A stretch of DNA of 64,000 nt. It comes from Eledone cirrhosa. Taxonomy: Eukaryota. The position numbers were made by a program, and so were the translations under genes. The stretch is taken from NCBI GenBank assembly GCA_964016885.1, contig OZ024740.1:205592001-205656000 (forward strand). The letters run 5' to 3'. Below, in pieces: positions 1 to 64,000 of the stretch. The notes beneath the pieces are model-generated. The model made no database searches, was not told the origin of the DNA, and was given only the letters and a program-made list of their open reading frames with translations. Each line of letters begins with the position of its first letter. Position 1 is the stretch's first letter.

Positions 1-177
1 GATCGAGAAAAGATTCTGCACTCTGTAAGTGGTAAGAAAAATTTCTCAAAAACTAGGTATACCACTGACACAGAAATGGACAAAAAGATCTCCCTCAGTG
101 ACCTATCCCAGCCTAACTGCCCCCTCTTGATTGATGATAATCTTGTTCTACAGATTGTTCTTAGGCCAGTTGGATAA
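1..177 (+). CDS. Probable terminal coding exon (5' part outside window) of a plus-strand gene; C-terminus resembles BTB/POZ domain protein BTBD17-like
   Basis: Frame 1 is open from base 1 to TAA at 175-177: DREKILHSVSGKKNFSKTRYTTDTEMDKKISLSDLSQPNCPLLIDDNLVLQIVLRPVG. The ending LIDDNLVLQIVLRP recalls BTBD17 C-termini (from memory, unverified). AT-rich UTR-like sequence follows. Confidence 0.5.
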   Translation, partial: DREKILHSVSGKKNFSKTRYTTDTEMDKKISLSDLSQPNCPLLIDDNLVLQIVLRPVG

Positions 178-1117
178 ATGTTTGTCTCTTGTTGTTTTGT
201 AAATGTCTACCCTTGTCCAAAGCTACTCACTTGCTTCTCATCAGCTTTAAAATACTGATACCTACATATAAACATATACATACACATATATAATGATTGA
301 AATAAGTCTGACAAACCCTTCTTCATTTAAAATCTTATTTTTATTGTTTCTGTTAAAGAAAAGAAAAGATAGAGACTAATGTTGTTTTTTGTTCCCCTGG
401 TTAGACTTAGAATCAGGCTTAAAATCTTCTAAAAAGGCAGAATTAGTGGCCTATGGCCCTAGTGTAGTAGTTAACATATTCATTTGGTATCCAAGAGATG
501 TGGGCTGGATTTATCTCAGGAGTCTCTGTCCATTTATCTCATCTCCAGGAGTATTTTACCTGATTTTCTCAACAATTATTATAGTCCTTTCTGCATTTGG
601 GCGTTCACATTTCTAATTTCATGTATATTTTCCTTAATTGTTTAATGCATTGTACATTCCAATTATACTAAGACCTTGTTGAAGCCAGTAGCAGTTGAGT
701 CAGTATTGAGGTTTTGCTATGTTAATCAAAGAGATATATTTTTGGATTATGGATACTTTTAAACATATTTCACATTTGAAGTTTTTAGGACTTTTTCTAG
801 TAACAAGTTTAGTAATTATAAAATTTGTTATTAAAAGTGACGCATTCTTCTGAAAATTTGCTGAAGTAAACAGTCACTATTAATAACAAATATTATATTG
901 ACTCTGTAAACAGTATATGAGTCCTTCATTTAGTGCATTTATTACACAAACCCATAAAATAAGCATTTATAGATATGTTGATTATTAATTTCACATTGTT
1001 ATGCTCAAAGGTTATTACTGATTTTGTAGTTTCTATACTATTACTGTGGTATTCCAAAACAAAAAGAATATCTCAACTGTTGAATTTATAAACCAGGAAA
1101 AATTTGCAATAATTTAA

Positions 1118-1173
1118 CCCTTTTGACACCAACCCAACCAAAACTGGCTTTGGTTGTACGAAACATGAAAGGG
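1118..1173. mobile_element. 56-bp internally deleted TTAA-flanked (piggyBac-type) MITE
   Basis: TTAA|CCCTTT...AAAGGG|TTAA; left end (cccttttgacaccaa) shared with longer copies at about 7060, 24616 and 29873. Confidence 0.55.
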
Positions 1174-3089
1174 TTAAAAACATTTGATTTAATTCATTGT
1201 TTATATCTGACTTCATGTATATTTATACACTTGCTTTACATTTAAAATTTCTAGTTATAAATATTAAATAATTATTTATAGAAATTAAATTTCTATAGTT
1301 GTATTAAAAATTAAATAATTATTAACAGAAATAAAATTTCTGTAATTGCATTAGAAATTAAATAATAATTAACAGAAATTAAATTTGATATGTGTAAAAG
1401 TATATTTAAATATTTTGATTTGAAGCCACCAGAAATTGTCCTTGGTTCTATGGTGCAAAAATATTTTAAGGTAAGCCTTCTATTACAATTTTATGTAAGA
1501 AACTTAGTTATCTTTTCTAAACACCAACTTAATAATAATAAAGTTAGTCATATTATTATACCCCTCCAATTCTTGATCATTTTCAAAATTATTTGAAGAT
1601 CATAGACTAATGGATTTCCTTAGAAATATGGTAAGAAAGAGTTAAACTAATGCCATTCTTATGGTTAAAAATGTATTCACTAAAGTTCAAGGCAAGTATC
1701 AATTTCAAATTTTGTTGAGTTGGGGATTAGCTAAATCTTGTCTCCTTTCACATGCTATAAGTATGAGTTGTCTATTAAGGACATATTTGTACAAAGTAAC
1801 AAATGTTCTAGAAGGTATCACAGAACCTTTTTAGACAACCTAATACAATATATGTCAACATATTTAAATATTTAAAACAGAAAGACAACAACAAGACCAA
1901 TCAATCTCTTTCTATCATGGAATTCTATGTAATATTTGTATCTACATAATAGAAATGTTAACAGATACTGAAATTATGTTAGAAAGTTTGTTATTACTGT
2001 TACATTCCCATTTAAATATATACTAAGACTATTGTGAAGGGGTTTTGCTTCATGATTGTAAGGTCATTAGATTGATTCTGGCTGTGTGTTGTTCTTAAGA
2101 TAATCGCTTTATTTCACTTTGCTGGCTAAAATATGTGGACCAACTTTGTCACACTCTGAGTCCATGTGTCTGTAGAATGCTCAGCCACTTGTAATTTAAT
2201 TTCACAATCCAGCTATTCAGTTCACATAATTAAAACATTTGTCATCAGGATTGAGGGAGGTTTAACACATTAAAGCCAATGAAATAAATACAACATTCAT
2301 CTTCATCACCATCACCATCATCATCATTGTTTAACATCTATTTTCCCAGCTAGCAAGGGTTTGATAAGCTGTCATAGTACTTAATTGAGGTTACTAACCT
2401 CTCAGATGAGCCAGGGGTCCACATCTCACCTACATACATTCCTGCACTCTACTGAGTGCACTAGGTTCATTTTATCATGGCACCAGCACAAGAGAGGTTG
2501 TTATGTTTATGACACAGCTGAAGAGTCCTCCTAACCCTTTGTTTGGTAGGTTTTCTATGACTTAAAATTATTTCATTTTATCTAATTGAGACATTTACAT
2601 TCCATTCAATTTTGATTTCTATTTTATTAATAAGGTGATGGCAAAAACAGTAGAACGGCTTCTTAAATGTTTTACCTGTTTACTAGCTTTGTACTGTATT
2701 GTTTCAAAAGCAGCCAAGTTTTACTTTACCTTTTCCAGTGTTTATAAAATAGGTACCATAGTAACATAGAAGAATTGATGCAAAAGAAATCAATATTTTC
2801 ACAGTGATCAAAGCTAAGATTTAGTGAAATCAATGTTTCCATATTTATGACTTCTATTTTGCTCAGATTTAAGCAAGTAACATTTCTTTTCCTTTGAACC
2901 TTCTTAAATGCTATTAATACTTCAGTGATTTTCCTCGTCATGGAATCTGTGATAATATATTTAAGAAACATTTTACATTTTTTCTTAAGGGAGAAGAAAT
3001 GTTAAAAGTAGAAACTGTTCTACAAAATAAATATTGAAGTTTAATTTACTTAATATGTTGTTTTGGTATTGTCTAATACTATCTGTTTA

Positions 3090-3300
3090 GAACTTCTCTG
3101 TTATAAAACCGTTTGTTTTAAGAGTAGCTCTGTCTTAAGAATATTTCTGTGTTTAGAACTCCTGTTTTAAAACCACCTCTGTATTTAGAAGTCATGTTTT
3201 AAGAATCTCTCTGTGTTTAAAACTCGTTTTAAAATCACCTCTGTATTTAAAAGTCATGTTTTAAGAATCTCTGTGTTTAAAATCTGTTTTAAGAATCTTT
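3090..3300. repeat. Degenerate tandem repeat, about 30-bp unit
   Basis: Recurring gttttaagaatctctctgtgtttaaaa / gttttaaaaccacctctgtatttagaa units. Confidence 0.6.
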
Positions 3301-5249
3301 TTGTGCTTGTTTGTGATGATACTATTTAGCAGCTGTAATAGAGCAGATATATAATTAAAGTCATTCCAGCCATGACCACTCCTTTGTTTTAAGGTCTCTA
3401 ACACTACATTATCCAGTGTGTCCTTCCTTTTTTAAGACAGAACAGTGTGATTTGGGGAGATTTGGTTGCTATTTTTAGTAGTAAACTTGACCACACTCTC
3501 TCTCCTTGATTTGTCTCTGTAAGTATGTCTGTGTATGTGGAAAAATACACAACTTATTTTCCAAGTTCCTATTTTTTTCCTATTTTCTAGCAATTTGTGT
3601 GAGTAGTGGGGAGAAAACTAATCACAACTTGACCAAAACCACCTTTAATTTTATGAAAACCCCCACCCATTTTAAATGGTTTCCTATTTAAAATAACCCC
3701 CCCATCATAATTTTGTATCAAAACCTTTTAAGTTATATTACAAATACCATAGCAATTCAACTACTTACTAAAACATTCCATTAACTGATCATTTCTATAT
3801 ATTTATTCTAATATAACTTTTAACATTCTGTACCACATGAAACCACATTAGCAAGACGTTATTGAAAAATACATATGATGCAGAACTATGATTTACATCA
3901 CATTAAAAATTAAAGCCTTTACTCAAATACTGCAAAATTTAACAATGATCTGTCCACCAGTAAAGATACTACAAACATTTGAATCAACATGTTTTTTTTT
4001 TAATATTCTATGCTAAATCATAATAGCACATTGAATTAAATACAATGGAATGACAGGGTCCCAAACAATGTATACACACTTCATCATTCTAATAAATATT
4101 GCCTGTACAGGTAATCAAAGTGTGTATACATTTTTGGGGGAGGACATATATAAAAAAGGAAATAAAAGAAATAAAGTAGTTTGTTCATTTTCCCTTTTGG
4201 TGCCAAATCATCTGTGGTTCTTACAATAACTGTTTGTTTTAAAGCATTTATAAAAGCCTATCATAATTCTGAAATACCAGGAATTATTGGCAAACTATTT
4301 TTTCCAACCTGTGGTGATTGTGATGTTTGAGGTAGCTGGGCTACCGACAATGAAGTTCTTGTCAATGTTGGTGCCTCACCTTACCAACATATCAATTGAT
4401 ACTTGCAAGAGTGCTTGGCTATTCCATTACCTTAACCTTGCTATCACCTGAGGCTAACTTAAAGAATTATTACAAGGAAACTCCAGCACCCTGTTATGTA
4501 TGCCTGTCTTCTCTTTGCCATTATTTTTCTGATTTTTGTTTTCTTTCTTTTTCTCTGATTACTTCTCTTTGAATCTTTTGTAAATCATATTTATTTTTTC
4601 AAATCATAATTTCATGTAAGAACCTTTATTAAGTTATGTTCCAAACTCTAGATAAATTATGTAAAAGTTAGTTAAATGACTAAATTCCTCCAAATTCTTG
4701 ATTAATTTCAAAATCAAAATCACTTTAAAATCATTATTATTTCATAAAACAGTGTTTTCCATTAGAAATATGGTAACAAAGGGTTTAACACTTTCAATAT
4801 CATATTCCTAATGAAAGACACTGCCAATTGGTTGTAATAAATTTTGGAAGAATTTAAAGATATAACTAATTTTCATAATATTAAACTGATGTTTGGAACT
4901 TAACTGATAAAGATTTCTTACATAAAATCATGATGGAAGCTTTTAATATAAATATGAATACTTTAAACCAGACAGTTTTGTATCATAGAATCAGTAGCAG
5001 TCTCAGATGGTTTAGTAACGAAAGGTTTAAATACAATGAAATAATTAAAAAAGAGGAAATAAAACATTTTTTCATGTTATGTTATGTTTTATGGACAATT
5101 TTTTGGAAACTTGCCAGTATTTTGTTTTCATTTTTTATTTGCATGATTCTTTTGAAAAAAAAGTAAGTAAAATGTGAAACTATATTTTGATTATATTTTG
5201 TTATTCCATATAAAAAAAAAAAGTTCCCATTTCTGCTGTTTTTAATCCT

Positions 5250-6210
5250 GGGACTTTTTTTTTCAGCCTCTCGCTGTGTATACCTGTCATTTAGCTTCTT
5301 AACTACCTGGTACTGGTCTGTGCTACCTCCATTTTTCCAGTCTTTCAATGCTTGTCTCTTGGCTTTAGTGGATCCATCTACTGTGCTGTTCCACCACCAG
5401 GTTACTCTCTTTCTGGCAGGCACTTTACTCCAGCCACAAGTCTTGTCAGTAGTTTCAAAAAGTTGTCACGTAGGAATTTCCAATTGTCCTCTATTATAGT
5501 ACCTAGCTTGTCACCCTGCTCATCTATTGCATCCTGTAGAGCCTTTCTAAACCTATATTTAACTGAGAGGGCTCCATATTTTCCTGCATATCTTGTTCTG
5601 TCTTTTGTTTATTTTGATGTCATTAATAACTAACTTGTGCTGGGCAGTGCATTCTTCATCAGGGAAGGCATTGGTATTACAGTCCATTTGTCTTGTTTAA
5701 CAATTTGGGTTGTGTATTCATCTGATTGATATGAAATCAGGTGGCTGGCTGGTTTCCTGAAATTTGTGTTGCAAATGTTTAGTTCATTCATGTCACAGAA
5801 TTCCAGGAGTCTCAGTCCCTTTTCATTCCTTGAGCTCCACAGAATCCGTCCTGGTATTGCTCCACATGTCCATTGAAGTCACCTGCCAGAATAATGAGGT
5901 CACCTTTATCAGTACCTGAAGTTGTCTGTAAAAGTTCCTCATAGACCCTGTCTTTTTGTTCTTTACCCAGTGCTGCTTGGGGAGCATAGGTAGATGTAAT
6001 TGTCACCAGTCTATTTCCTACAGTTAATCTAAGCTTGATAATTTTGTCACTTACTCTGACTACTTCTGTCACCTTATATATCCATTTTTCAGCTAGTAAG
6101 ATGTCTACACCTCCTATTCCATTGGCATTTCCTACCCAGTAGAGTCTATATCGCTGTTGTTTGCCCGTGATTAGTCTTCCTGAGGCACCCCTCCATCTAC
6201 TTCTCTTCTA
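5250..6210 (-). mobile_element. Decayed RTE-clade LINE, AP-endonuclease region
   Basis: ORF 5812-6072 RVSDKIIKLRL...STYAPQ...LAGDFNGHV matches EEP endonuclease motifs; downstream VTWWWN motif in ORF 5082-5423; broken by stops and frameshifts. Confidence 0.85.
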
Positions 6211-6384
6211 GCAATTCCACAATTTCACCTGATTTACCTTTTAGGTGCCAACATTGAGGGTGGAAGTTCTGAGATTTGTATCTTGATAGTTGCTGTTATT
6301 TCATTAAGTAGAGGTTGTATGTACCTGAAAGGGAAATATAGATATCTTGTTGATATTAAACCAAATGTGAAGATGTATGGCCTA

Positions 6385-6560
6385 ATGGTTAGGGTGTTCA
6401 ATAGTAAGGCTGTATGTTTGATTCTCATATTGGGCAGCATATGTCGTTGAGCCAGACACTTCATTTCACATTGTTCCAGTTCACCCAGCTGGAAGAAATG
6501 AGTACCAGCCATAGCTGGGGGTTACCCTGCAATACATTGTTATCCAATCCAGGAAGAAGT
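6385..6560 (+). mobile_element. Degenerate CORE-like SINE
   Basis: gttgagccagacacttcatttcacattgttccagttcacccagctg core is shared with copies near 38220, 47780 (minus) and 61710. Confidence 0.55.
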
Positions 6561-7059
6561 AATGTATTTAATGCCAAGTAAGTTATTTAATGCCGCCAAT
6601 GAAACAAAGGTACGATTTAGCATGATGAGCCTATAGGCTTGAAACAGAATTTAGTTGTTTCATGACTGTATTTCTAAAGAAATACACTCTATTTCAATTA
6701 ATGAAGAAATTTGAGGGATTTACTAAAATTTATATTTCATAACTGAGATATTAACTTATGGTTCCTATATAAACTTATGTTGGAAGCTGTTTGAATAAGA
6801 ACCCTTTAAAATGTTTGGTTTGGTTTCATATTACCAGAGTTGGTTTTGGCTAGGTTGGTATCAAAGGGTTAACTAAATTAATGATAGTTAAAAAATAATT
6901 TTTAATTTAGTAAAATATTTGTGTCCTTAATCATGGTCAAGCTGTATAAAAAATACATTTTTGTTGGTGGATTTGTTGTAAAGAATTTCTGTGTCCAACA
7001 CTGTATACTAGTAGTTTTTAAACCGGTTGCTATTACCTTCAAGCATTGGAATTACTTAA

Positions 7060-7290
7060 CCCTTTTGACATCAACTTACCTGAAACTACTTATGGTTTTG
7101 TAATAAGAAACCTAATTTTAAAATGTTTATATTCAAATTCAAACCTTCCATTATAATTTTATGTCAGACACATCAAATTAATAATGAAGAATCCACTCAT
7201 TTTACTAAACCAATCTTTTAATTTATTATTTTCAAAATTAATTAAAACACATAGGTAGTATATTTTATTAGAAATGTGGCGACAAAAGAG
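7060..7290. mobile_element. TTAA-flanked MITE (piggyBac-type)
   Basis: TTAA|CCCTTTTGAC...GACAAAAGAG|TTAA; body similar to copies near 4600-4790, 6660-6870, 24616-24880, 29870-30095, 42090-42315 and 61270-61580. Confidence 0.6.
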
Positions 7291-7785
7291 TTAATGATTT
7301 GTATTACGTTTATAGTGTTTCCAAATTCCTTGTCATTGAGTGCCAGAAGTAGTAAAAGTAAACTCTTGTATTCTAAGTTCAAATCCTCCCACAAGTTAAA
7401 TTTTTTATTACTTAATCCAATCAAATAAATTATTACCCCCTTACCTTCCTATCCAAATATGTGGTTTTATTTCAGTGTGAGAGATTATTAAATTTATACA
7501 ATGTTCTGTGTCTTTTTCATCTGGAGAGCTAACTACAATTTATTATAATTGTAATCTACACCTTTAAAAAATGTATCTGAAAAATGACTAAAAAGTTGTG
7601 AGGAAACCAAGTTGGTGGGGCACTAACTTGTTAAGTGGGCACTTCTGGGTAAGGCTTGTAGGGGAAGCAAAGTATGAGTCCTTAAACTAAGAGAACAATG
7701 GGTCAAAATAATTGGGAACACTGGTGTAGATCATTTTGATCAAAAGTGTGAAAAATACTAAAAATCCATTTAATATCGCAATTAA

Positions 7786-7981
7786 CTCTTAACATCCTGT
7801 ACTGCATGAAACCACAGCAAGAACAAAACAAAACAATGACAGCATTACATTAAAAATTGAAGTCTTTAGTTTACTGTAAATGTTCACAATGATATGTCCA
7901 CCAATAAAGATACTATAAACATTTGAATGAACAAACCCATTTTTAGATATTTTCTACCAAATCATTATAGGATGTTAGGAG
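7786..7981. mobile_element. Second TTAA-flanked MITE family with 12-bp TIRs
   Basis: TTAA|CTCTTAACATCC...GGATGTTAGGAG|TTAA; body repeated at about 3820-4030 and, inverted, at about 30740-30930. Confidence 0.6.
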
Positions 7982-9497
7982 TTAATATTTATACCGTATA
8001 GATTTCTGCTATACAGTTTCTTTTCTCCATTATATTAAAACAAAATGTTTTATAAAAAAAATAAAGAAAACAAAGTTATATATTTTATAACTCTATTCAG
8101 GGAGAGTCATAGGTGATGAATTGGTAGGTTTGTCAGGGTGCTCGATAGAATGCTTTACGTAGCATTCATTTCGGTCCTTTGTGATCAGTGTTCAAATCCT
8201 GCTGGATTCAACTTTGCCTTTCATATTTTCAGGGTTGATAAAGTACCAGTCAAATACTGGGTTCTTCATCATCATCATTATCATCATCATCTAAATTGGC
8301 TGTGGTGAAACCTGGAGACAGATGGACGCCATTAGGTTTAAAATGGCTGCCACACGATATGACATCATCCTTACGACTGCATTAGGAGTTACAGGGGGTC
8401 AATAACCAAATGGGAAGATCATAAATATGTGTTATTGTGAATATATCTATATGGTATCAGTTTATTAACCTGTATTATTTCCTTTATGTTTACATCAGAA
8501 GTTCTGTCCAATACATTCCCATAGAAAGGAAAAAAAAAAATTTTTTGTGTATTTTAATCTTGTTATATAAAACTGTTTTCATGGCATCAGTCTTTAATAT
8601 TCATTTCATTTTATTTATTGTCATACTAGAGTCGATAAAATCACCTGTCCTTTCTGTTTGAATTTCTGGCCTTGTACCTAAACTCAATCCACTATTGTCT
8701 CTGAGTTCAAATCCCGCCGAGGTTAACTTTGTCTTTCATCCTTATGGGGTCGATAAAATAAAGTACCAGTAATACACTGGGATAATTGCTGGCCTTGTGC
8801 CAAAAGTAGAAACAATTATTGTCTATACATAAATGAAAAGTAACAGCTGCTCTCTGTAAGCATGTAGTGAGTGTGTGATATAAGCCAGATAAAGCATAAG
8901 TTTATGGCAGTCCACCTCTATCAGGGGTTATATGCATCTCTAGATGAAGACATAGAATCAAAAAGAGAGAAAATATTAAGTCAACACTGTGTCAATTGGT
9001 CACATATCACAAAAGAAGCTAGAGCCTCCTCCTAATACTTTTCGAGGCATGCCAATACAGTCAGCATTACTACAGGTGATAGCAAGGCTAAGGCACTGAT
9101 CCTAGGGACGAGAGACAGGAAATTTGTATTAGTTGAAGGCTTTGCTGATATCAAATGCAGGAGTTGGTGGTGGTAGTGATAGTGTTTAAAAGTGGCCCTG
9201 TTTGTAGAAGTGGGTGATTTTTCTCCAAGTTTGTAGGCCAACATGAAATGCCAAAGGGCCTGGGAGGTAGGTGTTCTAATGTAGATGTGTGCTTAATTGT
9301 TGTGATAATGCAGTAGTTAGACAACCTAATAGGTGTAGGTATAAATGGGGAGGGTGTTTAGAATGTCCATGTGTTGTTAAGATATGTGTGTATAGGATGA
9401 ATCTAATTGATGTACATGGTTATCGAATATTTGGTTTGATTTCATTTTAATCAATCATTTTTATTCTACATGTCATTTACTACTACTACTACCAATA

Positions 9498-9655
9498 ATA
9501 ATTGTTTCTACTATAGGCACAAGGCCAGCAATTTGGGGGGAAGGAAAAGTCGATTAAATTGACCCCAGTGCATTACTGGTGCTTTATTTTATCAACTCTA
9601 TCAGGATGAAAGGCAAAGCTACCCTCAGTGGGATTTGAACTCAGAACGTGAAAGG
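9498..9655 (-). mobile_element. tRNA-derived SINE with Meta-like core
   Basis: Reverse complement contains B box GAGTTCAAATCC, core ctttcatcc...gataaaataaag and tail ggccttgtgcc...agaaacaattatt. Plus-strand copies at 8698-8820 and 10230-10430. Confidence 0.75.
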
Positions 9656-9809
9656 CCTTTCAGAGAAGATAACAAAACACTTTATCCTTTGTAACTTGTG
9701 CATTAATATCATGATCAAACAACTGAAACACTCATTGTTGAAACTGATGGAGGTTCTCTCTATTCTAATGCAGAAATTTCAATATAAAATTAAAAAAATA
9801 AAGTGTACA

Positions 9810-10135
9810 TAGCTCGGAGATCAAGGAATTGCTCCAGGTAGAGCTGCTATTTCTTTGAATTGAGAGATCATAACTTCGATACTATGGATATGGGGTTAAA
9901 AAGTCTAGGGAAAGAATTCCTGGACAGATTTTATGGGCAAAGCCAGCCAGCAGAAGAGCCAGAGGTTGACCACAAGTAAGATGATTGAATAAAATCCTTG
10001 AGCTTAGTTGATTCTACTTGGGGATCCCATCAGATCAGTTGGAGAGGGTTGCTTCTGATAGGACCCTCTCGATGGTGAGTCTGAGGATTCTGACTTCACA
10101 ACCCTCTCACGAATAAGTGGGTGAAGAAGAAGAAT
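9810..10135 (+). mobile_element. 3' fragment of an RTE (Expander/Rex3-like) LINE
   Basis: Homologous to 11280-11590, 32480-32810, 47505-47715 and 60730-60957, the last of which translates to KPTGKKPRGRPRARW. Confidence 0.7.
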
Positions 10136-10504
10136 AAATAAAGTAAAATGTTATCAAATCAACTTCCTTGCATTAGAAAAACGGAGAAGATTTATTAATG
10201 AATTGGATCATTATGTGTTTATTATTTAGATGGTAAGGCCAATTGATTGGCTGTATTGATCAGACAACATGCTTTGCTACATATGGTTACGTCCCTTTAC
10301 ATTTTGAGTTCAAATTCTGCTAAGGTCAACTTTGTCTTTCATCATTTCTATAAAATAAAGAACCAGTCAAGTACTGGAATCAATTTACCCCCCCCCCCCC
10401 AACTTATGATTTTGCCTAAATTAGAAATCATTTCCAATGGTAGCAACCTTTGAACAGTAGCATCATACATGTATGTATATATGTATCCATGTATATATGT
10501 ATGT

Positions 10505-11160
10505 GACTCATTTGGAAGGCTCAGCGACCATCTGTGGTGCAGGCGAGGATTCACAATGAAGACCAAGGTGAGAGTGTATGCTGCATGTGTACTGTCAGCA
10601 TTGCTGTATGCGTGAGACATGGGTTGCCTACAAACGGTCAAGAGACTGGAACGATTTCACCAGCAGTGTCTCAGAAAGATGTTAGGTATCAAGTGGCAGA
10701 TGCATGTCAATGATGTTGAGGTCCTTGAGAGAAGCCAATGTCGGAGCGTTGAAAGTATCATCCGCCAACAACGTTTGCAATGGACTGGACACCTCTGCAG
10801 GATGGAGGACGATCGAATCTCGAAACAACTTTTGTTTGGTGAGCTTTCTAAAAGTAAGAGACCACCTCACAAACCAAAGCTCCGATTCAAAGATTGTGTA
10901 AAGGACTCCTTGTAAAAAAATTGGTTTAATGGTGGTTGACAGGGAGATAGAAGCTCTTGAAAGAGAAACTTGCGTGGAATGGTGAATGATGGGGTTCATA
11001 ATTTTGAGGACTGACACATAGAGCACGAGAAGATCAAATGGGATGTGCGTAAGCAATGTCCTGGTGTATCTCACGAAACAATTGGTGTCTCCTGAATATG
11101 GAAAGATTTGCTTGAGAAAATCTGGTCTCAGGAGTCACAGTCACAGCCATGTCAGAGAGA
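10505..11160 (+). mobile_element. 3' part of an RTE-clade LINE (BovB-like), decayed
   Basis: ORF 10619-10915 LERFHQQCLRKMLGIKWQ...RLQWTGHLCRMEDDR..KQLLFGEL...PKLRFKD, followed by a degenerate C2H2 finger. Confidence 0.85.
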
Positions 11161-11279
11161 ACCAGTGAACTATGTTCTCCACAGTATTGTGAAGGTTCAC
11201 AGGCAACCTGATGTAAGACTGAGGCCAGGGAGATCCATAGTTGTTGTTAATGTGCAAAAGAGTGCAAGTTACTCGATAG

Positions 11280-11590
11280 AGTGTGTAGCCCGAAGATCAG
11301 AGAGTCGGTCCAGGTAGAGCTGCTACTTCTCCGCATTGAGAGATCATAGCTCTTGTATTATGGACATGTAGTTAGAATGTCTCAGGAAAGAATCGCTCGA
11401 CAGATTTTATGGGCAAAACTAGCCAGCAGGAGACCCAGGAGTAGACCCCGAGCAAGATGGTTGGATAACATCCATGAGCTCGGCTGGTATCGCTTGGGGA
11501 TTCAGCTGGATTAACTGGAGACGGTGGCTTCTGACAGGTCCCACTGGAAGGCGTGTTTGAGGACTTCCCCCAGGAATGAATGGACGAAGA
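11280..11590 (+). mobile_element. RTE (Expander-like) 3' fragment abutting the Penelope-like element
   Basis: Same family as 60730-60957 by direct sequence comparison. Confidence 0.75.
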
Positions 11591-14512
11591 TGTGTACAAC
11601 TTACCGCTGTTTCAGCTCTGCTGTTGATGAGCTCGTGGGGTGCAGTTATGATGTGGTAGAGCTCCATGAGGCAAAGATCGCATTTCCTCTTGAAGTTGTA
11701 CGGTGCAGCCCTGCCGACAATATCCCAGTGCGTGGAGAAGCTGATGTTTAAGTCCTTTAGTGATGTGATGTAGTCTGCGAGCGAAGTGGAGTGTCTTAGT
11801 TTTTTATTTGTGAAAGAGTGGAAATGTGTTCGAAACCTAACGGGCCGGAGGTAGCCCCTATATAATGTTTAACGCTATTGTGGCTAGTTACAGTGCATCT
11901 ATATATAACCCTATCAGTCAAGCAGTATCCTCTAAGGGGACAGCGTCCTCTGTCGCGGCAGTTGCAATTTCTGTCGCGGTTCCATCTATTTCCCACGGTA
12001 AGGCTATCATTGTTGCTTCCCTACGTTGTTATCCACGCTACCGCAGCTATCGTTAGCACCATTACAGCCCACAGCACGCAGGGTGGTGCGATTGTTATTC
12101 CGCACGTCATGTCGTGCATGTTCCCCAGTCATTTCGCGGTTATGCTGGTTGCGTTTGCGGATGCCGTTGCCAACACTATTGGATGCTGCCAGGGAGTTGT
12201 TAAGGCCGATATAGTTATTGTCAGGTGTAGGTGCGTCTGAGTCGAGGTGCTGTGTCTTGGTGATCTTACTGTGGTTCGTTGTTCCTATGATGTCAGCGAG
12301 GTTAGGAGTAGTAGAGAAGGATATTTTTATATTGTTTCTATTAAGAATTTTTCTATACCTATGGTTGGGTGGGAAGTTCTTCTCTAAGGCTTCGAAGAAC
12401 ATCCGAGGTATGTTGGAGGCCACACTCCGAGAGTAGGGTGTGTATGTGTGTGTGTGTGTGCGTGTGTGTGTGGAACCATAGGATGTTACGGTGGCGATTA
12501 CGTGTCCTTGTACGTTTGCTACGGGTGGTTCCATCTAGGTGACCGCTCTTATGTGTGTTAGTGCGCAGTCGCCCGTTCGGTGCCCCTTTCACTTTATGCT
12601 CGGGTGCACTCTTCCTACCTCTTTCATGTTTATGTACAGGAAGATGTTGGTAATAGGCCGTCGCCTTTGTTGGTTTTGTAATAGGGGAATAGTTCGAGTA
12701 ATCTGCAGTGGTCACCGTCGCCGGGGTCGTGATCTTTAGTGCGGTTATCTATTCTATTATATCCAACTTCAACGAAGTCGCCGCGTGATCGGTTATAGGT
12801 ATGGCTTACTATAACGTTCGTTTTATGAGGGGGGTGGTTTCTAGAGCTAGCGTTAGGGATGTAGGAAATTCCTTGGTTATAGCCGGCGCTTATCAAGGCC
12901 CTATTGTAGTAATCTGCCGCTTGGTTGAAGATATCCTCATTGGCGGATAGTCTCGAGATTCTATGTGAGATACTATAGACTATGGAGTTGAGAGTCTGCT
13001 TAGGGTGGTTGGAGGCATAATTAATATAAGAGAGGCACTCTCCAGGCTTATGGTATGGCTTGTATAAGCCTGTACTCAACTCCAGGGTCACGTCCAGGAA
13101 GTTGACAACCTTGTGGTTGAGGTCCATAGTTACGGATAGAACCTGTGTATATATTTGTTAAAGTTCTCTATCCTACGGGGGCTATGGTTCCTAACGGTAA
13201 ACAGGGCGTCGTCCCTATATACACCTCCTTGTAGGGCCGGTATCTCTTCCCTAAACTTATGTAGGAGGTATGTCCCGACCAGGTCAGTTGCTTGTGCTGA
13301 GTCACTGGACTCCATCGTGACATCGAAGTTATCAGGACGGTTGGTTCTGGTCCAGTGGGAGCCTTCGAACTGGATAATGGTTCTACGCGCCGCTAGAACT
13401 ATGTCTATTTCTTTTTTAGTGAGGCTAGTGTTAGATTTAGCTAAGATAAGTGCCTTATTTAAGAGTATGGGGGAGATAGAGGCGTAGTAACTATCTATGT
13501 CAAACTGGATGAACTTCAGGGTGGCTTTATCCGGCAACTCGGTGAACCAATTTATGACCTGGTCGGTGTTGCCCCAGAGGCAGACCTTAGCCTTTCTGTC
13601 GAGGATCACTTTACTAATCTTACCTATATCTGATGTAGAGGGGCAAATTAGTCTAATAGAGGGGCTTTCATTAAAGTCATATTTGTGATCCTTAAGAGAG
13701 AATTTAGGCATCAGAGGGACGTATGGGTTAGTGTACTTTTCTATTTCTAAGTTGGTGACTATATCCTTCCCTATTCTATTTATGTCATTTAGGGTACTAG
13801 AGGGTGTCTTTTTGTAGTCTTTGTGTAGTTCCTTATAGATGAATTTTTTATACTTACTCGCGTCCATCTTGTACAGCTTTTGGGTTTTGTCGGAGGTGAC
13901 GAAGAGGTGCAGGTCATTCTTGATCTTAGTTATTAGTGTATCAAGGGACGTTAATAATGGATTGCTGCATTGGTGTTTCTTTCTGCACTTAACGTTTTTG
14001 ATCATTTTCAGCAGGTCCTCTTCAAAGGAGTCCACTAAGGTGTATGTGCGGTGGGTTTCGGTATGTTTAGAAGCCATACCTCTCTTAGGATTCAGGAAGG
14101 TTACGGGTGTTCTTATCCAGGTGGTAGGCCTTCCATCTGACTCTCCGTATAAACGAATTAGTCACGTCTATAAGCATTTTGAGGTAGGTTTTTCTGCTGG
14201 GTAAGGGGATACACTTGAGAGACATGGGTAACGGCTGGTTCTTCAACATAATGGCAAATAAGGTGAGATGCTCTACAAAAGGAGCACGGTAATACAGTAT
14301 TTACGTATCGAGAGAGAGAAAAGAAAGGGGAGGATAGGTGATACATATAGTTATTTGCCAAGTAGCGTATGCCAAAGGTGCTCGATACTAGTGCCGGCAG
14401 TATTAAATATTCGAAGTGTTAATATTTAGTGGGCTAGAGAGTTAGCAGAGCGTAAGCACGTGGGAAAGTAAGAAATCGGAGAATAGACTGTTAAAACATG
14501 TTTATTTAAAAC

Positions 14513-14556
14513 AGCACCTACGTACGTTTCGCCCAGTTGGGCTTCTCAAGGGCATA
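14513..14556 (-). ncRNA. Minimal type-I hammerhead ribozyme motif, U3-A8 core variant
   Basis: RNA: GCCC-UUGAGAA-GCCC(AACU)GGGC-GAAA-CGUACG-UA/GGUGC; stem II is 4 bp, stem III palindromic, cleavage triplet GUA. Confidence 0.65.
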
Positions 14557-14994
14557 TATAATCAAAAGTGTTCCTTATATTGCTCGGAGAGAGTTTTGGG
14601 GTTAAATCCACGTCAAGGTTCATTGCTCGCAAAAATAGCTTGTTTTGATTTTGCAGCAGGTCAAGGGAGGTAATTCGGCCGGTGTTGGGGCAGTCTTTCC
14701 CGGACAAATTATTTATCCGCTACGAGATGAGTTACAACCTTACCATTGTCGATACGCATGTAATCAACGCTTATTTTGAGAGTTTTTTTGCTGCATCTGT
14801 TTGTCTGAGTCGTTTGAGGCTGGGTCTGGTATGCAAGGATAGTTTCCTGGGTGTTATTTTGCGGCGCCTGCCCGCCGGGGTGTCCCTTAACCTGCTGCAA
14901 AATCAAAACAAGCTATTTTTGCTATTTTAACCTTGACGTGGATTTAACCCCCAAAACTCTCTCCGAGCAATGTAAGGAACACTTTTGATTATAT

Positions 14995-15038
14995 ATGCCC
15001 TTGAGAAGCCCAACTGGGCGAAATGTACGTAGGTGCTA
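14995..15038 (+). ncRNA. Inverted second copy of the hammerhead motif
   Basis: gcccTTGAGAAgcccaactgggcGAAAtgtacgtaggtgc; one C>T change in stem III. Confidence 0.55.
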
Positions 15039-15252
15039 TTTTAAATAAACATGTTTTAACGGTCTATTCTCCGATTTCTTACTTTCCCACGTGCTTACGC
15101 TCTGCTAACTCTCTAGCCCACTAAATATTAACACTTCGAATATTTAATACTGCCGGCACTAGTATCGAGCACCTTTGGCATACGCTACTTGGCAAATAAC
15201 TATATGTATCACCTATCCTCCCCTTTCTTTTCTCTCTCTCGATACGTAAATA

Positions 15253-15255
<3 letters not shown>

Positions 15256-15319
<64 letters not shown>
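15256..15319. repeat. (TA)n microsatellite
   Basis: Direct read. Confidence 0.95.
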
Positions 15320-15322
<3 letters not shown>

Positions 15323-15835
15323 GTGAAACATAAGTCAATTGCATGAACTCATAATCCTTTATTTACTGCTTTATTTGTATGAAATTGTAAATAAGAGAAA
15401 AGTATTAGAACAGGGGGGAATAACTCGCCGAACGCGATAGGTTTGGGGCCCCAGGGACCACATTTTTCAAGTTAGAGATTTGAAACCTCGTCTATTTACT
15501 TTCTTGGCACTTTTTACATAGGTGTGTAAATTTTCATGTCAGTCCGACCACGTCTACTACCATTTAACCGTGCACATCTGAATTTCAACCACCATCCATT
15601 TCACAAATATATATTAGATATGTCAATCAATTTCTAGTTGATATAACATGCTCGGATCTATTCACTGGAATCTTTGAGCTTATTCTACAGTGAGTATGGC
15701 GCATGTCTCGGACATGACTCCTTTAATTTAATTTAACTAAATTTATTTCGGATATATAAACGGCTCCTTATCTGTAGAGCTAAATCGGTTGAAAATTACA
15801 CTTACACATACATAAACACTGAAAACAAAACACTA

Positions 15836-18800
15836 ATGGAGACCATCACGAACAACCCTTCGGTGAAAACCGAAGGGAAAACTTTCGCTCACTCTAATAA
15901 AATTAACAAAAAACTGAACCTAAAACTGATTAGGGTCCCTATACAAACTTATAGGTCCATAAAAGAAACATTTCAAAAGGATGTGGGGAATTCCTGCGTG
16001 AAACCACTTAACCGCGTCCTTCTCAAATGTTTCCCCACTCCAGACACCCCCATCCCACCAGACACCCCCTCCCCATCAAACATCTCTGTCCCCAGCCCAC
16101 CGGAAACCACCACCCACCCAGATAACCCCTCCAACACCCCCATGGAAATCGTGCAGCCTGGTCCCCAGGAGACGAAGAGGTAAGTGATTTCTTTTCCTCT
16201 TCTTTTAACTTTTCAGCACCAACATGGCCAATATAAGAGTTGCATGTGTGAATGTACGCGGCCTGGGGATGCCCTGGAAACAGGGCAAACTCTTAAACGA
16301 CCTCAGGTAGCATAGTATGGATGTAGTAGCCATTTGCGACAGCTAGCCCCCATCTTAGACGACTTTGAGATCTACGCATCTCTCTGTCAGCCGGGAGGTG
16401 GGGGCGGGGTTGCCGTTTTGCTGCGGAAACACCCGGACCTCGTAACACAGGCGGTACATCTGGACCCGGAGGGTCGACTGGTGGTCCTAGACGTTGACGG
16501 TAGTGAAGGTGGAGCCTTCAGGCTGGTGGCCGCATATGCTCCACCCGGGACACCGCGGCCAGACTTCTTCAAACGTCTAGAGACTTTTTGGGAACGTCCC
16601 GCTCCTTGCTTTTAGTGGGGGACTGGAATGGAATCCTAGATGCACGTTGGGAATATGTGGGAGCATGTCCCGATAAAGGGGGGTGTAACAGCCTCAAACA
16701 GTTAATTGGCCGATTTGACCTGGCCAATAGATATCGACTAGATTTTCCGACTGTGCCACTGTGGACGTGAACTAATCGCAGCGGAACATCTAGATCGTAC
16801 CTAGATAGGGTTCTAGTTAGAAATAAAGATAGGGACATGTTAAGCTGTCCACAAATGTTCATGGTTGCCTATTCAGATCACAAACTAGTGACCTGCATGG
16901 TAAACCTTGATAGAACACATAGACAAGGACCCGGCTACTGGAAGCTAAACTTGTCATTACCGACATGCAAAGCCTATAGTAGACGGATTAGCACTTTAGT
17001 TAAACAACACTTGACAGGGGCCATTGTCAACAACAGATGGTGGTACTCTCTCAAGAGGGCAGTTAGATTAGACTCGTTAGTTTTTAGTAAATAATTAGCG
17101 TTAAATAGAAATAGGACCGAGAAGGAACTGATAGATAAAGTAGAAGAGGCAATTATAAGTGGCAACGTAGCCAGCGTGCTAGCAACGAGAACGGCCTTGG
17201 ACCAGTTCTTCGACGCAAAGCACGAGGGCTGCGTTGTCAGAAGTAAAATACGTGCTCTGGGTAACGAGAGAGCCAAAGCTGTTAGCTGGGCCCGGATGAC
17301 GGAGGCAAAAAGTGGCAACAAGTCCACGATTCGGTCTTTGAAGGACCAAAACGGACGCGTGATGCGTGAACCGAAGCAGATGTGCGCGGCCTTTCAGCGG
17401 CACTTTGCTCAGCTGTTCGGACAGGGCGGCGCGCCGGGAGGGGGTATGGATTTCGGTCTATATCTCGACGGCCTACCGTGACTCTCGGACAGCGAGGCGA
17501 AGTTCTGCGAAAAGCCGATTTCAGCCGCTGAGGTAGGGAACGCGCTGAGCCAATGCGGAAAACGCAAATCTCCAGGTATCGACAGTCTACCCTACGAATT
17601 TTACGTAGCATTGCCGGACTTGTTCTCCGGTCTTCTGGAACCGGTCTACTGCAACTGGCAGCAGAACGGGAGAATTCCCAGTTCTGTGACCAGGGGCGTA
17701 GTCACGCTAGTCAGGAAGGACGAGAATAAGGGGGATGACATAGGCAACTTCCGGCCCATAACTCTGCTAAACATATAGTTACAGATTTTGGCCAAGGTGT
17801 TGGCAAAGAGGCTGGCGCTTGTCGTCGAAATCCTGGTGGGAGAAGCGCAGACATGCGCAATTGCGACCAGGTTCATACACGACAACCTCCACCTCATGCG
17901 ATACATCATAGAGAGGGTAGGGTGTAAACCCGGCTTCGGTGGGGCCCTGATCAATTTGGACCAGTCTAAGGCTTTCGATAGGGTTGACCATCGTTACCTG
18001 GATGCGGTGCTTGAGGCGGCAGGCTTTGGACCCGTGTTCAGGGGCTGGATTGCTGCAATGCACAACAGCAACATCTGCTCAAGGGTCAAGGTGGACGGCT
18101 ACCTCTCAGGGCCGTTCCATATCACGCGATCCATTCGACAGAGATGCCCTCTCTCCTCCCTTCTGTACGTACTGACTCTCGAGCCACTACTGCGGAAGTT
18201 GGAACTATTGCAGGGCATCCCCCTGGAACTGGGACTGCGGAAAACGGCGTCGGCATACGCCGACGACGTGACAGTAATGGTGTCGAGCACCTCGCAAATT
18301 GAGGAAGTCGGCACCTTACTGAAGGAATGCGAAAGGTTCACAGGAGCGAAGCTGAACCGGGACAAGTCCATCGGTTTGCAACTCGGATCGTGGAGAGGCA
18401 AACCGATGCATTCCGATGGTGTCGTCGGACGCTGGACAGAAGGACCGGTAAAGCTGCTCGGGGTCTGGTTTGGTCCGGACCTCCAGGTGGAGAAGAACTG
18501 GAACGAGGTAACGGCCAAGGTGTTTGCACTCACCCAGAAGTGGGCTGAGTGAAAACTATCCTTGAAAGGTCGAGCGGAGGTGGCAAACACTTTTATAGCG
18601 TCCGTCATCTACTATTGCTTGACCGTCGTGCCTTGACCAGCCAAAACGCTCACCAAAATGGAGTGCGCGCTCTTCCAATTCCTTTGGAAGAAGCGGGCTC
18701 CTTTGGTGAGAAGATCCATCTGCTGCCAACACCCTTCCAACGGAGGGCTGGGGTTGCCGTGGCTGACGATGCGCAAACACGTGTTCAGGCCGCGGCATCT

Positions 18801-19875
18801 CTACGTATTCCTCACCGGACAACCGGTGTGGGCCACATTCGTGAGGCGAGCCTTCCCACAACTCGTCTCGCTGACCGAGCTGTAGTCCTGGGTCAAGCAA
18901 AGACCGAGGAAAATAGGCGACTGGCACATCGAATGTGCTCAGGCGCTCCCAGCCCTCTGGCAGGCGGACTCGGCGATCAGTGGAGACTCCACTTCGTAAT
19001 TCTATAGAGGGTTGATTCGCAGCAAGTGCAACGACGCGCTCGGAGAAGCTCTAGGCGTAGAGGAAGACGAACTGGCCAGTCTGTTCGGCAGGACCTTCCG
19101 CCCGGGACTGATGGACAACTTCCAAAAGTCCCTGGCCTGGCAGTGCTACCGAGGAGCTCTACCAGTTCGAGACAAGCTCTACAGACATGGGCGCCCGGGC
19201 AGGGACCCTTTGAAAAAGATCTGTCCGAGATGCGTGCAAGACGAAGAAACCGTCGCGCACGCATTCATACACTGCCCGGACGTTACTGACCTGTGGGGCT
19301 ATGTAGAACGACTATTGTCGCAGGTGGGACCAATCCGGTTGACCACCGAGTCCATTGTCATGATCAAACCGCCACCCTCCTTCAAAAACGAAGGAGAGGC
19401 GGTTTTCCTTTGTGTGATAGCTATGGCGAAAGAGGTTGTATGGTGGACAAGGTTAAAAGGGCTGAGGTCAGATACCTTTCTCTCCGGCCAACAACTGATT
19501 CTTTTTTTTCAAATACCACTTTGGAAGAAGAATCAGGATGGAGAGAGAGGTGCTGTACCCCAGCAAGTTTTATGAAAGGTGGGTGAAAGTGGCGAGAATG
19601 GACCGAGTGAATGGGCCTTCTCTCTATATCAGCCTGTAGGTTGAGGAAAAAGAGGAAGAGAGGAAGGGTACAAACCCTTCGTACTCCTGGAGATGAGGGT
19701 TCCACATTTTTTCGGGGGTATGTCTTACCCATCTGAAATGTCTCCCCCTATTGGAGAAAATCGATTAACTTTTAAATTGCATTTGTTATAATATTTTACA
19801 CGTTTTTATTGTATGTAAACTACCCCCTTTGTATTTGTCCCTTTCTTTTGTGCCCCTGTGGCTAATAAAGAAACA
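15836..19875 (+). mobile_element. Tx1/L1-group LINE: short ORF1-like frame plus a full-length but stop-riddled ORF2 (EN-RT-CCHC)
   Basis: ORF2 ATG at 16224 (MANIRVACVNVRGL). EN motifs: AYAP, GDWN, YLDR, SDHK, GYWKLN. RT motifs: DQSKAFDRVDH, AYADD, GGLG. Zn knuckle: CPRC...ETVAHAFIHC. T-rich 3' UTR with AATAAA near 19864. Many premature stops. Confidence 0.92.
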
Positions 19876-20039
19876 TATCTATCTATCTCTCTCTATATAT
19901 ATATATAAACTTAAGAAAATTAACTAGGAGAGGATAAGACAACGAACGAAAACAAGGCAAAATGAAAAACAAATTTTTTAAGGGGAAACCTTAAAAAAAA
20001 GAAGATACAAACGAAGACAGAACTCCAATGTTATCGGCC

Positions 20040-22144
20040 TGTAGCAAGAGTTGCCTCCCTTATCACCAGTAGCGCTCTCTAGACAGGAAGTAGCTGGAGT
20101 TACTTCCCGTTGAGGTGGCAGAGCCTTCTTTGTCACTTCCATCCAGGGACCCCTATAAAGGAGAGAGCTGAAAGCTGTCTCCCTCTCTTTTAACCGGCCA
20201 GGCGCGTTCACCGAGGCTATACTCTCTGGCAACCTTAACATGGTAATGTAAAGACCACTTGGTCTCTTGCGAGATGACTTCAAAACGGTAATACAACTAA
20301 CTTTAATTCATTCTTTCATCTCTCTTGGCATGTCAACTATTCTGCTCTACATAGCTCAACCTTGTTAAATAAACATTGTACATACAACTGAGTGTCTTGT
20401 TGTGTTCATACAACCCAGTGTCCTGTTATAATTGGTGATCCTAAGAAAAAAATAATAGGATCTGGTGTTGTGTGAATATGAAAAAAGAAAATTAATTAGC
20501 AGTATTTAAAAAAGAAAAAATTCCACTAACAACATTCCACATGGATTTTTTTCTACAACGAAAAATAGAAGTAATCTTTTCCTCAGCAGCAAACAAACAA
20601 GAACAAATTTCGCTTTTCACCTCACGTGTTTACATCGTTTAAATGTCGCTACTTTTTCATCACTTTCAAAAAAAAAAAAAATTGAACTCTCGCCATATAC
20701 AAAGCCTTTCCTTCTTTTTCATCATATCACGTTCACAAACAAATTTTTTAAAATGGCTACCAACGATCTGTTGCACTATCATTTTCGCGCCAGAGAAATA
20801 TTTTTTATTCAACTTGACTTTAACCTTGTTTCGGCACGTGTGGAAGCACACATCTCGACTCACTGAGATAACACACGCCATAGATAATGTTTCTTGCCAA
20901 GGATTCTCCAGCCTTAAGCTATATTCTCCTATTTGCCGGTTTAAAAATTTACCACGTAAATTTGCCGTTGAAAACTGCGCATTTATTCAGAATGCTTATT
21001 TCTTTGGTCGCTGGCCTCTTGACCCTTCCAGGTCAACGTGTTCTCAACATCGACCATCAACTTTGGCTGTTATTTCTAGCACTTTGCGCAACTCATTTTT
21101 TCTGGGAAACTTTTTACTGTGAACGGAAACATCGAATAAGCTCACTCCGAGAGACAACAACAACTCATTTTTTCTGGGAAACTTTTTACTGTGAAAGGAA
21201 ACAACATCGAATAGGCTCACTCCGCGAGACAACAACAACACAGCTTCATCTTTGCTTTATCAACAACCCAAACCAGCAGAACAAAACACAGAGAATTTAT
21301 TTTTGCAGCACTCTTCCCGTGAGAAAATCCCACCAGCCTTCGGAGGTTGGGAATTTCACGTTGTACCACAGTCCAGAAACCACCTGCATACATTCTCTGG
21401 AACACACTTTCTTTCCTGCTGTCATGTGATTGCACACCTGTGAACTGTATTTTGAACATTTGAACCTTTTTTTTAATAACTATGTTCGAGCACGTTTCTT
21501 TGCTCCTTTGACCTCCTCTTTTAGTTTGATTACATTGTATCTTTGAGTGATGGATAGATAGATGTCCAGTCGTTCTCTGGCCAAGAGCGGTTGGCTACCT
21601 TGATATCTATCATTGATTTTTGCATGCTTATATTTTGCTGTTTTCCTTTTATTGCAAACACTATTTTTTTGTAATTCTCATGCCTGGACTTTGGTGTTAC
21701 ATGCTCGCCATCTTACTCCATACATGGTTCATTAGATTTTTGTTTTAAAAATCGGGCGGGAGATAATGTAGCAAGAGTTGCCTCCCTTATCACCAGTAGC
21801 GCTCTCTAGACAGGAAGTAGCTAGAGTTACTTCCCATTGAGGTGGCAGAGCCTTCTTTGTCACTTCCGTCCAGGGACCCCTATAAAGGAGAGAGCTGAAA
21901 GCTGTCTCCCTCTCTTTTAACCTGCCTGGCCCTTCGGCCAGGCGCGTTCGCCGAGGCTATACTCTCTGGCAACCTGAACATGGTAATGTAAAGACCACTT
22001 GGTCTCTTGCGAGATGACTTCAAAACGGTAATACAACTAACTTTAATTCATTCTTTCATCTCTCTTGGCATGTCAACTATTCTGCTCTACATAGCTCAAC
22101 CTTGTTAAATAAACATTGTACATACAACCCAGTGTCCTGTTATA
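20040..22144 (+). mobile_element. Non-autonomous LTR retrotransposon, 2.1 kb
   Basis: LTRs at 20040-20430 and 21767-22144 (TGTAGCA...TGTTATA), GGCC 4-bp TSD, PBS-like TGGTGATCC after the 5' LTR, purine tract GGGCGGGAGATAA before the 3' LTR, TATAAA and AATAAA inside the LTR; no gag/pol motifs internally. Confidence 0.9.
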
Positions 22145-22667
22145 GGCCATTGAGATGGACTTTGGGAGTTTCGACCCTTACTAACGGTACTGCTGATCCA
22201 GCTGGGATCACAGCGTCTAACACAAGCCAAACGCTGTCCGGTGAGGTAATAGACGAGAGACAAAACATTAATGTATAGCAATTAAGCTAAAACAAGTAAA
22301 TATGGGTGGAAAAAAACTCCCATTTAAAATTGTTAATAACTTTATTAATTATTGGCTGATTTTCATATAACGTTTTACTTTGAACAGTGTAATGGTACAG
22401 TACAGTGTTAACATTCTATATAGGCACCAGCGTTGTTCACCAGTGTTTGTAATCGTCTGGGTATATCCTCAATTGCGTGGTCGTGGTGGTCAATGTGTGT
22501 GTGTAGTTAAGGTGTGTTAGTGTATCCATGTGAAGGTGTATGTGAGTGGGTGAGCTAGTGGAATGTTTCTGTGTTGTTGGAGGTGGTGCATGCGCAGATA
22601 CACAAGCACGCGTGCACCCCCCCCCTATATATACATTCATACACACATACATACATATATATATATA

Positions 22668-22880
22668 ATAATAATAATAATAATGAAATTATTGTGTACA
22701 GGGCTTAGGTGCACTACAACTCATCAAAGGTGCATGTATAGTACATAGAATAATGTTCAAATGTCAGGAAAATGAATAGTGTATGAGTCATGAAATACAT
22801 GTGTGCGTGTGTATGGAGGGGGGGGACATCAGGTGCAGTGTTGGCTAATCTCAGGAAGCATGGAGGTTATATATAGACGC
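22668..22880 (-). mobile_element. Retroposon 3' end with (ATT)n tail, unclassified family
   Basis: Same sequence (catgactcatacactgttc...cacctttgatgagttgtagtgcacctgagcac...attattatt) at 23985-24315, 26670-26912 and 28365-28478. Confidence 0.6.
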
Positions 22881-24057
22881 TGGTGTGTGTGGTGGGGTGA
22901 GTTAGTGTAAGTTGGCGTATGCTACAATAGGTGTAAAAGGTGCGAGTACTAAGGTCGTATATATATTTAAAGAAAGGAGCCTATGGTCAGATCAGAACAA
23001 GGAAACAATGTTTCCATTACTGATACTATCACAACTTAGCAATTGGAGTACATGATTAAGGAAAGGTATAACTGCTTTTTAAAGTCAATCGATTTCATGT
23101 TCTTTTATAGATCTAATTTAGTTGTTTTAACAGTAACATTTGCCACTTAACTGATGCTCATCCTATATTAAAATAACTTGATCTTAACGCGTTTTTAGTG
23201 CCTTTTAACAAAATATTGGCGCTTTTGACTCAAATTTAACGCTCTTGCCATTGAAAAAAACCAGCAACTCTTTTAAAGGGTTATTTCACTTACATTAAAC
23301 GTATTGGGTTGACTCAAAACATTCCTTTGACCCTTGTGATGTGCGGCTGATTGTTGCACTTTGTGGGGAATTGTCACTGCCTCCATCTCTCACTATTATA
23401 TGCAAATCGGAGTCCGGGCGCTAGCCGCCCCGCGGCTCGACAGTCAGAATAGAGAAGGCGTTTCCCCAGAGGATGGTGAGACGAGCTGGAAGTGCCATTC
23501 CAGTTCTCAGGTAGCCAATTCTGCAGACCTGCCACCCTCTAAAAACCCAAATGGAGAATACCATGAGAAAAAATGCCCCCAAAACAGGGAGAAATGGGGA
23601 GATTTTACATAATAAAAGCTATACTCATTTTCACAAGAGAAGACATCTCTCACCCACCCGAAAGTGGGAAGGAGATCTCGTCGGACAGGGAGAGTTGACA
23701 GGTCTGACTCTGTGTGGTGAGTAGGGAGGTGGTCCTAGGGTCAAGGTCGTTTTCGCTTCCCCCTTTTCTTTCTTTTTCTTGCTCTGGTCGTATATTTTGG
23801 GTGTGTTGTTTATGTGAGGTCCCTAGCAATAGTTAATTGTATTTGTTTTGTGTTTATCAACAACATATTGTAATGTTATTCTGAAAGAATTGTGAGCAAT
23901 TTTTAATGTTAGTTATATATATATTTATATTTACTAAAATAGTTATACACAACACATTAAACTTTGATTACTGTGTGTATATTATGACTCATACACTGTT
24001 CATTTTCCTGACATTTGTACATTATTCTATGTACTAATGGATTATGTACTATGTACT

Positions 24058-24247
24058 AGTGGATTGGCAGTATCGGTAGAGGGTCGGACGCCATGCTTTC
24101 CAGCATAGTTACGTCTCTTTACGATCTGAGTTCAAATCCTGCCGAGGTTGACTTTGCCTTTCATCCTTACGGGGGGGTCGATAAAATAAAGTACCAGTAA
24201 TGCACTGGGTAATTGCTGGCCTTGTGCCTAAAGTAGAAACAATTATT
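24058..24247 (+). mobile_element. Near full-length Meta-like tRNA SINE inserted into the (ATT)n-tail repeat
   Basis: A box TGGCAGTATCGG, B box GAGTTCAAATCC, Meta-like core; attattctatgtacta repeated on both sides. Confidence 0.85.
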
Positions 24248-25665
24248 CTATGTACTATACATGCACCTTTGATGAGTTGTAGTGCACCTGAGCACTGTAC
24301 ACAATAATTCTCATTATTTTTTTTATTATTACCGTAGAAAAGATAAAACAACCAAAAATCATATGAACATAAACATTGTTTTAATTATAGAATCAGTTTT
24401 TTTTGTACATCTATGTATGAGAAAAATATTCAAAGAATTATTCAGTGAATGTTTGCCAACTTTTGACTCACTCAGCTGTATCAAAACAACTTTTAGACAA
24501 CAACTAAATACAATGATCAGGTGATATATTTTTATTTTTAGTTTTGTTTTTAGTTTTATCTACTCCGGTTATATTTGAAGCTGATACATCAAATGGACAT
24601 AAAATCCCTCTGTAACCCTTTTGATACCAAACCATTTGAAACTGCCCATTGTTTTATGATTCAATTTTTTTTCTCCATTTTATGTTTAATATCTATTTAA
24701 AACTCTTGCATCATAATTTTATGTAAGAACCTTTCTTAAGTTATGTTTCAAACACCAGATTAATAATGAGAAAGTTAGTAATATTACTAACCTCTTCCCT
24801 TGCAAATTCTCAATGACTTTTGAAAATTATCCGAAAATCATAGGCAGTGTGTTTCATTAGGAATATGGTAATGAAAGGGCTGATATAATAATTGCTTTAT
24901 CTGCTTCATTTATTTTGTTACAGTTACTTTACTCTGTAATTTGACAACATTCTTGACAAAATATATGTTCCCCAACCTGATTTTGATAAACGTGTTTGCT
25001 ATTTCAGATGATTATCAATGAAAGTCTATTTCTTACAAACGTATGTTGGGGTACTCTACTCCATGTATATATTTATGAAAACAACTGCACCAGCACATAT
25101 AAATATATTTAAGTGTAGATACACTTAACATGTTTTATATGTATGTATTTTAAGTGACATGAGTTTTGAATGACAATTTGTTTTGCCATCATCTTGAAGC
25201 TGCCAAAAGTCACAATTTGAAAATTAGATGATTTACAAGAAGAATGGTGGTGATAGGGCTAACATTTTATTGAAAACAAATTTTTATAATTTTTTTTCTG
25301 ATAATACTAGTCAAACACCAACATTTCTTTTGCCTTTCCAGAAAGTGATTAGTTTACATTTAACAACCATTTTTTTTTTTTTTTTACTTAATTTCTATAT
25401 CACTCGTTCAGAAGTGAAATGGTAAAAATGTATTTAAAACATACTTTAAATGTTGCATTTGATATTTTTGGAATCAAATTTCACCAAAAATATTTTGATT
25501 TGTTCATTCTCTTCCTCCATCTTTTCTTTTTTATTGGGGGTGGGATGGGGTGAGGAAATAGTTGTTAATGAATATGGTAGTATGAAACATCACATTTGTT
25601 TTGTTTTGTCTTTTAAACTCTCCCCTGCCCCTAATAAAGCATGAATCTATGAGATTTGCTGTTGG

Positions 25666-25830
25666 TTAGTCTGACCCTTCCTCATCTGTGTCTGAGCTTC
25701 GACCACCTCTCTGTGCTTTCTTCTTTCTGATCTCTTCCAAAGTAGCTTCCACTGTGTCTTCATAATGAGAAGCCAGTAATGACAATACGTCCTTGTGGGT
25801 GCAGTAATAGAGGAAGAACATGAAGAAATT
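25666..25830 (-). CDS. Adhesion/secretin-type (7tm_2) GPCR, coding exon 9 (end of TM7, helix 8, C-tail, stop)
   Basis: Acceptor ttttctatttcag; NFFMFFLYYCTHKDV...EEGSD*; phase 0 matches the previous exon. Confidence 0.9.
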   Translation of the reverse strand, partial: NFFMFFLYYCTHKDVLSLLASHYEDTVEATLEEIRKKKAQRGGRSSDTDEEGSD

Positions 25831-26989
25831 CTGAAATAGAAAATGAAAAAAAGAACATTCCATTATTTGTAGACGTTTATCAAGTATGAGAGAGATTTTT
25901 GCAGAGGAGAGAATTATTATTCCATCATCTTCATTTTCCATACTAGCATGGGTTAGATGGGCTTTTGCAGTCTATGACTATATGGATCGGAGAACTATAT
26001 TTTGCTTATTCATTCCATTTTAGCCATGGTTTCTATGACTGGGTGCTTTTCCTAACACTAACCACTATACAGAGTGTACTGGGTGCATTTTATCATGAAA
26101 CTAGTATCATTACTTTACAGAGTATAATGAGTGCATTTTATCTTGGGGCACCCAACATTATCCCTTTACAGAGTGTACTAGGTGCATTTTAACATAATGC
26201 CAGCATTACCACTTTAATTGTGTCTTACATTATTTTTGGCAAGCTTTCTTCTGTCTGGATACTCATCCTATCACCGACCCCTTTACAGTGAGAACTGGGT
26301 ACATTTAACTGTGCCACCCACACTAGAGAGGTTGTTTAATAGGATTTAGAGGTCCTCTGTACACTGTATCAGTTTTTATTCAGAATGACTGCTCTCGTAG
26401 ATGGGTTGCTTTCGTTATGACTGTGCAGTCTCATTTTATTCAGAGTGATTGCTTTCCTAGATGAGCTACCTTTCTTTGAAGCTTACGAAGTCCATGCCTG
26501 GCCCATACATTTTTATCTCTTTGGAGTTACTGCTCTCCTAGACAGGTTGCCTTTCCTGTGACCTCATCTACCCACAAGATATCTGCGAATACATGCAGAC
26601 ATGCTAACAAAATCAGAAAACAGTACAGTTCCCATTCGTAAACATTTTTTCATGCTCAGAGTTGCTAAAGCATGGAGCAAGCTACCTGCATCCTTCAAAA
26701 CTTCCATGCTTTTTGAAATTTGCCAACACTACACCTGATATTCCTCCTCCACACACACACACACATGTGTGTGTGTGTCTGTATGTATATCATGATTCAT
26801 ACACTGTTCACTTTCCCGACATCTGTACATTGTTTCATGTACTATACATGTACCTTTGATGAGTTGTAGTGCACTTGAGCACTACACAATAATTTTCATT
26901 ATTATTATTATTATACAAATTATAGCAAGTTAATACATTAATTATACAAATTATAGTCTATTAATAGATTAATTATACAAAGGTGAGCT

Positions 26990-27475
26990 TTAACTTTCAT
27001 CCTTATGGGGTCGATAAAATAAAGTACCAGTAATGTATTGGGGTCGATTTAATCAACTTTCCCTTTCCCCCCAAAAGTGTTCGCCTTGTGCCTAAATCAG
27101 AAAGATTGGTGGATTGGCAGTATCAGTAGAGGGTCAGACGTCATGCTTTCCAGCATAGTTACGTCCCTTTACGATCCGAGTTCAAATCCCGCCGAGGTTG
27201 ACTTTGCCTTTCATCCTTATGGGGTCGATAAAATAAAGTACCAGTAATGCACTGGGAAATTGCTGGCCTTGTGCCTAAAGTAGAAACAATTATTATTGAA
27301 TTGGCAGTATTGGTAGAGGGTTGGACGTCATGCTTTGACGCATAGAGTAGAAACAATTATTATCATTATCATCCTCGTCGATTTAATGTCAGCTTTCCAT
27401 GCTGGCAAGTTCTAATCTTGGTGAGGTTAGCTTTGCCCTTCATCCTTACGGGGTCGATAAAATAAAGTATCACTG
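26990..27475 (+). mobile_element. Cluster of four full or partial Meta-like SINE copies
   Basis: Repeated ctttcatccttatggggtcgataaaataaagtaccag cores; full copy at 27107-27297. Confidence 0.8.
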
Positions 27476-27586
27476 GATTTAACCGACTTTGATAATGAAA
27501 ATAATAATAGTAGTAAAGAATCAGAAAAATATAGATGTCACTTAGTTGAGTTAAACATTGCCATCAGTGAAGTAAAATTATAATTA

Positions 27587-28298
27587 CCGTATATGCTGGC
27601 GTACAAGTCGACATTTTGGGCCTAAAAATATCTCTCCAAACCACGGGTCGACTTGTCCGCCGAATATATAATGTGAACCTTTGCGACTGAGGGGCAAACA
27701 GTGAAACTGCCTGCCTAACACTTGTTGTACACCACTTATCATAACTCTAGCAGCCCACCACAATTATTTCCTACTGAATCTCATATTTGTTATGTCTATT
27801 TAACGTAGAGATTATAATAATTGTTTCTACTTTTTGGCACAAGGCCAGCAATAACCCAGTGCATTACTGGTACTTTATTTTATCGACCCCGTAAGGATGA
27901 AAGGCAAAGTTAACCTCGGCAGGATTTAAACTCAGAATGGCAAGGGCCATAACTCTATGCATCAAAGCATATTGTCCGCCCCTCTACCGATACTGCCAAT
28001 CCACTGCCGTAGAGATTATAATAATATCAATGACTTGGGTAGGGTAGGCTTCCATAGGTTCGTTAAGGTTAGGTAAGGCTGGTTTACTCGGTGAATTAGA
28101 ACTCACTTGAGACTGGAGTGTTTTAGAAGTGTCTTAGCCTTTAGCGCGCCACTAAACTTTTTGAATTATTTCCCCTGCAATTGCCTTATTTTTGAGGGGT
28201 CGTCTTATCCAGCGAATATAGGCCTAAACCTGAATTACACCTCAGAATTTTAGGGGTTGACCTATGCCCCAGATCGACTTGCACACCGGCATATATGG
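27587..28298. mobile_element. Tc2/pogo-like MITE carrying a nested SINE
   Basis: TA|CCGTATATGCTGGCGTACAAGTCGA...TCGACTTGCACACCGGCATATATGG|TA; minus-strand SINE at about 27820-28007 flanked by the TSD cgtagagattataataat. Confidence 0.75.
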
Positions 28299-28477
28299 TA
28301 GTTCAATAAATAGGCACCATTGTAGCATATCACATGGTAGATGGAAAATGTGTGTTTGTGTATATCATGACTCATACACTGTTCACTTTCCTGACTTTTG
28401 TACATTATTCTATGTACTATACATGCACCTTTGATGAATTGTAGTGCACCTGAGCATATTTTCATTATTATTATTAT

Positions 28478-28668
28478 AATTGTTTCTATTTTTGGCACAA
28501 GGCCAGCAATTATCCCAGTGTATTACTGGTACTTTATTTTATCGACCTCTTAAGGATGAAAGGTAAAGTCAACCTCGGCGGGATTTGAACTCAGACCATA
28601 AAGGGCCGTAACTCTTTGCTGCAAAGCATGGTGTCAGACCCTCTACCGATACTGCCAATCCACTGCCC

Positions 28669-28702
<34 letters not shown>

Positions 28703-28900
28703 ATGGCGGTGGATTGGCAGTATCAGTAGAGGGTCGGACGCCATGCTTTGCAGCACAGAGTTACGGCCCTTTACGGTCTGAGTTCAAATCCCGCTGAGGT
28801 TAACTTTGCCTTTCAACCTTATGGGGTTGATACAATAAAGTACCAGTAATACACTGGGATAATTGCTGGCCTTGTGTCAAAAGTAGAAACAATTATTATT
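28478..28900. mobile_element. Head-to-head inverted pair of Meta-like SINEs
   Basis: Minus copy 28478-28667 and plus copy 28705-28900, separated by about 37 bp of mostly (TTA)n. Confidence 0.9.
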
Positions 28901-29261
28901 AGTATCATAATTATATCAGTGTGACAGTGTTTTGAATTACTGGTACAATCAGTCAGACAAGCTTCCAAACTGTTTCACTCTAAGTTATATAATGTAAAAT
29001 AAATAAGGACAATTATTGTATACAGTGCTCAGGTGCACTGTACGTAATAATTTTCATTGTTTTTGTTTATTATGACAGCAAAACAAATGAAATATTCAAT
29101 CAAATTAATGATAGACAAAGTTGGTAAGCATTGGTAAGCAAAGTTGAAAGCAAAACAATGGACTGTTAAGCAAAAGCAGAAAAGAATTTAGGTATGTTTT
29201 TAACAGGATTTTCCATGTTTGTAAATATGGTAAAGTATTAAATAATTTATAAGATACTGAC

Positions 29262-29391
29262 CTGTGGTCCTGCGGTTAAGATGAACAGCCAACCAAAAGG
29301 AAGTGTACCATAGCCAGTGAGAGGAATCAAACCAAACAACCAACCGGTTCCAAACAGATGAATTTCACCAATGAATGTGACAACAATATTC
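29262..29391 (-). CDS. GPCR coding exon 8 (TM6 to start of TM7)
   Basis: tctttacag / gtcagt; NIVVTFIGEIHLFGTGWLFGLIPLTGYGTLPFGWLFILTAGPQ (LFG.GWLFG TM6-type motif). Confidence 0.9.
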
Positions 29392-29409
29392 CTGTAAAGA
29401 GTCATGAGA

Positions 29410-29866
29410 GAAACTAATGTAGGTACACTTGGGTAGAGTTAACCTGTGGTAGATTGGTGGTGCGGTGGGGTGAGGTGGAGGGAAGGATGAGTGGGTTGTA
29501 GCCAGTGGCCTCATACTGGAGATACACTTGGGTAGAGTTCACCTGTGGTAGATTGGTGGTGGGGTGAGTTGTAGCCAGGGTCTCCATATTGAAGATACAT
29601 TTAGTGTTAACCCGTGGTAGATTGGTAGTGGGGTGGGGAAGGATGTGTAGGTTGTGACCAGGGGCCTCACAATGTAGGTACACTTAGCTAGTATTAACCA
29701 GCGGTATATTGGGGTAAGGGGTAGTGTGAGGATGACTGAGCTGTAGTCAAGGGCCCCACAATATTTAAAGGACCCCCAAATCAATGTATTTGCTGTCATA
29801 AAAAATATGCAAGGGCCCAGATGAAAATTTCAGCCAGGGGCCCATACAAACTTAATCCATTCCTGG
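29410..29866. repeat. Degenerate GT-rich tandem repeat ending in a hAT-like terminus
   Basis: Repeated atacacttgggtagagtt.acctgtggtagattggtgg units; the reverse complement of the right end reads CAGGAATGGATTAAG...GGGCCC. Confidence 0.45.
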
Positions 29867-31218
29867 TGCTATCCCTTTTGATATTAAACCATTCAAGACA
29901 GCCCCAGGTTCTAAGATATAAAACCTCTCATTCTAAGATGTCTATATTTAAATTAAAACCTTCCATTATAATTTTAAGTAAGAACTTTTTGTTGTTCCAA
30001 ATACCAACTTAATAATAAAAAAGTTAATTTATGTTACTCCCAAATCTTGATTATTTTCAAAGTTTATTTTATTAGAAATATGGTTAGTAATGGGTTAAAT
30101 AAGATTATAAGATACATAACATGTTTTCTTAAAACACTTTCTAAGGTTTCCAAATAATTTTGAAACTAAGCAAGAATTTGGGGTGATACATACATTCATA
30201 CATACAATTTCATATATTTTGATTTATGAATGTATGTATAGTATATTTGATAATATACTGTATGTTTAATTAAAAACATTTTGAAGAGTATTCACTATGA
30301 ATTTTTAAAGTAGTGACTATGTCACTTATTCTCAGCAAAAACAAAAGGCAGTAATCGACAGTCCTGTTTCTCACTTGTTAGCAGTTATCAAGACTACTCA
30401 CTCCTTCGCTTCTGCCGAGAACTACAGAAGATGGATTCTTATGGAATAAACAGAGCGGTTGCCGGTCCAGCAAAAATTAGGTATTAGTATTGGTGCTCTG
30501 AAATAACGATGTATATATGAATGTATATATAGTATATTTGATTTATATTTATTTGTCAGTAAAGCTATCTATGTTAACCTTTTAAACACCAAACCACATA
30601 AAACTATCTCATTAAATTGTTCAAATTTCAATTCAAATCATGAACTGAAAATAATTATTATATGACAGATAATATTAGATTTCAGTAGTTGAATATTAAT
30701 CTTTTATTATTAATTCTTAACATTCTGTAATGATTTCACAAAAATATCTAAAAACAGGTTTGTTAATTCAAATGTTTATAGTATCTTTACTAGTGGACAG
30801 ATCATAGTGAAAATTTGCAATAAACTAAAGTAATGACTAATTATGAATATGATATCATCATAGCGATGTTTTCTACTTGCTAGGAGAATTTTGCTAATGT
30901 GGTTTCTTGTGGTACAGGACATTAGGAGTGAAATTAAAAGGTGAGGGTGGTGAGTTGGTAGAATCATTAGAATGTCTGTGAAACTGCTTTGTAGCATTTA
31001 GTTATGAATTTTTAGGTTCTAAGTTCAAATCCTGCTGAGGTCAACTTTGCCTTCCATCCTTCCGAGCTCAATAAATTCAAGTACCAGTCAAGTACTAGGG
31101 TTGATATAATCAACTTTCTTCTTCCATCAAATTGCTGTGCCTAAATGGGAAATCCTTAAATTAAAAGGTAATTATTTCATTAAACCTCTTCTAATTTGTT
31201 TTATTGGTTTCAGTCATT

Positions 31219-31305
31219 AAACTGCAGCGATGCTGGTGTCTTGTCAATAAACTGCAGCGATGCTGGTGTCTTGTCAATAAACTACAGCGATACTGGTGTC
31301 TTGCT
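31219..31305. repeat. Three-copy 29-bp tandem repeat
   Basis: aaactgcagcgatgctggtgtcttgtcaa repeated. Confidence 0.8.
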
Positions 31306-31409
31306 CTAGTCAATCATCTTGATCTCAGTACTACTTATTTTTTCATATCTGGTACTTAATTCATTGATCTTTTTTGTCAAACTGCTAAAATATGGAGGCC
31401 AACTTCATA

Positions 31410-32810
31410 GGAAGACCTTTTCCATGCCTGCTATCAGGAATGTACCTAGGGTTTTCCTCTCTTCAGGGAGGTGCATTCTCATGAGGTGGAAAGAATACTT
31501 TGCTGATCTCCTAAACCTGGTCACAACAGCATTTTCTGATGTACATGAGATGCATCAAGGAGCGATGACTAACTCTCAGAGACTGAGGTCACCAGAGCAA
31601 TTAAAGAGCTCAAATGTGGCAAAGGCCTCTGGGGAGAATGAAATCCAACCCAAGATGTTAAAAACCTTAAATATAAAAAGTGTTTTCTGGCTGACTCATG
31701 TGTGCCAGATGACCTGGTACCAAAGCAATGGCAATCAGGAGTGATAATCACAATTTTCAAAAAGGGAGACAAGTGGGATTGCTCTAAGGTATATGACTGC
31801 CTTCCACAGGACTTATTGTGGAATATTCTGTGGGAGTATGAGATTAATGGACATCTTTTTGTTACCTTGAAGTCCCTATATGAATGCCCTAGTATTTGTG
31901 TTCAGATAAATGGTGCTAAGTCAAAACCATTCAATGTGGGTTCTGAACTCTCCCAAGGATGCGTACAATCATCTCTCTTGTTCATAATCTTCATGAACAG
32001 GATTGACATGCACAGCCAGGTTGGAAGTGGTATCAAGACCGGTGTGTATAGAATCAGCTGGCTTGAATTTGCAGATGAATATGGTACTGCTTAGCTTGTA
32101 GGAAAGGGATCTCCAGCATATACTGGACAGGTTTGCTGCTGAATACTGCACAGCAAGAATGGAAATTAGTGCTGCGAAGACTGAGACAATCATCCTCTCA
32201 ATGAAGCCTGTGCAGTTCACTCTACATATGAATGGAGTTCCATGTGTAATGGAAGGTAGGAGGCTGAATTAAATGTAAGAATTGCAGGAGTTGGTGTAGT
32301 AATGTGCCAGCTTCAGCATTTGGTCTTCAGAAAAAGAGAGGCACTATTTTCAATTCAGTATTTGTGCCAACCCTTACTTATGGTGATGAATCTTGGGTAA
32401 TGACCAAATGAATACGATTGCAAATATGAGTAGTTGAAATGGAGTTCCTCTAAAGGGTCTTTTGAGTAATGTTACTTGATAGGGTGTGTAGCCCAGAGAG
32501 TCTCTCCAGGTAGAGCTGCTACTTCTCTGAATTGAGCAATCACAGATCTGACACTATGGACATGAATAATCAGAATGTCCAAGGAAGTAATCACTGGACA
32601 AATTTTACAGGCCAAGCCAACAGGCAAGAGATACAGAGGTTGACCCTGAGCCAGAAGGTTGGATAATATCCATGAACTCGATTAGATTCACTTGGGGATC
32701 TAGCCAGATCAATTGGAGATGGTTGCTTCCGATAGAACCTGCTGGAAGGCATCTGAAGACTCTGTCCCCATGACCCTCTCAGGAATAAGTGGGCAAAGAG
32801 AAGATGTATG
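31410..32810 (+). mobile_element. Decayed, internally deleted RTE (Expander-like) LINE, RT and 3' end, intronic
   Basis: RWKEYFADLLN, KASGENEI, WQSGVIITIFKKGD, QGCVQSSLLF, FADE motifs. Confidence 0.85.
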
Positions 32811-32939
32811 GTAAAGAAACATAAAAAAAAAACCCATAGTGGATGATGATTCATCTGAAAATGTTGGGGCTGGAGAGAAAGTTTCACTATTAAAACCTCT
32901 ACATACTTTTCTTTTCCCTTTTATTTAATGATGACTTAC

Positions 32940-33031
32940 GTTAGTTTATGTTTCATGGATCTTCTTTCTTCTTTCTCACAATCTTTCTTCCATCGGTTCC
33001 ACAGAGATAGTACGAAAACCAAATGATTAAA
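32940..33031 (-). CDS. GPCR coding exon 7 (end of TM5, ICL3)
   Basis: ctttcactttag / gtaagt; FNHLVFVLSLWNRWKKDCEKEERRSMKHKL; keeps the family-B TM5 Asn. Confidence 0.88.
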
Positions 33032-34775
33032 CTAAAGTGAAAGAAAAATATGAAAGAATCGTAAGAGAATTTCTTATTTTAATTTTCAATGTTAGATCAA
33101 TTATAGGAATTAAAAAAATTAACTCTTTTGATATCAAAACACTCAAAGCTATTCCTGGCTCTATAAAGAAATTTATTTGTTTTCAAGTGTTAATGTTTAA
33201 ATTAAAACCTTCCAATATATTTTTTTGTTAGAATCTTTACTGACGTTTGGCCCTGAAGGAAAGGAACCAATCAGATTGGACCAAGGAAATTATTGGTCTT
33301 TTCATTGCTAATACTTATCTGCTAGTCATAAATTTTAGAAGAAGGAACCAGATTTGAATGCAGAATGTATAGAACTGGATCAGATACTGCAAAGCATCCC
33401 ACCTGACTTTAACAATTCCACAAACCCACTGTACATGAACTTGTACTTTATTTTTCCTAAGTTTTTTATTATTTTCAATATTAACTGAAAATCAGAGAAA
33501 GGCACTCTTCTTAGTGCTTGGGCCACAATAAAATGCACCCAGTACATCCAGTAAGGTGGTTGGTGATAGTAAGGGTATCCAGCTGTAGAAACCATGCCAA
33601 AAGAAGGATCAAGAGGACTCTTCAGTTGTATCAAGAGCACAACACCCTCTCTAGTGTTGATTATCTACACTATAAATGCATCCAATTCACCCTTTAAAGT
33701 CATTAGTGATAGGAAGGGCATCCAGCCCTATAAAACCTACCTATCAAACAAAAGGTTGAGGGGACTCTTCATGTGTCAAAGACATGACAACCTTCCTAGC
33801 ATTGGTGTCCACTTAGTAGAGTGTGGAAATGTATGTAAGTGAAGTGCAGGCCCACAGACTATGTGAGAGGTCACCACAGTTGTATGTGAGATGTGGACCC
33901 CAGGCCCATCTGAGAGGTTGCCACAGTTGTGTATGAGATGTGGACTCCTGGCCCAACTGTGTGGTTAGTAGCTCTGATTAAGTACTGACTTGGTCCATGA
34001 TGACCTGTCCAGCTTTTGCTAGCAGGGAAAACAGATATTAAATGATGATGAGTGTACAGGTAAGTGGATTTGCTGAATTTTATATCATTACAGCAGTTGT
34101 TTTTACTTCAGGATGTTGTTTCTACAGCTAAATATTGAAGCATGAATTAGGAGGAAAATAATGTAGTATAGTTAATAAAAATCATTGTGAGATATGTAAT
34201 AAATAACTGATAAGTTTCAGTAAGCCAGTACAATGTGGTAGAAATATATAAAGAGCAAAGGATGAAAAATAAAACAAGATAGAAGAACAGTGATTGTTCG
34301 TTTTTTTTTTTTTTTGAAAAGAGGGTAATAGCTCTGAAATATCGTTGAAATATTCTGGTTAAAACAGTGATAAATTATGACATACATGTGTACAACAATC
34401 AAAACAACTTTTTCTAGTTTGTCAACTACCTCATTCTCTGATGGTCACCATCATGTTGGACCAAGGAAGTAATGTTTCCATTAGTCTTTCCAGTGCTGAT
34501 AATGTATGTCAGCAGAAGAAACATGAAATAAAGTATTTTGTTCAAGAATACAATGCCTCACTTGGTCCAGGAAACAAACCCATGACCTTATGAGCATGAG
34601 TCTAACACTTTAACTTATAGGTCACATGCCTTCACCTCTGATGGTGAGAACATATTAAAATAAAACCAGAAGAATGTCCTACTAATTGTTAGTGATTTCA
34701 TCACCTGTTTGATGTGAGTGATGTCCACATAACAAAATGACACAACAACAGATAAATACCAATTTTTCTACTTAC

Positions 34776-34836
34776 ACAAAGAATACAATAGACAGGTCCC
34801 ATGAAGATCCATTGTGTCCAGTCTGTGAGCCAGCAT
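34776..34836 (-). CDS. GPCR coding exon 6 (ECL2 CW motif, TM5)
   Basis: ttttattacag / gtaagt; CWLTDWTQWIFMGPVYCILC (CW...W.F.GP signature). Confidence 0.92.
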
Positions 34837-35569
34837 CTGTAATAAAACCAACCAGTTAAATAAAATACAAGACAATAAAGACACTTAACCCTTTAGTATT
34901 TAAACCGGCTGTATCCAGCCATAACTCTTTTGCTTATTGATACAGTAGTTTAAATTGTAGTGTGGTGACCCCATAATTTTAACAGAAAAAGCCCCCAAAA
35001 TTTGATTTTTATATATATTTTAAATTTCATAATTTCAATATCAATTCTAATTTTGATTTTGAAGATATTTTTACAATTCTTTTTTTAAAAATTAATCAAA
35101 TATCTCGCTGTTATTGTTTAAAGAAACAGTGTGAATGACTGAGTCAAAGAGTTATTTGGTAAAGGCAATGAGATTTAATCTCCTTTATAACAGTTGGGTT
35201 CCCTAATTGTAAAACAGTACCATTGCTAAGCTGGAGTGTATTACCACAGGAAAGCTCAATTGTGTATAATCTTCTTCTTCTGTACCTCTCACTCCTCCTC
35301 ACCTCCTTCCTCCTATGCACCCAGTATCCCCTGTAAGATGGTTGGTGACAGGAAGAGTATCTAGCTATAGAAACCATGCCAAATATGGAAAGTATGAACA
35401 AGATGTAGTCACCTGATCAGTCTAGCTTCAGAACGTGATGACATCCTGTTCAACCCAAGCTATAAAAATGATGATGATGATGGTGGTGGTGGTGGTGGTG
35501 GTGATGATGATGATTACAAACAGATTTAAACTATCAATTCTGAGATATAGTTAGAAAGTATTTACTTAC

Positions 35570-35700
35570 ATTTTTCCATTGATGAGATTATCAGGGTAAT
35601 ATATGACAATTGGTATAATACCAGCCCATGGTATACCATAACCCACTATCATGTACATAATACGCCGAAAATGTTTACTTCCATGGATTCCTATCGTACA
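35570..35700 (-). CDS. GPCR coding exon 5 (ICL2, TM4)
   Basis: tttgtccag / gtaagt; CTIGIHGSKHFRRIMYMIVGYGIPWAGIIPIVIYYPDNLINGK (G[YW]GxP motif). Confidence 0.92.
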
Positions 35701-36761
35701 CTGGACAAACATGACCAAAGAAAAGAAGACTTTAAACATACATAGTTAAATATTTTAAAACATTTTCAAACAGAAATACACACATATATTGAATTAGAAT
35801 TATTTAGGGCAAATGTTAGCAATGGAGACTTCTGCTATCCTTGGCCCTAGAAATACCTCCCTGCTCACCACCATTGGCACGGAGTTGGCTACCCACAGGT
35901 GTGAGCCTCGCGAGCTAGAATGACTCTTCCAATGTGTCTCCCTCATCATCCTCCAGGGAAAAAAACCTTCTCTATTCTGTCCATTGGGGCCACGGGGTGG
36001 TCAGCGCATGGGTTCCCATTTGCATATAATAGTGAGAGATGGGGAGAACGAGAGATACAGAGGCAGTGAATGAAAGAGAGAGAACATCAACACACACACA
36101 CGCTCTTGATAAGTCAAAGAAAGTTGTGAAGAGTGAAAATTCTATTGGTCAATCAACTTTCTTGTAGTAATAACAATAATAAAAATAATCACTAAATGTA
36201 GAACTGTAAATTCAAGTTTTTTTACACATCTACAGATACAAAACTTTGGAGACCTCCAAACTAGTAAATCCATCCCTTGTGGATGCATTATTCACTAAGC
36301 ATTTATTCCCTCCTGTGTGTCTATATGGATCACTTTGTGAAGCTCCAATTTAAATGTTTTCATTTCATAAGACATTAATATTGGCAAATACAGTTACTTT
36401 CAATTTCTGAACTTTTATCAGCATTTTCTGAGTGGAAGAGTAATTTTTGGTCTTTTGAAAACATGAAAACTGTTGAATTTATTTAGAATAGATTTCCTGT
36501 TTGCCTCACTGTTTGCAACCTGGTTACAAACACAGTTCCACTGCAGTTCCCGGGTTACAAACAGTGTGACGAAAATCTTGACAGCAAGAAATAAATGATA
36601 AATATAGAGAGAATTTAGTAGCTTTCATATATTTTTGAATGACTAAAATGATTCTTCCATGATGTAATTGCTTTAGTTTGAACGCATGGTCTCAGATCAA
36701 GACACTTGTCAAACAACAATAACTCCAAAATTCATCAAAATATAAAATATAAGTTACTTAC

Positions 36762-36854
36762 ATCTGCTAACTTCCAACAGGCATAAAGAAACATCCAACT
36801 AAATGAAGACGTATACAGGAACACTATCGCCACCGTTGCAGCTATACAGAAGGA
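36762..36854 (-). CDS. GPCR coding exon 4 (TM3)
   Basis: ctcattacag / gtaagt; SFCIAATVAIVFLYTSSFSWMFLYACWKLAD (top-of-TM3 Cys, FxWM). Confidence 0.92.
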
Positions 36855-37208
36855 CTGTAATGAGAATTAAGAATAAAATAAAACAAAAAACAAACAAAAA
36901 ACAAAAGACAAAACACAACAAAAAACAAAACACAAAACACAAAACAAAAAGAATAGAATAAAACAAAATAAAATAAAAATAATAATATCAACATAATTCC
37001 AGGTGTTATCAGAGCTTTGGACTGAATACCACTAAAACTGAGAAACAAATAGACCTTGAATCACATTGGTGTCAGGTAGTGTACATATACAATGTATTGT
37101 CTGTCTAAGGTCCTTGTGGAGTCTTGACAAGTAATAAAAGATCCATATATCATATGTACTGTGCAGACCCTCAATAATAATATTTTTTTGTAAGGTATCT
37201 CTAGCAAT

Positions 37209-37527
37209 CAGTTGCTAGGTGAAGTGTTAATTGGCCTTATTGGTTGCTAGGTGAAGTGTTAATTGGCCTCATCAGTTGCTAGGTGAAGTGTGAATTGGCC
37301 TCACCAGTTGCTAAGTGAAATGTTAATTGGCCTCACCAGTTGCTAAGTGAAATGTTAATTGGCCTCATTGGTTGCTAGGTGAAGTGTTAATTGGCCTCAC
37401 CAGTTGCTAGGTGAAGTGTTAATTGGCCTCATCAGTTGCTAGGTGAAGTGTTAATTGGCCTCACCAGTTGCTAGGTGAAGTGTTAATTGGCCTCATTGGT
37501 TGCTAGGTGAAGTGTTAATTGGCCTCA
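37209..37527. repeat. Minisatellite, 32-bp unit x about 10
   Basis: cagttgctaggtgaagtgttaattggcctca(t/c) repeated. Confidence 0.95.
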
Positions 37528-37926
37528 GAACCCTGATCTGAGAGACTCAGTATATTGTGCAGGATTCTGGCAGTGTTAGTGATGGTAGAAATTTGGGCAC
37601 TGCCTATGAAGTCAGGGATCCCAAGTCTTTTGATGAAAGACATAAGTCATTTAGGGACCATATCATTACATCTGATGAAGGTATTTCGATATGATCAGTA
37701 CTGGTACTTTATTTTATCAACTCAAGGATTAAAGGCAAAGCTAACCTCAACATGGTTTGAACTCAGAATGTAAAAGGCCGTAACTCTATACTGCAAAGCA
37801 TGTTGTCCGACTCTCTACCGATACTGCCAACTGCCAATCGACCACCGTAGTTATATAGTTATAGTTTTATATATATATATAAAGCAGGGAAAAGCGGACG
37901 TAAAATGATGATGATGATGATGATGA

Positions 37927-37961
<35 letters not shown>

Positions 37962-37963
<2 letters not shown>

Positions 37964-38127
37964 ATTCTACAGGACTAGAACTGTTTCATTCTTTAGAAAT
38001 CATCAGGAATCTAAAGAATGAAACAGTTCTAGTCCTGTAGAATCTCATCTATATTAAAACTTTTATACTCTGCAATGTATTGAGTACCTTACTTACTGTG
38101 GTTACCTCCGATTCAACCCGGAATAAC

Positions 38128-38130
<3 letters not shown>
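37962..38130. mobile_element. Short Penelope-like terminal remnant with a perfect 36-bp inverted repeat, between (TA)n tracts
   Basis: Arms 37962-37997 and 38010-38045 are exact reverse complements; the minus strand reads CTGATGA...GAAAC...GTC. Confidence 0.6.
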
Positions 38131-38162
<32 letters not shown>

Positions 38163-38164
<2 letters not shown>

Positions 38165-38480
38165 CCTTGCAATCGAAAGGTTGTCAGTTCAATTCTCAGA
38201 CTGGGTGATGTGTTGTTTCCTTGAGCAAGACACTTTATTTCACATTGCTCCAGTTTACTCAGCTGTAGAAATGAGATGATAGGGACTGGGGTCTTTATCA
38301 TTCCACTGCAAAGTGGTCGTGGAGGTGCCATGGCAAAAAAGCACCCAGCACTCACTGTAAATGAGGTTGGTGTTAGGAAGGGCATCCAGCTGTAGAAATC
38401 AAGCCAGCACCAGTTCCCGTCCCACCCTTGCAAGCAGGGAAAAAGCGGACGTAAAATGAAATGAATGAAAAAATGAAATG
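38163..38480 (+). mobile_element. CORE-like SINE with RTE-derived 3' tail
   Basis: Core ccttgagcaagacactttatttcacattgctccag; tail cccgtcccacccttgcaagcagggaaaaagcggacgtaaaatga matches the LINE 3' end at 45621-45663. Confidence 0.8.
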
Positions 38481-38673
38481 AATAATTGTTTCTACTTTTG
38501 GCACAAGGCCAGCAATTATCCCAGTGTATTACTGGTACTTTATTTTATCGACCCTGTAATGATCAAAGGCAAAGTTAACCTCAACGAGATTTGAACTCAG
38601 ACCATAAAGGGCCGTAACTCTTTGCTGCAAAGCATGGCGCCCGACCCTCTACCGATACTGCCAATCCACTGCC
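38481..38673 (-). mobile_element. Full-length Meta-like SINE
   Basis: Closely matches 28478-28667; another minus copy lies at 37697-37845. Confidence 0.85.
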
Positions 38674-39439
38674 CTCTATTTATATATAATAAGATTGAAA
38701 CACATCCATTGCTTCCACTGAGCTGTCTTATAGACAAGTTCCTCTTCCCCTGCATTGAATTCTTTTTAATTCAGGTTTTTTAAAAAGATGTATTTTATAA
38801 ATAGAAGGAATGGATCTCGACAATAGGTGTTCCAGTGTCCTTTGGTCAATGGAACTGCCTGCCCATTAAATCAATATATGAATAGCTGAGAAATCACCCA
38901 AAACGTATGCTCTTAACATAATTCTCAGGGAGATTCAGCTGATTCTACTTAAGAATTATATTAAGGGTACGTATGTCTGTGGAATACTCAACAACATGGC
39001 AGCTCATCAGTGAAACAGAGGACCCATTATTATGGTTACAGTAACAACAATAACTACAACAACAACCATCACAATGATGATATGATGGTGGGATGGGTGT
39101 TTTAATGCACCTTTATTAATGGAATGAACCTCCAGTTTCAATGATGAGTATATCAGTTGTTTAATCAAAACAACAGTCTGTTCATGAAATTAACATGTAA
39201 GTGGCTGAGCATTCTATACATATGTACACTCTTAATGTTATTCTCAGGTAAATTCACCATGACATAGTGTGTGACAAGGTTCACCCTCTGTATTACAGGT
39301 ACAGTCTATCTGACGGGCTTCCACACAGTTTCTGTTTACCCAGCTTCACTCATACGGCTTAGGTAAATAACATTTGTCCAAGATGTCATACAGTGGGATT
39401 GAACTTAATGATAACAAAATGAACTTCTTAACCATTTCC

Positions 39440-39642
39440 ATACACACACATGCACACAGATACACATACACACACACACACACATATAGACACACTAAAA
39501 CACAGAAACTGCAGACAGACAGATACACACACACATGCATGCACACACATGCATGCACACACATGCACACATATGTCCCCCCCCCCCACATGCATACATA
39601 GAGACATCATACTGAAACACAGAAACTGCAGACAGACAGACA

Positions 39643-39680
<38 letters not shown>
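39440..39680. repeat. CA-rich compound microsatellite with internal duplication
   Basis: (CA)n tracts; aaacacagaaactgcagacagacaga occurs twice. Confidence 0.85.
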
Positions 39681-40394
39681 TACATATTTGTATCTGTGTG
39701 TATGCATGTGACCGTACGTAAATTGATTTTGATGAACATAAGACCTTGAAAAATAAAAAAAAATAATCCGATTTAATCGAATTATGAATAAATAAGCTTT
39801 TTGTAAAGAGCTATCGAAAATGTCCGCTAAAAGTGTGAGAATCCTATCTCTGTCGTACTGTAGATAGACGTAGCGAGATCGGAGTGAAGACTGAAAAGCC
39901 AGGCGGGTCATTTGCAGTTATGTAAAAATAGATTTCAGATTTCTTTTTAATCGATTATCCGCCCTCTAGTATTTCGGGTGTTGGTAGTATCAATGTGTAT
40001 TAATACAGTAAGAGTTGAGTCTAAGAGGATTAAATGTATAATTCCTACTAGAACTGTTAGCCAGTATTTAGCTTCATTTTTGTTTAATATATTTTTTAAA
40101 ATTTAAAATAACTATTGATTATTGTATCTTATATAGTTACAAGGTTTTATAATTATAAGAAAGATGAAAAAGAATTGAGAGTGCGATGTTCAAACCTTAG
40201 TTTTAAAAATGAAAACAATGTCTAATTAGTAACAGTAAATACTATCATCATAATCATCATTTTTATGTTCGCTTTCCACACTGGCATGGGTTGGACAGTT
40301 TATGTTCTGAGGCTAGGCTGGTCAGGTGATCACATCTAACTCATATGTTCCATAATTGGCATGGTTTTATGGCTACATGCCTTTCCTAACACTG

Positions 40395-40878
40395 ACCACT
40401 TTACAAGGTGTACTGGTTGCACTTTTCCTTGGCACCAGCACTACCTCTTTACAGAGTTGAATTGATTGGCTATGTTTTATTATGGTACCAGCACTACTAC
40501 TTTACAGGGTAGGGTGGGTGTATTTTATCATGGCACCAGCACTATCACTTTACAGAGTAGACTGGGTGTATTTTATCATGGCACCAGCACTACCGCTTTA
40601 CAGAGTAGACTGAGTGTATTTTATCATGGCACCAGCACTATCACTTTACAAAGTAGACTGGGTGTATTTTATCATGGCACCAGCACTACCGCTTTACAGA
40701 GTAGACTGGGTGTATTTTATCATGGCACCAGCACTACCGCTTTACAAAGTAGACTGGGTGTATTTTATCATGGCACCAGCACTACCACTTTACAAAGTAG
40801 ACTGGGTGTATTTTATCATGGCGCCAGCACTACCACTTTACAAAGTAGACTGGGTGTATTTTATCATGGCGCCAGCAG
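40395..40878. repeat. Minisatellite, 48-bp unit x about 10
   Basis: ctttacagagtagactgggtgtattttatcatggcaccagcactacca units; accounts for the periodic ORFs 40466-40897 and 40614-40883. Confidence 0.95.
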
Positions 40879-41290
40879 TATAGAGGTTGTCACATAATCT
40901 TTCAGACTGAAGAATCCTTTCAGACGCTGTATTGTCTCTGTTCAATCACCAAGAACTGTAGTTTCTGGTCTTTTACCACATTACTGTGTTTAAGTACACC
41001 TCAGCACAATGGTAAATATGGAACTGATTGTAGTGATTCCATACATTTCCTGTAAAGAGAATATAGCAACAACTCTCCAAGAATCTCTCATGGAGAACAC
41101 AAATTCTCAACATATCTAGGACTGCTTTTTTTCCGGGCCTTGAAAATATTTCAGCCCAAATAACTAATGACCTTTTATGGGTGAGATTTACAACAAAATA
41201 CAGCTTCCACAGCTGGGGTAGCACTCGTGTTTCTTACACTGGCATCCTAGATCTCATCAAGAAAAAAAGTCTCATGGCTAATCAGTTTAA

Positions 41291-41509
41291 CTCTTTAGCA
41301 TTTAAACTGGCCATATCTGGCCAGAATTCTCTTCCCTCTTTCTGTTCAAACCAGCCATAACCAGCTGCTTGTACTTACGTTAAGGTATTGTTTTCAAAAT
41401 ATATAATATCAAAACCTCGTAGATTCAATATTATGTAAGATAATTATAAGATAAAGTATTTATCCTGAAAATGAAATAGTAAATATAGAATAATGTAAAT
41501 GGTAAAGGG
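41291..41509. mobile_element. Third TTAA-flanked MITE family
   Basis: TTAA|CTCTTTAGCATTTA...TAAATGGTAAAGGG|TTAA; further copies at about 42980-43180 and 43475-43856, the latter split by a SINE at 43626-43793. Confidence 0.75.
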
Positions 41510-41914
41510 TTAAAGACACTTTCTGATACTTTCCAGCTACTTGCTTTACTGACATGTCTATTCCTGCTTTTTCTACCATTGCAACATTTTATGTTCTTCA
41601 GAGCTTTCTGAACTTATGCCACCTCTACTCAAGCACTCCTGACTCAGTCGTCTCTCACCACCCATGTTATGTCTAATCTCCCCATCAAGAAGGAACCATC
41701 ATGAAGGACCCCCCCCCCCCATTATATTGCTCTTGAATGTGTCTAAACCCATGTCCCCATGGAGAAAGCAATGGAACATCTCCCATTTATATTGCTCATG
41801 AATCACACACTATATAATGTATGTATCCCATTGCTCCAGTCAAGTTCTGGGACTAACAACCTCTACCATGACAGTTCTGTGTTGCCTTAATTGACTGAAC
41901 AATACAAATCTTAC

Positions 41915-42014
41915 CTTGTCTGGATATGTATTTTCCAGCCCCATCAACCCGGCTTGCGCCGTTGTCACTATCGTTGCTAAATTACCAGCAATGAAAAAAT
42001 TGTCAGAACCAAGC
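41915..42014 (-). CDS. GPCR coding exon 3 (ICL1, TM2, ECL1)
   Basis: ttttattttccag / gtaaga; LGSDNFFIAGNLATIVTTAQAGLMGLENTYPDK (IxxNL TM2 motif). Confidence 0.9.
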
Positions 42015-43978
42015 CTGGAAAATAAAATAAAATAAAATAAAACATTGTTATTTTAAACATTTTTTTTTTTTTTACATATTTTAAACTTTTAGGGATAGTA
42101 TTTCTAATGAAATACACTCTATTTCAATTAATTAATGAAAAATTTTGAGGGATTTACTAACATTATTATTTCATAACTAAGATAGTAACTTAAAATATGG
42201 TTTTTATATAAAATGATGTAAGAAGATTTTAATTTAAATAGGAAATATTGATAATGGGTGGTTTTGTTTCAGAGAACCAGAGCCAGTTTTGGGTAGGTTG
42301 GTATCAAATGAGTTGAACATGCTAGGTATTTTTCTCAGTGATTTAAGGTAATGAGCATTGGCACTTTATTCAGAAAAATTGAGAGTTAAGTGGATGAGAG
42401 ATAAACATCATCTAGGATAAGGTACTAGTTTGTTAAAAGTATCTTCCCCTTCAAAAGATTTCAGTCAAGCACTATAATTTAAAGAAACAATCATCAGATA
42501 TACAAAATTTCCACTGGATGTAGGTGTTTAATTCCTACTATTTCTACTGCTGCAGTCATTTCAGCCCTGAACAATATATTTCATGCTGAACACTTATTTC
42601 ACATGCCGTAGTTCAACACAATAAATATCACATTATATTTTGATATTTCCTGAGACAAGGGTGCTGGATTGGCAGAATCATTAATGTTGAATAAAATGTT
42701 TTGCAGTATTTAATTACCACCTTCTATGTTCTGAGTTTAAATCTCTTTGAGGTCAATTTTGTCTTTCATCCTTCTGGGGTTGATAAAATAAAGTACCAGT
42801 TAAATACTAGGGTTGATTTAATTAACTTTTTCCTCCTCCCAAATTTGTTGGCCTTGTTTCTAAATGAGAAATCAATATTTCCTGAGACAAACTGATATCC
42901 ACCAAGTGCAACAATTGGCTGCACATCACAAGGGTCAATGGAACACTTTGAAGTAAGCCAACATGTTTGCAACATTACCACATTTAAACCGGCCATATCT
43001 GGCCAGAATTCTTTCACCTCTTTCTGTTCAAACTGATCATAACCGGCCACTCATACCAAAGTTAAGGTATGGTTATCAAGATAAATAATATCAAAATCTT
43101 GTAGATTCTATAATATGTGAGATAAAGCCTTTACTGTGAAAATACAATAGTATATGTAGAGTAATGTAAATGCTAAAGGGTTAATGGTTTCTAATTTAGA
43201 TACAAGACCAACAATTTGGGTGAGGCGGGGAGTTGATTAAATCAACCTCAGTGTTTGACTGAGATTTTAATTTATCAGTCCTAGTGGGATGAGCTGGGTG
43301 GGAATTTGAACTCAGAAATTAAAGAGCCACAAAGTATTTCTTCCAAAACTCTATTGTCTCTGCCAATATTTCACCTGTGTTAATCTATTTAATAATATAG
43401 TTGAAAGATTTTATTTTTCATTCTTTTCACAGGGAAGTCTTCTAATTCAAAAATAGTAGTTATATTTACCTCAACCCTTTAGCATTTAAACTGGTCATAT
43501 CTGGCCAGAATTTTCTCACCTCTTTCTGTTCAAAATGTCCGTAACCAGCCACTCATACTGATGTTAAGTTATTGTTCTCAAAATAAATAATATCAAAATC
43601 TGATAGATTCGATATTATGTGAGATAATTATTGTTTCTACTTTTGGCACAAGGCAAACAATTACCCCAGTGAATTACTGGTGCTTTATTTTATCGACCCT
43701 GTAAGGATGAAAGGCAAAGTTGACTGTGGCGGAAATTGAACTCAGACCGTAAAGGGACGTAACTCTATGCTACAAAGCATGGCGTCCGACCCTGTGAGGT
43801 AAAGCCTTTACCATGAAATATAATAGTAAATATAGAGTAATGTAAATGTTAAAGTGTTAAGTTTACCTTAAAATCTTCAAATATCAAAGTGCTATATTTT
43901 GAAATCAGATCCCAAAGGTTTACAATATCTGGCTATAAATTCTAATTTCTGTAATATTTTCTTTCGGTTGTTACTTAC

Positions 43979-44082
43979 CCTAAATAGACCCACGTAAAAT
44001 GGATCAACATGGTTCCTGCAAAGGAGCATCCTATGCAAGCAACTGTAGCTTTTTCCATCATCGGTTGATGATATTCAGGTAC
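43979..44082 (-). CDS. GPCR coding exon 2 (stalk, TM1)
   Basis: ctttcaacag / gtaagt; VPEYHQPMMEKATVACIGCSFAGTMLIHFTWVYL. Confidence 0.88.
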
Positions 44083-44092
44083 CTGTTGAAAG

Positions 44093-45953
44093 TGAAACAT
44101 TAAGGGTTTACTCAGAGAAACAAGGGCTACATGAAACATTTAGGGTTTACTGAGAGGAACAAGAGGTGTATGTAACATTTAGGGTTTACTGAGAGGAACA
44201 AGAGGTGTATGTAACATTTAGGGTTTACTGAGAGGAACAAGAAGTGTATGTAATATTTAGGGTTTACTGAGAGGAACAAGAAGTGTATGTAATATTTAGG
44301 GTTTACTGAGAGGAACAAGAAGTGTATGTAACATTTAGGGTTTACTCAAAGGAACAAGAAGTGTATGTAATATTTAGGGTTTACTCAAAGGAACAAGAAG
44401 TGTATGTAATATTTAGGGTTTACTCAAAGGAACAAGAAGTGTATGTAACATTTAGGGTTTACTCAGAGGAACAAGTGGTGTATGTAACATTTAGGGTTTA
44501 CTCAGGGGAGCAAGAGGTGTATGTAACATGTAGGGTTTACTGAGAGGAACAAGAGGTGTATGTAACATTTAGGATTTACTAGGAGTACATCAGGGTTCGG
44601 TTCTCAGCCCGCTCTTGTTCATTATAGTCCTCCAAGCCATAACAGAGGAGTTTAAGACTGGCTGTCCATGGGAACTTCTCTATGCTGACGATCTGGCTCT
44701 TATGGCAGAATCAGTAGAGGAGCTAGAGAATAAATTCCGGCTATGGAAACAGCAGTTGGAAGCAAGAGGACTGAGAGTAAATCTAGCTAAGACAAAAGTG
44801 TTGATGAGTAGAAAAGAGGACAAAACCCTGATTCCGTCAGGGAAATGGCCATGTTCGATATGCAGAAAAGGAACTGGCATAAATTCTATAAAATGCACAC
44901 AATGTAGGTCCTGGGTACACAAGAGATGTAGCGGGATAGCAGGCAAACTAACAGGTAGGGAGAAATATGTATGCAGTAGATGTACAGGGAAGTTAGACAG
45001 TAGAAGTCGCACTGATAGACACATTTTTCAAATGCGAGAGGGCGCTATAGAAGTGGTGGATAGCTTCCGGTACCTAGGAGATCAGATTAGCATGGGAGGA
45101 GGGTGTTCCGAGGCCATAGTATCTAGAATAAGGACGGGTTGGAAGAAGTTTAGGGAGCTGCTTCCTCTGTTGACGAAGAAGGGTTTCTCCCTGCGTACGA
45201 AAGGCCGGTTGTATGATGCCTGTGTGAGGAGCGCGATGCTGCATGGTAGTGAGACATGGGCAGCTACCGCAGAAGATATGCGACGGCTGGAGAGAAATGA
45301 GGCAAGCATGCTCCGTTGGATGTGCAGTGTAAATGTGCGTGAACGACCCAGCATAAATGTGTTGAGAGAGAAACTGTGTCTGAGAGGGATAGAATGTAGT
45401 GTACGGGAGAGGAGACTGAGGTGGTATGGACATGTGATGCGCATGGAGGATGACCGATGGGTGAAGAAGTGCCAGGAAATGCCAGTTGAAGGAAGACGTG
45501 GTAGAGGTAGACCACGAAAAACATGGGCGGAGGTGGTGAGAACAGACCTCAGATCATTGAAGCTCACGGTGGAGATGACGAGGGACCGTGACGAGTGGAG
45601 AGATGCTGTGCTGAATAAGACCCGTCCCACCCTTGCAAGCAGGGAAAAGCGGACGTAAAATGATGATGATGATGATGATGATGATGAGAGGAACAAGAGG
45701 TGTATGTAATATTTAGGGTTTACTGAGAGGAACAAGAGGTGTATGTAATATTTAGGGTTTACTGAGAGGAACAAGAAGTGTATGTAACATTTAGGGTTTA
45801 CTCAAAGGAACAAGAAGTGTATGTAACATTTAGGGTTTACTTAGAGGAACAAGTAGTGTATGTAACATGTAGGGTTTACTCAGAGGAACAAGAGGTGTAT
45901 GTAACATGTAGCGTTTACTCAGGGGAACAAGAGGTGTATGTAACATGTAGGGA
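44093..45953. repeat. Minisatellite, 39-bp unit (about 12 + 7 copies), split by an RTE LINE
   Basis: gtgtatgtaacatttagggtttactgagaggaacaagag units at 44093-44580 and 45686-45953. Confidence 0.95.
44581..45685 (+). mobile_element. 5'-truncated RTE-clade LINE with an uninterrupted ORF and (TGA)n tail
   Basis: GVHQGSVLSPLLF, LLYADDL, Cys/His-rich finger WPCSIC...CTQC..WVHKRC...YVCSRC, FRYLG, RLRWYGHV.R, RGRPRKTW; stop at 45658. Confidence 0.95.
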
Positions 45954-47106
45954 GATCCATTACAGTCTGTACAACTACCAAAAACCTTTCTCTGTAGTGT
46001 ACTGCAGTACTCAGTTGTTAAAACCCCCCACTGTTATAAGGGAAACCAAACAAGAAGAAATACCTGATCACTGCATTAAATTATGTTTAATCTCATAACT
46101 TACTGAGTTATTTGTCAGTAAAATGTGATGATCCAGGTTTTGGGTCATAGGTTTGCTCAATGAAAGCTGACCTAGGGCTAAATAATAATTAGGAGCTTAC
46201 CCAAACTCTACAAGACTAATCTTTGTATCATTCCAATTTAGAATATGTACTGCTGTAACTAGTACCTACAAGACTGGCCACATGACTAAATTATATTGAG
46301 TCTTGTTGATCTATTGGTCACCACTAAAAAGTTTGACTCGCTGATTTATTGATCTTCATACTTTTCTCAGTAATATTTCCATGGTGAGTCATTTTAGTTT
46401 AGCTCATAATGAAATTCTTTATTCCATATTTTTTGTGGAAAAACAAGTTATTTTTTTTATATAAAAGAGACACAGAAATTATCATCATCACCACCATTTT
46501 TCCATGCATTTTCAATGAATATCACTTTTAAAACTGATGGAAATTATTCATTTTTTAGTTAACCATACCTCACGACAAATATCTGAAGTTTGGGGCAGTG
46601 AAGGAGAGGCTAAGGTCAGGGTATATATATGGCATGGGTTAGACGGGTCTTTTTCAGCCCAGCCTCCCACTACTTGTGTTGTGTCCCTTAAAGGCCACCA
46701 TCGGTCATTAATAACCATGGATTTGCACCTAGAAAGTTTCCCTCCAAGGCACAAGCCTGGGCAAGATTTGTTTGTGGAAGACTACCAGTCACCCATGCAT
46801 ACCAGCCTCCCCTCTCCACGCCACCGATATTGTCCAAGGGAAAGGCAATGGCCGATACAGCTTGGCACCAGTGACGTTGCAACACATTTTTAATGGTAGC
46901 AATTCCATACATTTCTGTTAAAGACAATAGTATAGGAACAACTCAAGCAGTTATAGTCTGTACAATGACATGTTTATTTAGTTTCTCATGATAAGTTCCA
47001 GTTCTCCTGTAGACTTGGAGAAAGAAATGCTGCTCTTCAACCACAATATGGAAACAAACAAGAACAGAAAAAAAAAGAAGCATCTGAATGACATAAGCTT
47101 ACTTAC

Positions 47107-47151
47107 CGTATAATTCCCCATCTGCGTGAGGAAAACGTACATAACCGACAT
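47107..47151 (-). CDS. GPCR coding exon 1 (exon spans 47107-47177; candidate start ATG at 47151)
   Basis: ttttattccag / gtaagt; MSVMYVFLTQMGNYT; ATG context CCAAAGATGT. The frame stays open to the acceptor (GCDRQKQPK), so an upstream coding exon is not excluded. Confidence 0.75.
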
Positions 47152-47504
47152 CTTTGGTTGTTTTTGTCTGTCACACCCTGGAATAAAATAAAGAAGTCTT
47201 GAAACATTTTGCTTTTACAATGTTAAAAACTATAAATAGATTTTGTTTTAAAACAATGTTGTCTCTGATCGAGACGAAGCGAGAATGTATTTGAATACAT
47301 ATAAAAATGAGAAAACTCATCGCTAGAACAACCATTAAAACAGCTAAATGCTGTCAAAGACAGCGATGGGCATTAATGCCTCAGAGGACAGAGATCAGTA
47401 GCTAGTGGTCAACAGAAAGACAATCCACAAGGTGGGGGACAGGCAGATGAAATATAGAAAAGATTGAGAGGAGGAGGACACTGCTTTCTTTTTTTTTTAC
47501 TATG

Positions 47505-47715
47505 ACAGATTTTATGGGCAAAACCAACTGGTAGGCGACCCAGGAGTAGACCTCGGGCAAGATGGTTGGATAACATCCATGAGCTTGGCTGGTCTCGCTT
47601 GGGGATCCAGCAGGATCAGTTGGAGACGGTTGCTTCTGATAAGACCCACGGGACGGAGTGTTTGAGGACTCTGTCCCCACGACCATCTCAGGAATAAATG
47701 GGAGAAGAAGGTATT
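47505..47715 (+). mobile_element. RTE (Expander-like) 3' fragment
   Basis: Same family as 60730-60957; followed by a minus-strand CORE-like SINE at about 47750-47895. Confidence 0.75.
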
Positions 47716-48679
47716 TAAGAGTGGGGATTTTGTCTGCATCTTGTGAGATTATGCAACATAGTTTCATCAACTGATTGGACTGAAACAATGTGAAATAAAA
47801 TGGTTTACTCAAGGGCACAACGCGCCGCCAGGAGTCGAACTCATGACCTTATGATTGTGAGCCTGACACCCTAACCACTAAAACCCCCGCCTTCATAACA
47901 CATGCAAACAACAAAAAAAAACAACACAGCAATGACAAATAATTCCCCCTCAGAGTCATGGGAACACATATACAGTCTATTCCACCTACCCATTATCACT
48001 CACAAGGATTGGGTCAACCTGTGGCTATGGCAAATAACACATGCTCAATATGCCATGCAATGGGATTGAACCTGGGACCTAATGATTGTGAAGAGAACTT
48101 CTTAACCATTCGACCAAGCTCTATCCACACTAACAGCTATAAGAAGAGCGCAAACACTGTATACTGAATAATTGCTCCCTAAGCTCCCAGGGTTGGTTTC
48201 AGATCCTTGCATGGACTAGATATATGATAGGTGATAGAAGATTTCTCATTCATTGACTTAACTCCATAAAAACGGAAGCTAAGATTAAGACAGAATTTCT
48301 TTTTTCATAACTATATAATTAAATTCACAATTGTATAAATAACATTATAAATTATTCACAATTCTTTCAGAATGAAAATATAAACAAATATAATTTTAAA
48401 AAATGAACTATTGCTAAGGACCTTACAAATACAACACACCAAAATATACGATCAAAACGAGAGAAATAATAAAAAAACTCGAAACAACTAACAAAAACAA
48501 AAACAACCATCGATTCCAGGGCCGGAATTAATGAAGGGCAAAGGGGGCAATTGCCCCGGGTCCCTGCAGTGGAGGGCCTAACCAGCGACGGCCGTAGCAA
48601 TTTATTTGTGCCCTTAGCTGGCTTTTTTAGTTTTAGGATGGTTAGAATTTTTGAATTTAATACCTGTATGTATACATTT

Positions 48680-48847
48680 TCAATTCCGGTGTTCGAGACG
48701 TTCGGTGCAGTTGGGCCGCTGACAGCGAAGTTCTTATCTTCACTGGCGGCTCGCCTTACTGAGGTGCCAGGTGATGCCCGTGAGGGTGCTTGGTTATTTC
48801 AGCGCCTTAGCTTCGCCATCACCCATGGCAATGTTGCGAGCGTGTAA
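48680..48847 (+). mobile_element. C-terminal restriction-like endonuclease fragment of a CRE-type non-LTR retrotransposon
   Basis: PVFETFGAVGP...LAARL...REGAWLFQRLSFAITHGNVASV resembles the ET.G..G...QR.S.A...GNA motif. Confidence 0.65.
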
Positions 48848-51800
48848 GTGTACAGTTAACCACCAAGGTGTGAGGTGTTGCAGATTGTCACACTTGGTGG
48901 TGAATTGCCCTCCCCTCCTTTCTTTCTTTCCTTTATCATTTTTGATCATGAATTTATATTGTAGTGACCTACATTCCGCGGACTCACATACATTCTCTGT
49001 GCGTGATTTGGCTCAGCTCAGCCAATCAGCGCCAGGGGAAGAGGATATATCCCTACGCGCCCTGAGGAAGAAATTCCCCGCGAAGATTTGAAGAATCTCC
49101 CTCTTGTACCAGAAATTTCGAACCAGCAACACGCATAATGTAACGGTGAGATTTTGCACCCTAGCCTCGCCGGCTTAACGGCGCAATGGCACATTCCCTT
49201 TTGTAACCTCTTTTTATCTGTAACTTCAACCATATAAGTTAACAGACATTGTTTGTGCTACATCAAAAATAAACATACATTTCATCTCTAATTTCTGCTG
49301 TTGAAATCATTATTATGTTGCTCGTGTCTCAATAACATCTATAATCCATGCTGCTGGAATTGGCGACCTGATGAAAGGAATGTTGTAAATACAAAGATGG
49401 TAAATAGATCGAGGGACCTTCCCTCACGTCTATGTCGACAAGATAATCCAACGAGGATACTATCACTTACCACACTGTCAACTAACGACCTTCAATCATC
49501 TACCCTGTTAAAGTGGCGACCACGACTAACCATACTGCTAAAATATTATTGTTATACACGGTTTAGACATATTTGTCATTCTGAACGAATTGCGAGCAAT
49601 TTTTGGTGTTATTTACGCATTTATGTTATTTATGTATATATTTAAAACATATTTGCAACGTAATTCTACTGTAAATTTATGCAACTGTAATAAAATTGTA
49701 ACATTACTTGCGCCAAGCTAATTTTGATATGTGAAATTGAGGGATTTGCTACGTATTCTAATTGTATGAGGGTTGCTAAAAACCTGAAGTACCTGCCCCC
49801 GAGTGCAACAAGATTAAAAGAAAAAGTATAATTATGTAAGTCACAGAGAAAAACAGTCGACGCACCTGTGTTTATGTACGCGTGTGCGTGTATGCCTTTA
49901 TGTGTAATCTCAGGTGTCGAATAATCGCCCCCCCCCCCTGCTTATTAAATTTTGCTAATCTATCTCCAGCGAAATTCTATTTTAAGTGGTAGCATGATAT
50001 ATTTCAAGTGGTAACATTATACATGGAAAAAAAAAGGCACTACAACGGCTGTCAGAAGTTAAAGTAGAAGAATGTGACGTCATTCGTCAACCTTCTCAAT
50101 CGTCAAACCTTCGTTTATTTCCGTATCACCACCATCACCATGTGTAAATAAATAAACTTTGAAATCACCACGTTGATGCATAGTCATAGTCATCAAATTA
50201 GAAAATAAAAGAAGTTCATGGGGCCGACACTACCGACTTTCTTAAAAAAAAACAATTTAACGCGGGTAACTACAAGATAACCTTGTTTTGTAATACTGGC
50301 AGAAATTGAAGAACATTACAAGAAATCCCATACGTTACAAAATAAATAGGATGGGTTGGGGTTTCAATAGGTACACTAAACGACTAATTCTGTTTTTTTT
50401 ACAAATTCAACGGAGACAACCTAGAAAGATTTCAGATTTCCACCCCTCCCCACTTATTGCACCACATCCCCATATTATTTATGACCTGAGAGTAGGGGAT
50501 ATTTATGTATTAAAACTTTCAAATAAAACTTTGTGGGAATATTCTCAAGTCAAGGCATAAATAAAACTCCTGTCGATATAGGAAATGTAGAAAAACAATG
50601 TTTCATTGTGAAATAACCACTCTAGATATTTGAGTACCTTATTTGCGTAGAATTTGAAGTTGGGGAAAATCGTCAAAATATCGTGGCTTATATTCGAATA
50701 TATATGGTATATCCGAAAAAAACCCCAAAAACTGATGAATTTTTCTTTTACTTATTACTTGGCTGATAAAAACTTATTATTAACCGGTCAAAAATAAAGT
50801 ACCAGTAATACACTGAGTAATTGCTGGCCTTGTGCCAAAAGTAGAAACAATTATTAACCGGTCAAGTTCACATTGATGACATTACAAACTGTTACGATGT
50901 CATTTCACGCTTTCTGTTTGTGTTTCAAAATATTGTCAAATCTTTGTGTTAATCTCATTTGGAAATCGTAAAGTCTCATTTTGAAAGCTTTAACCCCACT
51001 TTAGTAAGGGCTGATTTGAATTGATATGCTCTCACATAGAATTATAAATAGTGTAGTTTCAACGATGTCACTATGTAAGCAGAGTATGAAGAACAAATAA
51101 AATTGAAAGAATAAAATACCAGTTTCATACAGAAAACAGCAGAAAATAGGGAAATATGCCAACAAATACATTAATAAAACATCAAATAAATATGCCAACG
51201 AATACATTAATAAAACATCAAATTTTTACACAATAAGTTTTTCAAACTGTTCTATATAGATCGCTAGTGGGGAATAAAAGCTGAGGGATTCACAAGGAGT
51301 AAATTTATTAGTTTGAATTTTACAAGCTTTTCGAAGTTGGCACAAGGTGGAATCTGGGTTTAGTCTTGGTTTAGTCATTTGTTTTAAGAAAGCCAATACA
51401 AGGAAAGAGTGGAAATGGGAGTAAAGTAAGACAAAACAAAACAACAATCTACACTTTTACTTTATATTTTATATTCGATGTTTGAAACATGGAATGGACC
51501 TTCGTCGGTTTCAATGATGAGTATTTCAGTCGTTTGATCAACGGAGCAGCCTGAAAGTGACTGAGCAATCATCAGATATGTAATTTTCAGAGAGATTCAG
51601 CATGACATTGGGTGACAAGTCTGACTCTTTGAATTGCAGCGACATTCCACCCTACGGATTTCCAAACAATTGCGAAGTGAACTTCTTAACCATTCGGTCA
51701 TTCTGCTGTAGCGAAATCTCTTCAAACGACACGATATTCATTTTCTCTTTATTCCAAGTTGACGCCAGTAGTTTGGAGAAACTGGCCAGCTTGGGGTTAT

Positions 51801-52349
51801 TTAAGATAACACTTCAGTTCATTCTGCTCTCGTTTTTCGAAAGAGAAAGATAGCACTTGGAGTTGCTCTGGCCAGTAGAGAGATGTAGCGATCTCGACAG
51901 GGTTGGCACCTCGATAAAGGTTAGTTCAATGCATCTTGTTAGACTACTACTACATTCACACAAACCAACCACACAAACATAACACACAATTCACTTGGTT
52001 CTTTGTTGTTTTCCTGTGTTGTCAACAATAGCTTCAACATAAATTATTTCTCAATAAAATCATTATTGTAGCAATGTTTGTTATTGTTCATAGGTTATTG
52101 TAATGTCAGCTTTATTTTCAGCCTTCAACTGACTACGGCAATGAGTACAGCCACACATCTCGACTCACTGAGACACACACACTCAATTCATTTTATTGTT
52201 GCCCGGCAACTGTTATAGTGCGGTATAGGAAACGTTCGATTTCTGTGAGGGTCCGAAATTCGTCGCTGAATGGTGTGAGGGGTTTGAAGTGCAACCCTTA
52301 AAGAGGATGAAACGTCCAGCCATAGAGAAAGTGGTAGGTCGAGGAATAA

Positions 52350-52950
52350 ATCGCCTCAAAGTGAAATCGAAGATCCATATGGCCCTAGTTCGCAATCTAT
52401 TGTTTGTTGATGATTGTGATCTTGTGGCCCACTCAGAACAGAATATTCAGAAAACAACGAATCTTTCCTCGGGCGCCTCTTCTGCTTTTGAACTTACAAT
52501 AAGCCCGAAGAAAACTAAGGTGATATTTGCACCTGCTTCAAATATATTTGTTCAAGGCATCAGGCTTGATGTGGTAGACTCGTTTGTGTACCTTGGCAGC
52601 TCTGTCTCGAGAGATGTATCCTTGGACTATGAGATCCACTTGGGAGTTGATAAGACCTCTATTGCATTTGGTGTACCCGAAAAAAGAATGTAGCCAGACA
52701 AGGAATTTCCCCCAAGCTCTGTATCTAAGATGCATTAGCCATCACATCCTGGTTTTATTCGTCTGAGATTTGGACACCATACCGACAGCACATCTAGATT
52801 CTCGAAAGATTTCATCACAGGTCTCTGAAGTGTATTTTGAACATCAGATGGCACAGAAGTATTAGAAACGGTGAGTCGTCTGAGTGTCGGGGTTCGCCTT
52901 ATTAGGTATCATATGCGCTTGGTTGGTCACGTCATAAGCAGGAGCAGTCG
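52350..52950 (+). mobile_element. Decayed RTE (BovB-like) RT fragment
   Basis: LLFVDDC.LVAHSE, LTISPKKTKV, VDSFVYLGS, LERFHHR motifs. Confidence 0.85.
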
Positions 52951-53707
52951 AAGCATTTCTGAATTGGAGTGAGACGGGGAGGGGGATTTGAAACTTCGAT
53001 TCGATATGCGATAAACACAACATGTACATACATTGTAGCACATATACAAATAGATGTGTGTTTTGGTAGTTTGGGGAGAAAAATATATTGATGGGGAGGG
53101 GGAGGTGGAATTCATCCCCAGTTCCACCACAGCCTCTGATAAGTATTGATGATTTCAGGCTTTTGAAGAAGTTATTGAATCATGAACTAATTTTCGGTAA
53201 GCAGCTGCAGCATAAACGAAAAAGGAAGATTCGTGATTCCATAAAAGCCAACCTTTAGTCTTTGAACATTAACATTACAAGCTGAGAACATCCATTGAAT
53301 TGCAGTCTATAACAGGAGAAAACTGCAATTAGAAATAGGATTGCTCACCAAATGATGAGGTGCAATGTCTGAAAGCTGCAAGCTGTTGATATCCCACGTG
53401 GTTAGCTGATCTTAACAGCCACGAGAAAAGAAAAAACATGTCAAGACCTTCAGTTATATGCAGTTTTATCAGTCATGATTGAGGACTGCTGTTCTACGTG
53501 TTTAATGGTGTATACATCTGCTACAGAGCTGAAACTCCATGCAGCCCCTGTTAACGATGTATCAGATCAAAAGCCATGTCACATCTGCATGTAAAATTCA
53601 AAACAAAGCTGGAGGATAGAAGGCATCTAACAGGACAGAAAGCCAACGTTTGTTACAGGACTCTGATAAGAAAGTGGTTTTGCACAGATTCAAGTAAAAG
53701 GCCACAG

Positions 53708-53739
<32 letters not shown>

Positions 53740-53978
53740 TGTATGTATGTATGTATGTATGTATGTATGTATGTTTTCTCTTTCTCTTAATTTTGAGTAT
53801 ATTTTTTTGACCGGCCACCTTCCTGGTGGCAAGGTTGTAAAAGAAAAGAAATTGTCATCCCTTGAATCGCAAGAATGTTTTGCAAATTTTGAAGGTGCCA
53901 GCTATCGCAGCCATTTGTAGACTATGAATTAGGGAGCTTATGTATGTATGTATGTATGTATGTATGTATGTATGTATG

Positions 53979-55327
53979 ATGTCAGGTCACCAGTTGGTGC
54001 TACTGGTAACATGTATCCCAGTACAACCTGTCCCATGGTCGGGGCGTTGGCGACTAAACTGGCAACCCCACCAAGGTTTCTTGGTGAGGAGGGTGACTTT
54101 CGGCATCCTGCAGGACTAAAAACAAAACCTGTCAAAAGCCAAAGGAGCTCTTAAGAGTCAATGGCCATCCAAAATCACCGGGAGAGATGACCCCTTAGCC
54201 TTTGTCAAGGCAGAATTCTAGGAGAAGGAAAACTCTGATATAACACCTGCAACCCTGATGGTATCCAATGATGTTGACTTGTTCTTCTTTTTGGTAAATA
54301 TCATCTTGGTTAAGAGAGTGGGACTGGCTTTGTGCAGTGCCTTTGCTCACTATAAAAGCTTCACAGCACAGGCATTGCTTTATATCTGGAGATCTCTCTG
54401 CACTTGTCGTCACATGGTACAATGGGCCCAGCACTATGTGTCAATAATTGTCACAGGTGTAGTGTTTGTACCAGAGTTTTCAAGTCGCTGGCTGGACTAA
54501 AAAGTCACACTCGTTCAGCGCATCGGTAGGGGTTCTCCTACATGGATATAAAGTAGTGGCCGTACTCGAAAACGAGTTGGCAGCCACCATGTATGTATGT
54601 ATGTATGTATGTATGTATGTATGTATGTATGTATGTCAGGTCACCAGTTGGTGCTACTGGTAACATGTATCCCAGTACAACCTGTCTCATGGTCGGGTCG
54701 TTGGCGACTAAACTGGCAACCCCACCAAGGTTTCTTGGTGAGGAGGGTGACTTTGGACATCCTGCAGGACTAAAAACAAAACCTGTCAAAGGGCAAAGGA
54801 GCTCTTAAGAGTCAATGGCCATCCAAAATCACCGGGAGAGATGACCCCTTTAGCCTTAGTCAAGGCAGAATTCTAGGAGAAGGAAAACTCTGATATAACA
54901 CCTGCAACCCTGATGGTATCCAATGATGTTGACTTGTTCTTCTTTTTGGTAAATAGCATCTTGGTTAAGAGAGTGGGACTGGCTTTGTGCAGTGCCTTTG
55001 CTCACTATAAAAGCTTCACGGCACAGGCATTGCTTTATATCTGGAGATCTCTCTGCACTTGTCCTCACATGGGCCCAGCACTATGTGTCAATAATTGTCC
55101 TACCATGGGCCTAGCACTATGTGTCAATAATTGTCATAGGTGTAGTGTTTGTACCAGAGGTTTCAAGTCGCTGGCTGGACTAAAAAGTCACACTCGTTCA
55201 GCGCTTCGGTAGGGGTTATCCTACATGGATGTAAAGTAGTGGCCGTACTCGAAAACGAGTTGGCAGCCACCATGTATGTATGTATGTATGTATGTATGTA
55301 TGTATGTATGTATGTATGTATGTATGT
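53979..55327 (+). mobile_element. Two tandem, closely similar non-autonomous retroposon units, each ending in (ATGT)n
   Basis: Units at about 53979-54589 and 54635-55272; the 3' part encodes CSVCTRGFKSLAGLKSH (RTE-type terminal finger); bounded by (TATG)n at 53938, 54590 and 55272. Confidence 0.75.
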
Positions 55328-55329
55328 AG

Positions 55330-55765
55330 TTTTATAATTTCACAAATTTTTGCCAACAGAGAGAGAGAGTCGGTTTCTAACATAGACACAAGACTCTCTC
55401 ATTGGAATTTACACAACATCAACTAGGTAGATATGTATGCATGTCCGAATGCGTGTGTACAGGTATGGATGTTATTGTATGTGTGGATCTGTATGTTTTA
55501 AGTTATATGTGTGCATGTGCATATTTGTATATGTGTACATGTGTATATGCAGTTATTAGATGCAGAATTTTTGGAATGTTTTACATATTTTTACTGTTCC
55601 ATGAATGGATTGTACTTGTAATTTCCTAACTAGTTGTGTTCTTTGTGTTCCTGTGAAACCAAGCTTCTCAAAATTTGTATTGAGGTAGTTACTAACATAT
55701 CCCTGTGCCCCAATAATCACAGGTATAAATCTGAAGGTATAGTCAGGGTGGAGTATGTCTGTTTG
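55330..55765 (-). mobile_element. 3' end of an R4/Dong-like (RLE) non-LTR retrotransposon within (TACA)n
   Basis: FIPVIIGAQGYV...LGF...LQVQSIHGTVKICKTF resembles R4/Dong C-termini; microsatellite on both sides. Confidence 0.7.
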
Positions 55766-56115
55766 AATGTATGTATGTATGTGTGTATGTATGTATGCAT
55801 ACATATCTATATATAAATATATATATATATTTTCTAAAGCGCTCATATATTCACCTAGCTTACGCTAAACAGAATAATTATGAAGCTTGTTTCATTCCCC
55901 TACGGTTAGCTATACTCTTTGTTGTTCTCCTGTCTCACTCGCTTTACGCGTTTTAATTGTCCTAATAACTTATTTTAGTTATTATTGCACCGACGTGAGG
56001 TATATGATTTTTAATGCAATGAAATATCTATGATCGTCGGCAAATCACTGATGAGGGACTCATTTTATTACATGTTATCCATGCGCTACCTGCAGTATTT
56101 TTCTCCATATTTTAT

Positions 56116-56121
<6 letters not shown>

Positions 56122-56157
<36 letters not shown>

Positions 56158-56219
56158 CCCATACACACACACAACACACACGCACACATATATATCAATC
56201 ATAATAATACACCACATGT

Positions 56220-56316
<97 letters not shown>

Positions 56317-56332
56317 GAGAAAGAGAGAGAGA
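56122..56332. repeat. Compound (TA)n/(CA)n/(GA)n microsatellite
   Basis: Direct read. Confidence 0.95.
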
Positions 56333-56618
56333 GTGTCTGACGGGCTGAGACTGAGGAGATCACTAATCATGGGAGAATTCAATGCATGTTGAGATGCAGA
56401 GTGGACATAGTGAGATGTAAAGTCCCGAAATTGCTTCGCGCTGCGATTTTACACCCCTACTCTCTCCCTATATATATATATATATATTGTTCTACTTTGG
56501 GAGGGTCATGTTGCCAATAAGAAACACACGCACTAGTTGCTTTCACTTCAATTTATTATAATAAATTTATAAATTTAGGAATTTATAAATTTCCGGTTGG
56601 TTGGTTGGTTCGTATATT

Positions 56619-56661
56619 GTCAAAGTTCTTTCGTCACACATTCTGTAACCTCTTCAGTGAC
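56619..56661 (-). ncRNA. Minimal type-I hammerhead motif in the PLE 3' region
   Basis: GUCA-CUGAAGA-G-GUUACA(GAAUG)UGUGAC-GAAA-GAAC-UU/UGAC. Confidence 0.65.
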
Positions 56662-58837
56662 TGGGGATTCTTTTCTTTGTTTTTGTGCCTCTCCTTTGTT
56701 CTGTCCTACGCCATCTTGTTTTTGTGTGTGTTGTGTGCTTAGTTTGCGCATGTGTTACATCCGGGTGTCTGTGTGTGTTTATATTTGTTTATTTATTTGT
56801 TTATTTACATGTTACTGGTTGGTTGTTTGTTCTATGTGTGTGTGTGTTTTCATTTTGTCCTTAATTGTAAGTTGTGATGTTACTGTTCCACTCATGTTTT
56901 CTATTTAATTTTGGTTGTAATTCTTTTATGTTTATTGCCTCTGTGATTTGTCTAAACATTGCGTCTTTTCTGTGTGTAGATTCTATTTTTATTTCTATGT
57001 TCTCTAATTTACCCTTATGTTCTATTTTAGCATGTTGGTAGAGTACAGATGATTCTTTACTATCTTGAAGCTCTCGCCAGTGTTCATTTATCCGTTCCCC
57101 TATACTACGAGCTGTCTCACCTATGTACACTATATTCTTATCTCTACATTGTCCTTCAGTACATCTTATGCTATATACTACATTTCTAGTTTTACAGTTA
57201 ATATGGGGGCTTAATTTACAGATTATACATTTCTTATCTATACACGGAGGTCTTTGAAAAGGGTATGTATTGCTAATAAGTGTTTTTATGGAGGTACCAG
57301 GTCTTTCTACTATCTTAATATTGAGTTTATGTTTATCTAGGGCCCTTCTAAATTTGTAAGCTAATTCACCTCTAGGGGTTGTATCGATGAACATTACACT
57401 CTGGTATTTATTGCTATCATACCATGAGTTTATTCTATTAACCTTATTCCTAGTTCTTTATATTCTATTCCAAAATTTGCTCCTATACAAGGGGCAGGTC
57501 CCATTTGTGTCATTATTTACCATTTTTTCCCATTTGGTTCTGGCTCCTCTATATACTCTGATTTTATCTCTCTGATTGTAACCAGAGAACTACATACGGT
57601 GGATGAAGTGTTGTATGTGTCTCTCTAGTTCTTTGGGGTTGCACATGCGGGACACGTTTCTCATCACCCGTACCAAATCTGCAATCAGTATGTTGATTTT
57701 GGTATGGTCCGAAACAGCCGAGTTTCGGTCGATATTTGGAAGTCATGGGTTTGGCATAATGGGAATGGAGGATTTGTTTTTTGTTATTAATGGTATCTAA
57801 CCAGAGCTCTGTGTCTAGTACAGGTAATCGATGGTTGGGGTCTTTGCTTGGGCAGTCTATAGTAACTCTAATACTCTGGTGGATGGAGTTAGCTATTTGC
57901 TGGATGCTTTCCATGGTGTTTTTCTCTAATTCCTGACTGTTCTCTAGTGGGGGTGTTTTTACTACGATGTTTATATCATCAACGTAGCGGGAGTACATTA
58001 TCAGGGTTAAGGGGTTGCTGTCTTCTAATCGTTCTTTAAGTTTAAGTTTAAGTCTATTGTCCCACCATACCATGAATAGGTTAGCTATGTCACCTGCAAT
58101 GCTAACACCAATGGCTGCTCCCTCCTCTTGGGCATATGTTTTTCCATTAAATTTGAACATATGTTCCTTAAGGGTTAATTTTATGCTGGTCCCCACCGCA
58201 TGTGCAACCATTTTCTTTAGTTCATCGTGGTTTTCGGGGGTCCGTATGGCTCTGGTCCACCCGTTCCATCTATCTGTGTGGGGTTTCTTGGCCATTGAGG
58301 TAATGGTAGGCGGTCTGCCTCTTACTGGTCTTGTAGGGCACAGGTTGCTAAGGCCATATGTATCTAGATAATCATTACTATAGGTAAGTTTAAGTAGGAG
58401 TCCCAGCTCGCTGGTATCAATCCCACGGAATTCAACATTGCTCTCACTGATCTTTTCTACGCATTTCTCCACAGCAAAATCCACGTCAATATTAGAGAAC
58501 ATAGAAATAAAAATAGAATCTACACACAGAAAAGACGCAATGTTTAGACAAATCACAGAGGCAATAAACATAAATGAACTCCAACCAAAATTAAATAGAA
58601 AACATGAATGGAACAGCAACATCATAACTTACAATTAAGGACAAAATGAAAACACACACGCACATAGAACAAACAACCAACCAGTAACATGTAAATAAAC
58701 AAATAAATAAACAAATATAAACACACACAGACACCCGGATGTAACACATGCGCAAACTAAGCACACAACACACACAAAAACAAGATGGCGTAGGACAGAA
58801 CAAAGGAGAGGCACAAAAACAAAGAAAAGAATCCCCA

Positions 58838-58880
58838 GTCACTGAAGAGGTCACAAAATGTGTGACGAAAGAACTTTGAC
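58838..58880 (+). ncRNA. Minimal type-I hammerhead motif in the inverted arm
   Basis: GUCA-CUGAAGA-G-GUCACA(AAAUG)UGUGAC-GAAA-GAAC-UU/UGAC; stem I is GUCA/UGAC. Confidence 0.7.
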
Positions 58881-59088
58881 AATATACGAACAATCGTCTG
58901 GTTGTGGAACCAACCAACCAACCGGAAATTTATAAATTCCTAAATTTATAAATTTATTATAATAAATTGAAGTGAAAGCATCTGGTGCGTGTGTTTCTTA
59001 TTGGCAACATGACCCTCCCAAAGTATAACAATATCGGTTTCAACACACGTTTTCAGATAAAGAATCTTGCTAAACAAATTCAGAAACG

Positions 59089-59147
<59 letters not shown>

Positions 59148-60729
59148 AGAGTCAGGACCCCCGACGGCTGAGCTCTTGCAGTTTCAACACCTTTTTCCGG
59201 ACTATTTGTTTGTAAGTCTTTAAAATCTACACATACAAACATATACACACATACATATATACACATATACCCATAATGCATTTCCTATATCAGTTATGTT
59301 GCTGTAAAAAATATTTACTTTCCAGTCAGCTGGAAATAGTTATTTCTCCAAAGTTATTCATACATTTAATTCTGTATGCCATTTGTACATGTTTGAAAGA
59401 CTTCACCGGGAAGTTAGACATGGTCTGGGCCAATACTGGCCGAAACCTATCAAAATTATATGCTGAATATTTATGTAATTATATCTCAGAAATAAATTAT
59501 TAAAATATTTTAAAATATTTTAATCACTTCCATGTATCAAGTAATCAACATAAACTATTATGTTTCTCGTATGCAAACTATAAATTTATCAAGACCAAAA
59601 TATCCCAATTCATATGATCGTTCCAATATCCAGTAATTCTGCTATATATGGCATACCAACCCTGGACTCCAGTAAATCTTATTTGAGGTATTTGATAACA
59701 ACTACGATGTTGGACGGGATATGGACTGCTGATTGTCAGCACAAGTCTCACGTGAGTATGATGTCATTTGTCTCACGCTGACGTGATGTTAGTGTAAAGG
59801 AGATAACTTACCACCACCGCCACCATCACCACAACCATAAATATATATTCATAAAGGAATAAAGAGGTTAGCCATAGAGAGTTATTGGATGCAAGCTATT
59901 ATATGAAATATAATCGGGGTTCATTCAGAGAGGGGTGTAGTAGTAATAGAAATTGTTCGGAATTCGGGGTACCACAAAGTAGTGCAGCTAATCGGCAGGG
60001 CAGACGCTACAATTAGGACCAACTATGAGCAGACATCAGAGACATGCATTACTGAACCATGAACTATCACAGTTTTATATAAATTTGTATAATTAACTTA
60101 ACTATATAATAAATTGCAGGGATCAACAAAGAAATCACAAGACATTTTTGTCATGAAGTACTGTTGGGGAAATATTCAAAATGACGGAGATGGTCATGTG
60201 ATGTTATGACCTGTCACGTAGTTTGGCGTGAGTGCGTGTGGATTGTGTTGTAGGAAATGTAGGTTTAGTCATTTCTTAGTTTGGTCAGAGCAAGAAGTGA
60301 CAGGAACCGAGTTCGTCATTTTACCAAGCTGTAAGTTGAAATTCTTTTATTTGGGTTAATGGGGATGCATAACTGTGAGAAAGGGGGAACACTTTGTAGA
60401 GCCAGAATAGGGCCCTAAATACACCAATCAGCTTACTAAACTGAAAGCTGAAATTATTTCATTTAGGAGAAGTGGGGGTCATATTATAAGGCTAACCTAG
60501 AGTATTAAATGTCTAGGCGTCGGTCATGCAAATCGGGCAGTTGAAATGCTGAGAGACTGGAAGACTGTGGGCGGATGCCTCATTCTCGAAGTATACCTTG
60601 GACAAAGTCTGGCGCTACCATCAAGGCCAACTAGCCAGTTGCCAAGGGTGCTGACATAAGAGAGGCGGATTATTGAACTATAACTTACTAAACTGTCAGT
60701 TGAAATTATCTTATTTGGGAGAAGGAGGC

Positions 60730-61050
60730 ATGTGGTAAGAATGTCTCAGGGAAGAATCGCTGGACAGATTTTACGGGCAAAACCAACCGGTAAGAAACCC
60801 AGGGGTAGACCCCGAGCAAGATGGTTGGGTAACATCCATGAGCTTGGTTGGTCTCGCTTGGGAGTCCAGCCAGATCAGTTGGAGATGGTTGCTTCTGACA
60901 GGACCTGCTGGAAGGCGTGTTTAACAGCACTGTCCCCATGACCCTCTCGGGAATAAGGAGGAGGAGGAGGAGGAGGAGGAGGAGGAGAAGAAGAAGAAGA
61001 AGAAGAAGAAGAAGAAGAAGAAGAAGAAGAAGAAGAAGAAGAAGAAGAAG
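60730..61050 (+). mobile_element. RTE (Expander-like) 3' end with expanded (GGA)n(GAA)n tail
   Basis: VRMSQGRIAGQILRAKPTGKKPRGRPRARW...; trinucleotide tail at 60957-61050. Confidence 0.85.
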
Positions 61051-61637
61051 GGAACACATATTGTAAGGCTAATCGCGGGTGGTAAACACCCAGGCTTGAA
61101 CTCTATTTAGGATGATAGGTTGTATTTAACTTGACCATAAATAGTTCATTCATCAGGTTAATGTGAGCTCATAGCAATATGTGGCATGTACTTGTAGTGG
61201 CTTAGTGCAGTAATTTCCACGCCTGCGATTATCTGTTTACAGTTAAATAACCATATTACATCATTCAACCTTTTCAAGATCATATTTTTCACGAAATACA
61301 TTCAAAGTATTTCAATTAAATTTGAAAATAATCAAGAATTTGGAGGGCTTTTAGTAAAATAGCATTTTAGTTGATGTTTAAAACATAACAATAACAACAA
61401 CAACAACATCTTAAAGGCGCATCTTTACTCGATTTTCTCAAGTATTATTTAGTGATCGACTATTATTATCGTCATGTACATTAGGACGCACACATTTCAA
61501 ATTATGATTGGACTTTCAATTTAGATATGAACCCTTTAATGAGGATAGTTTTATCACTGAATGAGCTGGTATCAAAAGGGTTAAATTTCATGGTAGTTTT
61601 ATGGCCTATGTGTTAACATGTACATACATCTATTGTA

Positions 61638-61830
61638 CTTTAGTGGTTAGGATTTTCAGCTCACGATCGTAAAGTTGTAAGTTCGATTACCGGCGGCGCG
61701 ATGTGTTCTTCAGCAAGACTCTTTATTTCACATTGTTCCAGTTCACCCTGCCGGCAAAATGACTTGTACCTGTATTTCCAAAAGGCCAGCTTTGTCACAC
61801 ATGTGTCACGTTGAATCTCCCTGTAGAGGA
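61638..61830 (+). mobile_element. CORE-like tRNA SINE
   Basis: tagtggttagg A box, gttcgatt B box, CORE-like block. The body is related to minus-strand pieces at about 38840-38990, 39160-39300, 51520-51640 and 63380-63485. Confidence 0.6.
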
Positions 61831-62693
61831 AGTGGCCGGTCCAGTCCCGGCATTCGGATATGTTCCGCTCTTCTAAGTTATGGTGTGGCAATGCAACCAC
61901 TCATATACATAAAAATCTATAAGATTCTAGCTTATTTAAACCTCAGTAGAAGTAGGGAGATATGTAGTCTTGATAAATGTTAAAGAGCGAAAAATAACGC
62001 ATTGTCGATTACTCCCCCTTGCATTTACTGAGGTCAAGTGTGTGACATTGGTTACAATCTTAAAAATTCATAGCGAAAGGCTCTCAAATGTTTTTCGTAA
62101 ACATCCCGTATATTATTCAATATACAATACGTACATTTATTATATCCCCTCCTCTCTCTCTCTCTCTCTCTCTCTCTGTATATATATATATAAGTTTAGT
62201 AATCTAGGCTATCTTTCTGCTCCCCCGTTCTCTCTGTTTCTCTCACCTTCTTTCGCCCCCTCTGTCAGTTACACTTTCTCTCGACTGACCTCTTCCTCGC
62301 ACTTCCACTCACTCACTCTCTGTTTCTCCCCTTCTCACTTCCTCCCGTTCGTTAGTAGTGGGATTCTTTCTTTCTCACATCTCATTCACGTCGAACGGTC
62401 TGTTTTCTGACCGCTCATGAAATTCACCCAGCTGATCGGATAACCATCATGTTGCTTGCTTTTTTCCTACCTTCGGTTTGCTTTTCCTTCTTGTTGTTTA
62501 CTTGTCTCACTCGCTTTACGCGATTCACTTGTCCCAATAGCTTATTTTAGTTATTGCTCGCACCAACCTGAGGTATATGATTTTTAATGCGATGAAATAC
62601 CAATGATGGTTGGCAAATCACTGATGAGGGACTAATTTTATAATATGTAACCCATGTGCAACCATGCAGTTTTCCTCTTTCTTCCCATGTTTA

Positions 62694-62751
<58 letters not shown>

Positions 62752-63076
62752 CATGTTTAAATGAGTTGATAATACAACCATATAAAGGCAAAGAACATTT
62801 TAAAGCTAAATGTGATTTTATAGTCCATATATACATATATATATATATATCTTAAGGTTTGTTGGTTCACCACTGGATAGAACTGGTCATTCCGTATGGT
62901 CAATCCTGGTGTAATATTGTGAAGAGTACTCAACGCAGTGCAGTTCACCCATCTTCGTTTGTGTAGTTGGTGGTGCGAATACGGAGTTAATTATAAATGA
63001 AGTAACAGGAGGCTGAAATGATCATAGTATAATAAACCTTTCAAGGATTTACACCAGTCCAGCCTCCTGTTACTTC

Positions 63077-63120
<44 letters not shown>

Positions 63121-63616
63121 AACAAGATTAACAAGGATTTAATTAAATCATTCTTCTTTCTTTAAAGTATGGAGTACTAATAATGGTCTTAGTCGTTAAT
63201 TAGTAAGATCTTATTCGTTTGTGTCTTTATAAGCAAAGGGTGTTTTATGTTTGTTGAATCAGGTTATAGGGCACACATGATTAACACTCCCCATTAACTC
63301 CGGTCCCGGGAGGTGTGGTCGTTGTTGAACCTACGACAGTGGGACTTCCGTTGATTCTGACAGCGAGTGAACTAATTCTTTGATCAACACAGAACAGCCT
63401 GTTCTTGAAATTAACGTAGAAGTGACTGAAAATTTAACAGACACGTGTACTCTTATTGTAATTCTCAGGGAGATTTAACGTGAAACATTTTGTCAACTGA
63501 ATGGACTGGGGTAATGTGAAATATAGAACATAATGTGCAATTCGGAATCGAACTCATGAATTTTTCAATCGCGAGTCGATTAACCACGGATTCTGCTTGT
63601 CTCCCGCCTTAACATA

Positions 63617-63729
<113 letters not shown>

Positions 63730-64000
63730 CCGTGTAGTGTAAAAATAAGCTATAGGAAAATAAAAATAAATTCTTATCATGAAAGTGTTATAATTTAAAA
63801 CATTGTAGAATATGAAACATATGTCCGAAAAGCCGCTCAGTGCAGATGAGGGATTGTAAATGTTGAGGTAATAAATGAGGAATGAGAGAAGTAAGGATGA
63901 GTGCCAAGAATGGGAGAAGAGGAAGAAAAACAAGAATAAGAAATTGTGTTTTCTTGGTAATATTTGTTACTCCCAATATATTTCGGATACATTAGCAAGG

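Follow-up and report, generated by a model that had tools for sequence, protein, structure and literature searches.

A probable ectodomain-less adhesion GPCR of Eledone cirrhosa beginning at the Stachel, and its molluscan relatives

In the adhesion GPCR (aGPCR) field it is debated whether the Stachel is conserved for its agonist role or as a GAIN beta-strand, and whether isolated C-terminal fragments (CTFs) are physiological. A 2026 paper seeks to separate the agonist and GAIN-strand constraints by in-silico design (PMC13470171). A receptor gene in the window analysed here, the whole 64,000-nt stretch of Eledone cirrhosa DNA, raises the question of whether an aGPCR can be encoded as a naked CTF that starts at the Stachel, as the initial annotation held, or whether upstream coding exons supply an ectodomain. 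Altogether, an ectodomain-less architecture is very probable.

Splice-site and frame reading of the window gave a 306-aa open frame, running from a Met at 47151 to a TAA at 25666 through nine minus-strand exons, and its product contains seven hydrophobic segments. The nine phase-consistent exons first described were borne out by AG/GT ends and consistent phases at every exon and by the single open frame. The features of the gene are as follows.

47178..64000, minus strand: the part within the window of a 33,086-nt 5' UTR intron that leads to exon 0
Contig positions 205672264-205672700, outside the window: exon 0, non-coding, with a phase-1 donor, four short upstream ATGs and a putative 5' boundary deduced from an acceptor-like site
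47107..47177, minus strand: exon 1, with a 26-nt leader, the ATG at 47151, a Stachel-like peptide and a sequon
47122..47145, minus strand: Stachel-equivalent positions S1-S8, VMYVFLTQ
47107..47115, minus strand: N-glycosylation sequon at Stachel position 11, found in 10 of 11 family rows
43979..44082, minus strand: exon 2, stalk and TM1
41915..42014, minus strand: exon 3, ICL1, TM2 (H2.50 replaced) and ECL1 with the family motif E-N-T/S-x-P
36762..36854, minus strand: exon 4, TM3, with the disulfide Cys and M3.47 kept and E3.50 changed to Tyr
35570..35700, minus strand: exon 5, ICL2, TM4 and the start of ECL2
34776..34836, minus strand: exon 6, ECL2 CWL and the start of TM5
32940..33031, minus strand: exon 7, end of TM5 and ICL3
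29262..29391, minus strand: exon 8, TM6 part, with W6.53 and G6.50 kept, P6.47 lost and a buried Glu218
29262..29391, minus strand: exon 8, TM7 part, with F7.42 and Q7.49 kept
25666..25830, minus strand: exon 9, end of TM7 (G7.50 changed to Asn), a long predicted helix 8, an acidic tail and the stop

Exon 1 is joined to exon 0, about 33 kb away, in assembled spliced contigs from two studies of two related species (X1 and X2), where a single record covers exon 1 for 62 letters and exon 0 for 52. These contigs are presumed to be RNA, and nothing beyond their spliced joins was drawn from them, the cDNA evidence being that of related species; contig X3 covers the intron side and was uninformative. 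A phase-1 exon, named initially as the possible source of an upstream coding ectodomain, is thus indeed spliced on, yet it is non-coding. Exon 0 is 5' UTR, because an in-frame TGA lies 38-39 codons before the Met (114 nt in X1, 117 nt in the genome) and frame-shifting indels separate the species; its 154 codons include 10 stops. Previously read as a GPS relic, the Gly-Cys that opens exon 1 is not one, because it lies in the 5' UTR and the related spliced contigs read Gly-Ser there with a 3-nt deletion. Neither candidate listing nor motif search gave a convincing upstream coding exon inside the window, and a genome pattern search for the relatives' junction motif, allowing one mismatch, returned 0 matches owing to species differences. 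GAIN and GPS (CxC, HL-T/S) are absent from the protein, the leader and the 200 kb upstream of the gene. A GAIN profile of 72 receptors gave nothing below E 0.9 in 264 kb and recovered 10 of 10 control GPS exons. The reported absence of CxC and HL-T from exon 1 was confirmed. In addition, the HRM hormone-binding domain is absent from 12 of 12 family proteins scanned with Pfam, ten family proteins scanned have no N-terminal domain, and the Eledone gene lacks the large adhesive ectodomain of aGPCRs. The models of O. sinensis, O. bimaculoides and Argonauta (three of four cluster members; RefSeq/GenBank) begin at the same Met, as do three 304-aa proteins of 54% identity. The non-coding exon 0 and the common Met of the orthologs support the naked CTF proposed at the outset.

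The receptor class is indicated by the 7tm_2 region, which is closer to aGPCRs (class B2) than to secretin-type hormone receptors. Pfam assigns the 91% identical O. sinensis protein to 7tm_2 (E 1.2e-18) and to none of the GPS, GAIN and HRM families; single-exon scans gave weak matches only (7tm_2 E 0.05). The top 24 PDB sequence matches and the top 29 structural matches are aGPCRs, class B1 receptors score far below aGPCRs against the family, and the N-terminal hormone-binding domain of the secretin type (class B1) is missing. Methuselah_N has no Pfam match, and atlas rows carrying that ectodomain rank lower. The retinal-binding TM7 Lys of opsins is missing, and no Lys is shared within a membrane helix. 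The sequence clusters of the ESM Atlas gave generic 7tm_2 groups only. Kinship with Ocular_alb/GPR143 was rejected, the match in the exon-by-exon Pfam scan having E 0.07 and being confined to TM3. Divergence at the TM2 His, TM3 Glu and TM7 NSxQG positions had been noted from the start and holds, H2.50 and E3.50 both being replaced; apolar residues at 2.50 and 3.50 are also found in the signalling receptor ADGRF1. W6.53, F7.42 and the ECL2 C-W-L are kept, together with G6.50, Q7.49, M3.47, N5.50 and pocket residues. All 5 of the 5 cephalopod rows have His or Gln in place of P6.47 and Asn in place of G7.50, two positions where alanine substitution impairs ADGRD1/F1.

The Stachel register was examined at the level of the family, whose profile aligns ungapped to human ADGRD1 from the Stachel T through TM1, with Val3 of the Eledone protein at Stachel position 1. 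In a common-offset test on 8 related sequences, this register scored 12.3 and the runner-up among 190 other offsets 3.2, with a z of 5.6 that belongs to a second-choice BLOSUM scoring adopted after a strict PSSM. Under the strict PSSM, the Stachel window was not the best N-terminal window of the octopus sequence. In the later scoring, the Eledone peptide by itself ranked 7 of 298 windows, short of significance. The alignment of the YVFLTQ segment with the Stachel suggested earlier therefore stands for the family and does not reach significance for the octopus sequence taken alone. The S1-to-S1.50 spacing is 32, the same as in 58 of 90 canonical receptors. Residue counts cover 11 family rows and omit P0010, whose divergent N-terminus shows no clear Stachel, P0174, which lacks an N-terminus and is fused to ApeC, P0004 and P0161, modelled from a TM1 Met, and near-copies. 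Thr at S1 occurs in 0 of 11 rows vs 95 of 96 canonical receptors; an aromatic S3 (Tyr) and S6 Leu are retained in 11 of 11, and S5 Phe is invariant. S7 is Met in 8 of 8 non-cephalopods and Thr or Gly in cephalopods (lost in 3 of 3 rows). S3, S6 and S7 are pocket-contacting Stachel residues (PMC9046087), and M(S7)A impairs ADGRD1/F1. The TxFxxLM pattern is thus present at family level and degenerate in cephalopods. Exon 1 is a remnant of a GPS/Stachel exon. Its phase-0 donor lies 39 nt past Stachel position 1, an intron position that matches canonical GPS exons. At canonical GPS loci of the Eledone genome (8 parsed of 10 fetched), CxC and HL-T lie in one frame with the Stachel.

Docking of the N-terminal peptide, for which structure prediction had been proposed, was addressed with an AF2 model of pLDDT 89. 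In this model, residues 3-9 form a helix, and the alignment to active CTF structures starts from residue 1-3 opposite their first Stachel residue; the superposition reaches Z 30.1, with an rmsd of 2.3 over 265 residues, the aligner reporting range ends and not contacts. The peptide is accordingly predicted to superpose on bound Stachels, at a pLDDT of 56 for residues 1-10 and from an alignment in which 89 of 108 rows are canonical-type aGPCRs and may impose the predicted docking. A six-row alignment gave pLDDT 43, and that model was discarded.

The architecture extends beyond octopods. Thirteen short receptors from chiton, gastropods, bivalves and cephalopods, whose very short N-termini begin at the Stachel or close to it, stand together on one side of a 100/100 branch, with 28 others opposite, in IQ-TREE, a run that used 28 of 89 non-family rows, had a bootstrap not fully settled and contained no knowingly included ADGRA or Methuselah sequences. 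P0011, P0025 and P0176 were dropped from FastTree and retained in IQ-TREE. At 2.1, the stem branch of the cephalopods is very long, and full-length protein identity amounts to 87-91% among octopods and 54% with the distant relative. In scallops, clams and chiton, S1 (Ala or Pro) comes immediately after the Met; in abalone and sacoglossan members, a further 8-39 residues lie ahead of S1. The RefSeq label 'ADGRD2-like' reflects the best match only and shows no orthology to ADGRD, and no sister group is fixed by the tree. No description of an ectodomain-less mollusc receptor was found in the searched literature, including searches by accession and gene id.

Among known systems, the CTFs of ADGRD1 (GPR133), ADGRL2/L3 and ADGRF1 are the best sequence (E 1e-46 to 1e-44) and fold matches (Z 27-30), sharing the Stachel register, stalk length, ECL2 CWL, W6.53, F7.42 and Q7.49. 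Unlike them, the Eledone receptor has no ectodomain, GAIN, CxC, HL-T or signal peptide, the fragment being the primary product; it has also lost the S1 Thr and H2.50/E3.50, and shows an S3 Tyr, an invariant S5 Phe and a new sequon. ADGRA1 (GPR123), the only GAIN-less mammalian aGPCR according to the portion of the source available, is likewise a 7TM protein with a very short N-terminus after ectodomain loss. In the accessible part of PMC13178472, this N-terminus has no tethered-agonist homology and is dispensable for basal signalling. The mollusc receptor, in contrast, keeps the Stachel, and its C-terminal tail of about 40 aa differs from the long PDZ-motif tail of ADGRA1; the two ectodomain losses are presumably independent. 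Signalling by GAIN-less ADGRA1 without its N-terminus is an observation that counts against Stachel-dependent activation in the mollusc receptor.

Expression of an ortholog points to the eye. In one published table for one species, the O. bimaculoides ortholog has a retina share of 0.995 and a Tau of 0.9995. No 7tm_2-labelled gene was among the matches listed for squid retina single-cell markers; the optic-lobe sheet of the same marker table holds at least five 7tm_2 matches, none mappable to the receptor gene.

On these grounds, we tentatively propose, as a reading still somewhat doubtful, a molluscan family of genetically pre-cleaved aGPCRs that rely on translation start and Met removal instead of GAIN autoproteolysis, with a retina-specific, self-activated cephalopod receptor setting a tonic G-protein signal. 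In an ancestral mollusc aGPCR, all sequence ahead of the GPS cleavage site would have been lost and an ATG acquired at that point. Since the Met directly precedes S1 in scallops, clams and chiton, its removal would yield the N-terminus made elsewhere by GAIN autoproteolysis. TM1 may act as a signal anchor, and the conserved sequon implies an extracellular N-terminus. The N-terminal Stachel peptide would then fold back to occupy the pocket of its own receptor and, with no cleavage step, produce a G-protein signal in the retina that is tonic and probably attenuated; output would be set by expression, trafficking and desensitisation, force playing no part. Cephalopod receptors, which have lost Stachel Met7, P6.47 and G7.50, probably have lower or retuned activity as a result. 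Because of these losses, tonic self-activation by the tethered Stachel is rated likely and unproven, with chances near even.

Other readings compete with this one. The peptide could be a lid or weak partial agonist, with a retinal lipophilic ligand (steroid, lipid or retinoid) activating through the Stachel pocket. The cephalopod loss of S7 Met would fit, as would the buried TM6 Glu218, invariant in cephalopods; steroids occupy the ADGRG3 Stachel site, and steroid-bound ADGRD1 and ADGRG2 structures are among the fold matches. We nevertheless consider it unlikely, given that the near-complete Stachel core of non-cephalopod members would block the pocket and that the shared Lys residues (194, 198, 265, 290) provide none within the membrane for a retinal Schiff base. 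Less probable again is a G-protein-uncoupled structural or scaffold protein of the retina, with the Stachel as a folding plug and function in the long helix-8 tail. The exon 9 helix-8 segment is the most conserved part (residues 265-295, 77% identity to the distant relative), against 31% in ICL3-TM6 and 37% in TM3-ICL2, which face the G protein, and the loss of P6.47 and G7.50 and the long stem branch point the same way. Retention of W6.53, G6.50, Q7.49, M3.47, N5.50 and the pocket residues argues against this reading, and the PxxG motif is confined to some aGPCR subfamilies.

The architecture itself would be explained differently if the transcript were a CTF isoform driven by an internal promoter, the larger aGPCR gene having its ectodomain exons further upstream. 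Human and mouse aGPCR genes commonly give rise to internal-start, CTF-like transcripts (PMC11039983; ADGRB1: PMC13197933), which encode a CTF-like protein without a signal peptide (PMC11039983); exon 1 has a phase-1 acceptor and an open 26-nt leader, and the upstream search spanned 200 kb. This is very improbable, however: exon 1 lacks the CxC and HL-T that the 8 parsed GPS loci keep in the Stachel frame, no GAIN/GPS match lies nearby, no N-terminal domain occurs in the ten family proteins, and the O. bimaculoides gene model spans 52.9 kb, near the 55 kb from Eledone exon 0 to the stop. Unlike the mammalian isoforms of full-length genes, the mollusc gene itself is apparently without an ectodomain, in four classes. 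A decaying remnant or annotation artefact, as the divergent class-B motifs and long branch might suggest, is hardly credible beside the intact frame and splice sites, the conservation within octopods and to the distant relative, the spliced contigs and the tissue-specific expression.

If the pre-cleaved reading is true, the Stachel has evolved outside the GAIN fold ever since the divergence of the mollusc classes, and cephalopod vision in the camera eye has an unrecognised component. The family would serve as a natural experiment, with GAIN absent, the cleavage Thr lost and pocket-facing residues kept, and would provide small (~300 aa) natural constructs for tethered agonism without engineered truncation. 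Furthermore, near-exclusive retina expression points to an unstudied non-opsin GPCR of the cephalopod eye. Neither the retina specificity nor the mollusc-wide design was visible to the initial annotation. The Octopus aGPCR expansion of group 3 (Ritschard et al., 2019; PMC6408891) is also of class B, cephalopod and expressed in sensory tissue; in that study, whose consulted passages do not discuss the ortholog, it is listed instead in class B group 0, which is not expanded.

The receptor is encoded on the minus strand by nine exons, all bounded by AG/GT and in consistent phase, whose reading frame opens at Met 47151 and gives a protein of 306 aa containing seven hydrophobic segments. The protein is 91% identical to its ortholog in O. 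sinensis, 90% to that in O. bimaculoides and 87% to that in Argonauta. In the profile check proposed by the initial annotation, a Pfam scan of the O. sinensis ortholog matched 7tm_2 (E 1.2e-18) and found no GPS, GAIN or HRM; splice ends, frame and this match bear out the nine-exon family-B receptor that had been described.

Exon 1 opens with a strong phase-1 acceptor, and therefore an upstream exon had to exist. In X1 and X2, assembled contigs from related species (two runs, two studies) that are presumed to represent RNA, exons 1 and 2 are joined without intron, and the sequence preceding exon 1 is missing from the genomic flank; its place in the genome is 33,086 nt farther upstream, past the window end. 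The records of both contigs, of lengths 339 and 1641, match this exon 0 region over 52 letters, and X2 has a further match 140 nt beyond. The initial annotation had set against its own reading an upstream phase-1 exon coding for an ectodomain; the exon is spliced on but is non-coding: read in the receptor frame, its 154 codons include 10 stops, the last of which precedes Met by 39 codons and is not followed by any in-frame ATG within exon 0. The same TGA lies in frame 114 nt before the ATG of X1, and manual comparison revealed frame-shifting indels in exon 0 between the relatives' contigs and the E. cirrhosa genome. The same Met opens the models of three of the four cluster members, O. vulgaris being the exception with a model that begins at Met40, and also three 304-aa proteins of 54% identity. 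In O. bimaculoides the gene model covers 52.9 kb, versus 55 kb here from exon 0 to stop. Exon 0 (L004:6264-6700, past the window end) also holds four upstream ATGs with frames of 4-9 codons, which could dampen translation. Nearby, a candidate TATA-like stretch was seen by eye around L004:8990, and ~30 kb of simple satellite lies upstream of exon 0 (L005-L008, ~25-56 kb past the window end).

The absence of a GAIN/GPS ectodomain was upheld by a GAIN profile built from 72 receptors, which had no match below E 0.9 across the window and 200 kb upstream; it detected 10/10 added GPS exons, controls picked as GPS matches and hence favourable. Across the genome, Pfam GPS yielded 10 matches from 39 candidates, none at the receptor locus.

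The alignment of the N-terminus with the Stachel holds at family level. The family profile aligned to human ADGRD1 ungapped from the Stachel Thr into TM1, and when eight family proteins were slid at a common offset, the register placing Val3 at S1 scored 12.3 (runner-up 3.2, z 5.6); the octopus peptide alone ranked only 7 of 298 windows and failed a strict PSSM. The distance from S1 to S1.50 is 32 residues, as in 58/90 canonical receptors. Exon 1 has a phase-0 donor 39 nt past Val3, and canonical GPS exons of this genome have one 30-39 nt past the Stachel Thr in 5/8 parsed (of the others, one lies at 171 nt and two are without a call). Profile alignment, register, spacing and intron position agree in pointing to a Stachel at the receptor N-terminus. 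Thr at S1 occurs in 0/11 family rows versus 95/96 canonical ones, Tyr at S3, Phe at S5 and Leu at S6 in 11/11, and a sequon at S11 in 10/11; S7 is Met in 8/8 non-cephalopod family rows and Thr or Gly in cephalopods. In ADGRD1/F1, S3, S6 and S7 reach into the pocket (PMC9046087). Judged from these alignments, the family has lost the residue required for cleavage and kept those required for binding.

When 1.8 billion proteins were searched with a profile, the next matches were short receptors of scallops, abalone, ark clam, chiton, clams and a sacoglossan. Phylogenetic analysis of the 7TM under LG+C20 split 13 short receptors from 28 others by a 100/100 branch, with a very long cephalopod stem; the clade has Asp54 and the ECL1 motif E-N-T/S-x-P in common. 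No N-terminal domain was found in ten family proteins scanned, and Met directly precedes the Stachel position in four scallop genera, three clam genera, Dreissena and the chiton. In the gastropod members P0009, P0165-P0167 (Haliotis) and P0025 (Plakobranchus), 8-39 residues precede it with a common W-x-N-x-S motif including a sequon, possibly a mini-cap. P0174 (Ruditapes), which combines the family 7TM with a C-terminal ApeC domain and lacks an N-terminus, is probably a mis-joined gene model. Outside the family, P0066 (Amphiura) and P0134 likewise open with a Met that is followed at once by a canonical T-S-F Stachel and are either truncated models or independent CTF-only receptors; P0066 has a 669-aa cluster mate.

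AlphaFold2, from 108 rows dominated by canonical receptors, gave pLDDT 89 and pTM 0.85; residues 3-9 are predicted as a helix, at pLDDT 56 over 1-10, and helix 8 is long. Bound Stachels are helical (PMC9271043). Its best structural alignments are those of the AlphaFold2 model with Stachel-bound CTFs (7ept, Z 30.1, rmsd 2.3, 265 residues), beginning with model residue 1-3 against the first residue of the CTF chain. Glu218, buried in TM6 (window 29262-29391), is invariant in 5/5 cephalopod rows; other aGPCR rows have Leu there in 74/89.

For the O. bimaculoides ortholog (A0A0L8HY79, Ocbimv22002607m), Table S2 of PMC6408891 lists a Tau of 0.9995 and a retina share of 0.995 over 12 tissues, as proportions and not as levels. 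The parts available of a squid retina atlas and its supplement held no usable confirmation of retina expression (PMC12240821). A class A GPCR, Ocbimv22010085m, has a near-identical retina-only profile (0.996) in the same table (PMC6408891). No shared Lys of the receptor lies in a membrane helix, and an opsin-like pigment was therefore ruled out.

The most likely reading, given about an even chance, is that the N-terminal peptide inserts into the receptor's own pocket, where W6.53, F7.42 and ECL2 CWL are retained, and would thereby drive tonic G-protein signalling in the retina, set by receptor abundance rather than force. Initiator Met removal occurs before Ala, Pro or Ser, and membrane proteins can be inserted through a signal anchor. 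A pocket gated instead by a ligand is a possibility that we consider distinctly less probable. As initially noted for the divergent TM2 His and TM3 Glu, H2.50 and E3.50 are missing in 19/19 family rows, which is compatible with signalling because ADGRF1 shows the same absence. P6.47 and G7.50 are lost in 5/5 cephalopod rows; of the other mollusc rows that have a letter at the site, 12/12 keep the former and 11/12 the latter. Substituting alanine at either position impairs ADGRD1/F1, and signalling by the docked peptide would be attenuated in cephalopods. An uncoupled scaffold acting via the conserved tail seems rather improbable. That the receptor is one isoform of a larger, hidden gene is very unlikely, and a mere remnant, given the orthologs, is scarcely credible.

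The receptor resembles an aGPCR C-terminal fragment in its putative way of working and differs from canonical aGPCRs in lacking GAIN and ectodomain, which makes it a variant derived from aGPCRs and not one of the canonical receptors. Another GAIN-less receptor, ADGRA1, is without Stachel homology (PMC13178472), and mammalian CTF-like transcripts are isoforms of full genes (PMC11039983, PMC13197933). Such a family is not mentioned in the portions available of PMC6900090, PMC8584163, PMC13470171 and PMC11682238, and no description was found in the accessible literature, with mention in subscription journals or bioRxiv supplements remaining possible. The architecture is real and conserved, and apparently undescribed.

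Other open frames in the window are as follows:
56864-58628, minus strand, long open frame, retroelement-like
12010-14161, minus strand, long open frame, retroelement-like
44573-45655, plus strand, long open frame, retroelement-like, interrupting a 39-bp tandem repeat in intron 1
20643-21426, plus strand, hydrophobic open frames (159 aa and 181 aa), lying downstream of the receptor gene

The three long frames resemble what we take, from motifs judged by eye, to be decayed retroelement reverse transcriptases, and the hydrophobic frames may be an exon of an adjacent gene. The locus is present a second time, at a distance of 339-340 kb and with its orientation unchanged (G000:C1:205.27-205.37 Mb, L023-L032). 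This copy is 97.9-99.6% identical across ~70 kb, with zero differences in the nine coding exons, and represents either a haplotype left uncollapsed or a duplication of very recent date.
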